From Haliotis rubra (Eukaryota): a DNA stretch of 64,000 nucleotides. Shown one piece after another: positions 1 to 64,000 of the stretch. The translations under genes and the position numbers were made by a program. The notes under the pieces were generated by a model. It did not search any database. It had not been told where the DNA came from and saw only the letters and a list, made by a program, of their open reading frames with translations. Numbering within the stretch: the first letter of the stretch is position 1; the number at the start of each line of letters is the position of its first letter. The DNA lies in the NCBI RefSeq assembly GCF_003918875.1, contig NW_025765448.1, positions 1,364,001 through 1,428,000 on the forward strand, read 5' to 3'.

Positions 1-898
1 CGTTAGAACAACCTTTCGTCCAACAACAGAGCCATCTGATGACAGTCCAAATTGTATTTTCCAATCATGCAATCTTTAAAAGGTTAACAATTCATAAACT
101 GAATGACAGTTATGACTTAATTCATCAAAATATTTGTCCCTTGACTAAAAAGGATATACCATTAATTCACCAAAGATTTTCCACAGCCTGGTCTCACATT
201 CCTCAATATTAGTTTGTTCATTTCTATTTTTTTCAGATTACGACTGACTGACTGACTGAGTTTTAGTTTTATGCCGCTTTTAGCAATATTCCATCAATAT
301 CACAGCGGGGACACCAGAAATGGGCTTCACACATTGTGCCCATGTGGGGAATCGAACCCGGGTCTTTAACGGCTAACGATTATGAATCAAGCTTTAACCA
401 TTAGGCTACCCAGTTTGAAACAAAGGGCTGTCAAAGTTAAAAGCCTATGAATCAAGAACCTTGTTAAAATATGTAATGTGTTGTCCGGATTGGAATTTGC
501 AAGTTTGAAACAAAGGCTGTAAAAGTTTAAAAAGCTGATTGACTAATGTCGACACACTGCAAGTCATTTCATTGGTCGGTCAATATTCACAAAAATATAT
601 GTGATAGGATGTACTCTGAAAAAAAAGAAGAAAACTAAGAATTGGTTTATTGAGACTTAAAGGTAAATTGACAAGAGGAGCTATGAAGATCAGGGTTAGA
701 ATCGGTCTTTACCAACCAATGAGAGCCGACTAACGGGATAAGATGGTTAGGCTAGTTGACACATGTCATTGTATCCCAATTGCATAGATCAATGCTTATG
801 CCGTTGGTCACTTGGATTGACAATGACAAGGAAATATAGTCCAGCAACTTTAAATGTTTAAAAAGTCCATTTACTGAAGTGCCAGTGGCACCATTAAA

Positions 899-3075
899 TT
901 AGTTCCTGATAGTCCTCCTGGGCCAGTACAAACTGGAATTCATGATGGAAACCGTAGCATGTATTATACATGAATGTTGACAGAACGGTCTGCCAGCAGT
1001 CATGAACGGTAAATAATAAATTATCTCCCTTTGCTTTTGTCTGCAAAATAACTAGTGCCTCATTTCTTGTAAACAGAAACACTTCAATGCTGCCTTTTGT
1101 GTTAAGCCAACATAAAGTGGCAGAATCCTGCAAAACCATTACCCCAATGTTGCCCAAGATATTGTGTAGATAAAATGATAAGCCTGATGGACAAATATCC
1201 ATTCCATAGAATGCCAATCAAACAACCATAAGCAACTGTAGCAGTAAGAGGATCCTAACTACCATACTTTTACATACCTTCATCGTGCTAAGGATTCTCT
1301 TCCCACAGAGGTTACTTGTCATATCTTCCTACGAACCTCTGTTCTAATACGGCCATATTTCCCGGTTCTCGTAAAGTCCCCTAGCGGCAAAAGATTGCAA
1401 CACGAATTATCTCCCTTCTTTCTATCCAATCAGAACACGTGTTACATCGACTTGGATTCAACTTGACTAACACAAGCAAATGCGGGGCCACAAATATCCC
1501 CCATCTGCCGGGGAATTGTGTTGATGTTACACACAAGACGTTTAATGGCTAGCTTGTCCGTTGTCAACGAGGGCGATGGAGACGCCACTGATCCGCCATA
1601 ACATGACTGAGTTCTGTCTAGAAGAAACGTTTGCGCATCGCGCAGGGGAAGAAATTTAGTTTTTCTCGAAGCATACGGAAATTACGGAGGCCTTGCGAAT
1701 GATCACTTTTGAAACAACGTCGCTGATTGCACAACTAACTCTGATTGCGTCCAATCACAAGTCTTGAACGCTCACACCATGAAAGGGCCGTATTAGAACA
1801 GAGGTTACGTAGGAAGATATGACAGGAGTAACCTCTGTGGGAAGAGAATGGGTGCTAAGATTACTGTAGTATGTATGGCTACTTTCAGCAATATTCCAAC
1901 AATATCACAGCAATATTCAAACAATACAAAAGCAATATCACAGAAATATTGCAAACAATATTCCAACAATACACCAACAATATTTCAGCAATATTCCAAC
2001 AATATCACATGATCCCAGCCAAATTCCAACTATATTACAGCCATACTCCTGCACTATTCCATTCATAGCACAGCAATATTGAAAAAATATTCCAACAATA
2101 TCACAGCAATATTCCCGAAATACTCCAGCAACATTCCAACAATATCACAGCAATATTCCCGAAATACTCCAGCAACATTCCAACAATATCACAGCAATAT
2201 TCCCGAAATACTCCAGCAATATTCCCGAAATACTCCAGCAACATTCCAACAATATCACAGCAATATTCCCGAAATACTCCAGCAACATTCCAACAATATC
2301 ACAGCAATATTCCCGAAATACTCCAGGAATATTCCAACAATATCACAGCAATGTTCCCGAAATACTCCAGCAACATCCCAGCAGAGGTAAAGAAGGACAT
2401 GTGTCCACTTGAGTAGAACTTAACTCACAGCTTCTTCCGCAGCTGTTCCCGGCTCATTAACTCATCATCCTCCACCAGCACCTGACTGCTCGTGTTCCTC
2501 TTCTGCTTCTTCTTCTCTGTTCTGTTACAAGGGACATACCCCTTTTTCCTCCGACCCTGTGCAATAAACAATTATCATGATAGACTCACATTTAGTCTCT
2601 GAAATGAACACATATTACAGAAATAAGTTCTTAAATTATGTTTTTACAATGATAAATAACCCCCAACCCTAACTCTAACCCTAATCCTAAACCCTAACTT
2701 AAATTTTGGACCTTTAGTCATTTTGTGAGGTCTCTCGTAATTGTTGTGTTAAGTTTTGTTAATAATTTTAGCATATTTATAAATATTATTTGGGATGGGG
2801 GAACGGGAGGAACTCTTGCCAAATCTTTGAACAGTAAAGACCTTTTTTATTTAAACTGATCAAAGTGAAATTGACATTGAATTAGTCCTTGCCTCAAATG
2901 ACACAACAACGTCAACAACCAGTTCTAACAATATAGACCCAGTAACCTGGTAACATGCATCTGTGTACGTCATTGTTGATAAACGGATGACAAATCCACA
3001 TTTATGAAGATAACATCGTGAACTTACACCCTTTTTGACATACTGTTTCTTGCTTTTTATAGAAAACAAGCCCAT
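899..3075 (-). CDS. Putative small 3-exon gene (~105 aa, basic N-terminus), function unknown
   Basis: Exons 3075-3028 (ATG...GGT|gtaagt), 2556-2429 (cacag|GGT...CT|gtgagt) and 1040-899 (ttttgcag|A...TAA) are phase-consistent: MGLFSIKSKKQYVKKG GRRKKGYVPCNRTEKKKQKRNTSSQVLVEDDELMSREQLRKKL QKQREIIYY... No family recognised; the third exon is least certain. Confidence 0.4.
1293..1851. mobile_element. MITE with ~60-bp TIRs and 8-9-bp TSD
   Basis: ATTCTCTTCCCACAGAGGTTAC...CTAATACGGCC and its inverse at 1786-1849; GTGCTAAG flanks at 1285-1292 and 1852-1859. Confidence 0.9.
1880..2385. repeat. Minisatellite of 11/22-bp CAATATTCCAA/CAATATCACAG units with 44-bp higher order
   Basis: Direct inspection; the unit matches a SINE A segment. 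Confidence 0.9.
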
Positions 3076-4708
3076 TGTCTTGGTATATGACTTTAAAACG
3101 AGACTTGATTAATTCTTCTCTATCGTCAACAGTTCAACACGTGCCGAGAGAAAACAGGAAGTGTCGTCACCAAGGAAGGACAACTCTAAACTGGACTCAG
3201 TCTGTTCATAGTTCTGAAATATGATCTTTCTAAAAATCGCAGAACGTGTTTGAAATTTGGTATATCTACTCATTTATATTAATTATAAATTTCAGATTTG
3301 ATATATCTGTTGTATTGAATCTGTAGCAAATTGTCTTTCCAGAAAGACTGAAAAAATAAAGCCTTTCAAGAGAAATATTCGAGTCTGGATCGGGCAGACA
3401 GGTGGTCTACTCACACGAAGATTATGAGATGTGGTTTTAACTTTTGGTTTTAACTTTTTCAAAGAATAGAATATCAGATAACAATTAGTTGGTGTTTTGT
3501 TCAAAACGTAAAACACTAACTGTGAACAATAAGTCTGTGATCATTTTTTTCACATTCCTACCACATTTTTTTAACGATAGCATGCTAGTTTTAATTCTAC
3601 CTCTGTGATACTATAGTTGTTATGCTGTCCATTGTCGACACAGTTTTTGTATGGTGACGATAGGAAAGGGAGTCAGGGGTGGGTGGCTGGGAATGTTCTG
3701 ATCCTTTTCCCACTTTGACTTTGAAACAACTTTCAACAAGACAAGGGCTTTCAAGGGCTTTCCCACGGGTCATATGGGTTTCTCATATATTTAATGCTTT
3801 GTGAGAGTTAAATGGTTATCGATAACGACACCCAGACTTGGCCTTCTTTACAACTTTTATAAGAGTGCTATCTTACACACGTTCTAGGTCCCTGCGGGGT
3901 TTATATTTTCTACAAAAATGTAACTCTTGAGTTCTTATATATATGATATTAACATTATGTCCATAAATATAGATCTGTAAACAAACACAGGTAGATGAAA
4001 CGGGTAGAATCTGTAAATTACACATTGTATTGATATATCCCGTGAATATCCGGGTTAGACCAGACGTGGAGTGGAGGTGCTAAATATTACTCGATCCATC
4101 TAGACTGTACCCGTTAAGATCCGGGTTAGAATTGGTCTTCAGTAACCCATGCTTGTAAGAGGCGAATAACAGGATCGGGTGGTCGGGCTCGCTGACTTGG
4201 TTGACACATGTCATCGTATCGCAATTGCGTAGATCGATGCCCCAGCTGTTGATCCCTGGATTGTCTGGTCCAGACTCGATTATTTACAGACTGCCGCCAT
4301 AAAGCTGGCATATTGCTGAGTGCGGCGTAAAACTAAATTCACGCATTCACTTGTATTGATATACTACCGTTTGTTATTTTTGAAAATATATTTTCCGGTT
4401 GTACGCAAACAACTAAACAAAATGTGTATTCTCCTTATTGTTTAATAACAATTCCTGTTTGAATATCGTGTTCAAGGCATTGTTGATGGATTATTGTCAA
4501 CAAATAAACATGGATTTTCGTATGTTGACGAAGGATAACATGTGACTCTTTTACTCTCAGTTCAGCCTGGCTCAAGAATATCGCGTGTAAAGAAAGTAAA
4601 TATTTCTACATGCCAAAATAATGCACATGTACATGTAATTAACTGTTTATAACACCGTGTGCAGAGAATGATGAAGTCACTTAATAATTTGTCCACATTT
4701 GTCGGAGT

Positions 4709-4802
4709 GGGCGTGGCCTAAATTAGACTCAGATGTCACCCTCCGGACAAATACCATGACGTCATCAATGACGTGACGTCATAATCACCGGGTTATTGAA
4801 AG
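4709..4802 (+). promoter_or_regulatory. Promoter copy 1: GC box, two perfect CREs, TATA-like element
   Basis: GGGCGTGGC 4709-4717; TGACGTCA 4757-4764 and 4774-4781; TTATTGAAAG ~4793. Confidence 0.7.
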
Positions 4803-4865
4803 CGCAAGACGTGTTTTACATCGCTAGATTCTTTCACCCTATGGATACCATTTAAAGATAATTTA

Positions 4866-5344
4866 ATGGGCTGTAACCAGTCCCTCCTCACGAAGACCCC
4901 CAGGAGGGGAGGGAGAGGGAGAAAACAAAGGGAGATTACCCTTGTAGAAAGGTGGACAGAGTTTCGAGACTGGGTTCGGAGACAGCGGGGCAAGAACAGG
5001 GTGGTGTCAATATCTATCAAACCAAATGACAAGTCACGTGTCATAAGTAAGTTTTTCTCGTCTTGGCATCATATGTTAAAGTGAGTGAGTTATTAAGATA
5101 GTATTTAATTTAACATCGGCAACATTTCAGACAGCCGAAAGAACTTGATGGTTTAGTAACAAAAATGTCAGCAAAGGAAACTGAGATCGTTATATACCTC
5201 TATGAAAAAAACTAATCATATGAGCATCACCATGATGTTTTGCACCAGAACTGTGTCACTAATATTGTGAGCAGGATACATACCAGAAAACCCTTTTGGC
5301 ACCTCTAACGACCTAAATGGGTTCCTGGGGATATATTGTAGTTT

Positions 5345-5386
<42 letters not shown>

Positions 5387-5445
5387 CCCATTTCTGGTGT
5401 CCCCCGCCGTGAGTAGTGCTGGAATAGCTAGTAGTAGTAGTAGTC

Positions 5446-5479
<34 letters not shown>

Positions 5480-7185
5480 TTGTGGTGTGTTGTGGTGGTG
5501 GTAGTGGTAGTAGTAGTAGTTGTGGTTGTCGTGATGGTGGTAGGAATAATAATAATAATAACATACCTATCTTGGAATGCAATTTCGAGACAAGTTCCAG
5601 AATGCCCAAATTCAAGACAAACAACGGGCCGAGTATAAATCTCGCTTAAAGAAAATCTGGAGTTCAGAGCTCAATGCTCGAAACAAGGTCAAAGCCACCA
5701 ATACTTTTTCTGTGCCAGTCCTTTCCTATTCATTTGGAGTAGTTGATTGGAGAAAACAAGAAATACAGAGTCTTGACCGCCTGGCCAGAAGGATCATGTC
5801 TGATAACAGAGCTCACCAGCATCATTCCTCTCTTAATCGTTTATATATGCCAATCGATTCTTGAGGTCAGGGTTTGATTAATGTGGGGGCTCTTCATGAT
5901 AGAATTTTATTGTGTACTTTTGCACATATTTATTTATCGGATGATCCTCTGGTGATGCATGTCAAGACTCATGAGAAAGCAAGGAATTCCACAGCTATTT
6001 TAAGCGTGCCAAGGTTGTTTGACAGAATCTGAAATTTGAAGTTGATTTTGTTGATGGCGATGTCCTGCTGGACGGTACATCCATGGGAGTAAACCAGGTG
6101 AAGTTATTCACCAAGTCTGCTCAGAGTCGGTCATTTGTGAAAAAGCTTTCTGAGAAACCATTGCATCGTGTGTACATGCAGTGCGTGGAACAGAATAGCA
6201 GTCTGACCGACTTCTTTGCCTGGATGAAGTCGGCTGGTCTTAAATGTGAAACTGAGGGCTTTCTTTTTGCTGCTCAGGACCAGTCACTTCCCACTCGTAA
6301 TCGCCAAAATGTGATTCTTAAAGAAAATATTAACATGAAATGCCGACTGTGTAATAAAATTAAAGAGACTGTCCAACACATTGTCACTGGCTGCCCTTCC
6401 TTGGCACAAACAGCATATCTGAAACGACATGATGGCATGGCTCGCTGCTTCACTATCGTCTTCGCCATTCCTGTGACTTTGACTCCGAGGTCCATCCATG
6501 GTACGATCCTGAACATGTCCAGGGCGTCATGGAAAATGATGCTTTCAAACTTCTGTGGAATAGGCCCATATACAGCCTCAGAAGAATTCCAGCCAACAAA
6601 CCTGATCTTGTCCTTTTGATAAAGCCAATGAATTTATTTATATCATTGAATTTTCTGTCCCTTTTGACAGCAACGTGATTGGCAAGATTCAGGAAAAGCA
6701 TGATAAATACCTCGCCTTTGAAATGTCTCGCTTGCATCCCAAATACACTGTCGTCAGGCTCCCCATTGTTCTCGGTGCCCTTGGTTGGTACCTCCTGATC
6801 TCTTGACGCAGATCAGGAGAGTGCCCGGGTTCTCCACCGGGAGCACAGCCCTTCTGACACTCTGGATAATGCAGAAGGCTGCAGTGTTGGGGAGCCTTCA
6901 TATTCTCCTGAAAGTTCTTGGCGGGTTCCACTAGGCGGTGTTTTCGCTGTCTGGGCTGCGTGTAGAGGGGGCGAGGGCCTTGAGCTGATGATGAGCCTTA
7001 CCAGCCTGACTGTGCCAGGATCACCCGAACCCTCTCTGCTGCATTCATAATCTGTAAAACATAATAGTAGTAGTAGTAGTAGTAGTAGAAGCAGCAGCAA
7101 TAGTATAAGAAGCAGTTGTTATAGCAGTACCAGTGGTAGAAGAAATAGTAGAAGATGTAGTAGCAGTTTAGTAAAATGTAGTAGC

Positions 7186-7219
<34 letters not shown>

Positions 7220-8028
7220 CTAATCTCGCGCGACCATTTAAAAGGACAGTTTTGAAACAATAAAATATCTTTAATATTTGTACAAGTACCCCTCATTATA
7301 AATAAGAATGGCAGAATAGGAAACAGCATAATTATTATCATCATATAGTTATGAAATTATGTAGAGAAAATTAAATCCGAACTACGAAAACAATGAAGGC
7401 TGCTAGCGTTTTGTTCGGCAAATTCGTATTGTCAAATCCAGTCTTCAAGTGTATACCCCCTTTCGCCCAACAGTATATAGCTGTAGTATTGCTAACATGA
7501 ACATTAAGCCTATCTATAACTCACACACCACATTTGGTACTATTTGCATATAGCTTCAGAACTAAATATGAGTTCTCCTTGAATGCAGATCGCATCGTTG
7601 TGGCAGATGAAACCATGGAAGAAATCAAGGTGGTTGAGACAGATATATCCATTGAGAATGACAACTCGAGGCACAAGGTGCCCCGACCAAGGGCAGCCAA
7701 AGGCAAGCGTACACCACACGTACCCAATGCCCAGTCTCACACAGAGGAACAAAAGGACATTGCTAATCTGTCCTCAGAAGACGTCACTGCAAAGAAGAGG
7801 ATCAGACCAAAAGCAGCTAAAGGACCGAGGACAAGGCCGCAGGAGATCCTCCCCGGAGTTGTTACTGAGGACGACGACTCCGTTGCTGAATGCAGCGTCA
7901 TCAAGCACAAGACCACCATTGACAATGATGTTCCTCCTTCCAAAAGCCTCTTCAGAAGGATTCGCCCAAAGGCTGCAAAGGGCAAGCGCAAAGTTGGATC
8001 GCGTGATGAGAAAAGGCGGAACACTTGA
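4866..8028 (+). CDS. Same family, copy 1 (~206 aa; +1 nt near 8010 truncates the C-terminus)
   Basis: Exon 1 4866-5046 (AA|GTAAGT) plus exon 2 7589-8028 (tgcag|AT), phase-compatible. The conserved tail LEAQRSTQECLDAWMKRKLCEEGVE continues in the shifted frame to 8101. Confidence 0.7.
5346..5560. repeat. (TAG)n/(TGG)n/(AAT)n microsatellite in intron 1 of the tandem gene
   Basis: Homologous tracts at 7061-7220, 13079-13315, 17650-17750 and 22660-22900; both N-gaps fall in these tracts. Confidence 0.9.
5561..7060 (+). mobile_element. 5'-truncated R4/Dong-like non-LTR retrotransposon (RT end, CCHC, restriction-like endonuclease), degenerate
   Basis: YLG.Q, ELNARNKVKATNTFSVPVLSYSFG, ETEGFLFAAQDQ, CRLC..ETVQHIVTGC, RHD, KPDL..IIEF motifs with frameshifts. 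Lies in intron 1 of gene copy 1, directly after (AAT)n. Confidence 0.88.
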
Positions 8029-8291
8029 GGCACAGCGCTCAACCCAGGAGTGCCTGGATGCGTGGATGAAGAGGAAGCTGTGTGAGGAGGGAGTGGAGTA
8101 GAGGACTCGGGGATGATCGGGAGTGGGATGGAATGGATCAGGTAGAGATTCAGGATGAAGGAAACAAAGGCGCAAGAAAACTCCAACCCCTGATGTATGT
8201 CTACCGGCATTATGATCCTGTTCCCCGTCAATAATAACTGATTCCGACCCTGTCCGACTCACTTGGAATGATGTGCTGTACATGGATGTGG

Positions 8292-9710
8292 TCACAGATG
8301 TATATTCACACAATGGAGGTGTTCTAGATAGAGACTAGAAGTGTGCTTCGCCACAGATGTATATTGACACAATGGAGGTGTTCTAGATAGAGACTAGAAG
8401 TGTGCTTCGCCACAGATGTATATTGACACAATGGAGGTGTTCTAGATAGAGACTAGAAGTGTGCTTCTGCCACAGATGTATATTCACACAGTGAAGGTGC
8501 TCTAGATAGAGACTAGAAGTGTTCTTCGTCACAGATAGATACTGACACCATGGAGGTGTTCTACATGGAGACTAGAAGTGTTCTTCACCAGAGATAGATA
8601 TTGACACAATGGAGGTGTTCCAGATAGAGACTAGAACTGTTCTTCACCAGAGATATGATATTAACACAATGAAGGTGTTCTAGATAGAGACTAGAAGTGT
8701 TCTTCTCAACAAAGTGATGTTGACACAATGATTGAAGGTGTTCTAGATATAGACTAGAAGTGTTCTTCGTCACAGATAGATACTGACACCATGGAGGTGT
8801 TCTACATGGAGACTAGAAGTGTTCTTCACTAGAGATTGATATTGACACAATGGAGGTGTTCTAGATAGAGACTAGAAGTGTTCTTAGCCACTTATTGATA
8901 TTGGCACAATAAAGGTGTTCTAGATAGAGACTAGAAGTGTTCTTCGTCACAGATAGATACTGACACCATGGAGGTGTTCTAGATGGAGACTAGAATTGTT
9001 CTTCGCAACAAAGTGATATTGACCCAATGGAGGTGTTCTAGATAGAGACTAGAAGTGTTCTTCGCAACAAAGTGATGTAGACACAATGTACACAGATAGA
9101 TACTGACACCATGGAGGTGTTCTAGATAGAGACTAGAAGTGTTCTTCGCAACAAAGTGATGTAGACACAATGTACACAGATAGATACTGACACCATGGAG
9201 GTGTTGTAGATAGAGATTAAAAGTGTTCTTCGCAACAAAGTGATGTAGACACAATGTGCACAGATAGATACTGACACCATGGAGGTGTTCTAGATAGAGA
9301 CTAGAAGTGTTCTTCGCAACAAAGTGATGTAGACACAATGTACACAGATAGATACTCACACCATGGAGATGTTCTACATGGAGACTAGAAGTGTTCTTCT
9401 CACCAGAGATAGATATTGACACAATGGAGGTGTTCTAGATAGAGACTAGAAGTGTTCTTCGCCACAGATAGATATTGACACAATGGAGGTGTTCTAGATA
9501 GAGACTAGAAGTGTTCTTCGCCACAGATAGATGTTGACACAATGGAGGTGTTCTAGATAGAGACTAGAAGTGTTCTTCACTACAGATAGATATTGACACA
9601 ATGGAGGTGTTCTAGATAGAGACTAGAAGTGTTCTTAGCCACTTATTGATATTGGCACAATAGAGGTGTTTTGGATAGAGACTATTGGTGTTCTTCAACA
9701 CAGCTGGAGA
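8292..9710 (+). repeat. 59-bp minisatellite, 3' UTR of copy 1 (~23 units)
   Basis: Unit CACAGATAGATATTGACACAATGGAGGTGTTCTAGATAGAGACTAGAAGTGTTCTTCGC. Confidence 0.95.
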
Positions 9711-10048
9711 TGAACCTTGACACAGTAAGAGTGTTCGAGACAAAGACTCTGAGTTTGTCTATAGATTCAGTGTTAAGGCGCCATTTCATTCAGCGTTGAC
9801 TTTGGGGATTTTCTGATTTGATAGATACATTTATCTGAGCATTAATGTAAACACCCGAGTTTAGCATGCTATGTACAGAGTGTTTTTATCTAAATACCTG
9901 AATATATTTCAGGAAATGATGTTAAAATATTTTTTGCGTTCAATTTAATTCATTAATTGTATTGTTATGAAAATACCCAAAAAGTTAGGAAAAATGCTAA
10001 AACAGTATTATTATATTCATTTGTTTTTGTTAATTGTATTGTTATATG

Positions 10049-10054
10049 AATAAA
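10049..10054 (+). terminator. Probable polyadenylation signal of the tandem gene family
   Basis: AATAAA in homologous context in all four copies: 10049, 15808, 19757, 25354. Confidence 0.55.
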
Positions 10055-10210
10055 ATTGCAAAATACTTCATGTTCGATCAATTATGTTTCGTTATCACAT
10101 CGGCGATACATACAAACATACGGTAGGCGAGGTTTCCGTATATATGCCGGGTTTCCCTTTAAGTAAGTAGACAGATCACAGCATGGTTTCCAGGTTGTGT
10201 GTAACACTAA

Positions 10211-11182
10211 AGGCTTTGTCACACCACGACGATTTAGCAGCGTATGGCGACGTATGAAAAAATGGCGAATACGTTGGCGTACGTCGAATGAGTTATGGGT
10301 AATTTTCTATACGTTAAACGCACGCAGAAGCCCGCTGGCATACGTCGTATTGCGAGGCCGTCGGAGATTTTTGTGCATTCACAAAATGTTTGACATATGC
10401 CAACGTATGGCCCATACGTCCTAGGCATTTGTGGGGTATAAGTTGTTGGCAGGTTATGCGATCGTTAACACACGTTCACACACGTTAACACACACGTTCA
10501 CACAACACGTTAACACACGTTCACATACACGTTCACTTGTAAGTTGCTCATGAGTCGAAATAATGTCTAGCGTACCAAAAATTTATTTCTAACCTATGAG
10601 TAACGTGCTTTGAACGTGTGTGTTACTTTTATCGACTTATCTCCAACGCACATTGACGTATGTAAACGTATATGACGTGTTCCGACGACCACAGAACGTA
10701 CTGAACGTGTTTCTAACTTACAGCTACCGTATGATGGCGCATTGGCAGCGTACTTCGAAGGTTTCTTCGGAATGATGTTGATGTTGATAGGGTGATGTGG
10801 ATACTGTGACAGTGATGTTGATACTGCAATTTCTAGTGCGGTTATGACTTGAATCGTAGAGCGGCAGTCTCCTTATAGGCGACGACACGTTATCGTCGGC
10901 GATACGCTGCCGCGCGCTGTTCGACTATTGTTGGGCGTAAGTTGTGAACGCCGGCAACACGTTAAGCATTCGTTGGTATAAGTTATCTGTAAGTTACTAA
11001 TACGTTATGTATACGTCCAACTCGTTATGAATAAGCTATGTATACGTCCAACTCGTTATGAATAAGCTATGTATACGCCCAACATTGAAAAAAACCATCG
11101 ATAGTTCAGTGTGTACCAGCGTTTTAGACAGATTTTGATACGTCGACATTCACTGGCTAAGTCGTCAAGGTGTGAAAGACCT
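10211..11182. mobile_element. Harbinger-like MITE
   Basis: Imperfect ~60-bp TIRs (AGGCTTTGTCACACC.. / ..GGTGTGAAAGACCT) at a TAA-like site; absent from paralogous units. Confidence 0.7.
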
Positions 11183-11491
11183 ATAAGAGTATTCCCCAAA
11201 ACAGGAGTTAAATGCTGGAACACGACAGTAAATTGGATCTCTGGAGGGTTCTCAGTTGAGTTGTCAGACAGTATGTGGACAAAACATGCTCCACGTCTTT
11301 AAATGATCCAATTTTTGGACAAGAACATAACTTCCTTTTATCATCATCAGCGAGTGAGTGAGTGAGTGGGTTCTGACTTTGCTTTGAACAATATTCCAGT
11401 TATTTCATCAGCGGTGAGTGAGTGAGAAATATTTTAAGCCCTTTCAAAATAGCAGTGGATAATCGAGCCGGGCTCTGGACGTGACGAGCTA

Positions 11492-11608
11492 GGGCTCCTT
11501 TCACGAAGCAACCTTTACTAAGGTTAACCTTAACTCCCGTTCTTCAAAATTGCACTAACGTTACCTTAGTGACTTACGATCAACTTAGTGCTTTGTGAAA
11601 GGAAGCCC
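11492..11608. mobile_element. Short MITE
   Basis: TIR GGGCTCCTTTCACGAAGCA / TGCTTTGTGAAAGGAAGCCC; empty site GAGCTAGTAGACAG in the paralog at ~20044. Confidence 0.75.
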
Positions 11609-12270
11609 TGGTAGACAGTGCTTTCCCTGGAGAGTGCAAGGTCGGGGCGCTGGGTCAAGATATTAAGTCGGGAAACTGAGGAATTTAAGCTCATGTCGAC
11701 TAGTACCAATAAAACCTACTCTTCATTAGTCTTCAAGCATGTAAACGTTAAGAAGCGTGTGTTGCTTTGAGGCGAACCCAGATTATACAGTTATTTATTT
11801 CAGGGGCCCATTTATGTTCGCTATGTCGGTTCTAGGACTTACAATGAAAATGTCAGCGAGCGAGGAAACGCAATCCAGTATTGTCGCTCCGTGCTACAGT
11901 CAGTCTTGTGTGGGGGTGGAGTGAGGGATCCAGTTGGGTTTACGCTGCTTTTCGAAATAGTTTAACAGTATCAGTGCGGGGGGACACCAGAAATGGACTT
12001 AACACATTCTACTCGGGCAGGGAATCGAATCTGGGTATTCGGCGTGGAAGATGGTTGTGGGGCGGGAGTTGACAATTCCTACCAAGACAATAATCAATAA
12101 TATCAAAAGATATAATGTTTCATGAAAATATGCACAATACTAGTATAAAATGTCAAAATTATAAAGCCTAAAATGAATTTAGTGAATTATTCTAATAACT
12201 GAATAGTCCAAGATGACTCCGCAGACAGGTCACATCCGCCTATGCAGTTGTAGGTAGACGGGTGTGTAGT

Positions 12271-12369
12271 GGGCGTGGCTAAAATGGGACTCAGAATGAT
12301 GTCAGCATATGTAACATTATTGTGACGTCATCAATGGCGTGACGTCATAATCACCGGGTTATTGAAAGC
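12271..12369 (+). promoter_or_regulatory. Promoter copy 2: GC box and two CREs
   Basis: GGGCGTGGC 12271-12279; TGACGTCA 12323-12330 and 12340-12347. Confidence 0.7.
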
Positions 12370-12431
12370 GCAAGGCGTGTTTTTCATCGCTAGATTCTTT
12401 CACCCTATGGATAACGTTTAAAGATTACTTA

Positions 12432-13267
12432 ATGGGCTGTAGCCAGTCCCTCCTCACGAAGACCCCCAGGAGGGGAGGGGGAGGGGGAGGGAGAAAAACA
12501 AAGGGAGATGACCCTTGTAGAAAGATGGACAGAGTTTCGAGACTGGGTTCGGAGACAGCGGGGCAAGAACAGGGTGGTGTCAATATCTATCAAACCAAAT
12601 GACAAGTCACGTGTCATAAGTAAGTCTTTCTCATCTTGGCATCATATGTTAAAGTGAGTAAGTTGTTAAGTTAATGTGTAATTTAATATCGGCAACATTT
12701 CAGACAGCCGAAAGAATTTGATTGTTCAGTAACAAAAATGTCAACAAAGGAAACTGAGATCGTTATATACATGTACCTCTATAAAAAACTAATCATACGA
12801 ACATCTTATCATAGAGGTCTGTACCAGAACTGTGTCACTAATATTGTGAGCAGGATACATACCAGCTGCAGACAACCCTTTTGTCATCACTAACGAGCAA
12901 AATGGGTTCCTGGGGATATACTGTAGTATANNNNNNNNNNNNNNNNNNNNNNNNNNNNNNNNNNNNNNNNNNNNNNNNNNNNNNNNNNNNNNNNNNNNNN
13001 NNNNNNNNNNNNNNNNNNNNNNNNNNNNNNNNNNNNNNNNNNNNNNNNNNNNNNNNNNNNNNNNNNNNNNNNNNNNNNAGTACGTAGTGGCAGTAGTAGT
13101 AGTAGTAGTAGCGGCAGCAATAGTATAAGAAGTAGTTGTTATAGCAGTACAAGTGATAAAAAGACATAGTAGTAGTAGAAGATGTAGCGGCAACAGTAGA
13201 AGTAGCTGTAATAACAGCATCAGTGCTAGTAGACGTAGTAGTTGACGTAGTAGTAGACATAGTAGAC

Positions 13268-13315
<48 letters not shown>

Positions 13316-14209
13316 ATACTAAACTTGCGCGACCATTTAAAGGCAAGTTTTTTTAACCATAAAATATATTTCATATTATTACAAGTACCCCTCATTATAC
13401 ATAAGAATGACAGAATAGGAAACAATATAATTATTATTATCATCATATAGTTATGAAATTAGGTAGAGAGAAAATGAAATCCGGACTACGAAAATCAATG
13501 AAGCCTTCTAGTTTTGTTATCAAATTCGTATTGTCAAATCCAGTCTTCAAGTGTATACTCACTTTCGCCCGACAGTATATAGCTGCAATATTGCTAACAG
13601 GAACATTAATTAAAGCCTATCTATAACTCACACACCACATTTGGTACTATTTGCATATCGCTTCAGAAATAAATATGAGTTCTCATTGAATGCAGATCGC
13701 ATCGTTGTGGCAGGTGAAACCGTTGAAGAAATCCAAGCGTGGTTGAGACAAATATATTCATTGAGAATGACAACTCAAGACACAAGATGCCCCGACCCAG
13801 GGCAGCCAAAGGCAAGCGTACGCCACACGTACCCAATGCTCAATCTAAGACAGAGGAACAAAAGGACATTGCTAATCTGTCCTCAGAAGACGTCACTGCA
13901 AAGAAGAGGATCAGACCAAAAGCAGCTAAAGGACCGAGGACAAGGCCACAGGAGATCCTCCCCGGAGTTGTAGCTGAAGACGACGACTCTGTTGCTGAAT
14001 GCAGCGTCATCAAGCACAAAACCACCATCGAAAACGATGTTCCTCCTTCTAAAAGCCTCTTCAGAAGGATTCGCCCAAATGCTGCAAAGGGCAAGCGCAA
14101 AGTTGGATCCCGTGACGAGAAGAGCGGGTCACTTGAGGCACAGAGCTCAACCCAGGAGTGCCTGGATGCGTGGATGAAGAGGAAGCTGTGTGAGGAGGGG
14201 AGTGAGTAG
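12432..14209 (+). pseudogene. Same family, copy 2 (frameshifted as assembled)
   Basis: Exon 1 12432-12619 has an extra A (GAGAAAAAC) leading to a premature TGA. Exon 2 13696-14209 has +2 nt at ~13733-13739. These may be assembly errors. Confidence 0.6.
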
Positions 14210-14414
14210 AGGACGCGGGGGATGATCGGGAGAAGGTAGGGATGGATTAGGTGGTGATTCAGGGTGAATGAGACAAAGGCGCAAGAAAACTCCAACCGCC
14301 TGATGTATGTCTACCGGCATAATGATCCTGTCCCACTGTACAGCTAACTGATCCCGACCCACGTGGAATGGTGTGTTGTACCCCAAGACTATGCTGATGA
14401 TCACATGGAAGTGT

Positions 14415-15500
14415 CCACAGATAGATATTGGCACAATGGAGGTGTTCTAGATAGAGACTAGAAGTGTTCTTCGCCACAGATAGATATTGACACAATGGAG
14501 GTGTTCTAGATAGGGACTAGAAGTGTTCTTCGCCACAGATAGATGTTGATACAATGGAGGTGTTCTAGATAGAGACTAGAAGTGTTCTTCGCCACAGATG
14601 TATATTGACACAATGGAGGTTTCTAGATAGAGACACTTCAACAGATGTATATTGACACAATGGAGGTGTTCTAGATAGAGACAAGAAGTGTTCTTCGCCA
14701 CAGATAGATATTGACACAATGGAGGTGTTCTAGATAGGGACTAGAAGTGTTCTTCGCCACAGATAGATGTTGATACAATGGAGGTGTTCTAGATAGGGAC
14801 TAGAAGTGTTCTTCGCCACAGATGTATATTGGCACAATGGAGGTGTTCTAGATAGAGACTAGAAGTGTTCTTCGCCACAGATGTATATTGACACAATGGA
14901 GGTGTTCTAGATAGAGACTAGAAGTGTTCTTCATACAGATGTATATTCACAGATGTATATTGGCACAATGGAGAGGTAGAGACTAGTGAGTGTTCTTCGC
15001 CACAGATGTCTAGAGATAGAGACTAGAAGTGTTCTTCGCCACAGATGTATATTGACACAACATGTATATTCACACAATTGAGGTGTTCTAGATAGAGACT
15101 AGAAGTGTTCTTCGCCACAGATGTATATTGACACAGAAGTGTGCTTCATGGAGGTGTTCTAGATAGAGACTAGAAGTGTTCTTCGCCACAGATAGATATT
15201 GATACAATGGAGGTGTTCTAGATAGAGACTAGAAGTGTTCTTCGCCACAGATGTAGACACAATGGATTTCTAGATAGAGACACACAGATGTATATTGAGG
15301 AGGTGTTCTAGATAGAGACTAGAAGTGTTCTTCGCCACAGATAGATATTACAATGGAGGTGTTCTAGATAGAGACTCGACGTTTTCTTCGCCATAGATTG
15401 ATATCAACAAAATGGAGGTGTTCTAGATAGAGACCAGAAGTGCTCCTAATTATAAATTTTTGTTGTTCACACGGTGGAGATGTTCGAGATGGAGACTAGT
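14415..15500 (+). repeat. 59-bp minisatellite, copy 2 (~18 units)
   Basis: Same unit. Confidence 0.95.
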
Positions 15501-17416
15501 GTATATTAAGACACAGTAAGAGTCTTCGAGACAAAGACTCTGAGTGTGTCTATAGATTCAGTGTTAAAGGCGCCATTTCAGTCAGTGTTGACCTTGGGGA
15601 TTTTCTGATTGGATAGATATATTTATCTTGCTATGTATACAGTGTTATGATGTAAATACCTAAAAATGTTTGAGGAAATGGTGTTAAAAATAGTTTTGTA
15701 TTCAATTTAATTCGTTAATTGTATTGTTATGAAAATGCCAAAAAAGTTAGGAAAATGCTAAAACAATACTTTTATGTTCATGTTTTTGTTAATTGTATTG
15801 TTATGTGAATAAAATTCCAAATATTTCATGTTTGATTAATTATGTTTCGTTATCACAGCGGCCAAAGATACAGCTCCGGTAGGCGAGGTTTCCGTATTAA
15901 AGCGTATATAGAGTTCCTCTGTAGTGAATCGACAGATCACAAAATATTTTCCAGGTTTTGTTCAAAACTTTTGGAGCATTTCAGCTTACAAAACAAGAGT
16001 GAGTGAGTTTTGTTTTACACCTCACTCAGCAATATTCCAGCTATATGTCGGCTGTCTGTAAATCATCGAGTCTGGACCAGACAATCCAGTTATCAACAAC
16101 ACGAGCATCGATCGATCTACGTAATTGGGATACGATGACATGTGTCAACCAAGTCAGCGAGCCTGACCACCCAATCCCGTTAGCCGCCTCTTACGACAAG
16201 CATGGGACACTGAAGATCAATTCTAACCCGGATCTTCACGGGTCTTATAAAACACGAGTTATCATAGGTTTGTGTAGGTGGAGTGAGTGAGGGGGTCGAG
16301 TTTTACGTTGCTGTTGGAAATAGTTTAGCAGTATCAGGGACAGGGAAACATATTACAGAAAATGAAATCCGATCGACTGAAGCCAGTGAAGTTGATTGTA
16401 GATCAACTAAAACATTAAAAACTATATAGCAGCACCATATTTGCCTATTTTGTTACAAGAAATCTAGAATCGAAATCATCCCCGTAAATTATTTGGACCC
16501 GAAACGGTGAAAAGGGAAATAGTTAATCAGTTGCCAAAATATATTTCTCAAATTCGGCCTCGAACCTGCATTGACAGAACACCCTGAAAGTTTATGAGAA
16601 ACCTTTATTCCGTTGTTGTACAGTCAGTCACAAGTGCTCTCCCTTAGATAACGAACTCGCTCTCACCTTGTCCATCCGTATTTCAATATGTTTGTTATCT
16701 CCAACCTAAAGCCCCAGTCGAGGAGGACGGTCGAAAATTATAAGTAGAAGTGGAAAAACAAAATTCAAGTGCTTATTTCACGTGTAGTGTAACTTATTTT
16801 ATAAAATTATGATCCAGACCTTAAACCTAACAGGCCGTGGGCACATAGCTAGAATATTTTCAAGTTGATCTGAACTTTCACCAGGTGAAAATGGAACCTT
16901 GATCGGGTCACAGCAGGGAATAAACGTCTCATTGGACAAGAATGAAATATTTTCGAACTGATCAGTGTCAATGACAGAGAGCGTGAGTGAGTGAATGAGA
17001 TTAGTTTCTGTTAGGACTATTCCAGAAATATCATGGCGGGGGACGCCAGAAATGGGCTTCACATATTGCACCCATGTGGGGAATCGGTGTGACGAGCGAA
17101 CGCTTTAACCATTATTCTACCCTACCGATTCTGTGTGGGTGGAAGTTGGTTATGGGACGGAAGTTGACAATAACTACTAGGATTCCCCACGATGGTGATG
17201 TATGACAAAGAGACAAGAATCGGGAATATCAACAGATTATATATTTCATGAAAATATGCTCAATATTATATGAAGATGTCAAACAATTCAGCCTAAAACT
17301 CGGTTAATTCATTATTCTAATAACCCACCATCATCTACGACCTCGGTCAGCTACACAACGACTCCACCGACAAGTCGCGTCCGCCGATGCAGTTGAAAGT
17401 AGGCAGGTGTGTAGTG

Positions 17417-18991
17417 ACAAGTCATCTGTCATAAGTAAGTCTTTCTCGTCTTGGCATCAAAAGTTACAGTGAGTGAGTTATTAAGTTAATATTTAATTTA
17501 ACATAGACGTCAGAAATAGATTTTTCAATGACAAAAATGTCAACATAGGAAAGTGAGATCGTTATAGAAAAACTAATCATATGAACATCAATGAGATGTA
17601 AGATATATTGTAGTATACTATACATGTACTAGGTATAATCGTAGGTGTAGAAGTAGTGGTGGTGGTGGTGGTAGCAGCAATAGCAGAAGAAGTAGTTGGT
17701 AGAAGAAATGTTATTATTAATAGTGGTAGCAGCATCAGCATCAGCAGTAGNNNNNNNNNNNNNNNNNNNNNNNNNNNNNNNNNNNNNNNNNNNNNNNNNN
17801 NNNNNNNNNNNNNNNNNNNNNNNNNNNNNNNNNNNNNNNNNNNNNNNNNNNNNNNNNNNNNNNNNNNNNNNNNNNNNNNNNNNNNTGATAGTTTCTTTAA
17901 CCATAAAATGCCTTTCATATTTGTGTGAGTACCCCTCATTATAAATACGAATGACAGAATAGGAAACACTATGTATACTATTCACACTTTGAGAAGGATC
18001 AAATCATGGATTCAGCAGAAAACTATGATGTGGGGTCAAATTTGGTTGAAATATCTAAGCTTGCTGTAAGCATGGATCCTAGGTTTCAGTATGTCATTTC
18101 ATCTTGTGTATGCCAAACCTGCTACTGATAGGTGTTGTGTACTTGTCAATGCCTCGTTCGATGATTTGCAAAATGGATGAATGGTGCCATGAAAACCATT
18201 ACAATACAATTTCAAATTATAAATCTACGTTTAAGTAAAGTTGTGAAGTTTTGTGATCTTTTAGCAAAGAGTGAGTAGTATATATTTTCGTTGTTGAAGT
18301 ATACAGACGAAAAGCAACGAGGCCTGCTAACTGTTTGTCACCTCCAGTCTTCACGGTATGCTCTTTTCCCGACAGTATAGCTGCAATCTTGCTAACAGGC
18401 CTATTTACAGCTCACACACCACATTTGGTACTATTTGCATATCACTTCAGAACTAAATATGAGTTCTCCTTGAATGCAGATCGCATCGTTGTGGCAGATG
18501 AAACCATGGAAGAAATCAAGGTGGTTGAGACAGATATATCCATTGAGAATGACAACTCGAGGCACAAGGTGCCCCGACCAAGGGCAGCCAAAGGCAAGCG
18601 TACACCACACGTACCCAATGCCCAGTCTCACACAGAGGAACAAAAGGACATTGCTAATCTGTCCTCAGAAGACGGCACTGCAAAGAAGAGGATCAGACCA
18701 AAAGCAGCTAAAGGACCAAGGACAAGGACACAGGAGATCCTCCCCGGAGTTGTAGCTGAGGACGACGACTCTGTAGCTGAATGCAGCGTCATCAAACACA
18801 AGACCACCATTGACAACGATGTTCCTCCTTCTAAAAGCTCTTCAGAAGGATTCGCCCAAAAGGCTGCAAAGGGCAAGCGAAAAAAAGTTGGATCACGTGA
18901 CAAGAAGAGCGGGTCACTTGAGGCACAGCGCTCAACCAAGGAGTGCCTGGATGCGTGGATGAAGAGGAAGCTGTGTGAAGTGGGAGAGTAG
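17417..18991 (+). pseudogene. Same family, copy 3 (promoter and most of exon 1 deleted)
   Basis: GTGTAGTG is fused directly to ACAAGTC...ATAA|GTAAGT at 17416/17417, about 330 bp missing relative to copy 2 (12272-12601). Exon 2 18480-18991 is still open. Confidence 0.75.
17975..18280. mobile_element. Tc1-like MITE in intron of copy 3
   Basis: TIR TACTATTCACACTTTGAGAAGGATC / GATCTTTTAGCAAAGAGTGAGTAGTA in TA context. Confidence 0.65.
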
Positions 18992-19139
18992 AGGGCGGGG
19001 GTGATCGGCGGGGAGATAGAGGGATCAGGTGGAGATTGAGGATGAAGGAGATAAGGGCGTAAGATAACTCCAATCTCCTTATGTATCTGATCCCGACACA
19101 GGTGGAATGGTGTTTTGTACACCAGCACTATTTTGATGA

Positions 19140-19498
19140 TCACATGGATTGATATTGACACAGTGGAGGTGTTCCACACACAATGGAGGTGTTCTAGATA
19201 GAGACTAGAAGTGGTTTTCGCCACAAATATATATTGACACAATGGAGGTGTTCGAGATAGAGACTATAAGTGTTCTTCGCCACACATGGCTATTGACACA
19301 ATGGAGGTGTTCTAGATAGAGACTATAAGTGTTCTTCGCCACAGATTGATATTGACACAATGAAGGTGTTTACACACAATGGAGGTGTTCTAGATAGAGA
19401 CTATAAGTGTTCTTCGCCACAGATTGATATTGACACAATGGAGGTGTTCTACACACAATGAAGGTGTTCTACACACAATGGAGGTGTTCTAGATAGAT
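19140..19498 (+). repeat. 59-bp minisatellite, copy 3 (~5 units plus 20-bp sub-repeats)
   Basis: Same unit, CTATAA variant. Confidence 0.9.
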
Positions 19499-20444
19499 AA
19501 AGGGCCTTGGGAATTTTCTGATTTGTAAGACGTATTATTGTAAGCCCCCTGTTATAAACATCCGAGTTTAGCATGCTATGTACACAGTGTTACGATCTAA
19601 ATGTCTAAAAATATTTGAGGAAATAATGTTAAAAATAGTTTTGTATTCAGTCGTTTTCGTTATTTAGATTGTGATTAAAATACATAAAAAGTCAGGAAAT
19701 AATACTAAAACATGTTTCACTTTCTTGTTTTCTTTCGTTAATTGTATTACTGTGTAAATAAAATTCCAAACATTTTATGTCCGATCAATTGTCTTTCGTT
19801 CTCACGTCGGCGAAAGATAAAGTGCCGGTAGGTGAGTGAGTCGACAGATGCATTGTTTCCAGGTTGTGTACAAAGCAGTATTTTTTTAATGAGTTAAGCT
19901 GTGGAATACGAAAGCCAAGTTGATCTTTAGAGGTTTCTGTTTGCTGATATTGAAAGCTGAATTGTCAGACAAAACATGGACTATACTTGCTCCACGTCTT
20001 CCAATAACACATCTTTGTATAAGAGCCGGGCACTCGACGTGACGAGCTAGTAGACAGTGACTTTCCCTGGAGAGCGCCAGGTCGGGTGTTGGGCACGTCG
20101 TGGGAAGACGTAATACCTTGCCTGACGCATTGAGGGGATGAATTAAACATGGATGGTTTGCGTGGCGTCAGTGTAACAAGACAGGTGTCTTTGGGGAAAC
20201 TGCAGCATGGTATCTCAGTGGACAATATTAAGATTCTGAAGCATTTGTTTACAAACATGTATAAATTCGCTTATCCTGAACGTGACTTTTCACCTCTGCG
20301 TGATGACCATTAGCTTTGACCACCATGTCAGACAATCCCATGAATATCCGTATTTTATTCGTGGTTTACTTGGGTTGTTAAGAGGTGTTTCTTGTTTTAC
20401 GCCGCACTCCGATAGTCCAGTTATATAACACAGTGGCCTTTTAA

Positions 20445-21586
20445 TAGTATTCCCAGAAATTATTGAGAAAGTTGTTTCGGCAAATATCTAATACATGTAT
20501 ATAAAATATAGAAGTTTTACTTAAATGATCATTTTGAGATATGATTCTCTTACAGTCTAAGTGTCTTGTCAGTACCTTGTGATACCTCCTTGTTCTGCAG
20601 TACACGACATAATGCGCCTAGGTACACTGCCGATAAAAGTTTGTAGGAAATGACAGCGTATCCCAATATTCGACCACTTCTTTCTTCATAGCCTCAAGTC
20701 CTTTTTATTTATCATGCTCGTATCTTCATACAGTGTTCAGGCCGTAGGAAGGAAGTGCCCATTTAAGATGTCAACATATCATTCCTTCGCCACATTTCCA
20801 GTGAAAACACACAACAGCGTCACTGTAAGTGATGATATCCCACCCCACATCGTGACATGTGAAATTTCGGTCTATGTTTTGGGCGTTGGTAGATAGGTTT
20901 CACGGTATATTTTGTCCAAATTTTCACACAGTTCGAAAAGCCAAACAATTTTCATCAGAAAAGAAAACATTATCCAAATTTTGGTTTTCGCGAGCCCTAC
21001 ACCAGTTTTAAAAACGTCTTTCTTTCTGTGCATCTTTCGTCAATGGTGAGGGAATTCAGCGCTTTTCACCCAGTCTTTGTAATTGTTGTCTAAGGGTTTC
21101 ATTACATACCTGAGGGACTTCCTCTACTAACCGTCTCATTTCTGATATCCTCAACGCTTTTCATTTTTCCCCTACTCACAATCTGACCAAGTCGCCAGCG
21201 ATCAGTAGAACTGAACTTCCTTGGCCTCCCTGCCCTGTTTTGTGCTCAGTCCCAACTCCTGACTTAATATTCTTCAATGTTCTGTATACTGTAGACAGAG
21301 GAATGCCATGTCTACCAGGTAACTCTTTTGCATTAGTCACACCCCTTTCAAAATCATCTAGAACCAGCTTTCTTTTCTCTTCTGCTGTCAAATCTGCCAT
21401 GTCAACAAAGGAAGCCGTCTCACCAGGGAGATAACTCTTGGTGTAGGAAAGTTCATGCTTAAGCCACAAGAGTTGCCTCCCATATTGAGTACCTTACAAC
21501 ATAATGTACAAAGTAACACCTATTTAAAAATTCTATTATCAGTTTTAGGTAACAACGATTTTTTCAATAATTTCTGGAGAAAACTG
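20445..21586 (-). mobile_element. Decayed Tc1/mariner element
   Basis: Imperfect TIRs (CCAGAAATTATTGA at ~20453, TCAATAATTTCTGG at ~21564); HTH-like IPLSTVYRTLK, plus VFFSDE and MWGGIS remnants. Confidence 0.75.
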
Positions 21587-21974
21587 TATGTCGGTTCGCT
21601 GGGCGTGAGTGGAGTGAGTCAGGGGGCTGGTTTTTTACATTGCTAATGAAAACATGGAGCGATATAAGATCGAGGGAAGACTACAAATCGGTTTCACACC
21701 TTGTACTCGTGTGGGGAATCGAACCTGGGACCAGCAAGCGCTTTAACCACAAGGCTACTTCAGCGCTTCTGTGTGAGTGGGACCCATGAGGATGACGTTT
21801 GACAACAGACAAGAATCAGGAATGTCAAAAGACATACATTTCATGAAACTGTGCGTAGCACTTCTTCTAAATATTAAACATTTTAAGCTATTCGAATAAC
21901 CCGCCACCATTTCCAAATTTGATAAGCTCCAAAATGACTCCGCCGATGCAGTTATAGATACATCAGCGTGTAGT

Positions 21975-22068
21975 GGGCGTGGCTTAACTGGACTCAGATG
22001 TCAGCATATGTAACAATATGGTGACGTCATCAATGGCGTGACGTCATAATCACCGGGTTATTGAAAGC
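21975..22068 (+). promoter_or_regulatory. Promoter copy 4: GC box and two CREs
   Basis: GGGCGTGGC 21975-21983; TGACGTCA 22022-22029 and 22039-22046. Confidence 0.7.
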
Positions 22069-22130
22069 GCAATACGTGTTATAGATCGCTAGATACTTTC
22101 ACCCTATGGATAACGTTTAAAGATTACTTA

Positions 22131-22862
22131 ATGGGCTGTAACCAGTCCCTCCTCACGAAAACCCCCAGGAGGGGAGGGGGAGGGAGAAAACAAAGGGAGA
22201 TGACCCTTGTAGAAAGATGGACAGAGTTTCGAGACTGGGTTCGGAGACAGCGGGGCAAGAACAGGGTGGTGTCAATATCTATCAAACCAAATGACAAGTC
22301 ACGTGTCATAAGTAAGTCTTTCTCATTTTGGTATCATATGTTACAGTAAGTGGTTTATGAAGTCAACATTTGATTTAACATCGGCAACTTTTAAAAAAAT
22401 GTCAACAAAGGAAGGTGAAATAATTATATACCGCAAAGAAAAAGCTAATCATATGAACATCAATCTCAACACTAAGATCTGTTTTGTTTCTTTGTTACTT
22501 TATGCTCCACTTTGTAATATCCCAGCTACACTCTTTGTGAAGGAAGTTTGACAATAGTTGTGCACCAGAATATCGAGTGATTGATCATGATACGGTGCCA
22601 GGAATTCCTTTTTGTAACCTCTTACGACCAACATGGGTACCTGAGGATATACTGTATATAGTGGCAGCAGCAGTAGTAGCAGTAGTACAAGTAGTAGAAG
22701 TAGCAGCACTATCAGTGGCAGTAAGTACGTGCGTTTATGGACCATTAAAGGGAATTCAGAAAAAAAACTTTCACATTTTTACACGGATTCTTCTTTATAG
22801 GTAGGCTCGAAAGAGAAACAGTATAGGAAACAGTATAGTAGTAGAAGATGTTGTAGGAATAA

Positions 22863-22900
<38 letters not shown>

Positions 22901-24561
22901 CCATTTAAAGGCCAGTTCTTAAAACCATAAAATATATTTAATATTTTTACAAGTAGCTGTAGAAGACTTATTAAAAACTGAACACGGCAGAAAATCTGAA
23001 ACAATATATTTATTATCATCATCGTTAGGGAAATATATTACAAAAAATTAAATCCGATCGACTGAAAGCAGTGAAGTTGATTTGAGGTCAAGTAAAACAT
23101 TAAAGACTACATAGCACCATATTTGCCAGTGTTTTCGAAGAAATCGTGGCGACCCCACCGTCCCCAGTAAGAAAGAAAGTATTTCCGTCATCAAGTGTGA
23201 TTTCCCAGTAGTGATGCCATATGTTCTGACAAATTACACAGAAATATCGTATGTGTACTAGTATATTGAAAAACATCCAATAATCACGTTTACCCAATAT
23301 AGACAAGGAGTATCCAAGGCCAGGTAGTCATGATGTTTGTCAAATCGATTCCCCAATTACTTCAGTAATTAAATCGTTGCAAAAGAAGTTAATGTGATTA
23401 TTTAACTAAAGTGTTTCTCAACGCCTCTGACGATGTCATCCTAAAAGATGTCATTGCATAAATTATATAAAAACATTAAATCGTTGGGACTTTGACCCTC
23501 AAATGCCCATCACAGCCTTTTGGTACAGTTCCATAACTTCATGTGCTTGTAAGCTATTAATCCTGGACAGGATAAGACCCCAGTCACCCATGCATGTCGG
23601 AATTTACAAGTGTTTGTTATTTTACGCCGCACTCATTCATTTTATAAACCGCCAGCTTCCCTGATTCAGACTCGTTTATTTTCTGATAATAGTTGCGCCT
23701 TAAAACAACATTCATTCACTTACATCCATCGCGACGTTTTATGGGCGTTGGGATAGCCCCGTGGTTAATGCATTGATTCGAATCTCTTACTGGTACAATG
23801 GGTGATTGCCAGTTTCCCCGACATGAATAAACTGACGAGCGAAATAAAGTATGCAGTTTTCTGGTGGTTATACTAATACAAACAGGATGGTAATTAGATA
23901 CCGGTATCAATGTTGTGTATTGGACTCATTTGGTATCATTCACATTTCGCTTTAGAATTTAATAGGAATTTTACAAATTATTGTTTCAATTTCAGACCAG
24001 CAAACATTAAATATGGAACAAATCGGCTCCGTATCCTCGTCGGATACAGATGCCATCGTTGTGGTAGATGAAACCGTTGAAGAAATCAAGGTGGTTGAGA
24101 CAAATATCTCCATTGAGAATGACAACTCAAGACACAAGATGCCCCTAACCAGGGCAGCCAAAGGCAAGCGTACGCCACACGTACCCAATGCTCAATCTCA
24201 GACAGAGGAACAAAAGGACATTGCTAATCTGTCCTCAGAAGACGTCACTGCAAAGAAGAGGATCAGACCAAAAGCAGCTAAAGGACCGAGGACGAGGCCA
24301 CAGGAGATCCTCCCCGGAGTTGTAGCTGAAGACGACGACTCTGTTGCTGAATGCAGCGTCATCAAGCACAAAACCACCATCGAAAACGATGTTCCTCCTT
24401 CTAAAAGCCTCTTCAGAAGGATTCGCCCAAATGCTGCAAAGGGCAAGCGCAAAGTTGGATCCCGTGACGAGAAGAGCGGGTCACTTGAGGCACAGCGCTC
24501 GACCCACGAGTGCCTGGATGCGTGGATGAAGAGGAAGCTGTATGAGGAGAGGAGAGAGTAG
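22131..24561 (+). CDS. Uncharacterised MGCNQS-initiated basic protein, copy 4 (intact, ~248 aa)
   Basis: Exon 1 22131-22311 (AA|GTAAGT, phase 1) plus exon 2 23996-24561 (ttcaatttcag|AC; an in-frame alternative acceptor starts at 24050). Open frame to TAG; paralogous to three other copies. Confidence 0.8.
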
Positions 24562-24639
24562 AGGACGCTGGGGATGATCGGGAGGGGGCTGGGATGAATG
24601 AGGTGGAGATTCAGGAGAAAGGACTATTCTGATGATAAC

Positions 24640-25040
24640 ATGGAAGTTTCTAGATAAAGAGTTCACAGCATATAGGTATTGGCACAATGGGGGTGTTCTA
24701 CGCACAATGGAGGTGTTCTAGACAGAGACTAGAAGTGTGCTTCACCACAGATAGATGTTGACACAGTGCAGGTGCTCTAGATAGAGACTAGAAGTGTTCT
24801 TCGCCACAGATGTATATTGACACAATGGAGGTGTTCTAGATAAGACTAGAAGTGTGCTTCACCACAGATTGATGTTGAAACCATAGAAGTGTTTTAGATA
24901 GAGACTAGAAGTGTTTTTCGCCACAGATAGATATTGACACAATGGAGGTGTTCTAGATAGAGACTAGAAGTGTTCTTCGCCACGGATGTCTATTTCACAC
25001 CGTAGAGGTGTTCTAGATAGAGAATAGAAGTGTTCATCAC
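24640..25040 (+). repeat. 59-bp minisatellite, copy 4 (~6 units)
   Basis: Same unit. Confidence 0.9.
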
Positions 25041-25721
25041 TAAAGGTTCTATTTCGGTCAGTGTTGACCTTGGACGTTTTTGAAGATGTTGTATTATAAG
25101 CTTCCTGTAATAAGTATCCGAGCTAAGCATTCTGTATACGGTGTTATGATATAAATACCTAAATATGTTTGAAGAATGTTAAGAAATATTGTTTAATCGT
25201 ATTGTCATGTAAAAAGAATTATAAATACTTCATGTTCGATCAATTATATTTCGTTATCACATTGATGATCTCCATGCAAAAAACTATTTGTGCAAATAAT
25301 GTTAAAAACATCTTTTGAATCCAATTCTGTTTCGTTAATTTTATCGTTATTTGAATAAACTTCCAAACTACAGTTCACTGAATTGTTTTCCTTATCACGT
25401 CGGGGATATAGAAGCGGGTGCCTCAGCAGTAAAAGACGAAAGATCACAATATGGTTTCAAAGTTGTGTTCAAAATTTTGGGGAACGTTTTCAACACTAAG
25501 GCATTTAATCCATCAAAATAGAGTTAAAACTCTGAAATATGAGAATGAATTTGACCTTTCGAATTGCCATCCATACTGAAAGATGAATTGTCAGATACAG
25601 TTACGTTGAGTAATTCACGAACAAAACAGGCACCACGTCTTCACATTACCAGTATTTGGACAGGAGTGTAACTTCCATACATCTTTGAACAGTGTTCCAG
25701 TTATTTCACCACCAGTGAGTA

Positions 25722-26220
25722 GGGGCGCGGTGGGCGAGCTGGCTAAGGCGACAGGCTAGTGATCCAGCGAGGTTGAGGTGCCGGGATCGAACTCACCTGT
25801 GACCGGGTGTAAAAACCTTGGAGTCAACTTTGTGTGCAGACTCTTTCAGTGCTGTCGCAACCCCTAGTGTACAGTACACAACCCTGTGCACTTAAAAGAA
25901 CCTACGAATCCGTTGGTATATGGTCAGATTGTAGCCACATGAATACGTGCAAACACCTAGTTGCGGGTACAGCAATGTGCAGTGAACTTGGACAAAGTAC
26001 TGTGACTATGTGTCCCAGTCCACCCAGCTGTAAATGGGTACCTCGAAAGGATGGGAAAGTCACATTAACTCGGTGCGTCTAGTGCAAGAGTTGTATGCTC
26101 TCCCAGGGAGTTGAGATTGATAATACGATGTGCCGTTGAGACTGGGGAAAACAAAGCGCCTGTGAACAGCCTAGCTGGAACTCGGCGCTGTATAAATAGA
26201 TTATATTAATAATAATAATA
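25722..26220 (+). mobile_element. Composite tRNA-derived SINE (Meta-like and CORE-like body, L2-like tail)
   Basis: A/B boxes (GGCGAGCTGGCTAAGG, GGATCGAACTC); GTCAACTTTGTGTGCAGACTC; CCACCCAGCTGTAAATGGGTACC; tail AAAGCGCC..GGCGCTGTATAAAT(AAT)n. Domain names are from recall. Confidence 0.65.
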
Positions 26221-26232
26221 ATAAATGAACAT

Positions 26233-27137
26233 GTTTGTGGAACAGAATAGCAATCCCACCGACTCCTTCGTCTGGATGAAGTCGGCTGGTCTCAAATGTG
26301 AAACTGAGGGCTTCCTTTTTGCTGCTCAGGACCAGTCACTTCCCACTCGCAATCGCCTAAATGTGATTCTTAAAGAGAATATTAACATGAAATGTCGACT
26401 TTGCAATGAATTCACAGAGACTGTCAAACACCTTCTCAGTGGATGCCCTTCCTTGGCACAAACAGCATATCTTAAGAGACATGATGGCATGGCTCGTTGC
26501 TTTTACTACCGTCTTCGCCATTCCTGTGGCTTCGACTCCCAGGTCCATCCATGGTACGACCCTGAACATGTCCAGGGCGTCATGGAAAATAATGCTTTCA
26601 AACTTCTGTGGAACGGGCCCATATACAGCCTCAGAAGAATTCCTGCCAACAAACCTGATCTTGTCCTTTTTGATAAAGCCAATGAATTTATTTATATCAT
26701 TGAATTTTCTGTCCCTTTTGACAGCAATGTGATTGACAAGATTCAGGAAAAGCATGATAAATATGCGGACCTCGCCTTTGAAATGTCTCGCTTGCATCCC
26801 AAGTACACTGTCGTCAGGCTCCCCATTGTCTCGGTGCCCTTGGTTTGGTACCTCCTGATTTCTTGGCGCAGATCAGGAGAGTGCCCGGGTTCTCCACCGG
26901 GAGCACAAGCCCTTCTGACACTCTGCGTAATGCAGAAGGCTGCAGTGTTTAGGAGCCTTCATATTCTCCGGAAAGTTCTTGGTGGGTACGACTAGGCAGA
27001 GTTTCCTGGGAGAAGTCCCATTCGGGCTGCGTGTAGAGGGGGCTAGGGCCCTAAGCTGATGATGAACTTTACAGGCCTGACTGTGCAAGGATCACCCGAA
27101 CCCTCTCTGCTGCATTTTCATCTTTAATCTGTAAAAC
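26233..27137 (+). mobile_element. 5'-truncated R4/Dong-like retrotransposon, second copy
   Basis: ORF 26225-26995 has CCHC and PD-(D/E)xK-type motifs; 3' UTR matches the first copy; 12-bp direct repeat ATAAATGAACAT at 26221-26232 and 27138-27149. Confidence 0.9.
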
Positions 27138-27494
27138 ATAAATGAACATTATGTTACGCCGTGTGAACACTGTACTACTCAAACAACAGTGGCTGGCATC
27201 AAACACTGCCTTGTTACACCAGCGGATGATCGAGTCTGGCTCTTAAACGTGTAAGATTGAGCCTCTCCTGGAGACCCCTTTAGCCTACAAGCAGAAACAC
27301 ACACATGCATGTCATTGTAAAAGTTCAATTATTTTGAACGCAACCTTACCCCCTTTTCACGGCATCACCTCGGCGTGATGGGCATCAGCCTTGACCACAA
27401 TCAGATGTTCGCATCTTAACCACGGGTTAACTGGTTTGTTGAGAGTTTGACCTTTTACGTCCACCTCCAGTAATCCTGTCATATGATGCATTAA

Positions 27495-28459
27495 AGGCAC
27501 AATGTCACACATTTTCGACAATATTTTGGCCTATATTTTATATATTGGGGCATATGTACTTTTGCTTCCTATTGACGCAATGAAAGACTCATTATCCCTT
27601 ACGACTTGCCTGAAAGCGATAATTGAAACTTCGAGACGAACAGCTTCCACAGAACACTTGCCATATAAGGAATGTAAACAGTTGCTCCGTACATCGAAAA
27701 CTGTCGCACGCGGAGTTGTCAGTGTATGCCGAACTTGTTCCAATCACAAGTTGCATTATAGGATGTTCGTACAGAGCGCTCCAAGGGACATAACATCTTA
27801 CCTCGCACATAAATGTCGCTTTCTGATTGGCTGAGCGCTCTTCTATTATTTTCAATGTACCCCGCTTACAAGCCAGTAACATTTCAATGTACCCCGCTGT
27901 CAATGGCAACTCATTTGGTACTTCGTGGTAGTAATTCTTTAACTCGAATTACATTGAATCACGTATGATGTACGGAAATTACCGATGTTTTGCGAATGCA
28001 AATAGATGGAAGGGAGATAACTCTAAATCTGTTTTTCTTGTCAGCAAAATCTAGCCATGGCTACAAAACGATTTGTACCCGTGCTTCAAACAAAATTCAA
28101 AATTAACATAAAAGTGTTCGGTAAGATGAATATGTTGTTCACTGGTCCCTCGGGGCCCATGGGTTGATGTACCCTTCGTGCTCAGGGAACATAAACAAAC
28201 ATCGTGGGTACATCAACCCATGTCCCCCTCGTGACCAGTGAACAACTTATAATGGAGTTCGCTTGAAATAATGTTCGGTCGGTAGAGGGCGCGAGTGTCG
28301 ATTTAAAACAACGTTGCATGAATTCATTGGAACTTTTTAATTTAATATTGTAATCATTATACGTAATTTTGCATTGGAATAAATTATATGGTAGCTTACC
28401 AGAGGGCTGATAATTGGTATCATTGAGAGAAATGCATTATGTGGTGTGACATTGTGCCT
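27495..28459. mobile_element. Kolobok-like non-autonomous DNA transposon
   Basis: Perfect 16-bp TIR AGGCACAATGTCACAC with TTAA target duplication on both sides. Confidence 0.85.
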
Positions 28460-30329
28460 TTAAAATTCGAATGTGGGCAGGACAAAACTGTTACTGACAT
28501 TATGCGTCATGACTCATACTGTTGCGGTTCTATGAAAAGCAATCAAAAAGTCAACGAGCTTAGCCACTCGTTCCACCATTGTCTCTCCGTGCTACAATCA
28601 TAACTTTGTGCGGGTGGTAGGGGGTTGCAATTCTTACCAGGAATCCCAAGGGGTATTGAAAAATCAAACGGGAATCAGGAATATCAAAAGATATTTATTT
28701 CATGAAAGACTGAACAGCAGTAATAGGGGACAGGAGTGCTGTCGACATCACAAGGTAAAGAAAGCTAGACCGCTGACTCAGCACTAATTATTTCGCCAAG
28801 CAGATCACTGAATCTTTACTTTCATACGTGGTGTTTCATGTTGAATTGAGTTCCGAGCGAGTTTTCTTTCACCGTATGAAAGTAACGATACGTATACATT
28901 ACACAAAAGAATTTACGAAAGTTATACTAAGAAACATTCGGATGCTTCGTAACTTCTTTTCTATACGTATATGTCCCGTCAGATTCCTCGTTTGCCACAT
29001 GATCTTGCGCACTGCGCTTATCTCGAACTACGGATGACTCGTCAGACTGCGGCTAGTACCTAGATGACTTCGATTTAACGACGTTCACTGTATGACCATC
29101 TTGACTTTCAACATCAGCAAAAAACAAAGAAATAGACCATCTTCACAAATAGGTAGGAGCGGGATGGGGATTGGGTTTCAAACACGTACACAAGCGCAAA
29201 GGGCACCGGGTGGCATCGCAGTTAAAGCATTTACTTGACGAGCGAACGCTTTAACCACAGGGCTACCCCACTGCTCCGCGAAGACCAGTAGATCCTGGCT
29301 CAGGGGCGTCATTCTGGCCACTTACACCATAAGGTCAGCTATCCCGGTCAGTAACGTAAATAATATAAATGACTTCATCCGGGAAGGTCGTGTTATATCT
29401 CATCTGACCTCCAGGGTCGGAGTTCAAGGGATCGGGTTACACTGATTCCAACATGTTATAAGTTCTGTTTTAACAACAACATTTTAAAATACGTACAACT
29501 ATGAAAATACAGCGGCCAGTACGGATCCAGTTTGGATCAGAATAAGGCAGTTCAAGGACGGAAATACCACCAGAATAGTAAGACAATATCACAGGATGTT
29601 CTTGAAACATCGAAAACCTTAACTGTTAATACACTTCGTGAGCGCCTCCGTATATACTGACCAACATAAGTCACGCAACGAAGCATCATTTGGACGTATC
29701 GGAACTTCATGGAGGGAACCAACTTAATCATAATTATTTGAAAAGTTATTATTCCCTGTAACAGCATTTACATCGATGTTCGAGTCTGATTAGAAGCGAG
29801 GCGATAAAGGGCCAATAATCGAGGAGGGGAGGCGTCTTAAACCAAATACTCCGGTCCCCCAAAGCCTGGGGAGAATCTTTCGTTTTCATGCTTTGAAAGA
29901 AACAACACTTTACACACAGAGACAATTTCGGAATGATTGGGCAACGATCCTCAAAATACCAGTGCAGTGCACGGGACGTTAAGAGGAGATTAGGCTTCGC
30001 TGAATGTTTACTAGTATGTCATACACATAAGACATAATCATTGATTATGTCAGTCATACAAGGTCTTAAACATGGCATTGTGTATTCATAGACATACAAT
30101 GTCATAACACTATCTTTTAGTCATAAGAACTATCTCTTAGAAAATAACTTCAGCTCATTAAATTGATCTCTGTACGCAGGAGAATACTAATTACATATTG
30201 CAACGTATTTGACTCCGTTATAATATATACAATGAATAATCACCTATACATCGTAACACCCGTCAGCGTATATACAGCGATATATACTGCAAAATAACGG
30301 TATGTTTGACAGGCGCTATAACAAACCGT

Positions 30330-30751
30330 AATAAGGGCCTGTAAGTCTCGCGAGGCGCTACTTGAGGGACTAAGCTGGTTTCCCGACCCCTTTGAGAGCG
30401 CCAATTGCAACTTGCGATAAGCGAAACAGCACCCAGCTTACTTCCGGTGACAAGCGTATATTCTTAACCAGTTTTGGTTCCAAATTGCGCAACCGCCAAA
30501 TATGACTTTACTAGACCGGACCAAGTGTACAACCATGCTTGGCTGTCACAGTTGTTGACAGTCGTAATAATTGGCTAATTATGGGGATGGTTAGAACGGA
30601 AATTTGTTATTCCTGCTAGGAGCCAATATGTGCCACAGTTCCTTACTGTCAACTGACAACCATGAGACCATTCGAAAAATTATAAAACGTTGTTTGTCAC
30701 CGGAAGTACTAAGGTCTCGCGAAGTACCGTGACCTACTTACGGGCTCTATT
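30330..30751. mobile_element. MITE with terminal and internal inverted repeats
   Basis: AATAAGGGCCTGTAAGT / ACTTACGGGCTCTATT; internal TACTTCCGGTGACAA / TTGTCACCGGAAGTA. Confidence 0.65.
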
Positions 30752-33462
30752 CTGAAATAAGCGACACATGTATTCCACAGTTATGATATTTACAGCATTA
30801 ACACGTGATGGTTATGGAACACTTAAATTACCACGACACCTCTAAACGTAACTTTACAGAAGTATGGTGAACGTTGGTTCTTACAAATATTCACACGCAG
30901 TATATTGAAAATGGGGAAACTTGACAGGAAATCTCCCGGAGCAGACTCTCAATCAGATTAACATCATTGCACGAATTTGTCTGCATAGCTGTACTATACA
31001 TATGTAAGTAAATAAATGGGTAAAGTTCAAACCCATGCTTATAAGTATATACAGGAATACACAGGTAAATATTTTATCAAAAGAATGTACATATTTGGTG
31101 TTAGATATTACTACAGAAAGAATTGGTCTTCTACAACCCATGCTTGTTGTATAAGGCGATAAACTGGAACGGCTGGTTATGCATGTCATCGTATCCCAAC
31201 TGCGTAGATCGATGCTCATGATATCAATCACTGGATTGTCTGGTCCAGACATTATTAGTTACAGACCGCCGTCATTTAGCTGGAAAATGGTTGAGTAGGG
31301 CGTAACAAATAAACAAACATACATACAAACAGACAGAACCGAACATGATGACTCGTCATCTTTGTCATACTACGTTGTACGACAATCAAAACACAAAGCG
31401 TTAGTGTAAAGTGTTTCTTTCGTAGCACGTCAACAGTAGACAGGGTAAACGGCACTTAGCATTTAAGACACGGGGATATTAGCAACAGAAAGAAGGTAAA
31501 ACAAACCTAAAGATAATGTTCAATGTGTTCATGAAAATAAAATTATATATAGAGGAGGATACCAGAAAGAAACTCGCCTGCAAAAATGTCTTTAGAAAAA
31601 ATATAATTATTCAAATTCTCTTTTCAGAGAACAAATTGTGTCCCAGGCAGATATTACAACAGTCTGTCTCTTGTAACTAACATCCCGAGTTCATTCTCCA
31701 CATCGCACCACTACCAGCATATAAAACGTTACGTTCCCAGCTGTGTGACATCAGCGGTGCTTGTCCAAAACAAATTCTTAAAGAGTTGCTAGTACACTGA
31801 ATTGCACTTGGGCTGGTGAACTGTTGCAAAGAATTCATCACATTCATGTCAGTCGTCATGATGTGTTAACATTATGCTATTCTAACACGGTGAATTAACA
31901 TTTCGACGTTCACCAATACTAACGTTTAGGAATATGTGTTGATAAAAATATACTGTCAAGATATTATAAGTTCCCCTGAAACGGTTGTAAACTAATAACT
32001 ATGCACTGGACGTTTAGTCCCCAGCGTTGGCAAATTGTTAACACCGTTAAACTGAATTCAGTAAAACCCCTCTAATACGGACACCCATTTTCCGGCTGAT
32101 TACCTTAGGTAGGTTTACAGATATATCACTCTCTAACAAAGGGGCGAAGGGTTAGCATAGTAGTTCAAGCGTTCGCTCGCGATGCTTAAGGTGAGGGTTC
32201 GATTCCCCACCTGGATCCAAAATTAAGGCAGTGTTTCGTATCTCGGTTATGATATAAATGGAATATTTATATTTTTATAAAAGTCCTCCTCTATCACTCA
32301 CGCTAACAAACACTCGTTATTCCGTACATTTGTTAAAGAGAAACGTAACCGAAAATGGTATTGTCCGAATTAAAAGAGGTTCACTGTATGATATAATGCT
32401 TTCTGTACCAAGTTGTCATTTTAAAAAATGCTGACAAAAAATGTCCCCATTTTAAGTATAAAATGCTGAATATTGTATTAGGACTGTTAAATATCTCAGG
32501 TTATATAAAATAGTTTTCTGGCAAGAATTGATTGTAAACAACAAGAATAGTGAACTCTTACAGTCTCTACTTTGGTTGCAGGAATACATTTACAGCTGTC
32601 ATCTATATAAATAGTCGGTAACTATGGCAACGGGCTTAGAAAACCAACCAACACAAACTTTTATATTAGAACCTACAACTTCACGACTTCAACACAAAGA
32701 CGCCAATTCTTTACACATAAACCAACACTCACATTCTCTGACCATTCTCAGATAACAGATACTATAACATACATATTTGTCTACGACTTATTACCATATT
32801 TTCCATCACTAGCACTGAGACCACCAATTTGTGGCAACAACCATATACTACGGGGTCTGTTTTAGCAAAAACTGAATCCACCCCGGGTATCAACTATATA
32901 GAGTTATATATTTGTAGATTATATACACGTATGTAGCTGTATAAGGGTCTGGCATTAAGAGGACAACTTTGCCATATACATGCCATAGAGGCCCCTACAC
33001 GCTATAACACGTACGTGTATAAGGAAGTGACAAGATAGTGATGATTTGTCTCCTTTGGTTGTACTGACTATTACGTTGCTCCTTAAAACAGTCGTTTAAA
33101 ACAATTTTATTTTTTAAAATTTAGAAAATATAGTTCAGTAGCCCTTATATCTTGAAATACTTAAAAGGTAGCTTTTGTGAAAAAATAGGCAGTTCATATC
33201 TGTATAAACTCTTGTCATTTCCATATCACACATACAGGAGAAGAGTACATTTAACTATCCATAATGAGGGCCCTAAGACCGATCGTTGCCCTTATCATGG
33301 ATGATTATCTGACAACAATATGTCTGTACACAATACTGAGTCAAAGTATGTACAGGTATCACAGTGGAGAGCAAAAAGTTGCGATGGAAACAAAGGGTCA
33401 AAGTTCATCTAGAATGTCAAGGACGCTGTAGTTTTGACGTCCATTCAGAGAAGTGTCGGAGG

Positions 33463-33572
33463 TCAGTCCTCCTTCTTGGGAATGGTGTTCTTCTTCCCGA
33501 GGATTCCCATCAGTTCCTTGCTCATGTAGTAGGGCTTGTCTGCCGAGCCGTCGTGACGTTCGAGATCTTCCA
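33463..33572 (-). CDS. SLC44A2: SLC44 terminal exon [35 protein letters not shown]
   Basis: tctag|TG...TGA, 110 bp. Confidence 0.94.
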
Positions 33573-33656
33573 CTAGAATAATGATAAAAATAATAATGAT
33601 AATGCACTATGATGATGCTGATGTTGATATAATAATGATAGTATTCCTATGATCTA

Positions 33657-33691
<35 letters not shown>

Positions 33692-36600
33692 CGATCATGA
33701 TGATATGTATTTTTCTGTTTATAAAAATGGTGATAATAATGATAGTATTCCTATGATCTAGATGATGATGATGATGATGACGACGATCATGATATGTATA
33801 GATGGTGATAATAATGATAGTATTCCTATGATCTAGATGATGATGATGACGACGATCATGATGATATGTATAGATGGTGATAATAATGATAGTATTCCTA
33901 TGATCTAGATGATGATGATGACGACGATCATGATGATATGTATAGATGGTGATAATAATGATAGTATTCCTATGTGATCTAGATGATGATGATGACGACG
34001 ATCATGATATAGATCCTATGATCTAGATGATGATGATGATGATGATGATGACGATCATGATATGATGATGTATTCCTATGATCTATGATCTAGATGATGA
34101 TGATGATGACGATGATGATGACGATCATGGTATAGATGGTGATAATAATGATAGTATTCCTATGATCTGATGATGATGATTCATGATCTGTTTCCTATAG
34201 TATTACTATAAATTTCATGATGATGATGATACGACGACGACGGTGATGAGTGAGTGATTCATAATGATATTAATTTGGTAGGAAAGCTCCAAGTAATGCA
34301 GGTCTTGGGCGATGACTGACGTTACAATACACAGATGATGATGATGATGATGATGACGATCATGATGGTATGGATGGTGATAATAATGATAGTATTCTGA
34401 TCTAGATGATGATGATGATGGTGATGATACGATCATGATGTATTATGTATTTTCTGTTTTAAAGATGGTGATAATAATGATGGTATTACTGTAAATTTCA
34501 TGATGATGATGATGATGATGATGACGACGACGACGGTGATGTGAGTGATTCATGTTTAATGTCACTTTTAACAGCATTGCAGGTATGTTCGCCATGTGTC
34601 ATATTAATTTGGTAGGAAAGCTCCAAGTAATGCAGGTCTTGGGCGTACTGACGTTACAATACACAGATCCACCATTGAACTGGCTTGTTTATTCTTAAGT
34701 TTAGAATCACACACATCCTTGACGTTCTATTCAACCATAAAGACGGACTATATTTTCTTGAAAAATATCTTGTAACTATTAGTTCAAAAGATTTATGGAA
34801 ATGTTTGACAAAACTTGTAATGTACATGATTTTAATGTTAATTCGTATAGATACACCCAAATTAGCTGCGTTTTGTAGTTCCTGTGTGACTGAACTAGAA
34901 GATGAATTCCATATTACATTAGTATGACCTCTTTACAATGAGTATCGAGTCAGATATATAGTATTTACCCGAATACTGTCGTAATGACCCTAATGTTCAA
35001 ATATTTATTGAATTGATGAGAACAAGTGATAAGAATAGACTTTCTTGCATCTTTCTTAAAAAAGTGTTTGTACTTCGTCGATCGAAACGAAGAATCTCTG
35101 TGAACACATATAATGGTATCGATTGACGTAATAAGATCATTATTTTTAGTGTGGCACATGTTTTTGTCTAATTGTTTTACACATGTTGTACTGTTGGCCT
35201 CATGGCCATCTAAACGTAAACAATGGCGATGAATCACGAAAACGGCAACATATGGCGAGGTAGAACTGACATATCGATATGACTCACGGAAACACAGGAA
35301 GAGTGTGTCCACGGCCATGCCGTAAACGCTGAAGAAGCAGGAGGCGATGACGTAGCTGCCAATGATGACGACCTGCGAAGAAAGAGTGTCAGCATTGTAA
35401 CATACGTAAAGGGAGAATGAGGTTTCAGCAAGAATCCAGGCACACATTAAAAACATCAATGTAGACACCATGCAGTTTATTGAGTAACCGTAGCCCTAGA
35501 TACAAAAAGACGGAATGGTGAAATATAATCATCTATGACTAACACATCGGACATAACAAAGTCAGATATCACCAGTAATCGGATATAAACACGTCAGATA
35601 TCACCAGTAATCGGATATAAACAAGTCAGTTATCACCAGTAATTGGATATAAACAAGTCAGATATCACCAGTAATCGGATATAAACAAGTCAGATATCAC
35701 CAGTAATCAGATATAAACAATCATATATCACCAGTAATCGGATATACACAAGTCAGATATCAACAGTATTCAGATATAAACAAATCAGATATCACCAGTA
35801 ATCGGATATAAACAAGTCAGATATCACCAGTAATATGATATAAACAGGTCACATATCACCAGTAATATGATTTATCCAGTCAGATATCACCAGTAATCAG
35901 ATACAAACACGTCAGATATCACCAGTAATTGGATACAAACAAGTCAGATATCACCAGTAATTGGATACAAACAAGTCAGATATCACCAGTAATTGGATAT
36001 AAACAAGTAATCAGATATGAACAAGTCAGGTTCAATGGCAATCCGATAAAAACAAGTCAGATATCACCAGTAATAAGATATAACCAAGTCAGATATCAAC
36101 TAATAATCGGATATAAAGAAGTCGAATATTTGCAGTAATCGGATATAAACAAGTTAGATATAACGGTAATTGGATACAAATTAGTTAGCTATCACCCAAT
36201 AATCGGATATAAAGAAGTCGGATATCACCAGTAATCGGATATAAAAAGTCAGGTATAACAGTAATCGGATATATTTAAGTCAAATATCACCAGTAATTGG
36301 ATATTAACCAGGTCAGATATCCCCAGTAATCGGATACAAACAAGTCAGATATCACCAGTAATTGGATATAAACAAGTAATCGGATATAAACAAGTCAGAT
36401 ATCACCATTAATATGATATAACCAGTCAGATATCACCAGTACTAGGATTTAAACAATCAGATATCACCAGTAATAGGATTTAAACAGTCATATATCACCA
36501 GTAATAGGATATAAACAGGTCAGATATCACCAGTAATAGGATATACACAGGTCATATATCACCAGTAATAGGATATTAACAAGTCAGATATCACAATTAA

Positions 36601-39600
36601 TAGGATATAAACAAGTCAGATATCACCAGTAATGGGATATTAACAAGTCAGATATCACCTGTAATAGGATATAACCAAGTCATATATTACCTGTAATAGG
36701 ATATAAACAAGTCAGATATCACCAGTAATAGGATATTAACAAGTCAGATATCACCTGTAATAGGATATAACCAAGTCAGATATCACCTGTAGTCCAATGT
36801 AACCAGTAACCAAGATGTTACAAAATATGAACGATCGGAAGTTGTCGAACGTATCAAATATCACCTGCGCGTAAAACAACATTCAGTGACTAAGGTGATA
36901 GAACCATAAAAGGACTCACCACAATAGGAACAACATAAAAGTTGAGGTTAGGCGTGTACTTGGCTAAGTACGGTATCCTCCCGTCGAAGAAAAAGAACGA
37001 CCCAGCTCCTGCAGAACAACATGTTACATGTATTGATGTATCGCCCCTCCCCCACGTAAGTACAACAGAGATCCTATACGGTATCACTGTATCAATTCTA
37101 GCAACAGCTTGTTGCTGAAATATACAGCGCTCTAAGGAATACACACAGACTACCGCACACAAAATCATTACAAACCGCCAAGTGAACTGGAATTAATTCG
37201 TGGATGTTGAAAAAATTAATCCTGTCACAGAAATATACCAATTAAGTTGTTGTATAGTTGTTTACAGATCTGAAGAAAAAAAGTGTTCCATATGTTTGTT
37301 GTATTGTTAAAACTGTTTTGATGAAATGGGTTTTTTCAGGCTGTCTGTATTCATTCTGCTTCCCATTTCCCACCCTGAATTTTCATTCCGACGTGAAATA
37401 AAAATAGTTTTCTTTTTCAATTTATGCCCTGATTTGAAAAATAAAATCTTATCCTTTCACACTCATAAAAAGCAGGTCAGTATATATGTCTGAATGTATT
37501 TGAAAATGTTTCCGAAGCAAAGCGACTTGACGTAAATAATGAATAAGTTTAAATACTATTATTGATCTAAATAGAAATACTGTTATAGCTTTTACAATTA
37601 TTATAAAACATGTTACATAATAGTAAAAAAGTTGGGTTTTCTTCTTTTATCCTCGCCCACGCTCCCGTGTTGAGATTGGAGATGAGAAACACATAATATT
37701 TAAAAATGGCCTCAAAGTATTCCTACTTTCTTTGTACTCACCCACAAGTCCCACGATTACCAGTTTCCCGATAAATAGCAGGAAATCCGTCACCTTGTCT
37801 ATAACGACAACCCTGAAAAGGAGAACAATTTTCAATAAGGACACGTAACACTGGTCGCCTTTCCAGCATTTTTGGGGGAACGTCTTAATCGTGAAAATAC
37901 ACAAAGGGACATAACTCCCACCAATGATCCGAACGACTGGGAAACTGTGCTGACTTCACTGGGTTTAACGTTCTTCATTATGTCATTTGATCCCAAAGAA
38001 CGCAAACAGAATTGCCAAAAGAATCGATGAAGGTATCGGAGTGATTTTCTGTACTAGAAGCGTCGACTGCTAAAACACATTTTCTGAGGAAAGGCCACAG
38101 TGGGTCGTCAACCGCTATGGTGAACAACGAGTATGGTGCAGTACAGGAACCATTATCAGGGCAGTCATAGGATTCTGGCACACGAAAGGGACGCAACTCC
38201 TTACAGGGGACTGTAGATTCTTAAGCAACAGTCAGAATACTGTACCTGTTTGGGTATCCATGTAAGTAAGGCATGGCATATCAGTGGGCCTAGCACTATA
38301 AAAACGGCTTTAGTACTAGTACAAACAGCCACGCCCAAACGTAAACAAACAACTAAACAAACACACACATACACGCGCGCATACATGCATACACACAAAC
38401 GCGGTATCTAAGGGCAATAATTTTACAAGCGACGTGAATGCACATTTGCTACCGTTTTAAATCACGCATTCACCTGGGTTAGAGAAACAAATCCCTTACC
38501 TGACGACGTTTCGAAGGATGAGGAAAAACGCGTCTTTTGCTGCCATGCAGAAATTCTTGCCATAGATGGCGGTCTGAAACAGGGAAAACATACGTAAACA
38601 CTGCCCGGGGCCTTTGTCATCTCTTGCACACATGACATGTCTGTACATCCTATCACAGTCCCCAGTACACATGTACGTACACTGTAAGTGAATACTCGTT
38701 CACCTAAACCTGCCCCCCGTTGTACCCCACGTTGCTGTTCTTCCTTAACCTGATTCCCTTAAGGCCGCACATCTTTACATTATGCCCACTACTGATCCTA
38801 GCCAAACTGTACATGTATATTTCATTTCATCACCTGGTGCCCGCCAAGCCTTCATGTTTCCGATAGTATTTCCTATACCGATCTGTTTAAACAATAAAAC
38901 ATGTTTGTCTTGTTCACGTGTATATTGATAGGCTATTAATCCTGCAAAGTATTAATTAACAAATTACCACATTTAACAAAACCTTGTCATATTTAATTTG
39001 GTTGAAATCTAAAAACAATCAAACACGGTTGTGTCGAAGTTACGGTTGTCTCATGTCGAAGTTGTCCCTGTGTATTCCCAGTTAAGTTTAAACAAATTCG
39101 GTTGTGTCGAACATCTGATAACTCGAAATATTTGCGTAGGTTCCTTCAACTTTGACACAGCTGTGTTTGAGTTTTCGAAAATCGACAAATCCGAGATGCG
39201 CTTGATCATATTCATTTACATATGTAAAACGAAGACAACAAAAGCAGTTATTTTAATTTCCCCCGTCAAAGAAGTATTTGCTACGTCACACACAAGTTCC
39301 AGCGGATACACAACTGATTATGTATCACAAAGTCTTACGATGATGTAGGCATTCTTGTTGATGAATTTGATGAACTTCTCCAGACACCAGAAGCAGCACT
39401 TCAGACATCTGTAGGCAAACAGACAGTATTAATCAGCGGGGATGAGAATGTATTAATGAGATACTATCTAATCTGATACTTTATAAATCAGCAACTATAA
39501 GACACCTGAAGAAAACAGACCTTATTACTAAGTAACTATCAGATTTCTTTACATAACAGACACTATTACTCATGAGCTGCAAGACATCTGCAGACAGAAG

Positions 39601-42600
39601 ACAGCATAACTACGTCATTATCATATATATACTCATGGAGACGAAAAAGGGAACACATGAAAGTACAAGTTTTCCTTTATTTCCAGAATTTCACTCACAG
39701 TGCAATACATACCTTGTGAAGAAACATGGAAAAGAATAAAGGAACACTCGTACTTTCACGTGTTCCCTTTTTCGTTTTCATGAGTATATGCAGACAGCAG
39801 ACAGTATAATTACGTCACTTTCACGTGTTCCCTTTTTCGTTTTCATGAGTATATGCAGACAGCAGACAGTATAATTACGTCACTTTCAGATATCTGTAGA
39901 CAACAGAGACTTTTGTTCAAGAGGTATCAGATGTCCTAAACTCACGTCAAGAAGAATTTGGCCACAGGGTTCTCACTGCCCTTGAGCTTGTGGTCCAGAT
40001 ACTCCAGGAACACCCGGATCATCTGGACGATCGCGATGATCAGGGCGCCGAACGCCAGGGTGCCCAGGTGATACCTGGAAGTCGACAAGGGTTTATAGAT
40101 ATCATACATCAACGTTATAGGTTTATACTTTTGTTGTTCTTATTTAACCCTACAACCAGCACAGTTCCATTTATGAGGATCGGGTCTGGACGAGACAATC
40201 CAGTGATTGAAATCATGAAAATGGATCTACGCAATTGGGGTGCGATTTCGTGCTTCAGCGTGCGTGTCCACCCGATCCTATTAGTCGCCTCTTATGACAA
40301 GCATGGTTGGTGAAGACAAATTCTAGCTCGGATCTTCATGGGTGTCCTAGAGGTTGAAACGTATAGGCAGCTGGAGACAAATTCTTCAAGGGTTTGTATA
40401 TAATCGAGTCTGGACCAGACAATCCGGTGAACGATATCATGAGCAACGATCTAGGCAATTGGTATACGATGACACGTGTCAAGCCAGCGAGCCTGACCAC
40501 CCGATCCCGTTAGTCGCCTCTTATAATTACGACAAGCATGGGTTACTGAAGACCAATCCTAACCCGGGGCTCAAGTACAACATCGCCGAGGTTCACGGTC
40601 TAAAACACCATTTAATTTAACATGAAACCTCTTTTGTAATTAATTATTTGCTTCTTAATATATTATATAACCCGCCCAGAAACTGTCAGGAGAACCTATA
40701 AAGAAATATACATGTATGCCCCACAACGACAGGAAAGGAAATCAGCATTAAAATTTTGAGCGATCGAATAAAACATCTGTTTCATTTTGGAACTTTTCCT
40801 TAATCAAGATGGGTTTTGAAAAGAACAGCACTGGTCCAAGCACTTACGCAGACGCGCCGGACTTTAAACTCAGTATGTCCCTTTGTTATTCACACCTGTA
40901 CATCCTCAGTGTACCTACCTGAAGCAACGCCAGAAGGAGCTGACCAATGGGAAGGTCGGAATGTCCTTGCTCTTGTCCCACGCCCAGTAGTACGAGGCGA
41001 ACGCTCCGGCCAGCGTCATCTGACCCAGGGCCACCGCGAAGTTGACCATCCAAAACAGCATGAAGATGTTGTAGATTTGGAGGTAGATAGTGAAGCTGAA
41101 GTACGACATGACGCTTTTTATTGTCATAGATGAATGTTGATGTACGCCGCTTTCAGAAATATTAGGGTAAAACATCATGACGTATGACACAAAGAGGTTA
41201 GGATCTTATGGTTGTATGGGGAATCGAACCTGTAACGAGTGAATGTGTTGACCACAAGGATACCAAACATACTATGTGCCCGAGTATTGTTTTACGCCGC
41301 TTTCAACACATTTAATCTCATCAAGGCACAAAAAGAGCTTCATACATTGTACCATGAAGAGAGTCGAACCCGTGTCTTCTGCATGACGGGCAGACATTTT
41401 GCCACTGGCTTACCAAATCTCCCTGTCACCACTTTGTCACCACCACAGACCGCCGCCATATAGCTGGAATATTGCTGAGTGAGTGAGTGAGTGAGTTTAG
41501 TTTTACGCCGCACTCAGCAATATGGCGGCGGTCTGTAAACAATAGAGTCTGGACCAGACAATTCAGTGATCAACAGCATGAGCATCGATCTGCGCAATTA
41601 GGAACCGATGACATGTGTCAACCAAGTCAGCGAGCCTGACCACCCGATCCCGTTAGTCGCCTCTTACGACAAGCATGGTCGCCTCTTACGACAAGCATGG
41701 TCGCCTCTTACGACAAGCATGGTCGCCTCTTACGACAAGCATGGTCGCCTCTTACGACAAGCATGGTCGCCTCTTACGACAAGCATGGTCGCCTCTTACG
41801 ACAAGCATGGTCGCCTCTTACGACAAGCATGGTCGCCTCTTACGACAAGCATGGTCGCCTCTTACGACAAGCATGGTAGCCTCTTACGACAAGCATGGTC
41901 GCCTCTTACGACAAGCATGGTCGCCTCTTACGACAAGCATGGTCGCCTCTTACGACAAGCATGGTCGCCTCTTACGACAAGCATGGTCGCCTCTTACGAC
42001 AAGCATGGTCGCCTCTTACCAATTCTAACCTCTTACGACAAGCATAGTCGCCTCTTACGACAAGCATAGGTTACTGGAGATCAATTCTAACCTGGATCTT
42101 CATGAGTCAGCAGTTTTAGTGAATGGTTGACAATGCGAGTGGTTGACAATGTAAATAAATGTTTGAGTGACTTACTCTCCACGGCCATACTTCAAGTAAC
42201 CACACACGTTCCCAAGAGTCGTGTCGTTCGTCTGAAATATGAAAATTCACGTCAATGACTATCATCGGTTTATTGTGTGGGTAGGTTGCTAAAAGTAAAA
42301 CTCGAAGAAAACCCCCACAATGCATCACGCCGCTTTGTACCGTATTCAACTTAGATAAGGCGTATCAGTTTACTCCGGGGGACTGGCCGAATTGTTGTTG
42401 GTCTGAAACGTTAACCACTATGGTGAGTGAGTGAGTTTAGTTTTACGAGCTTCATACATTGTAGCCGTATGGGACGTCGAACACGGTTTACCACTTTGGT
42501 GAAACCCGCAAGGACGTGTATGGTGCTGACCAACCAAGAAAAATAATATCGCCGCTTTTAACAAGATTCCAGCTGTCACACAGCGGTGGACACCAGAGAT

Positions 42601-45600
42601 TGTACTCATGTGGGGAATCAAACTGTAGTGCTTTAACCACTAGGCTATCCCACAACCCCTACAAGAATAATGGGGTTCATCAGGAACCAATGAAGACTAA
42701 GATCTGCGTTAGATCATTACATTCTGTTAATGTTACTTACACAAACATTTCAGCTACATCAGGATAGGTTGTGATAAGAATGGGGAATCGAATCCGGACT
42801 TCGTGACGAATCGTTTCTTTAACAGTTCTCTTCTATCCCTAAAGTTGTAATTCAACTGACGTCGTTCATAGCACACGGATAGATAGCGACATTACAAACA
42901 ACTTAAACAAAACGTATTGAAACTTGTTTGTTCTTGGTTTTTTTCGTGTTTGTTGTTGATTTTTATTCCTGTAAAGATGTTACATGTGACATACACGATG
43001 TATAGGCACTGTACAGGACATGAGAAATATAATGATAAATAAAAAATATATGAATAAATAAGTAACTAAATAGCTAAAAAAGTACAAAAAATATAATTTA
43101 TTCTTTCACACATTCATACCAATACATACATACCCAATAAGTGATTAAATCATTTTTTAAAATTAATCTTAATGTTTCGATACATGGAGCAATCAAGTAT
43201 TCCATAGTATTCACCACTAAACCCTTGATATTTTCATTTTTTCCAATAAGAGCTGATAATATTTCTGCACATAGTAAGAAAACATATGGCGAGAAAGGGT
43301 CTCCTTGTCTACAGCCACGGGGGATGGGTATCAACGGATACATTTTTCCATTTATAGCCAGAGTTGACTTAATATCTTCATAAAGTACAGAAATCCATTT
43401 AAAAATGCCATCACCAAATCCAAAAAATGTCAATGTTTTAAAAATAAAAAACCAGGAGACTGAATGGAAAGCCTTTTCAAAATCTACAAGTAGCAGCATA
43501 CCTCGTATTTGCTTGAATTCTGTATGTAGAAGAAGGTCATAAATCATACGAATATTATCTCCAATATATCTATCAGATATATATCCTGTTTGATCTTCAG
43601 TAATGATATTGCGAGGACTGTTATAATCTATGTGCAATGACTGAGGATAGAAGGTTGTATGTTGAGTTTAACAGGGTAATTGGAAGAAATTGTTTTGGTT
43701 TATCTCCTTTTGGGATACATATTATTATTCCTTGTTTCTGAATTATGGACAGATGACCAATTTCAAGACTGTTAAAGATCTAAATAGAAGGTCATCAAGG
43801 TCAAGCCAGAAAAATTTAAAGAATTCATAAAAAAAACCATCTGAGTCCGGACTCTTGTTATTTTTAGATATTTTTAAATGCCGTTAAAAGTTCATCCTTA
43901 GTAATACGTCCATCAATGCTGTTTGGATTCTCAAACTTACATACATCGTGGTCACTAAGTAAATTATTAAGGTCTATATATTTCACAAGGTGCTCTCTGG
44001 GTGAGTACACGTCTTCATAGATATTTGTAGCTTCATTTATGATTTCATCTTTAGCATTCAATACTTTACCATTAGCTGTTTCTATTTCTTTCATATTGTA
44101 CTTACATAATTTCTTGTCTCTAAATTACAGACTTATTTACTGATACATTCCCCTTCATCAATCCATTTGGTTAAAGATCTTACCAGTATTCCATCTAATT
44201 TTCTTTGTCGTGTAGTTCTTGTTTTCTAGTTTCTAATTCTTCTACAATAGTTTGTTCAAAATTGAAACTTAAAAGGTTAACGCACGTGAATCAGTCTCGA
44301 TTGTTTGCTGAAACCGATGTGCGTGAAAGGCGAGATATTGAAAAAAATGTGTTTCTTAACATCAGTTCACACAATTTACTGAAATGAATGCATCATTGAA
44401 ATCAGCTATGACTCGGGGTGTTCGCCATAAAGATACACATTCAACTGTTATGAAATACTACTCATTAAAACACACGGTCAAGATCAGTACAAAAGTGCAA
44501 TCAGCCCCGATCATGGATACTTACATCAGTGTCACATGGTATCTGCTGGAACAGGCTTTTAGTGGTCTCCTTGACGAGGTCCTCGTTCACAGTCCCGTTA
44601 GCATACGTGATGTTGTTCTGACCTAGTTGCTGGTTCCGCCCAATGGACGCCAGGTACCTTGAGCTGGTTAAGGTTTATACTGTATATACTAACGCCATAT
44701 GTATGTGTTTCTCGTTAAGGTTTATACTGTATATACTAACGCCATCTGTATGTGTTTCTCGTTAAGGTTTATACTGTATATACTAACGCCATCTGTATGT
44801 GTTTCTCGTTAAGGTTTATACTGCCTGTATCTGTATGTATGTTTCTCGTTAAGGTTTATACTGTATATACTAACGCCATCTGTATGTGTTTCTCATTAAG
44901 GTTTATACTGTATATACTAACGCCATCTGTATGTGTTTCTCGTTAAGGTTTATACTGTATATACTAAACGCCATCTGTATGTGTTTCTCGTTAAGGTTTA
45001 TACTGTATATACTAACGCCATCTGTATGTGTTTCTCGTTAAGGTTTATACTGTATATACTAACGCCATCTGTATGTGTTTCTCGTTAAGGTTTATACTGT
45101 ATATACTAACGCCATCCGTATGTGTTTCTCGTTAAGGTTTATACTGTATATACTAAAGCCATCTGTATGTGTTTCTCGTTAAGGTTTATACTGTATATAC
45201 TAACGCCATCCGTATGTGTTTCTCGTTAAGGTTTATACTGTATATACTAACGCCATCCGTATGTGTTTCTCGTTAAGGTTTATACTGTATATACTAACGC
45301 CATCTGTATGTATGTTTCTCGTTAAGGTTTATACTGTATATACTAACGCCATCTGTATGTGTTTCTCGTTAAGGTTTATACTGTATATACTAACGCCATC
45401 CGTATGTGTTTCTCGTTAAGGTTTATACTGTATATACTAACGCCATCTGTATGTGTTTCTCGTTAAGGTTTATACTGTATATACTAACGCTCCGTAACGC
45501 CATCCATGTATGTGTTTCTCGTTAAAGGTTTATACTGTATATACTAACGCCATCCGTATGTGTTTCTCGTTAAGGTTTATACTGTATATACGCCATCCGT

Positions 45601-48600
45601 ATGTGTTTCTCGTGTTTCTCGTTAAGCCATCTGTATGTATGTGTTTCTCGTTAAGGTTTATACTGTATATACTAACGCCATCTGTATGTGTTTCTCGTTA
45701 AGGTTTATACTGTATATACTAACGCCATCTGTATGTGTTTCTCGTTAAGGTTTATACTGTATATACTAACGCCATCCGTATGTGTTTCTCATTAAGGTTT
45801 ATACTGTATATACTAACGCCATCTGTATGTGTTTCTCGTTAAAGTTTATACTGTATATACTAACGCCATCCGTATGTATTTCTCATTAAGGTTTATACTG
45901 TATACACTAACGCCATCCGTCATGACGTAGGTTGAGTTGTTTTGCTTCGGAAACGTTTTAATAAATGTAGATTGAGAAAAACCAACCCAGGGCGTGCAAG
46001 AGTAAGAAGACTTTTTCATCACCATGGTATGTTTCGACAACGTGGGGAAATTTTGAGAAAAGAAGACTTTTGATTATTTCGTGACTGAATGCAAAATCCG
46101 TGCGGGCCTTTACATATAAAACGAATACGCGTTTGACGAACTTCGGTTATAACGAACGGAATCTAGTTTTCCCTTTGAGTTCGTTATAACCGTAGATTAC
46201 AATATGTATTCGAACGGCACTGACCTGAAACAACAGCTGTGTGTATTATCTAAATTCTGCATTGTAACACGAATGTATTAGATCTATGCTGTGGCCGTGG
46301 TAATATATTGTGATTCACACATAGTTATTTTTTCTGTTTTTCCCATTTTCGAACCAGTGTACCAGAAATATTTCCATAGTAGTCATAGTATTGACATTAA
46401 TAATGTTACAGGCACGAATCACGTTTAGAGATTATGAGAATAACATATCTAACACTTAATTAACATCCGTCTATTTATTTACGATGTCCTCTGCTAGATT
46501 AGTTTAGTATTTTGAGATTAGCGAGCTTTAACAACGGAATAAAAGGATCATGCATATATATTTACTATAAGTTGAGGGACTTGTATTTGGTGGGTTATCA
46601 GGTACGGAAATACAAACAAGTGGTCGATATACTGAGCATTGATCCACGCGTCTGTTAAACATTAGATTATTTGACTAGGAAACTACAGAAAAGTAATATG
46701 GGGCAAGTTAAACAAAATACAAAAAAAAACACCTGTAAATTCAATATACAACCAGCTGTCACTATTGAGTATAGTTCAGCAATATAGAATTCAATATTTT
46801 GTCAAACCATTATTAACCATGTGACACACAGTAATTACAATGCCACAGCGTTATATTAAAAACACTTGTTAATCTGGAAACCTCGACAACAGGACAATTA
46901 CCGTCAGTATACACCTGTGAAATAATATTCAGTTTTTTAACCAAAGTTGATTGCAATGGAGGAGATGCCGGATTATTTGTGGCCTCTTCACAAGGGTGTG
47001 ACTATATGGTTGTCATGGTAACAAGGATACACAGCAACGGCCAGCTGAACCCCTACGACGACCAGCTGCATGAGGAAGGGGAAGATAGGCCAGAGGAGCG
47101 TGAACATCATGTTCCCAACAGCCCTGAAACCAAAGCCGAAACATATAGTACACATGATGCTTATTTGGTGATTGTTGGTTTACGTAACATTCTGCAATAT
47201 TCCAACTGTGTGACGTCGGCCTGTAAATAATCGAGTTTGGACCAGACAATCCAGTGACTGACAACATGAACAAGATCCACGCCGCCAGGGTACAACCCAA
47301 TCAACTGAGTCTCAAGTCCTTTGACACAATCCATTAGAAGATCCGGGTAAGAATTGATCTTCAGCAACCCATGCTTGTCGTAAGAGGCGACTAACGGGAT
47401 CGGGTAGGCAGGCTCGTTGACTTGGTTGACACATGGCATCGTATCCCAATTGCGTAGAACGATGCTCATGATGTTGATCACGGAATTGTCTGGTCCAGAC
47501 TGGATTATTTACAGACTGCCGCCACATAGCTGGAATAATGCTGAGTGCGGCGTTAAACAACAAACCAAAATAAGCCCAAACAACCCCATCCATTCAGATG
47601 CAACTTAAACCCAGCAGGGGTTGGTCCGCTATCCATGGACTATTCACGAAGCTGGCTTAACAAAGACACTATCTTAGCGGATAACGACTAACATAATACA
47701 ACTGAAGTGTCTTCAGTGTTATCTGATTGTGTTATCTTGTTATCTTAACTGAGACAGTCAGCTCGGAGTTGCAACGGAGATATAAATTAAGCTGAGGGTT
47801 TACCAATGACTTCATCGATTATTCAAGAGGGTATTAGAGCGTGAGTGTCATATATGACACTAAGTTTTTATCTGGTTCAACACTTGTAAATGACGATATA
47901 AGAGAAAAACCCATCTAAAACGTTGGCTTCTCAGCCAGTGAATCTGATCAGACACTTTGGGGGATTGAGTGAGTATGTGAGCGAATTATGAAGTGTTAGC
48001 AGTGAGTTTTTGGAGACCTTTAACGAATCTTAGAAATTGTCTTCGTTAACCCATGCTTTTCGGAAGAGGCGACTAACGGGATCGGATGATCAGGCTCGCG
48101 TACTTGGTTGACACATGTCATCGTGTCACAATTATGTAGATGTGTGCTCATGATGTTGATCACTGGATTGTCTGGTCCATACTCGATTACTTACCAACCA
48201 GGTGTCATGAAATACACGCGAGGACATAATGGCGGCAAAAACGTCGCCTACAGCAGCTATAAAGTACATTCTACTTTATCACATACCTGCTTCCCTCCTT
48301 GATGAGGGCCACGGCGATGCGGATCCTGGAGATGAGGAAGAGCAGGATGAGCACGACGATGAGGAAGATGACTCCCGCTGTTATGCCTGCAAGTACCATG
48401 GATGTGATCAGATCCGAACAGTCCCGTGACGGAGTGAGTGAGTGAGATTAAGTTTACGTTGCTTTTAGCAATACTCCAGCTATATCACGGCGGGGGACAC
48501 CAGATATGGGCCTCACACATTGTACCCATGTCGGGAATCGAACTCGTGACGAGCGAACGTTAAAACCACTAGACCCACCAACCACCCCCACACCTACCCC

Positions 48601-51600
48601 TTCGTGAAGGAAGCATCCTCCATATGCAATCTCGGCGTTTAGTGATTATTATTAACATCACCGTGCTTATATTACAGCGAACCCACTTGGTATCAAAGTA
48701 TGTTACATTAGGGATTGCACTTTCACAATAAAATACATATTCTAGTACTGTTGGTGGCGCTATCCGGGATTCGAACCCACTCTTTCAAAAATCAGGCAAT
48801 TAATCGCAATCACACAAAGTCAACGATCGTACTACTCTGTCGCAATATTGTTCTCTTATCAATCTAAGGCTAAACAAAGTTTGCAATCTAAGATTGTAAT
48901 GAGTTTGGATAAATATCATAATTATGGTCTTTAATTCCAAACTGATGCAAGTCTTTAATAACCTGTTTCCAATTTCGGGCACAAGATTTGACAATACATT
49001 TTATTATTCTACAATTAACAATGCAACCTACCCAGCATACTAAAGCGCCAGAGCCGTTGGATTATCTCAATAGGTTTCACGTTGCAACGAAAGTTTGCAA
49101 TCACACCTTGGTCAGAAACAACAGAAATATAACAAGCTATCACTCTAATCGGCTATTCAGTATGGCGTTGGGCTACTACATGTATTTACGACAGTAGTTG
49201 CGTCACTTACCGCATCCGAGAAATAGCTTTTCCTTCTGAAAGGTGAAGGTCAAACCTCCCATGTAGATGGTGTAGGATTCTTGAGATCCTCGGGAGTGGT
49301 ACCATTCGTAGAAACAGTAGCCAGAACCTAGATGTAATATAGAGAAACAGAAACCAATAAAAACACGAGTTGGTCACGAATTGAACCTGTGTCTTCATGG
49401 CTCAAGCTTACACATGCAGCTGAAACACCTCGACCTACGCCCACAGCGACACAGAATACTACATAAAACTTAAATTAAACTAACTTTTAAAGCATATGTC
49501 CTGACCTGCGCCGAAGATGCCGATGAATGTTAACCAATCTGGGCAATGGAACCTGTTTCTTGAGGGCTCAATGTAACACATACACGTGCAGTTGAAACAT
49601 CATTGCCCCTCCCACCACTTCCGGTCATTTCCCCCTCACCGACAGAATGCTAAATATAACTTAAATTAAACTAAATTTAAAAGTATATATTCTGACCTGC
49701 GCCGAAGATGCCGACGAAGGCGACGAGACTGAAGAACACCATGAAGCCGGCGATCCACCTCATGATGACGATGTATATAAGGGAGACGATCATCGTCAGC
49801 ACCAATAACCTGCAAATATAATGCGCTCTCACAATTACAAAATGCTCGAATTTTTAGATTTTTTCGAATACTACGGTAACTGACGACAATATATATCACT
49901 GAGACAGCCATCGTCAGCACCAGTGCCTACAAGCATAATGCCCTCTTACAATTAAATCGAATTTTTAGAATACTACGATAATTGGAGGCAATGAAACCAG
50001 CTGAGAAACGTTGTTACGTACGTTCTCAATTATGACGAATATTAACACAAGAGATAGTCACCTCTAAAGTTGCTGTTTTGTTGACCGTAATTCATTTACA
50101 GTTATAAAACGTTGGAAAAATCAAGGTTGACGTGAATACATGATCGCATTCGAACGCGACTACGTCAAGTGAGCGAGTGAGTGAGTTTAGTTTTACGCCG
50201 CTTTTAGCAATATTCCAGCAATATCACGTGACATTCACGACGGGGGACACCAGAAATGGGCTTCACACAATGTACCCATGTGGGGAATCGAACCCGGGTC
50301 TTCAGCGTGACTAGACTGCGTCAAGGACCAGTGTAATAAGTGACACTTCAAAGAAAATGAGCGTTTGCGAAAATATTTTTTTCACTCACATGACGAAACT
50401 TAATCCGGATGATACTCTTTCGTGTGTTTCCGGATAAACAAATGTCCGCATTAATTATACATACTGAATTCACATAGGTCTGCAAACAGACCTTTGAAGG
50501 CAGACGGACTTGTAATAGTCAGGGGTTAACGTCGTGAGTGAGTGAGTTGGGTTCTATACCGCTTTTAGCAATATTCGAGCAAACTCGGCGGGGGGCACCA
50601 GAAAGAGGCTTCACAAAAAGTATCCAGTGAGGAATCGAACTAAGGCCTTCAGTGTGACGAGCGAACGCTTTAACCACAGTGCTACCCCACCGCCCCTTAT
50701 TCTCTACAGGTATGGCCTCCTTGTGTTGTAATCTCCAAAATCGGCACAGACTAACGGTACTTACACGAGAATCAAGTACCATGTCTCCACAATATCCGAG
50801 ATAATCTTCTCTCCATATTCCTTGGCTTTGAGAAACGCCTGGAATACCCTGCAAGAGAAGATGATATTCGTTATTAAGAGCATTGTATGCACTCGGCACA
50901 AATCGGCAGTGCCCGTAAAATGCCATTCGGTTTTGGCCGGCGTGTAATAACATCTCAAGTCCTGCCTAATGGTTTTTAAAACATATCAAGAAATGTGACT
51001 TCTTGACCTTATTTTCTACACAGGGATCTAATGTTTAAACTGACATGATGTTTACGTATAACTACCGATTGCATAAGTTGTTTTGTTGAAATCGACACGA
51101 AATATATGTGGGAGAGTGGAATGACATTTTGAGTGAGTGAGTGAGTTTGGTTTTACGCTGCTTTTAGCATTATTCCGGAATCATCACGGCGGGCGAAATG
51201 GGTTTCCTACAAGACAATCTGAGAGATCTACACTTCATTCCTAAACAAATAAATAAGGAGGAATCATGATGATTTTTATGAAATTGTGAGGTCAGATTAA
51301 ATAAATATTTTTCCCAAACCATTCATACAACTAACATAATTTTGTTCAGTAAACAAACAGAGGTGATTGATAGTCGAAATGGCATATATTTTCATATTTA
51401 TCAGAAATTCATGTTTGTGATTTTTATGTATAGAATGCCATAACAGAGTCAACAGACGGCGAGCTGTGAATGTTGTGGACGAATGTCATACACCGTGAAA
51501 ACAGTGAAACAATCTCGGGAAACTTATCGAATGTTTGATCTAATCGACTTCACGGCGCCTACGGATATTTTTATAGGAAACATTATTGTTCTCTTTAAAT

Positions 51601-54600
51601 AATGATTTCTCTAGATTCACTGGCATTTATTATCAGAAAAGTTTATATATTGTGACACCGTTTCAATCATATTGTCCAAATGAAAGTAAAATTATGCGTC
51701 CTAGAATATACACGCGTACATACACAGAGTGCAACTTTAACTAACTTACATGCAAAAAAGAGTGAGTGAGTGTGTTTAGTTTTACGCCGCTTTTAGCAAT
51801 ATTCCAACAACATCACGGCGGGGAAAAATAGAAATGGGCTTCATTGTACCCATGTGGGGAATTGAACCCCGGTCTTCGGCGTGACGAACGAACGCTTTAA
51901 CCACTAGGCTACCCCACCGCCCCCTTAACAAGAAACTACGATATCGTATATACATATACATCAAACAAGTTGGTTCTTTAGAACATAATAAAGCAAGAAC
52001 ACATATTACAAAATATAGTTTTCATGAAATATCAGATTGATTCATGTGCAAGCATGCTCCTTCACCACGTGTAACCAGATAATTTAAAATTAGCATATTC
52101 AAATTCATAAAATAGAACGCGTAAAACCAAGAATATTATACGATAAGGACGTTCGTAGTATATATTTAATATACGTATTAATTGTGAACTTAATATCCTT
52201 AACCTTGAAAAGGTATATACGATCATCTGACCAACTATTTAATCTAACTGTTTCTGGAGTTATCAATGGATGCTAGTGACACCTGCAAGTTGCCATTCCA
52301 CCACGTAAACACATTTGTTAGGAAAATATGTGAATATTTATAAAAGCATACTTTAGGTAATGTAGGTCAGGTTCATAATAAGCCTAGCTGTTGAATTAAT
52401 ATATTTTGTGTTGAATATTCCTTTTGTTGTTAAACAGAGAAGTTCCAAGCCACGATCGTTTTGTTTGTTTTGGCTGCCGAGTACACTGCATACGCCCAAA
52501 CGACCTGTGTTTTTGTGAATACGTTTGTTACAGTATGAGTTTCTTTACTTTTTCCACTTATCTAATAAATTATTTTAAAATGCCAATTTACCGCTGACTC
52601 GAAATCCCCTCAACAGGGCTTGTTTCACGAAACGAGCTCAGCCGTTAGTCTCGTATTCCCCGCAACGCAGTGAGTGAGTGAGTTTAGGTTTACGCCGCAC
52701 TCAGCAATATTCCAGCTATATGGCGGCGGTCGGTAAATAATCGAGTCTGGACCAGACAATCCAGTGATCAACAGCATGAGCTTCGATCTAAGCAATCGGG
52801 AACCGATGACAGGTGTCAACCAAGTCGGCGCCCCGCAACGGGCACAGGTTCCCAAAGCGATCTCAGTCAAGTTAATTGGTCTCGCTTAACCAAGTCATTT
52901 GAGCAATGTCGCGCTCGAATATTACAAAATATCTCCATTTCAATTTCAATAAGTTTCCAATAATGGGCGTCAAGCACACGTGCATATTGTGTAATATATT
53001 TTATGAATACACGTAGGTTACAATGACATCAGGTTTTTTTTATTAGCAAGTCAGGGTTTTAAAATATACGTCATTGTGTAACGAATATATAACTAACTGT
53101 AAATGAGATGTCCATTGTGAAGAGCAATAGTACGACGACTATAAATCAATATAAACAACAATACTGTTGTGTTTATGGAAGCTTTCATAGAAGTATTGAG
53201 CGTTTTTGGTTTCCAGTACCAAGGCCACCTAGAGCACTTTATTAACACAGTTAATGTCTATATATTGAATCAACTCCGAAATATGAGACAATACAAATCA
53301 ATTAGCAATATCCGAATGGTACAATTTAACCAACATAAGGCAATATCCTATATCAGATTAACATTCTCCCGACAGTGCAAGTACAGCATGCATAGAACTG
53401 AACACTGAAACCAAGAGAAGATGCAAGCAGTATTCTTGGCATGCATTGAAATATATTTCACGACGAGATATAATAAGAATTATTATTAATACATACTGAA
53501 ATGCAATAGAAAAGTAACTGTATGCGATGTTTATTGATGGGGATTTATCGCATACCAACTCAAAGTCTGGAAAACATGTTACCAAAATACCTTCCTATAT
53601 CTTGGCGTATATAACTACCTGTATTTGGCTTTTTACATCTGGAAGGAATAATACTATTCTGAGCTTCAGAAGGGCGATCGATTGTCGATTTATGCCTTTA
53701 GCAATATTCCAGCAGTATCATGGAAGTTGACACTGAAAATGGGCTTCAGACATTGTACCAACGCGGGGGAATCGAACCCGGGTTTTCGGCGTGACAAGCA
53801 AAAGCTTCAACCACTTGGCTACCCCACATCTTCAAAAGAACATGATAGCAGGCTCAGTTTGAGCTCTCCTAGTTATGTCGAGAGTCGAAATATTTCCAAA
53901 AGTTTGTTGCATGTGTCTTGTTTAATGCCGCTCTCGGCAATATATTGTATAAAAGTGTGTGACTATGGTTTTACGCCGCTTTCAGCAATATTCCAGCAAT
54001 ATCACCGCGGGGGACACCAGAAATGGGCTTCACACACTGTACCTATATGGGGATTCGAACCCGGGTCCTCGGCGAAACGAGGAAACGCTTTAACCAGAGG
54101 CTACCCCACCGCCCCAGTCAAATAACAATCAACAGCATCGTGGCACACAATCACCAGATTCCACCCTCACGATCCTCATTTTAATCCAACGTTTTCGATC
54201 AGAATAAGAAACTTTGGGACCTACATATGGACGCAACAAGTTGTCGCGAGTTCCAGGGAATTATACGAAGCATATGGAATAGTTAGGATTATACAGTATC
54301 GGTGTCATATAGCAATACACATTCATTGCTCATACGCCAGGTGCAGCTGTATGTGAGGAAATATAGAGCCATGCTTCGTGAAACTGGTTACTCTCCACCG
54401 ATACGACATTCAGTTGTTCAGAAAGACAGACGTTGATGTATCTAAAGCATGAAACATCAGTGACAGTTTTCTAGAAATGAGAACATCCAGTCTTGTGTAA
54501 GAAGACAACAGGCCTTTTTCCGCTCCTATAAAGGATGAATCACATCTACATCATTAACCCATTTCCTTGCCGTGCAGGACAGTTCTTTATAGGTCACGCA

Positions 54601-57600
54601 GCACGAACGACCAGGCCAATACACGACCTCTGACATCATCACCATGTCGCCATGTTTTCTGTTTCAGTTAAACAGGTTTATAAACTGCTAATGTCTTAGA
54701 AGGTTCATAAAATATCTCTTTTAAGGTCGGCACAAGTAAAGTCTATCACAAAGGCCCTTTGAAGACAACAAACGTTGGATCGTGCCCGTTAAAAACGGTT
54801 TCAGTTCTATTTTCAAGAACTTTTAACAAGATATCTTTCATTGTCTACACGCGTTTCCGTGGTTTTAGAGAATTTTTGTTTTTCATTTAAAACAGTTTTT
54901 TGACAGTTTACTTTTTAGTAATATAATAGACGTGATCTAAAAATGCTACAAAAATAGACAAAAGAATGTTAATTTTTAAAAATTGTTTGCAAAGATTTCA
55001 GTATTTGATGGTAGGAGCGTCTCTGTGTGATGGGTATGGTCACGTGGTGCTGCATGACACTGTCAATGGGGGCGTTATAACCTGACACTGGCCTCCAGGT
55101 CGCTTGGTGTTATATTGTAGTCTTGGTGAAGCCTGAAATTCAGATAATGATTACACATCTACCAAGATGGTAGCGTCAGGTCTTAGGCTTTTGGACATTC
55201 CTAATTAGACTTGGTAATAACATATGATATGGGACAGAGTAAGTGAGTTTAGTTCTACGCCACACTCAGCAATATTCCAGCTATATGGCGGTCGTCTGTA
55301 AATAATCGAGTCTGGACCAGACAATCCAGGGATCAACAGCATGAATATCGATCTACGCAATTAGGATACAATGACATGTGTCAACCAAGTCAGTGAGCCT
55401 GACCACCAGATCCCGTTAGTCGCCTCTTACGACAAGCATGGGTTACTGAAGATCAATATTCTAACCCGGATCTTCACGGGTCGATATAGGACAGAACTAG
55501 GTGTGGTACTTGTCACAATTGTAGAAACAAAGATCTAAAATTCGACGTATATATCGAGTTCCCTCACTTTCTGAGGTCCGTACGAGACCACCAAACACTT
55601 GGAAAACTTCGGAGAAGATTCTATCGGTCTTTTTTTCCGAGAAAGTAGTTGTGCTTCTTCTAAAAGCATTGTCGTCGTTTCCCGAGAGTTTGGTCGTCGT
55701 TGTTCCAACTGCTTGATCGTCGTTCTTCCGACGGTTTGGTCATCTCTTAATAGACACTTCAGTTTTGTGTGAAAATAATTTCTTTGGTGATTATTGTGTT
55801 TTCAACCCTGACATTTGATATATAATCGTGTAATTTTGGCCCATTGTAAAATTTTAAATCCTTCAATTAAAAAATGTTAAATGCGGTGAAAAAATGTTTG
55901 TTAAATGCAGATAAGTTAATGTAGCATTTACCCTGCCTGTGCGTGAGAAATTAATGTCAAATATAGTAAACAATATATATATAGCTATTACTTGTCATAT
56001 GTTTGGTGAGGTGAGGTGAGGTGAAATTGGGTTTAACGACGTGCTTGAGAATATTTCGCTCATATGACGACGTGCATGCGTGTGTATGTGTAGGTTCGGC
56101 TGCTTGTACTAGCCCAGACTGAAGCTGGTTATATAGTGCTAACCCACTGAGATACCATGCCGCAGTGAAGCATGAATACCCCACTCAGACACATTATACT
56201 GACTCCGAGCCGACCAGTCCTTGTTGTACCCATTAATGCCGAGCGCCAGGCAGGGACCAACAAGTACCATATTTTAAAGTCTTTTGGTATGACGCGGCCT
56301 GGGATAGAACCCGCGACCTTCCGCTCTCCAGGCGGACGCTCTAACCACTACACCACGGAGGCGGTCTCATATGTTTGGACGCCTGTATAGCTATATTCCA
56401 GCATGTATGGACGGGGGTCTGAAAACATTGAGTCTGAACGACCCAGGGGTTGATATCATGAGCACCGATAAAAGGATGACATGTATAGTCGAGGCCACTG
56501 AGCCTGGATAACAGATCCATCTGATCTCTTCTTACGAAACGCATACGTTGCAGGGGATATATTTTTACCCGGAATTAATGCTGGTGCCATATTTTCTGAC
56601 AATAAATTTGGTCAAACGCTACAGAATCTGGAACCATTTCATTAAGCCGATGAAAGTCTTCTTGCATGTAGGGCAAATATAAGGGGAGACAACTCTAATT
56701 TACTTACTCCTCTGCCACCTTGATGGCCTCCCCTGTTACCGTGTTGTTGCTGCCATCTGTGATGGGGATATTGCTTCCGGCGTTGGTCGTCACTTCAGCA
56801 ACGGTCTTACCCAGACTGATGAACTGACTTATATCTGGCAGACATCTGTTTACAACTGCAATGATATATTTGGATGTGCATTCAGACATCAGTGAATTAC
56901 TGAGTGAGTGAGTGAGTGAGGTACGTTTTACGCCGCACTCAGCAATATTCCAGCTATGTGGCGGTGGTCACTAGATAATCGGATCTAGCGACGTTTTTTG
57001 CCGCCATTATGTCCACGCGCGTATTTCATGACAGCTGGTTGGTAAATAATCGAGTATGGACCAGACAATCCAGCGATCAACATCATGAGCACACATCTAC
57101 ATAATTGTGACACGATGACATGTGTCAACCAAGTCAGCGAACCTGACCACGCGATCCGTTGGTCGCCTCTTACGACAAGCATGGGTTACTGAAGATCAAT
57201 TTTAACCCGGATCTTCACGGGTCTCGTCACGTCAGAGTTCGAGGTCTTACATGGTTATAATGAGAGACCTGTAAGGAGGATACAGATGTATTCACATATT
57301 TGCTTACAACTGCAAGGATATATTCGGAGTGGCACCAAGGCGCCAGTTTACTCCTGCAATGGTGTGTTATCACACACAACTATATACTATGACACAAAAT
57401 CATTCACATCAATCAGAACAATAAACCACCCAAAGTAGTTCAGTAGTAGGCTTGGCCTAATTTGTTCAGGTTTAAGGCAACATTAACTTAAAAAAAACAT
57501 CCCTTTGTCAGCCATGAGTGAGTGAGTTTGTTTCAGTTTTACGCCGCTTTTAGCAATATTCCCGCAATATCACGGAGGGGACACAAGAAATGGTCTTCAC

Positions 57601-60600
57601 ACATTGTACCCATGTGAGGAATCGAACTCGGGTATTCAGCGTCACGAGCGAACGCTTTAACCACTAGGCTACACAACCGCCCCTTTTCAGTCATGGAATC
57701 ACTTGCTTTAAACATGCATAAATATTTCATTCAGCCCACGTTATGTGGCATGGCACCCAGTTTTTCACAGCACTGAAACCTTGTTTCCACCTTGGCAATC
57801 ACTGGATAGAACCTTTGACAATTGCCAAAATGTTTAACGAATGAATGTCGTCAAATTTGCCTGCCTGATCACTGTCCACCATTGCTTACGCCGAGCATGT
57901 GATATTTGGGACCTATTATTACCTGGAATCCCGTGGAGTGAGTGAGTATGGTTTTACGTCGCTTTTAGCAATATTCCAGCAATATCACGGCGGGGGACAC
58001 CAGAAATTAGCTTCACACATTGTTCCCATGTGGGGAATCGAACCCGGGTCTTCAGCGTGATGAGCGGACGCTTTAACCACTAGGCTACCCCACTGCCCCT
58101 GGAATCCTGTGGAGAAATAGGCCATATTTCTTACCTGGGGTGCTCTTGAGGTAGAACGGGGCACAAGCCTTTGAAAATACTAAGTCCTTCACCATCTGCA
58201 AGGAGAAGGTAAAATGGTTAATTGTTTACTGGAAATTATGTACCAAGCTTGTTTAAAATGGTTAAAATATAAAATCACTGCAAACTAGAAGTCCTAAATG
58301 TACCTATGAAATCAGTATGAAAATACCATCGAATAACCACCGAATAACCATTCGTTATTTGTTTCATTTATAGCCACGTTCAAACATTGGGGAATACCCT
58401 ATTTTGTACGGCACTGTATTTATGAATATTTCGTATCCCACGAATAGTCATTTTACACGAATACCTACAAGCCCCACAAAAAAATGCTTGTTTCTCGTCA
58501 TTTTAAAGTAAGAAGACATACGTAAGTCGGAATTTTTTTTCTTTAATTGGATGCAATAAGCCAAGTTTATGTGTCTTTTTCGAGAATAATATAATTATTC
58601 TCAAAGTATTCATTACAATGCATCTTTTACTTGACGACCGGGGCGTCCGGACGGGAATATATAAAAACAGGAATGGAGAACAACTAAACAATGCGGAATC
58701 GGAACAGAATTTAGAGTGCAAAAACGTTTTGGGGCCGGACTGGTCCTACAAGCAGGAGTATTTCTTACCTGTGTTTTGTCGGCTCCGTCAACGCATATCA
58801 AATCCGTCGCGGCATTTCCGGTTTTGAGGAAGTCTGTGGCGGCCACGTAGTTGACATCTGGACAGCTCGACACACACACCTAGAGAACAGGGCAACCTTT
58901 TTAACCCGGACACCGCTCTTCTGGACACTAGGCGTAATGACTGAGTGAGTTTAGTTTTACGCCGCTTTTAGCAATATTCCAGCAATATCACGGTGGGGAC
59001 ACCAGAAATGGGCTTCACACATTGTACCCATGTGGGGAATCGAACCCGGGTCTTCGGCGTGACGAGCGAACGCTTTAACCGCTAGGCCCCTTCGGCGTAA
59101 TGAGTGATTTAACATTTAAGGCCGCGTCGGTATATTTCAGCCATATAAGTCATAATTAATGATATTGAAGCATATCATGAATCGGACAAAAGGCATATTT
59201 CATCATAATACATAATCTATGCAAAGTTGCATTTCCATACTGGTTTTATTAAAAATTCAGAATGGTTTGTCACAGAATAATCCATCCACGTCCTGGTGGC
59301 TTCTACATATCTGACTTTGTGAAAATGTAACTAGTGATCGATTGCATGAACACCGATCCACACATGACGACACAGTTAAGCAAACATCGTTAACCGATCG
59401 ACATTTCTTCTCTTTTGACCAGCATATTGTCCTAACCTGATCCCTTATCCCCACTGGTTTGAGATCCGGGTTAGAATTGGTCTTCAATAACACATGCTTG
59501 TCGTAAGAGGCGACTAACGGGATCGGGTGGTCAGGCTCGCTGACTCGCTGACACATGTCATCGTGCCCCAATTACGTAGATCGATGCTCATGTTGTTGAT
59601 CACCGGATTGTCTGGTCTAGACTCGATTATTTACAGACCTCCGCCACATAGCTGGAATATTGCTGAGTGTGGCGTTAAACCACAGCCCAACCAACCCACT
59701 GGTTTGACTGAAGGTATCACCCTACCTGGGGGGTGGGGCAACCGTTGATGAACACGCCAGGACCCATCCGGCCGCACTCCGTCAGGTCGAAAAAGAACAA
59801 GTTGTTTCTCCCCCTGTAACCAATGGGCCGTATGTTATCCGCTGATCTTTATGGGGTTTTCAATAAAATCTATGCATTTCTAAAATAAATAATACAAATA
59901 AGATTTCTGAAACTAGAATATTTCTCTGCAGAAGTTTTCTAAAGAAACACAAAATTAGCCTATTATCTACAAGAACAAATTTCAAATTTGTGGATAGAAA
60001 TGCATTTCCTCATACAAGCTTCTAAAGCAATATTGTTCAATGCTGGATATATACTAGCCACATAAAGAAACTGTGCATTGTCAAAATATTATTCCAGCTG
60101 ATAAGTACGATAACAATGTCAAAGGTACATATAAACTTTAATGGAGGGATCATGAGACCATAACAAGTCGGGAGAATTTCAATTGAAAAGTCAATCACAA
60201 TGACGTCACGAATCCACAAGCGGGACAGGGGTCAAACGACCATCTCGTCCCAAACATGCTCTATCGGGGAGATCCGGTGAATTTGCAGGCCAAGGCAGTA
60301 AGTCAACGTTGTGGTGTTGCAAGAAATCCATAGCAACCCTTGCCGTATGAGGACGGGCATTGTCCTGTTGGAATGTTAACCCAGGGCCATGACGTTGCAG
60401 AAAAATTACCACAGGTCGAAGAATCTGATCCCTGTTGCCGACACCAGTAAAGTTGCCCTGAACAATCACCAAAGGAGTTCTTTGGCGTGCTGTTAATCCA
60501 CCCCAAATCATCACGGAACCACCACCAAAGCGATTCCTCTCCAAGACACATGCCTGTGCATAACGTTCTCTCACGCGTCTATAGGCACGTTGACGTCCAT

Positions 60601-63600
60601 CACTATGGGAAATGTTAAACCTGGACTCATCTGTAAAAACATTTCTCCACCAAAACAAGGGTCTGCGGACATGATTTCGGCACCACATTCGGCGAGCTTG
60701 TCGATGACGTTGTGTCAATATAGACCGTATGGCGGGACGTCGTGGTCTGATCCCGTGATGACGTAAACGTTGTCGAACTGTGTTTGGGTGGATACGGCGA
60801 AGTCCTGGGATGGTTCGGGCAGTCATCACTGCAGTCTGAAACCTGTGGCGAAGATGGGTCACCCTTATCCATCTGTCCTGTCTTGGCGTTGTTACACGTG
60901 GACATCCAGAACGTGGCCGATCGATGACGTCATTTGTGTTCTGGTAGCGTCTCACCAGCGCAGAAAATGTGTTCCGGTGGCAATGGAAATGTGCAGCCAC
61001 TTGTCGTTGAGACATTCCCCCACGGACCATCCCAATGGCCTCATGACGTTGTGCAGACGTGAGCCTTGGCATGCTATGCGTTTCAATAGCCGTTTAATTT
61101 TTTGAACGATCGCAAGGGCAGGGGTTGAGCTTTCCAAAGTGACAGTATTGTGTGGCATTCATTTGCTCTGTTTCTCTTTCCCGGAATGCACGTGCACCAA
61201 CGTATTGCACGTCTCAAGGACGAACCCACTGACGTCACGGAACGTGGCACGTGCATGCATTTTGGATACATGTCACTAATCTCTGAGTTTAAATCCTTAT
61301 GTGTCTACACAGATTTGATAAATTTAGATTTAAAATTTTTGTATGCACAGTTTCTTTATGTGCCTAGTATAAGTTTATTCAAGTTGCATGATTCCCTCTG
61401 CAGGGTCATAATCTGGCTGGTGCTCATTCCTAGTTTGATCCCTCGTGCTTTCTTACGCCCTCTCACTATAAACAACGATGTCATGGTAGCTGTTGTCGTC
61501 ACCATGATTTCTTTCTGGTGCCGAAATTGGCAACACAGAGTTGTTTCCCTTTTCCATACGATGATGGAATAATCCACAAGAGAAATAATGCTATAATCAC
61601 AAATACACTCGAGAAGTGATCATTACAATATATATATGTAAGTAATTGAACTCACCGCATTGTACCAATGCCGCACAGGTTACCCTGAGAATCCTGGGGG
61701 TAGAGCAGGAGGGTGGGGTCTCCATAGGCATAGGCTGTGGGGGAAGTAAGAGTCATGTTACTATGACGTTGTGGTAAGGTGGGTGAGTTGCTGCTTAGTT
61801 TTAGCCGTCATAGCTGCACATCTTACATAGGGTGCTGTTCAAATGTTCGAATCCCAAAAAATTTCTTCATATTGTTTTAACGTTGTCTGTTGGTTCCATT
61901 GATATGTAGGTTGCCATTTAACGTGGTTTACCGTGTCATTTGTGTGGCTATCTTTTCTTTATTCCACACTTTGGTACTGTACTTTCAGTGAGTGATTATC
62001 CTGGTTTTGTACCCCGATGGTTTTACCCCGATGGCCTGCAATATCACGGCGGGGGACACCACAAATGTCTCACACATTGTACCCATGTGAGGATTCGAAC
62101 ACGGGTCTCAGGCGTGAAGAGCGAACGCTTTAACCACTAGGCTACCCCATCGCCCTTCCTGAGATGAAGCTTTGCATGCGGTTAGGTACAGTTCAGTGAA
62201 AGAACACTGCACTACTGAGGAACACTGATATATTTGACAAGTCGGTGTCTCCGAGCTGTAAGAGCTGAGAATGGAATTGTGATGATGGTGATGATGATTG
62301 TGATGATGGTGATGATGATGGTGATATTAAATGTGTGTGAGGTGTGTGAGTGTCACAAGTGACTCACCATAAAAGCCCACTACCACCTGTCCCCCCACGA
62401 ACGCCAGGAACAGGATACAGCAGATGATGTCCGTACATGATCTGTGGATATATATATGTTATAATATATTATATATAAATTATCATTTATATATTATAAC
62501 ATAATGTATATAATGTGTGCTATAATGTGTTATATATTGTGATATGTCATAATGTGTTATATATTATGGTATAACGCGATATGTGTTATAATGTGTTATA
62601 CATTATGTTATATATTATATCGCTTTAAATATTATGCTACAGCGTGTTACATAGCATGACATATGCTATTACGTGTTATGTATCACGATACATATGACAT
62701 ACAGTGTATCATAATCTGTTAATCGACACAAGCTTTGATCTGTGGAGATACATGCTATAACGTGATACATGAGATACGCTTGGATAGTTGGGGATACAAA
62801 GATATATGATATAACTTGTTATATATGAGACACAAGTTAACATATATGTACTAAACATATATTACGAGATATATATTAAAAAAAGGCTTACATCATCTAC
62901 CATATACTTGATATCCAATCTCTATATATGCATTATGTATATCATATAGCAAGCTATACTCGAAACAACATAATGTTCAGATATATCTCGTAACTAGTTA
63001 CATCAGACAAACGTCATGGTAATATATTACGATATGATATGACGTCGATACGCTGATTTGTAGATACCAACGATAGATGCTATTACAAGTTTCTATCAAA
63101 CAGATGCTATAATCTGCGGATATATGTTGTGTATATAAACTATAACGTGATATATACTATAAGTGCACGGATATACAAGGCATGGATATCTGTATAGGGG
63201 ATATGCATCGTGATATACACGTGACAGTCGTATATATTTCTCTTCCTATTACATGACGTAGGAAACGATTACGAGCTATAAATCTGGAATCTGTCAAGAT
63301 GTATGTTCCGCGAAATGGATTTGAACAGTAAACTTTATGATAAAAATAATGTCCCAGCTGCTCATTTAAAACACAGTATGTTAGTCGTGTTAAATTATTT
63401 AATAAATGTTCCATTTCGGCTATTGTGATGCTAATTTGTAACAGCATCTGTGATAAGATATAATGTTCCGTATTCTTTACATTTCAAATATAAAACTTGA
63501 GAAATGTGTTGTTCTGTCTCATCCATCTGGTTTGTCACATAATGGATTCCCTTGCAACCTGATGGATTACACTGAAGCTCAGATATATATTGATATAAAT

Positions 63601-63748
63601 AATCACTTTGGGTCTTGTAACGTTCAATACACAAACCATAAATCTGGAACGTGTGTAGCAAAATTGATTTTAAAATTTGAAAAGCTTGAAAAAGCCTACC
63701 TCTTTTTGATTGGTCCTTTGAAAGATGGGTCGTAAACCAATGGTTTCC
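33463..63748 (-). CDS. SLC44A2: Choline transporter-like protein (CTL2/CTL4-like, SLC44 family), 22 coding exons, 5'-partial
   Basis: Exons (minus): 63748-63700, 62441-62368, 61734-61656, 59813-59726, 58879-58769, 58195-58135, 56855-56708, 50848-50765, 49809-49697, 49327-49211, 48386-48287, 47123-47031, 44657-44525, 42231-42176, 41095-40919, 40074-39946, 39408-39339, 38573-38500, 37812-37742, 37008-36920, 35372-35288, 33572-33463. All are GT-AG with matching phases. Translation gives CTL hallmark motifs [129 protein letters not shown]. The A2 vs A4 paralog cannot be resolved by eye. Confidence 0.95.
33578..34545. repeat. (GAT)n compound microsatellite with ~65-70-bp higher-order unit
   Basis: GATGGTGATAATAATGATAGTATTCCTATGATCTAG(ATG)n repeated. 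Confidence 0.9.
35288..35372 (-). CDS. SLC44A2: SLC44 exon [28 protein letters not shown]
   Basis: cgcag|GTC...C|gtgag, 85 bp. Confidence 0.94.
35558..36790. repeat. 32-bp minisatellite (~38 copies)
   Basis: Unit AAGTCAGATATCACCAGTAATCGGATATAAAC. Confidence 0.95.
36920..37008 (-). CDS. SLC44A2: SLC44 exon [29 protein letters not shown]
   Basis: tgcag|GA...GTG|gtgag, 89 bp. Confidence 0.93.
37742..37812 (-). CDS. SLC44A2: SLC44 exon [23 protein letters not shown]
   Basis: ttcag|G...G|gtgag, 71 bp. Confidence 0.94.
38500..38573 (-). CDS. SLC44A2: SLC44 exon [24 protein letters not shown]
   Basis: ttcag|ACC...AG|gtaag, 74 bp. Confidence 0.94.
39339..39408 (-). CDS. SLC44A2: SLC44 exon [23 protein letters not shown]
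   Basis: tacag|A...ATC|gtaag, 70 bp. Confidence 0.94.
39628..39789. mobile_element. Palindromic MITE with adjacent partial duplication
   Basis: ~55-bp inverted arms (ATACTCATGGAGACGAAAAAGGGAACAC.. / ..GTGTTCCCTTTTTCGTTTTCATGAGTAT); the right arm and flank are repeated at ~39817-39887. Confidence 0.7.
39946..40074 (-). CDS. SLC44A2: SLC44 exon [13 protein letters not shown]...KFFL
   Basis: tccag|G...AC|gtgag, 129 bp. Confidence 0.94.
40919..41095 (-). CDS. SLC44A2: SLC44 exon [15 protein letters not shown]...[11 protein letters not shown]...CF
   Basis: ttcag|C...AG|gtagg, 177 bp. Confidence 0.93.
41656..42068. repeat. 22-bp tandem repeat GTCGCCTCTTACGACAAGCATG (~17-18 copies) inside a family B element
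   Basis: Direct inspection. Confidence 0.95.
42176..42231 (-). CDS. SLC44A2: SLC44 exon [18 protein letters not shown]
   Basis: ttcag|ACG...GA|gtaag, 56 bp; supplies the required phase 0 to phase 2 link. Confidence 0.87.
43160..44260 (-). mobile_element. L1/Tx1-like LINE reverse transcriptase fragment
   Basis: [52 protein letters not shown]; disrupted. Confidence 0.88.
44525..44657 (-). CDS. SLC44A2: SLC44 exon [12 protein letters not shown]...IPCDTD
   Basis: ccttaaccagctcaag|G...GAT|gtaag, 133 bp; YLAS motif. Confidence 0.9.
44658..47030 (-). other. U12-type (minor spliceosome) GT-AG intron of SLC44
   Basis: Donor GTATCCTTG matches consensus RTATCCTTT. Branch sequence CCTTAAC (44673-44667) ends 9 nt before the splice junction. 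There is no polypyrimidine tract. Confidence 0.88.
44667..45921. repeat. 47-bp minisatellite (~26 copies)
   Basis: Unit GTTAAGGTTTATACTGTATATACTAACGCCATC(T/C)GTATGTGTTTCTC. Confidence 0.95.
47031..47123 (-). CDS. SLC44A2: SLC44 exon [30 protein letters not shown]
   Basis: ttcag|G...GT|gtatccttg (U12-type donor), 93 bp. Confidence 0.92.
48287..48386 (-). CDS. SLC44A2: SLC44 exon [32 protein letters not shown]
   Basis: tgcag|GC...AG|gtatg, 100 bp. Confidence 0.93.
49211..49327 (-). CDS. SLC44A2: SLC44 exon SGYCFYEWY...KLFLGC
   Basis: ctag|GT...G|gtaag, 117 bp. Confidence 0.9.
49697..49809 (-). CDS. SLC44A2: SLC44 exon [26 protein letters not shown]...
   Basis: tgcag|G...G|gtcag, 113 bp. Confidence 0.92.
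50765..50848 (-). CDS. SLC44A2: SLC44 exon [27 protein letters not shown]
   Basis: tgcag|G...GT|gtaag, 84 bp. Confidence 0.92.
55082..55132 (-). CDS. Candidate symmetric cassette exon of SLC44 ([16 protein letters not shown])
   Basis: atttcag|G...AG|gttata, 51 bp, phase 2-2, open in frame between exons 56708 and 50848; donor is weak. Confidence 0.4.
55240..55481 (-). mobile_element. Non-tRNA short retroposon family B (representative copy)
   Basis: 5' CCCGTGAAGATCCGGGTTAGAA..GTCGTAAGAGGCGACTAACGGG; 3' tail shared with family A. Other copies at ~684-820, 4109-4350, 15998-16243, 31118-31320, 40160-40568, 41480-42105, 47337-47575, 48030-48200, 52671-52830, 56900-57222, 59461-59697. Confidence 0.85.
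56005..56367 (-). mobile_element. V-domain-like tRNA SINE
   Basis: Head GACCGCCTCCGTGGTGTAGTGGTTAGAGCG..GGGTTCTATCCC; body GTCATACCAAAAGACTTTAAAATATGGTAC..CCTGGCGCTCGGCATTAA; (CCTCA)n tail. Confidence 0.75.
56708..56855 (-). CDS. SLC44A2: SLC44 exon [12 protein letters not shown]...AIKVAE
   Basis: tgcag|TT...GA|gtaag, 148 bp; RCLP motif. Confidence 0.9.
57939..58099 (-). mobile_element. tRNA-derived SINE family A (representative copy)
   Basis: GGGGCAGTGGGGTAGCCTAGTGGTTAAAGCG..GGTTCGATTCCCC..GGAATATTGCTAAAAGC..(ACTC)n with 15-bp TSD TGGAATCC(C/T)GTGGAG. Other copies at ~243-411, 16984-17125, 32143-32300 (+), 42425-42655, 48432-48590, 50168-50311, 50534-50696, 51760-51924, 53697-53827, 53965-54115, 57516-57683, 58941-59093, 62035-62155. 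Confidence 0.9.
58135..58195 (-). CDS. SLC44A2: SLC44 exon [20 protein letters not shown]
   Basis: tgcag|ATG...G|gtaag, 61 bp. Confidence 0.88.
58769..58879 (-). CDS. SLC44A2: SLC44 exon [11 protein letters not shown]...GADKTQ
   Basis: ctag|GTG...CAG|gtaag, 111 bp. Confidence 0.92.
59726..59813 (-). CDS. SLC44A2: SLC44 exon [29 protein letters not shown]
   Basis: tacag|G...CAG|gtagg, 88 bp. Confidence 0.92.
60052..61369 (-). mobile_element. Tc1/mariner transposon, full length, defective transposase
   Basis: 27-bp TIRs TACTAG(C/G)CACATAAAGAAACTGTGCAT with TA target duplication; ORF 61072-60206 has [19 protein letters not shown] and WPANSPDL, then frameshifts. Confidence 0.95.
61656..61734 (-). 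CDS. SLC44A2: SLC44 exon [26 protein letters not shown]
   Basis: acag|CC...CG|gtgag, 79 bp. Confidence 0.93.
62368..62441 (-). CDS. SLC44A2: SLC44 exon [24 protein letters not shown]
   Basis: acag|A...G|gtgag, 74 bp. Confidence 0.93.
63700..63748 (-). CDS. SLC44A2: SLC44 exon [17 protein letters not shown]
   Basis: ttcag|GG...AG|gtagg, 49 bp. Confidence 0.9.
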
Positions 63749-64000
63749 CTGAAAAAGAAATACAACCCATAAAAATATTTATTTTGTAATAAATTGATGT
63801 TAACTACGCAGAACGTAGGCGACTGGACATATGGTTAATATAATTTGTTTTCTGGAAAAAGGGCATTTGGAATCAATGTACCAAACTTTCGTGGTGAACA
63901 CGCCCTGTCGTCAGTATTTGATGATTCAAATCCACTGTCGGAATCATACAAAGGATTCTTCTTTCAGTCGAGATTTCTCACGATTATTACCACATACGAC

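What the first reader, a model, noticed from the sequence alone, without database searches (positions are those of the whole stretch)
4700..25400. Four-copy tandem array of an unrecognised lipid-anchored, basic, repeat-motif protein gene
Seen: splicing two short ORFs in phase 1 gives a ~206-248 aa protein. It begins MGCNQS, followed by a polybasic stretch, a Trp-rich helix (LVERWTEFRDWVRR), acidic spacers alternating with three basic motifs (RPRAAKGKR, RPKAAKGPR, RP[K/N]AAKGKR), and a conserved tail STQECLDAWMKRKL. Promoter, splice sites, 3' UTR VNTR and AATAAA are co-duplicated. Established: MGCxxS fits N-myristoylation plus Cys palmitoylation. Inference: a lineage-specific, membrane-tethered, disordered multivalent scaffold undergoing birth-and-death evolution. 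The basic motif loosely resembles the second half of capping-protein-interaction motifs (RPK-x6-P) but lacks LxHxT. I recognise no known family.
Basis: partly seen in the sequence, partly recalled or inferred. Interest (0 to 1): 0.8.

Follow-up and report, generated by a model that had tools for sequence, protein, structure and literature searches.

The report
Abalone-only basic protein gene array
Four head-to-tail copies of a small two-exon gene in the blacklip abalone look like a real protein-coding family with no known relatives, but only one copy is intact and its proposed role as a fat-anchored scaffold is untested.

Summary
The array is real. Four same-strand units of about 3.5 kb each carry the gene only; the spacers between them are unrelated. 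Copy 4 alone has an open frame (22131-22311 joined to 24050-24561 gives 230 aa, or to 23996-24561 gives 248 aa). Copy 1 has a +1 frameshift that removes the tail. Copy 2 has +7 and +2 indels. Copy 3 lacks the promoter and the exon 1 coding part. Both N gaps lie in intronic microsatellites.

Exon 2 evolved under frame-specific purifying selection (dN/dS 0.14-0.29, p about 1e-5). The three RP[KR]AAKGxR motifs keep the peptide while most of their codons differ synonymously.

In one coded run of a second organism, contigs cover the exons and 3' UTR but not the intron, and stop exactly at the predicted donor. This suggests a spliced mRNA.

Pfam, PDB, a word search of 5.8 billion proteins and an exhaustive HMMER scan of 1.84 billion representatives found no relative of exon 2.

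MGCNQS fits the myristoylation pattern. However, RNA-like coverage starts 16 nt after that ATG, and a TATA-like box lies 15 nt before it, so the lipid anchor is unproven. The capping-protein motif is not matched.

Verdict: a genuine, decaying orphan family. Its function is inferred only.

The parts
4706..10141 (+). Copy 1 unit. Paired CREs at 4757-4764 and 4774-4781. Exon 1 CDS 4866-5046. Intron 5047-7588, with a LINE reverse-transcriptase fragment at about 5577-7064. Exon 2 starts at 7589. A +1 nt at 8015 gives a premature stop at 8026-8028 (206 aa). The ancestral stop is at 8099-8101. The 59/84-nt minisatellite runs from about 8170 to 9815. AATAAA at 10049-10054.
12235..15897 (+). Copy 2 unit, broken. 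CREs at 12323-12330 and 12340-12347. Exon 1 is 12432-12619, with +7 nt at 12488-12494 and a stop at 12600-12602. Intron 12620-13695 holds the N gap 12931-13078. Exon 2 is 13696-14209, with +2 nt at 13734-13735. Minisatellite about 14300-15443. AATAAA at 15808-15813.
17415..19870 (+). Copy 3 unit, 5'-truncated. Only the last 20 nt of exon 1 plus the donor remain (17415-17434). Intron 17435-18479 holds the N gap 17751-17885. Exon 2 is 18480-18991, with -1 at 18837, +1 at 18858 and a +3/-3 pair. Short minisatellite about 19107-19515. AATAAA at 19757-19762.
21939..25400 (+). Copy 4 unit, the only intact one. CREs at 22022-22029 and 22039-22046. TATA-like TTTAAAG at 22116-22122. Exon 1 CDS 22131-22311. 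The intron runs to 23995 (long form, 248 aa) or to 24049 (short form, 230 aa). The exon 2 CDS ends with its stop at 24559-24561. Minisatellite about 24667-25038. AATAAA at 25354-25359.
22131..22311 (+). Copy 4 exon 1 coding part (60 codons + 1 nt). It holds the MGCNQS acylation motif, a polybasic/Gly stretch, and a predicted amphipathic Trp helix at residues 26-41.
   Evidence: Exon 1 diverges only 2-3% between copies, against 7-14% for the promoter and 11-20% for the intron.
23996..24561 (+). Copy 4 exon 2 coding part. Acidic and basic blocks alternate, with motifs at 24145-24171, 24265-24291 and 24424-24450, and a C-terminal helix. The alternative start of the exon is at 24050.

Best explanation
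This is a small, taxonomically restricted protein-coding gene family of abalone. It was amplified locally into four head-to-tail gene-sized units and is now decaying. Copy 4 is intact, copy 1 is one frameshift away from intact, and copies 2 and 3 are pseudogenes.

The working gene has two exons, a promoter with two perfect cAMP-response elements, and a long 3' UTR holding a private 59-nt minisatellite. It encodes a basic, mostly disordered protein of 230-248 aa with these parts:
- an N-terminal MGCNQS dual-acylation motif plus a polybasic patch;
- an amphipathic Trp helix;
- three copies of a selected 9-residue basic peptide, RP[KR]AAKGxR, separated by acidic spacers;
- a C-terminal helix.

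Most likely mode of action (inferred, not shown): the N-terminus holds the protein on the cytoplasmic face of membranes. The repeated basic peptide acts as a multivalent short linear motif that docks an acidic partner, either a protein groove or acidic lipids. Expression is switched by CREB/ATF-type factors.

Shown: array anatomy, frame integrity, frame-specific purifying selection, peptide-level conservation of the motif, and absence of detectable relatives.
Indirect: splicing and expression.
Inferred: lipidation, localisation, partner binding and cAMP control.
For: - Anatomy and lesions.
- Both copy 4 splice forms are in frame, with canonical GT..AG sites in all copies.
- Exon 2 selection: dN/dS is 0.14-0.29 for the older pairs (for example c1-c4, 23.3 of 114.7 synonymous sites against 18.7 of 392.3 nonsynonymous sites changed, Fisher p 1.8e-6). 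Variable columns by codon position are 14/10/34. The other two sense frames give ratios of 1 or more.
- Motif conservation: the three motifs share the peptide, but 4-7 of their 9 codons differ synonymously. This points to an old internal repeat held by selection on the peptide.
- Exon 1 is 2-3% divergent, against 7-20% in its flanks.
- Expression (run X4, second organism): contigs lie on 22147-22311, 24054-24616 and 24782-25308, with zero depth across the unique intron bins. Two contigs stop exactly at 22311, and one carries 21 further letters that do not fit the intron. DNA contigs of X1 and X5 run on into the intron. Depth arithmetic places an unlisted 18.2x contig on about 22283-22311 plus 23996-24083, which is the 22311^23996 junction.
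- The family also occurs in organism B's DNA (X5).
- Summed depth in X1 is about 4x single-copy over exon 2 (406 against about 100), which fits four paralogs and not a transposon (rough only).
- No relatives: Pfam, word search, exhaustive HMMER, PDB.
- Disorder plus terminal helices.
- PS00008 pattern met.
- Six of the nine TGACGTCA sites in the window are the paired sites 85-110 nt upstream of the three ATGs; 1.1 would be expected by chance.
Against: - No run on record as RNA holds the gene. X4's kind is unknown, and its spliced junction is inferred from contig ends and depth arithmetic, not listed by the tool.
- X4 coverage starts at 22147, after the ATG at 22131. TTTAAAG at 22116 predicts a start site near 22146, which would leave MGCNQS out of the mRNA.
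- The Kozak context of that ATG is weak (T at -3).
- Three of four copies are damaged.
- Copy 4 carries about nine derived amino-acid changes, including RP to LT in motif 1. Against copy 2 it shows 15 nonsynonymous and 3 synonymous differences (ratio 1.46), consistent with relaxed constraint.
- Exon 1 is also conserved at synonymous sites, so its conservation does not prove that it codes.
- One antisense frame shows an equally low dN/dS.
- No partner, localisation or lipidation data exist.
Confidence: 0.5

Rival explanations
1. Same real gene, but not lipid-anchored. Transcription starts about 30 nt after the TTTAAAG box, downstream of the ATG at 22131. Translation would then begin at Met24 (copies 2 and 4) or further on. 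The product would be a soluble, basic, disordered protein whose KRIRPK-type motifs act as nuclear-import or nucleic-acid/chromatin-binding patches.
For: - TTTAAAG at 22116-22122 lies only 15 nt upstream of the ATG, and the classical CRE-plus-TATA layout fits it.
- The first RNA-like letter in X4 is 22147, and bin arithmetic shows nothing laid on 22024-22146.
- The organism B DNA contig (X5) runs unbroken across 22085-22317, so a graph branch is not an obvious cause of that start.
- The ATG has T at -3.
- A K[KR]x[KR] pattern sits in motif 2.
Against: - Copy 1 has ATT instead of Met24, so it would lack an exon 1 start.
- The frame is open from 22131 to the donor and joins exon 2 in phase.
- MGCNQSL matches the acylation pattern, which is unlikely by chance.
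- Contig 5' ends usually fall short of true starts. Several expressed variants in X4 could also have caused graph tips to be clipped.
Confidence: 0.25
2. A dying family. All copies, including copy 4, are no longer under selection, and any transcripts are residual noise or a non-coding RNA. The coding signature records past function, not present function.
For: - Three of four copies carry frameshifts or a truncation.
- The c2-c4 ratio is 1.46, with many derived changes in copy 4, including in motif 1.
- No relative or annotated protein was found, although another note (s1-320400) suggests that the searched collection holds this genome's NCBI proteins.
Against: - Copy 4 keeps 230-248 codons open, with intact splice sites, promoter and poly(A) signal.
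- RNA-like spliced contigs occur in a second organism.
- Some indels sit in runs prone to error in an assembly built in part from Nanopore long reads (PMC6774278), for example the A-run at 8015 and the G-rich run at 12488. They may not be real.
Confidence: 0.15
3. The coding frame is on the minus strand. Hydrophobic antisense ORFs overlap exon 2 (for example 7737-8231, 18628-19242).
For: One antisense frame has dN/dS 0.15-0.24 and only 1-2 stops per copy. Antisense ORFs of 151-204 aa exist in copies 1-3.
Against: - The low ratio is expected, because third codon positions coincide with those of the sense frame.
- The antisense ORF is cut to 84 aa in copy 4.
- The splice signals GT..AG, the poly(A) signal and the promoter are all on the plus strand.
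- RNA-like contigs end at the plus-strand donor.
Confidence: 0.03
4. The units are copies of a mobile element or virus-derived cassette, or an assembly artefact that multiplies one gene.
For: - Only the gene-sized unit is repeated; the spacers are unrelated and rich in transposon fragments.
- The assembly was scaffolded partly with RNA-seq pairs, and two gaps sit in introns.
Against: - No transposase, reverse-transcriptase or viral domain occurs in the unit itself, and the exhaustive search gave no hits.
- All copies are local and on the same strand.
- Summed DNA depth is about 4x, not hundreds.
- The copies differ by 5-10%, with distinct introns and lesions.
- X1 shows several variant contigs at the paralog-specific positions.
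Confidence: 0.04

Closest known systems
GAP-43 / MARCKS / BASP1 (CAP-23) class of lipid-anchored, natively unfolded basic proteins
   Same: All are small, mostly disordered and highly charged. They have an N-terminal acylation signal, basic effector patches and no globular domain. This is a resemblance in how the protein may work, based on general knowledge of that class.
   Different: There is no sequence relationship. This protein has three copies of a specific RP[KR]AAKGxR peptide and two terminal helices, not one Lys/Phe-rich effector domain. Lipidation is unproven here.
SH4-type dual-acylation N-termini (Src-family kinases, G-alpha i/o: MGCxxS)
   Same: Met-Gly-Cys-x-x-Ser followed by basic residues matches PROSITE PS00008.
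   Different: Only the first 6-7 residues resemble these proteins, and no kinase or G-alpha domain follows. Use of this ATG is not shown.
Capping-protein-interaction (CPI) motif proteins (CARMIL, CD2AP, CKIP-1 and others): LxHxTxxRPK(x6)P
   Same: They share an RPK core within a basic stretch.
   Different: The full motif, the relaxed first half, and even RP[KR]-x6-P are all absent from copies 1 and 4.
OAA / myxobacterial hemagglutinin lectin repeat (PDB 4fbr)
   Same: Residues 30-58 of exon 1 align with each of the four repeats on a W-x5-WV...R.K..V..SIK.ND pattern, with a summed score of 26 bits.
   Different: Each repeat scores 9.3 bits or less (i-Evalue 19 or worse). Only half a repeat is covered, and the GG/EGPIGF/NQWGG hallmarks are absent. 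Pfam finds nothing, and AlphaFold2 predicts a helix there. I treat it as chance.
Other abalone-only tandem orphan gene families noted in this scan (for example s1-320400)
   Same: These are also small, multi-copy, lineage-restricted genes in local arrays, with some copies decayed.
   Different: That family is reported as already annotated by NCBI. No protein matching this one was found in the searched collections.

Membership tests
CPI-motif proteins | Consensus LxHxTxxRPK(x6)P | tested here: not met
   Regex scans of copy 4 (both forms) and copy 1 found no full motif, no HxTxxRP[KR] and no RP[KR]-x6-P.
N-myristoylated / S-palmitoylated (SH4-like) proteins | Gly2 directly after the initiator Met, in the PS00008 context G-{EDRKHPFYW}-x(2)-[STAGCN]-{P}, with Cys3 for palmitate | tested here: met
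   MGCNQSL matches in copies 1 and 4. Copy 2 and organism B have MGCSQS.
N-myristoylated / S-palmitoylated (SH4-like) proteins | The ATG before Gly2 lies in the mRNA and is the start codon used | tested here: inconclusive
   RNA-like contigs begin at 22147 and the ATG is at 22131. A TATA-like box at 22116 is compatible with a start site on either side.
N-myristoylated / S-palmitoylated (SH4-like) proteins | Covalent lipid attached in cells | not testable with these tools
   This needs metabolic labelling or mass spectrometry.
GAP-43 / MARCKS / BASP1 | Sequence homology to a family member | tested here: not met
   No Pfam family. No hit in the word search or the exhaustive HMMER search with exon 2.
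GAP-43 / MARCKS / BASP1 | Intrinsic disorder with basic effector patch(es) | tested here: met
   pI 9.9-10.1, GRAVY -1.0, disordered side of the charge-hydropathy plot, and three +5 to +7 windows. AlphaFold2 gives coil apart from the terminal helices.
OAA-family lectins | Complete beta-barrel repeats of about 66 aa with the conserved Gly/Trp hallmarks | tested here: not met
   Only 29 residues align weakly, and a helix is predicted there.
Transposable-element or viral ORF | Transposase, RT, integrase or capsid domain, or high dispersed copy number | tested here: not met
   No domain in the unit, no library hit, and summed DNA depth about 4x single copy. The RT fragments at 6083-6619 and 26225-26995 are separate insertions.

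The most novel reading that the evidence does not exclude
A previously unrecognised, abalone-restricted family of dual-acylated, intrinsically disordered membrane adaptors. Its function would rest on a new short linear motif, RP[KR]AAKGxR, present in three copies and held by selection. It would be switched on by cAMP/CREB signalling and would turn over rapidly by tandem duplication, gene conversion and decay.
Probability: 0.25. Interest if true: 0.6.

Novelty: new variant of a known kind. Interest (0 to 1): 0.4.

Why it matters
If the gene works as proposed, it would add a new short linear motif and a new lineage-specific membrane adaptor to mollusc cell biology. It would also give a compact example of the birth, homogenisation and death of an orphan gene inside 21 kb.

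It also shows what current mollusc annotation may be missing. This is a short two-exon gene with clear coding constraint, yet no protein matching it turned up in the searched collections.

The practical value is modest until expression, the start site and a binding partner are known.

Tried and rejected
- **Known family:** Pfam scans of both exons and of the long form gave nothing above noise (DUF6582 scored 14 bits against a cut-off of 27.3). PDB sequence search of exon 2 found nothing.
- **Relatives of exon 2:** the word search of 5.8 billion proteins and the exhaustive HMMER search of 1.84 billion representatives both returned zero. Exon 1 was not searched in these large libraries, because only length-matched candidates of 33-105 aa would have been seen.
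- **Lectin lead** (4fbr): rejected as a summed score over non-independent repeats; see Closest known systems.
- **CPI motif:** rejected.
- **Structured RNA:** Rfam found nothing at gathering scores in 3000-27000.
- **Literature:** the motif strings and MGCNQS occur in none of the 8.4 million papers searched.
- **Antisense coding:** considered and rejected.
- **Transposon or assembly artefact:** considered and rejected.
- **Tools unavailable or limited:** No run on record as RNA was listed. The single read-laying run covered copy 4 only, so the indels of copies 1-3 and the two gaps could not be checked against reads.
- **Full-length fold:** not done. The spliced protein has no reference and I did not type it in, so the exons were folded separately.

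Full report
**Organism and setting.** The published assembly is a Nanopore/Illumina hybrid that was also scaffolded with RNA-seq read pairs (PMC6774278). The array lies between repeats. Downstream are a LINE fragment (26225-26995) and a choline-transporter-like gene on the minus strand (Pfam PF04515 on 34965-35471). The array is therefore intergenic and convergent with that gene.

**Anatomy.** ORF listing, repeat finding, self-BLAST and alignments show four plus-strand units: 4706-10141, 12235-15897, 17415-19870 and 21939-25400.
- Each unit is just a gene. It runs from about 160-195 nt upstream of the ATG to about 100 nt past an invariant AATAAA.
- The 1.5-2.1 kb spacers share nothing with each other except dispersed repeats.
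- Exon 1 is 181 nt of coding sequence and ends in CATAA|GTAAGT in all four units. Exon 2 begins after CAG at 7589, 13696, 18480 and 24050.
- Copy 4's intron is unrelated to the others upstream of 24044. It offers a second, pyrimidine-rich acceptor at 23996, which is also in frame.

**The gaps.** The gap at 12931-13078 lies in the copy 2 intron, and the gap at 17751-17885 in the copy 3 intron.
- The left flank of the first gap matches copy 1 up to 5342. Its right flank matches copy 1 from 7065.
- The flanks of the second gap match copy 2 at 12600-12767 and 13346-13438.
- Both gaps sit in the (GTA)n microsatellite that every intron carries.
- No reading frame crosses a gap.
- Order and orientation are collinear with the ungapped copies. 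Continuity itself could not be tested. The RNA-guided scaffolding of this assembly is a reason for caution in a multi-copy gene.

**Intactness.**
- Copy 4 gives 230 aa, or 248 aa with the 23996 acceptor.
- Copy 1 has one extra base at 8015 in an A-run. It stops at 8026-8028 (206 aa) and loses the tail.
- Copy 2 has +7 nt in a G-rich run (stop at 12600) and +2 nt at 13734-13735.
- Copy 3 has lost the promoter and the exon 1 coding sequence, and has a -1/+1 pair that destroys the first half of motif 3.
- Some of these indels may be assembly errors. I could not check them, because the one read-laying run covered copy 4.

**Is it coding?** In exon 2 the proposed frame gives dN/dS 0.14-0.29 for the older pairs (dS 0.13-0.24), with Fisher p from 1e-3 to 2e-6. 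Variable columns fall 14/10/34 by codon position. The two other sense frames give ratios of 1.06-2.9 for the same older pairs.

One antisense frame is equally low (0.15-0.24), as expected when third positions coincide. It carries stops, and in copy 4 its ORF is only 84 aa. All RNA-processing signals are on the plus strand.

The three motifs have the same peptide core, but 4-7 of their 9 codons differ synonymously. The repeat is therefore old and kept at the peptide level.

Exon 1 differs by only 2-3% between copies, while its flanks differ by 7-20%. Its synonymous sites are conserved too, so this shows constraint or conversion, not coding as such.

**Recent history.** Copies 2 and 4 are nearly identical at synonymous sites within exon 2 only (dS 0.027). 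Their 3' UTR starts differ by 21% and their intron ends do not align. This looks like an exon-limited gene conversion. Since then 15 nonsynonymous and 3 synonymous differences have arisen. About nine are specific to copy 4, including RP to LT in motif 1. That fits relaxed constraint or rapid change, and it weakens the idea that copy 4 is a well-kept gene.

**Expression.** No run on record as RNA was listed. Laying four runs on 21500-25400 gave the following.
- Runs X1 and X3 (organism A) and X5 (organism B) are DNA-like and cover the intron.
- X4 (organism B, only 41 Mb of contigs) covers 22147-22311, 24054-24616 and 24782-25308. It has zero depth in the unique intron bins.
- Two X4 contigs end exactly at 22311. 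One of them has 21 more letters that do not fit the intron. X1 and X5 contigs run on past the donor.
- X4 also has 18.2x depth at 24013-24027 but none in 23858-23988.
- The bin sums for 22286-22416 and 23989-24119 are met exactly if an 18.2x contig covers about 22283-22311 plus 23996-24083. That is my inference of a 22311^23996 junction. The tool's joint table shows only its 15 best-supported rows and does not list it.
- At eight listed positions, the exon 2 contig of X4 and X5 carries the copy 1 letters.

So a second organism, probably a congener at 3-7% divergence, has the family and very likely expresses a spliced mRNA. Summed depth over exon 2 in X1 is about four times the single-copy level. 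This fits four paralogs, although the tool warns that such depth is not a copy number.

**The start codon.** MGCNQSL fits PROSITE PS00008, with Cys3. Against it:
- Nothing from X4 lies on 22024-22146; the bin sum equals the 8 letters of the contig that starts at 22147.
- A TTTAAAG box at 22116-22122 lies only 15 nt before the ATG and would place the start site near 22146.
- Two perfect CREs sit 85-110 nt upstream of the ATG, the classical CRE-plus-TATA layout.

In its favour, contig ends usually fall short of true 5' ends. X4 also holds at least two expressed variants, which can clip graph tips. I put the lipid-anchored N-terminus at about even odds.

**The protein.**
- pI about 10, net charge +14 to +17, GRAVY -1.0, on the disordered side of the charge-hydropathy boundary. 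Windows alternate between +5 to +7 and -4 to -6.
- AlphaFold2 without an alignment gives only a helix at residues 26-41 of exon 1 (pLDDT about 80) and a C-terminal helix of about 25 residues (pLDDT about 90). The rest is coil.

**Relatives.** None were found by Pfam, PDB, the word search or the exhaustive HMMER search with exon 2. The motif strings do not occur in the paper library. A weak exon 1 similarity to the repeats of a myxobacterial lectin is best read as chance.

**Verdict.** The 'no known family' and 'birth-and-death' readings hold. The lipid anchor is plausible but hinges on an unmapped start site. The scaffold function is inference. This is a genuine, unannotated-looking orphan family of moderate interest.

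Noticed in passing
window 13690-14263 vs 24044-24615: Exon 2 of copies 2 and 4 is 95% identical with dS 0.027. The 3' UTR just after it differs by 21%, and the intron just before it does not align. This looks like a gene-conversion tract limited to the coding exon.
   Followed up: partly
window 8170-9815, 14300-15443, 19107-19515, 24667-25038: The 59-nt minisatellite, with an 84-nt variant sub-array at 9008-9427, varies from about 5 to more than 21 units between copies. Its core occurs nowhere else in the 64 kb window. This is the subject of note s1-344979.
   Followed up: partly
window 22106-22120 (also 4841-4855, 12407-12421): A conserved four-codon upstream ORF (ATG..TAA) overlaps the TATA-like box just before the main ATG. 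It matters only if transcription starts further upstream.
   Followed up: no
window 7612-7618 and 18503-18509: Copies 1 and 3 have ACCATGG (an ideal Kozak context) at the ninth codon of exon 2, where copies 2 and 4 have Val. An exon-2-only product from the promoterless copy 3 is conceivable.
   Followed up: no
window 21631-21761 (similar letters near 17080-17110): A very high-copy, SINE-like repeat: summed depth is about 6e5 in X1 against about 100 for unique sequence. It lies just upstream of copy 4 and at the point where copy 3 loses its exon 1.
   Followed up: no
window 6185-7064 and 26237-27141: Two fragments of the same LINE-type element (zf-RVT domain), 90% identical. One lies inside the copy 1 intron and one just after the array.
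   Followed up: partly
window 4109-4358, 15989-16245 and at least eight more sites between 31 and 60 kb: A dispersed repeat of about 250 nt occurs in both orientations.
   Followed up: no
window 22346/22347 joined to 24422/24474 (table 5): One DNA contig in X1 and one in X5 pair the first 35 nt of the intron with the end of exon 2 ('between: not known'). This may be a further, internally deleted family member elsewhere, or a chance local match.
   Followed up: no
window 41608-42069; 60206-61072: A coding-looking minisatellite of 22-residue units, and a Tc1/mariner-type transposase ORF (HTH_Tnp_Tc3_2 and DDE_3).
   Followed up: partly
window 22218-22304 (exon 1 residues 30-58): Weak similarity to each of the four repeats of the myxobacterial hemagglutinin lectin (PDB 4fbr). 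Judged to be chance.
   Followed up: yes
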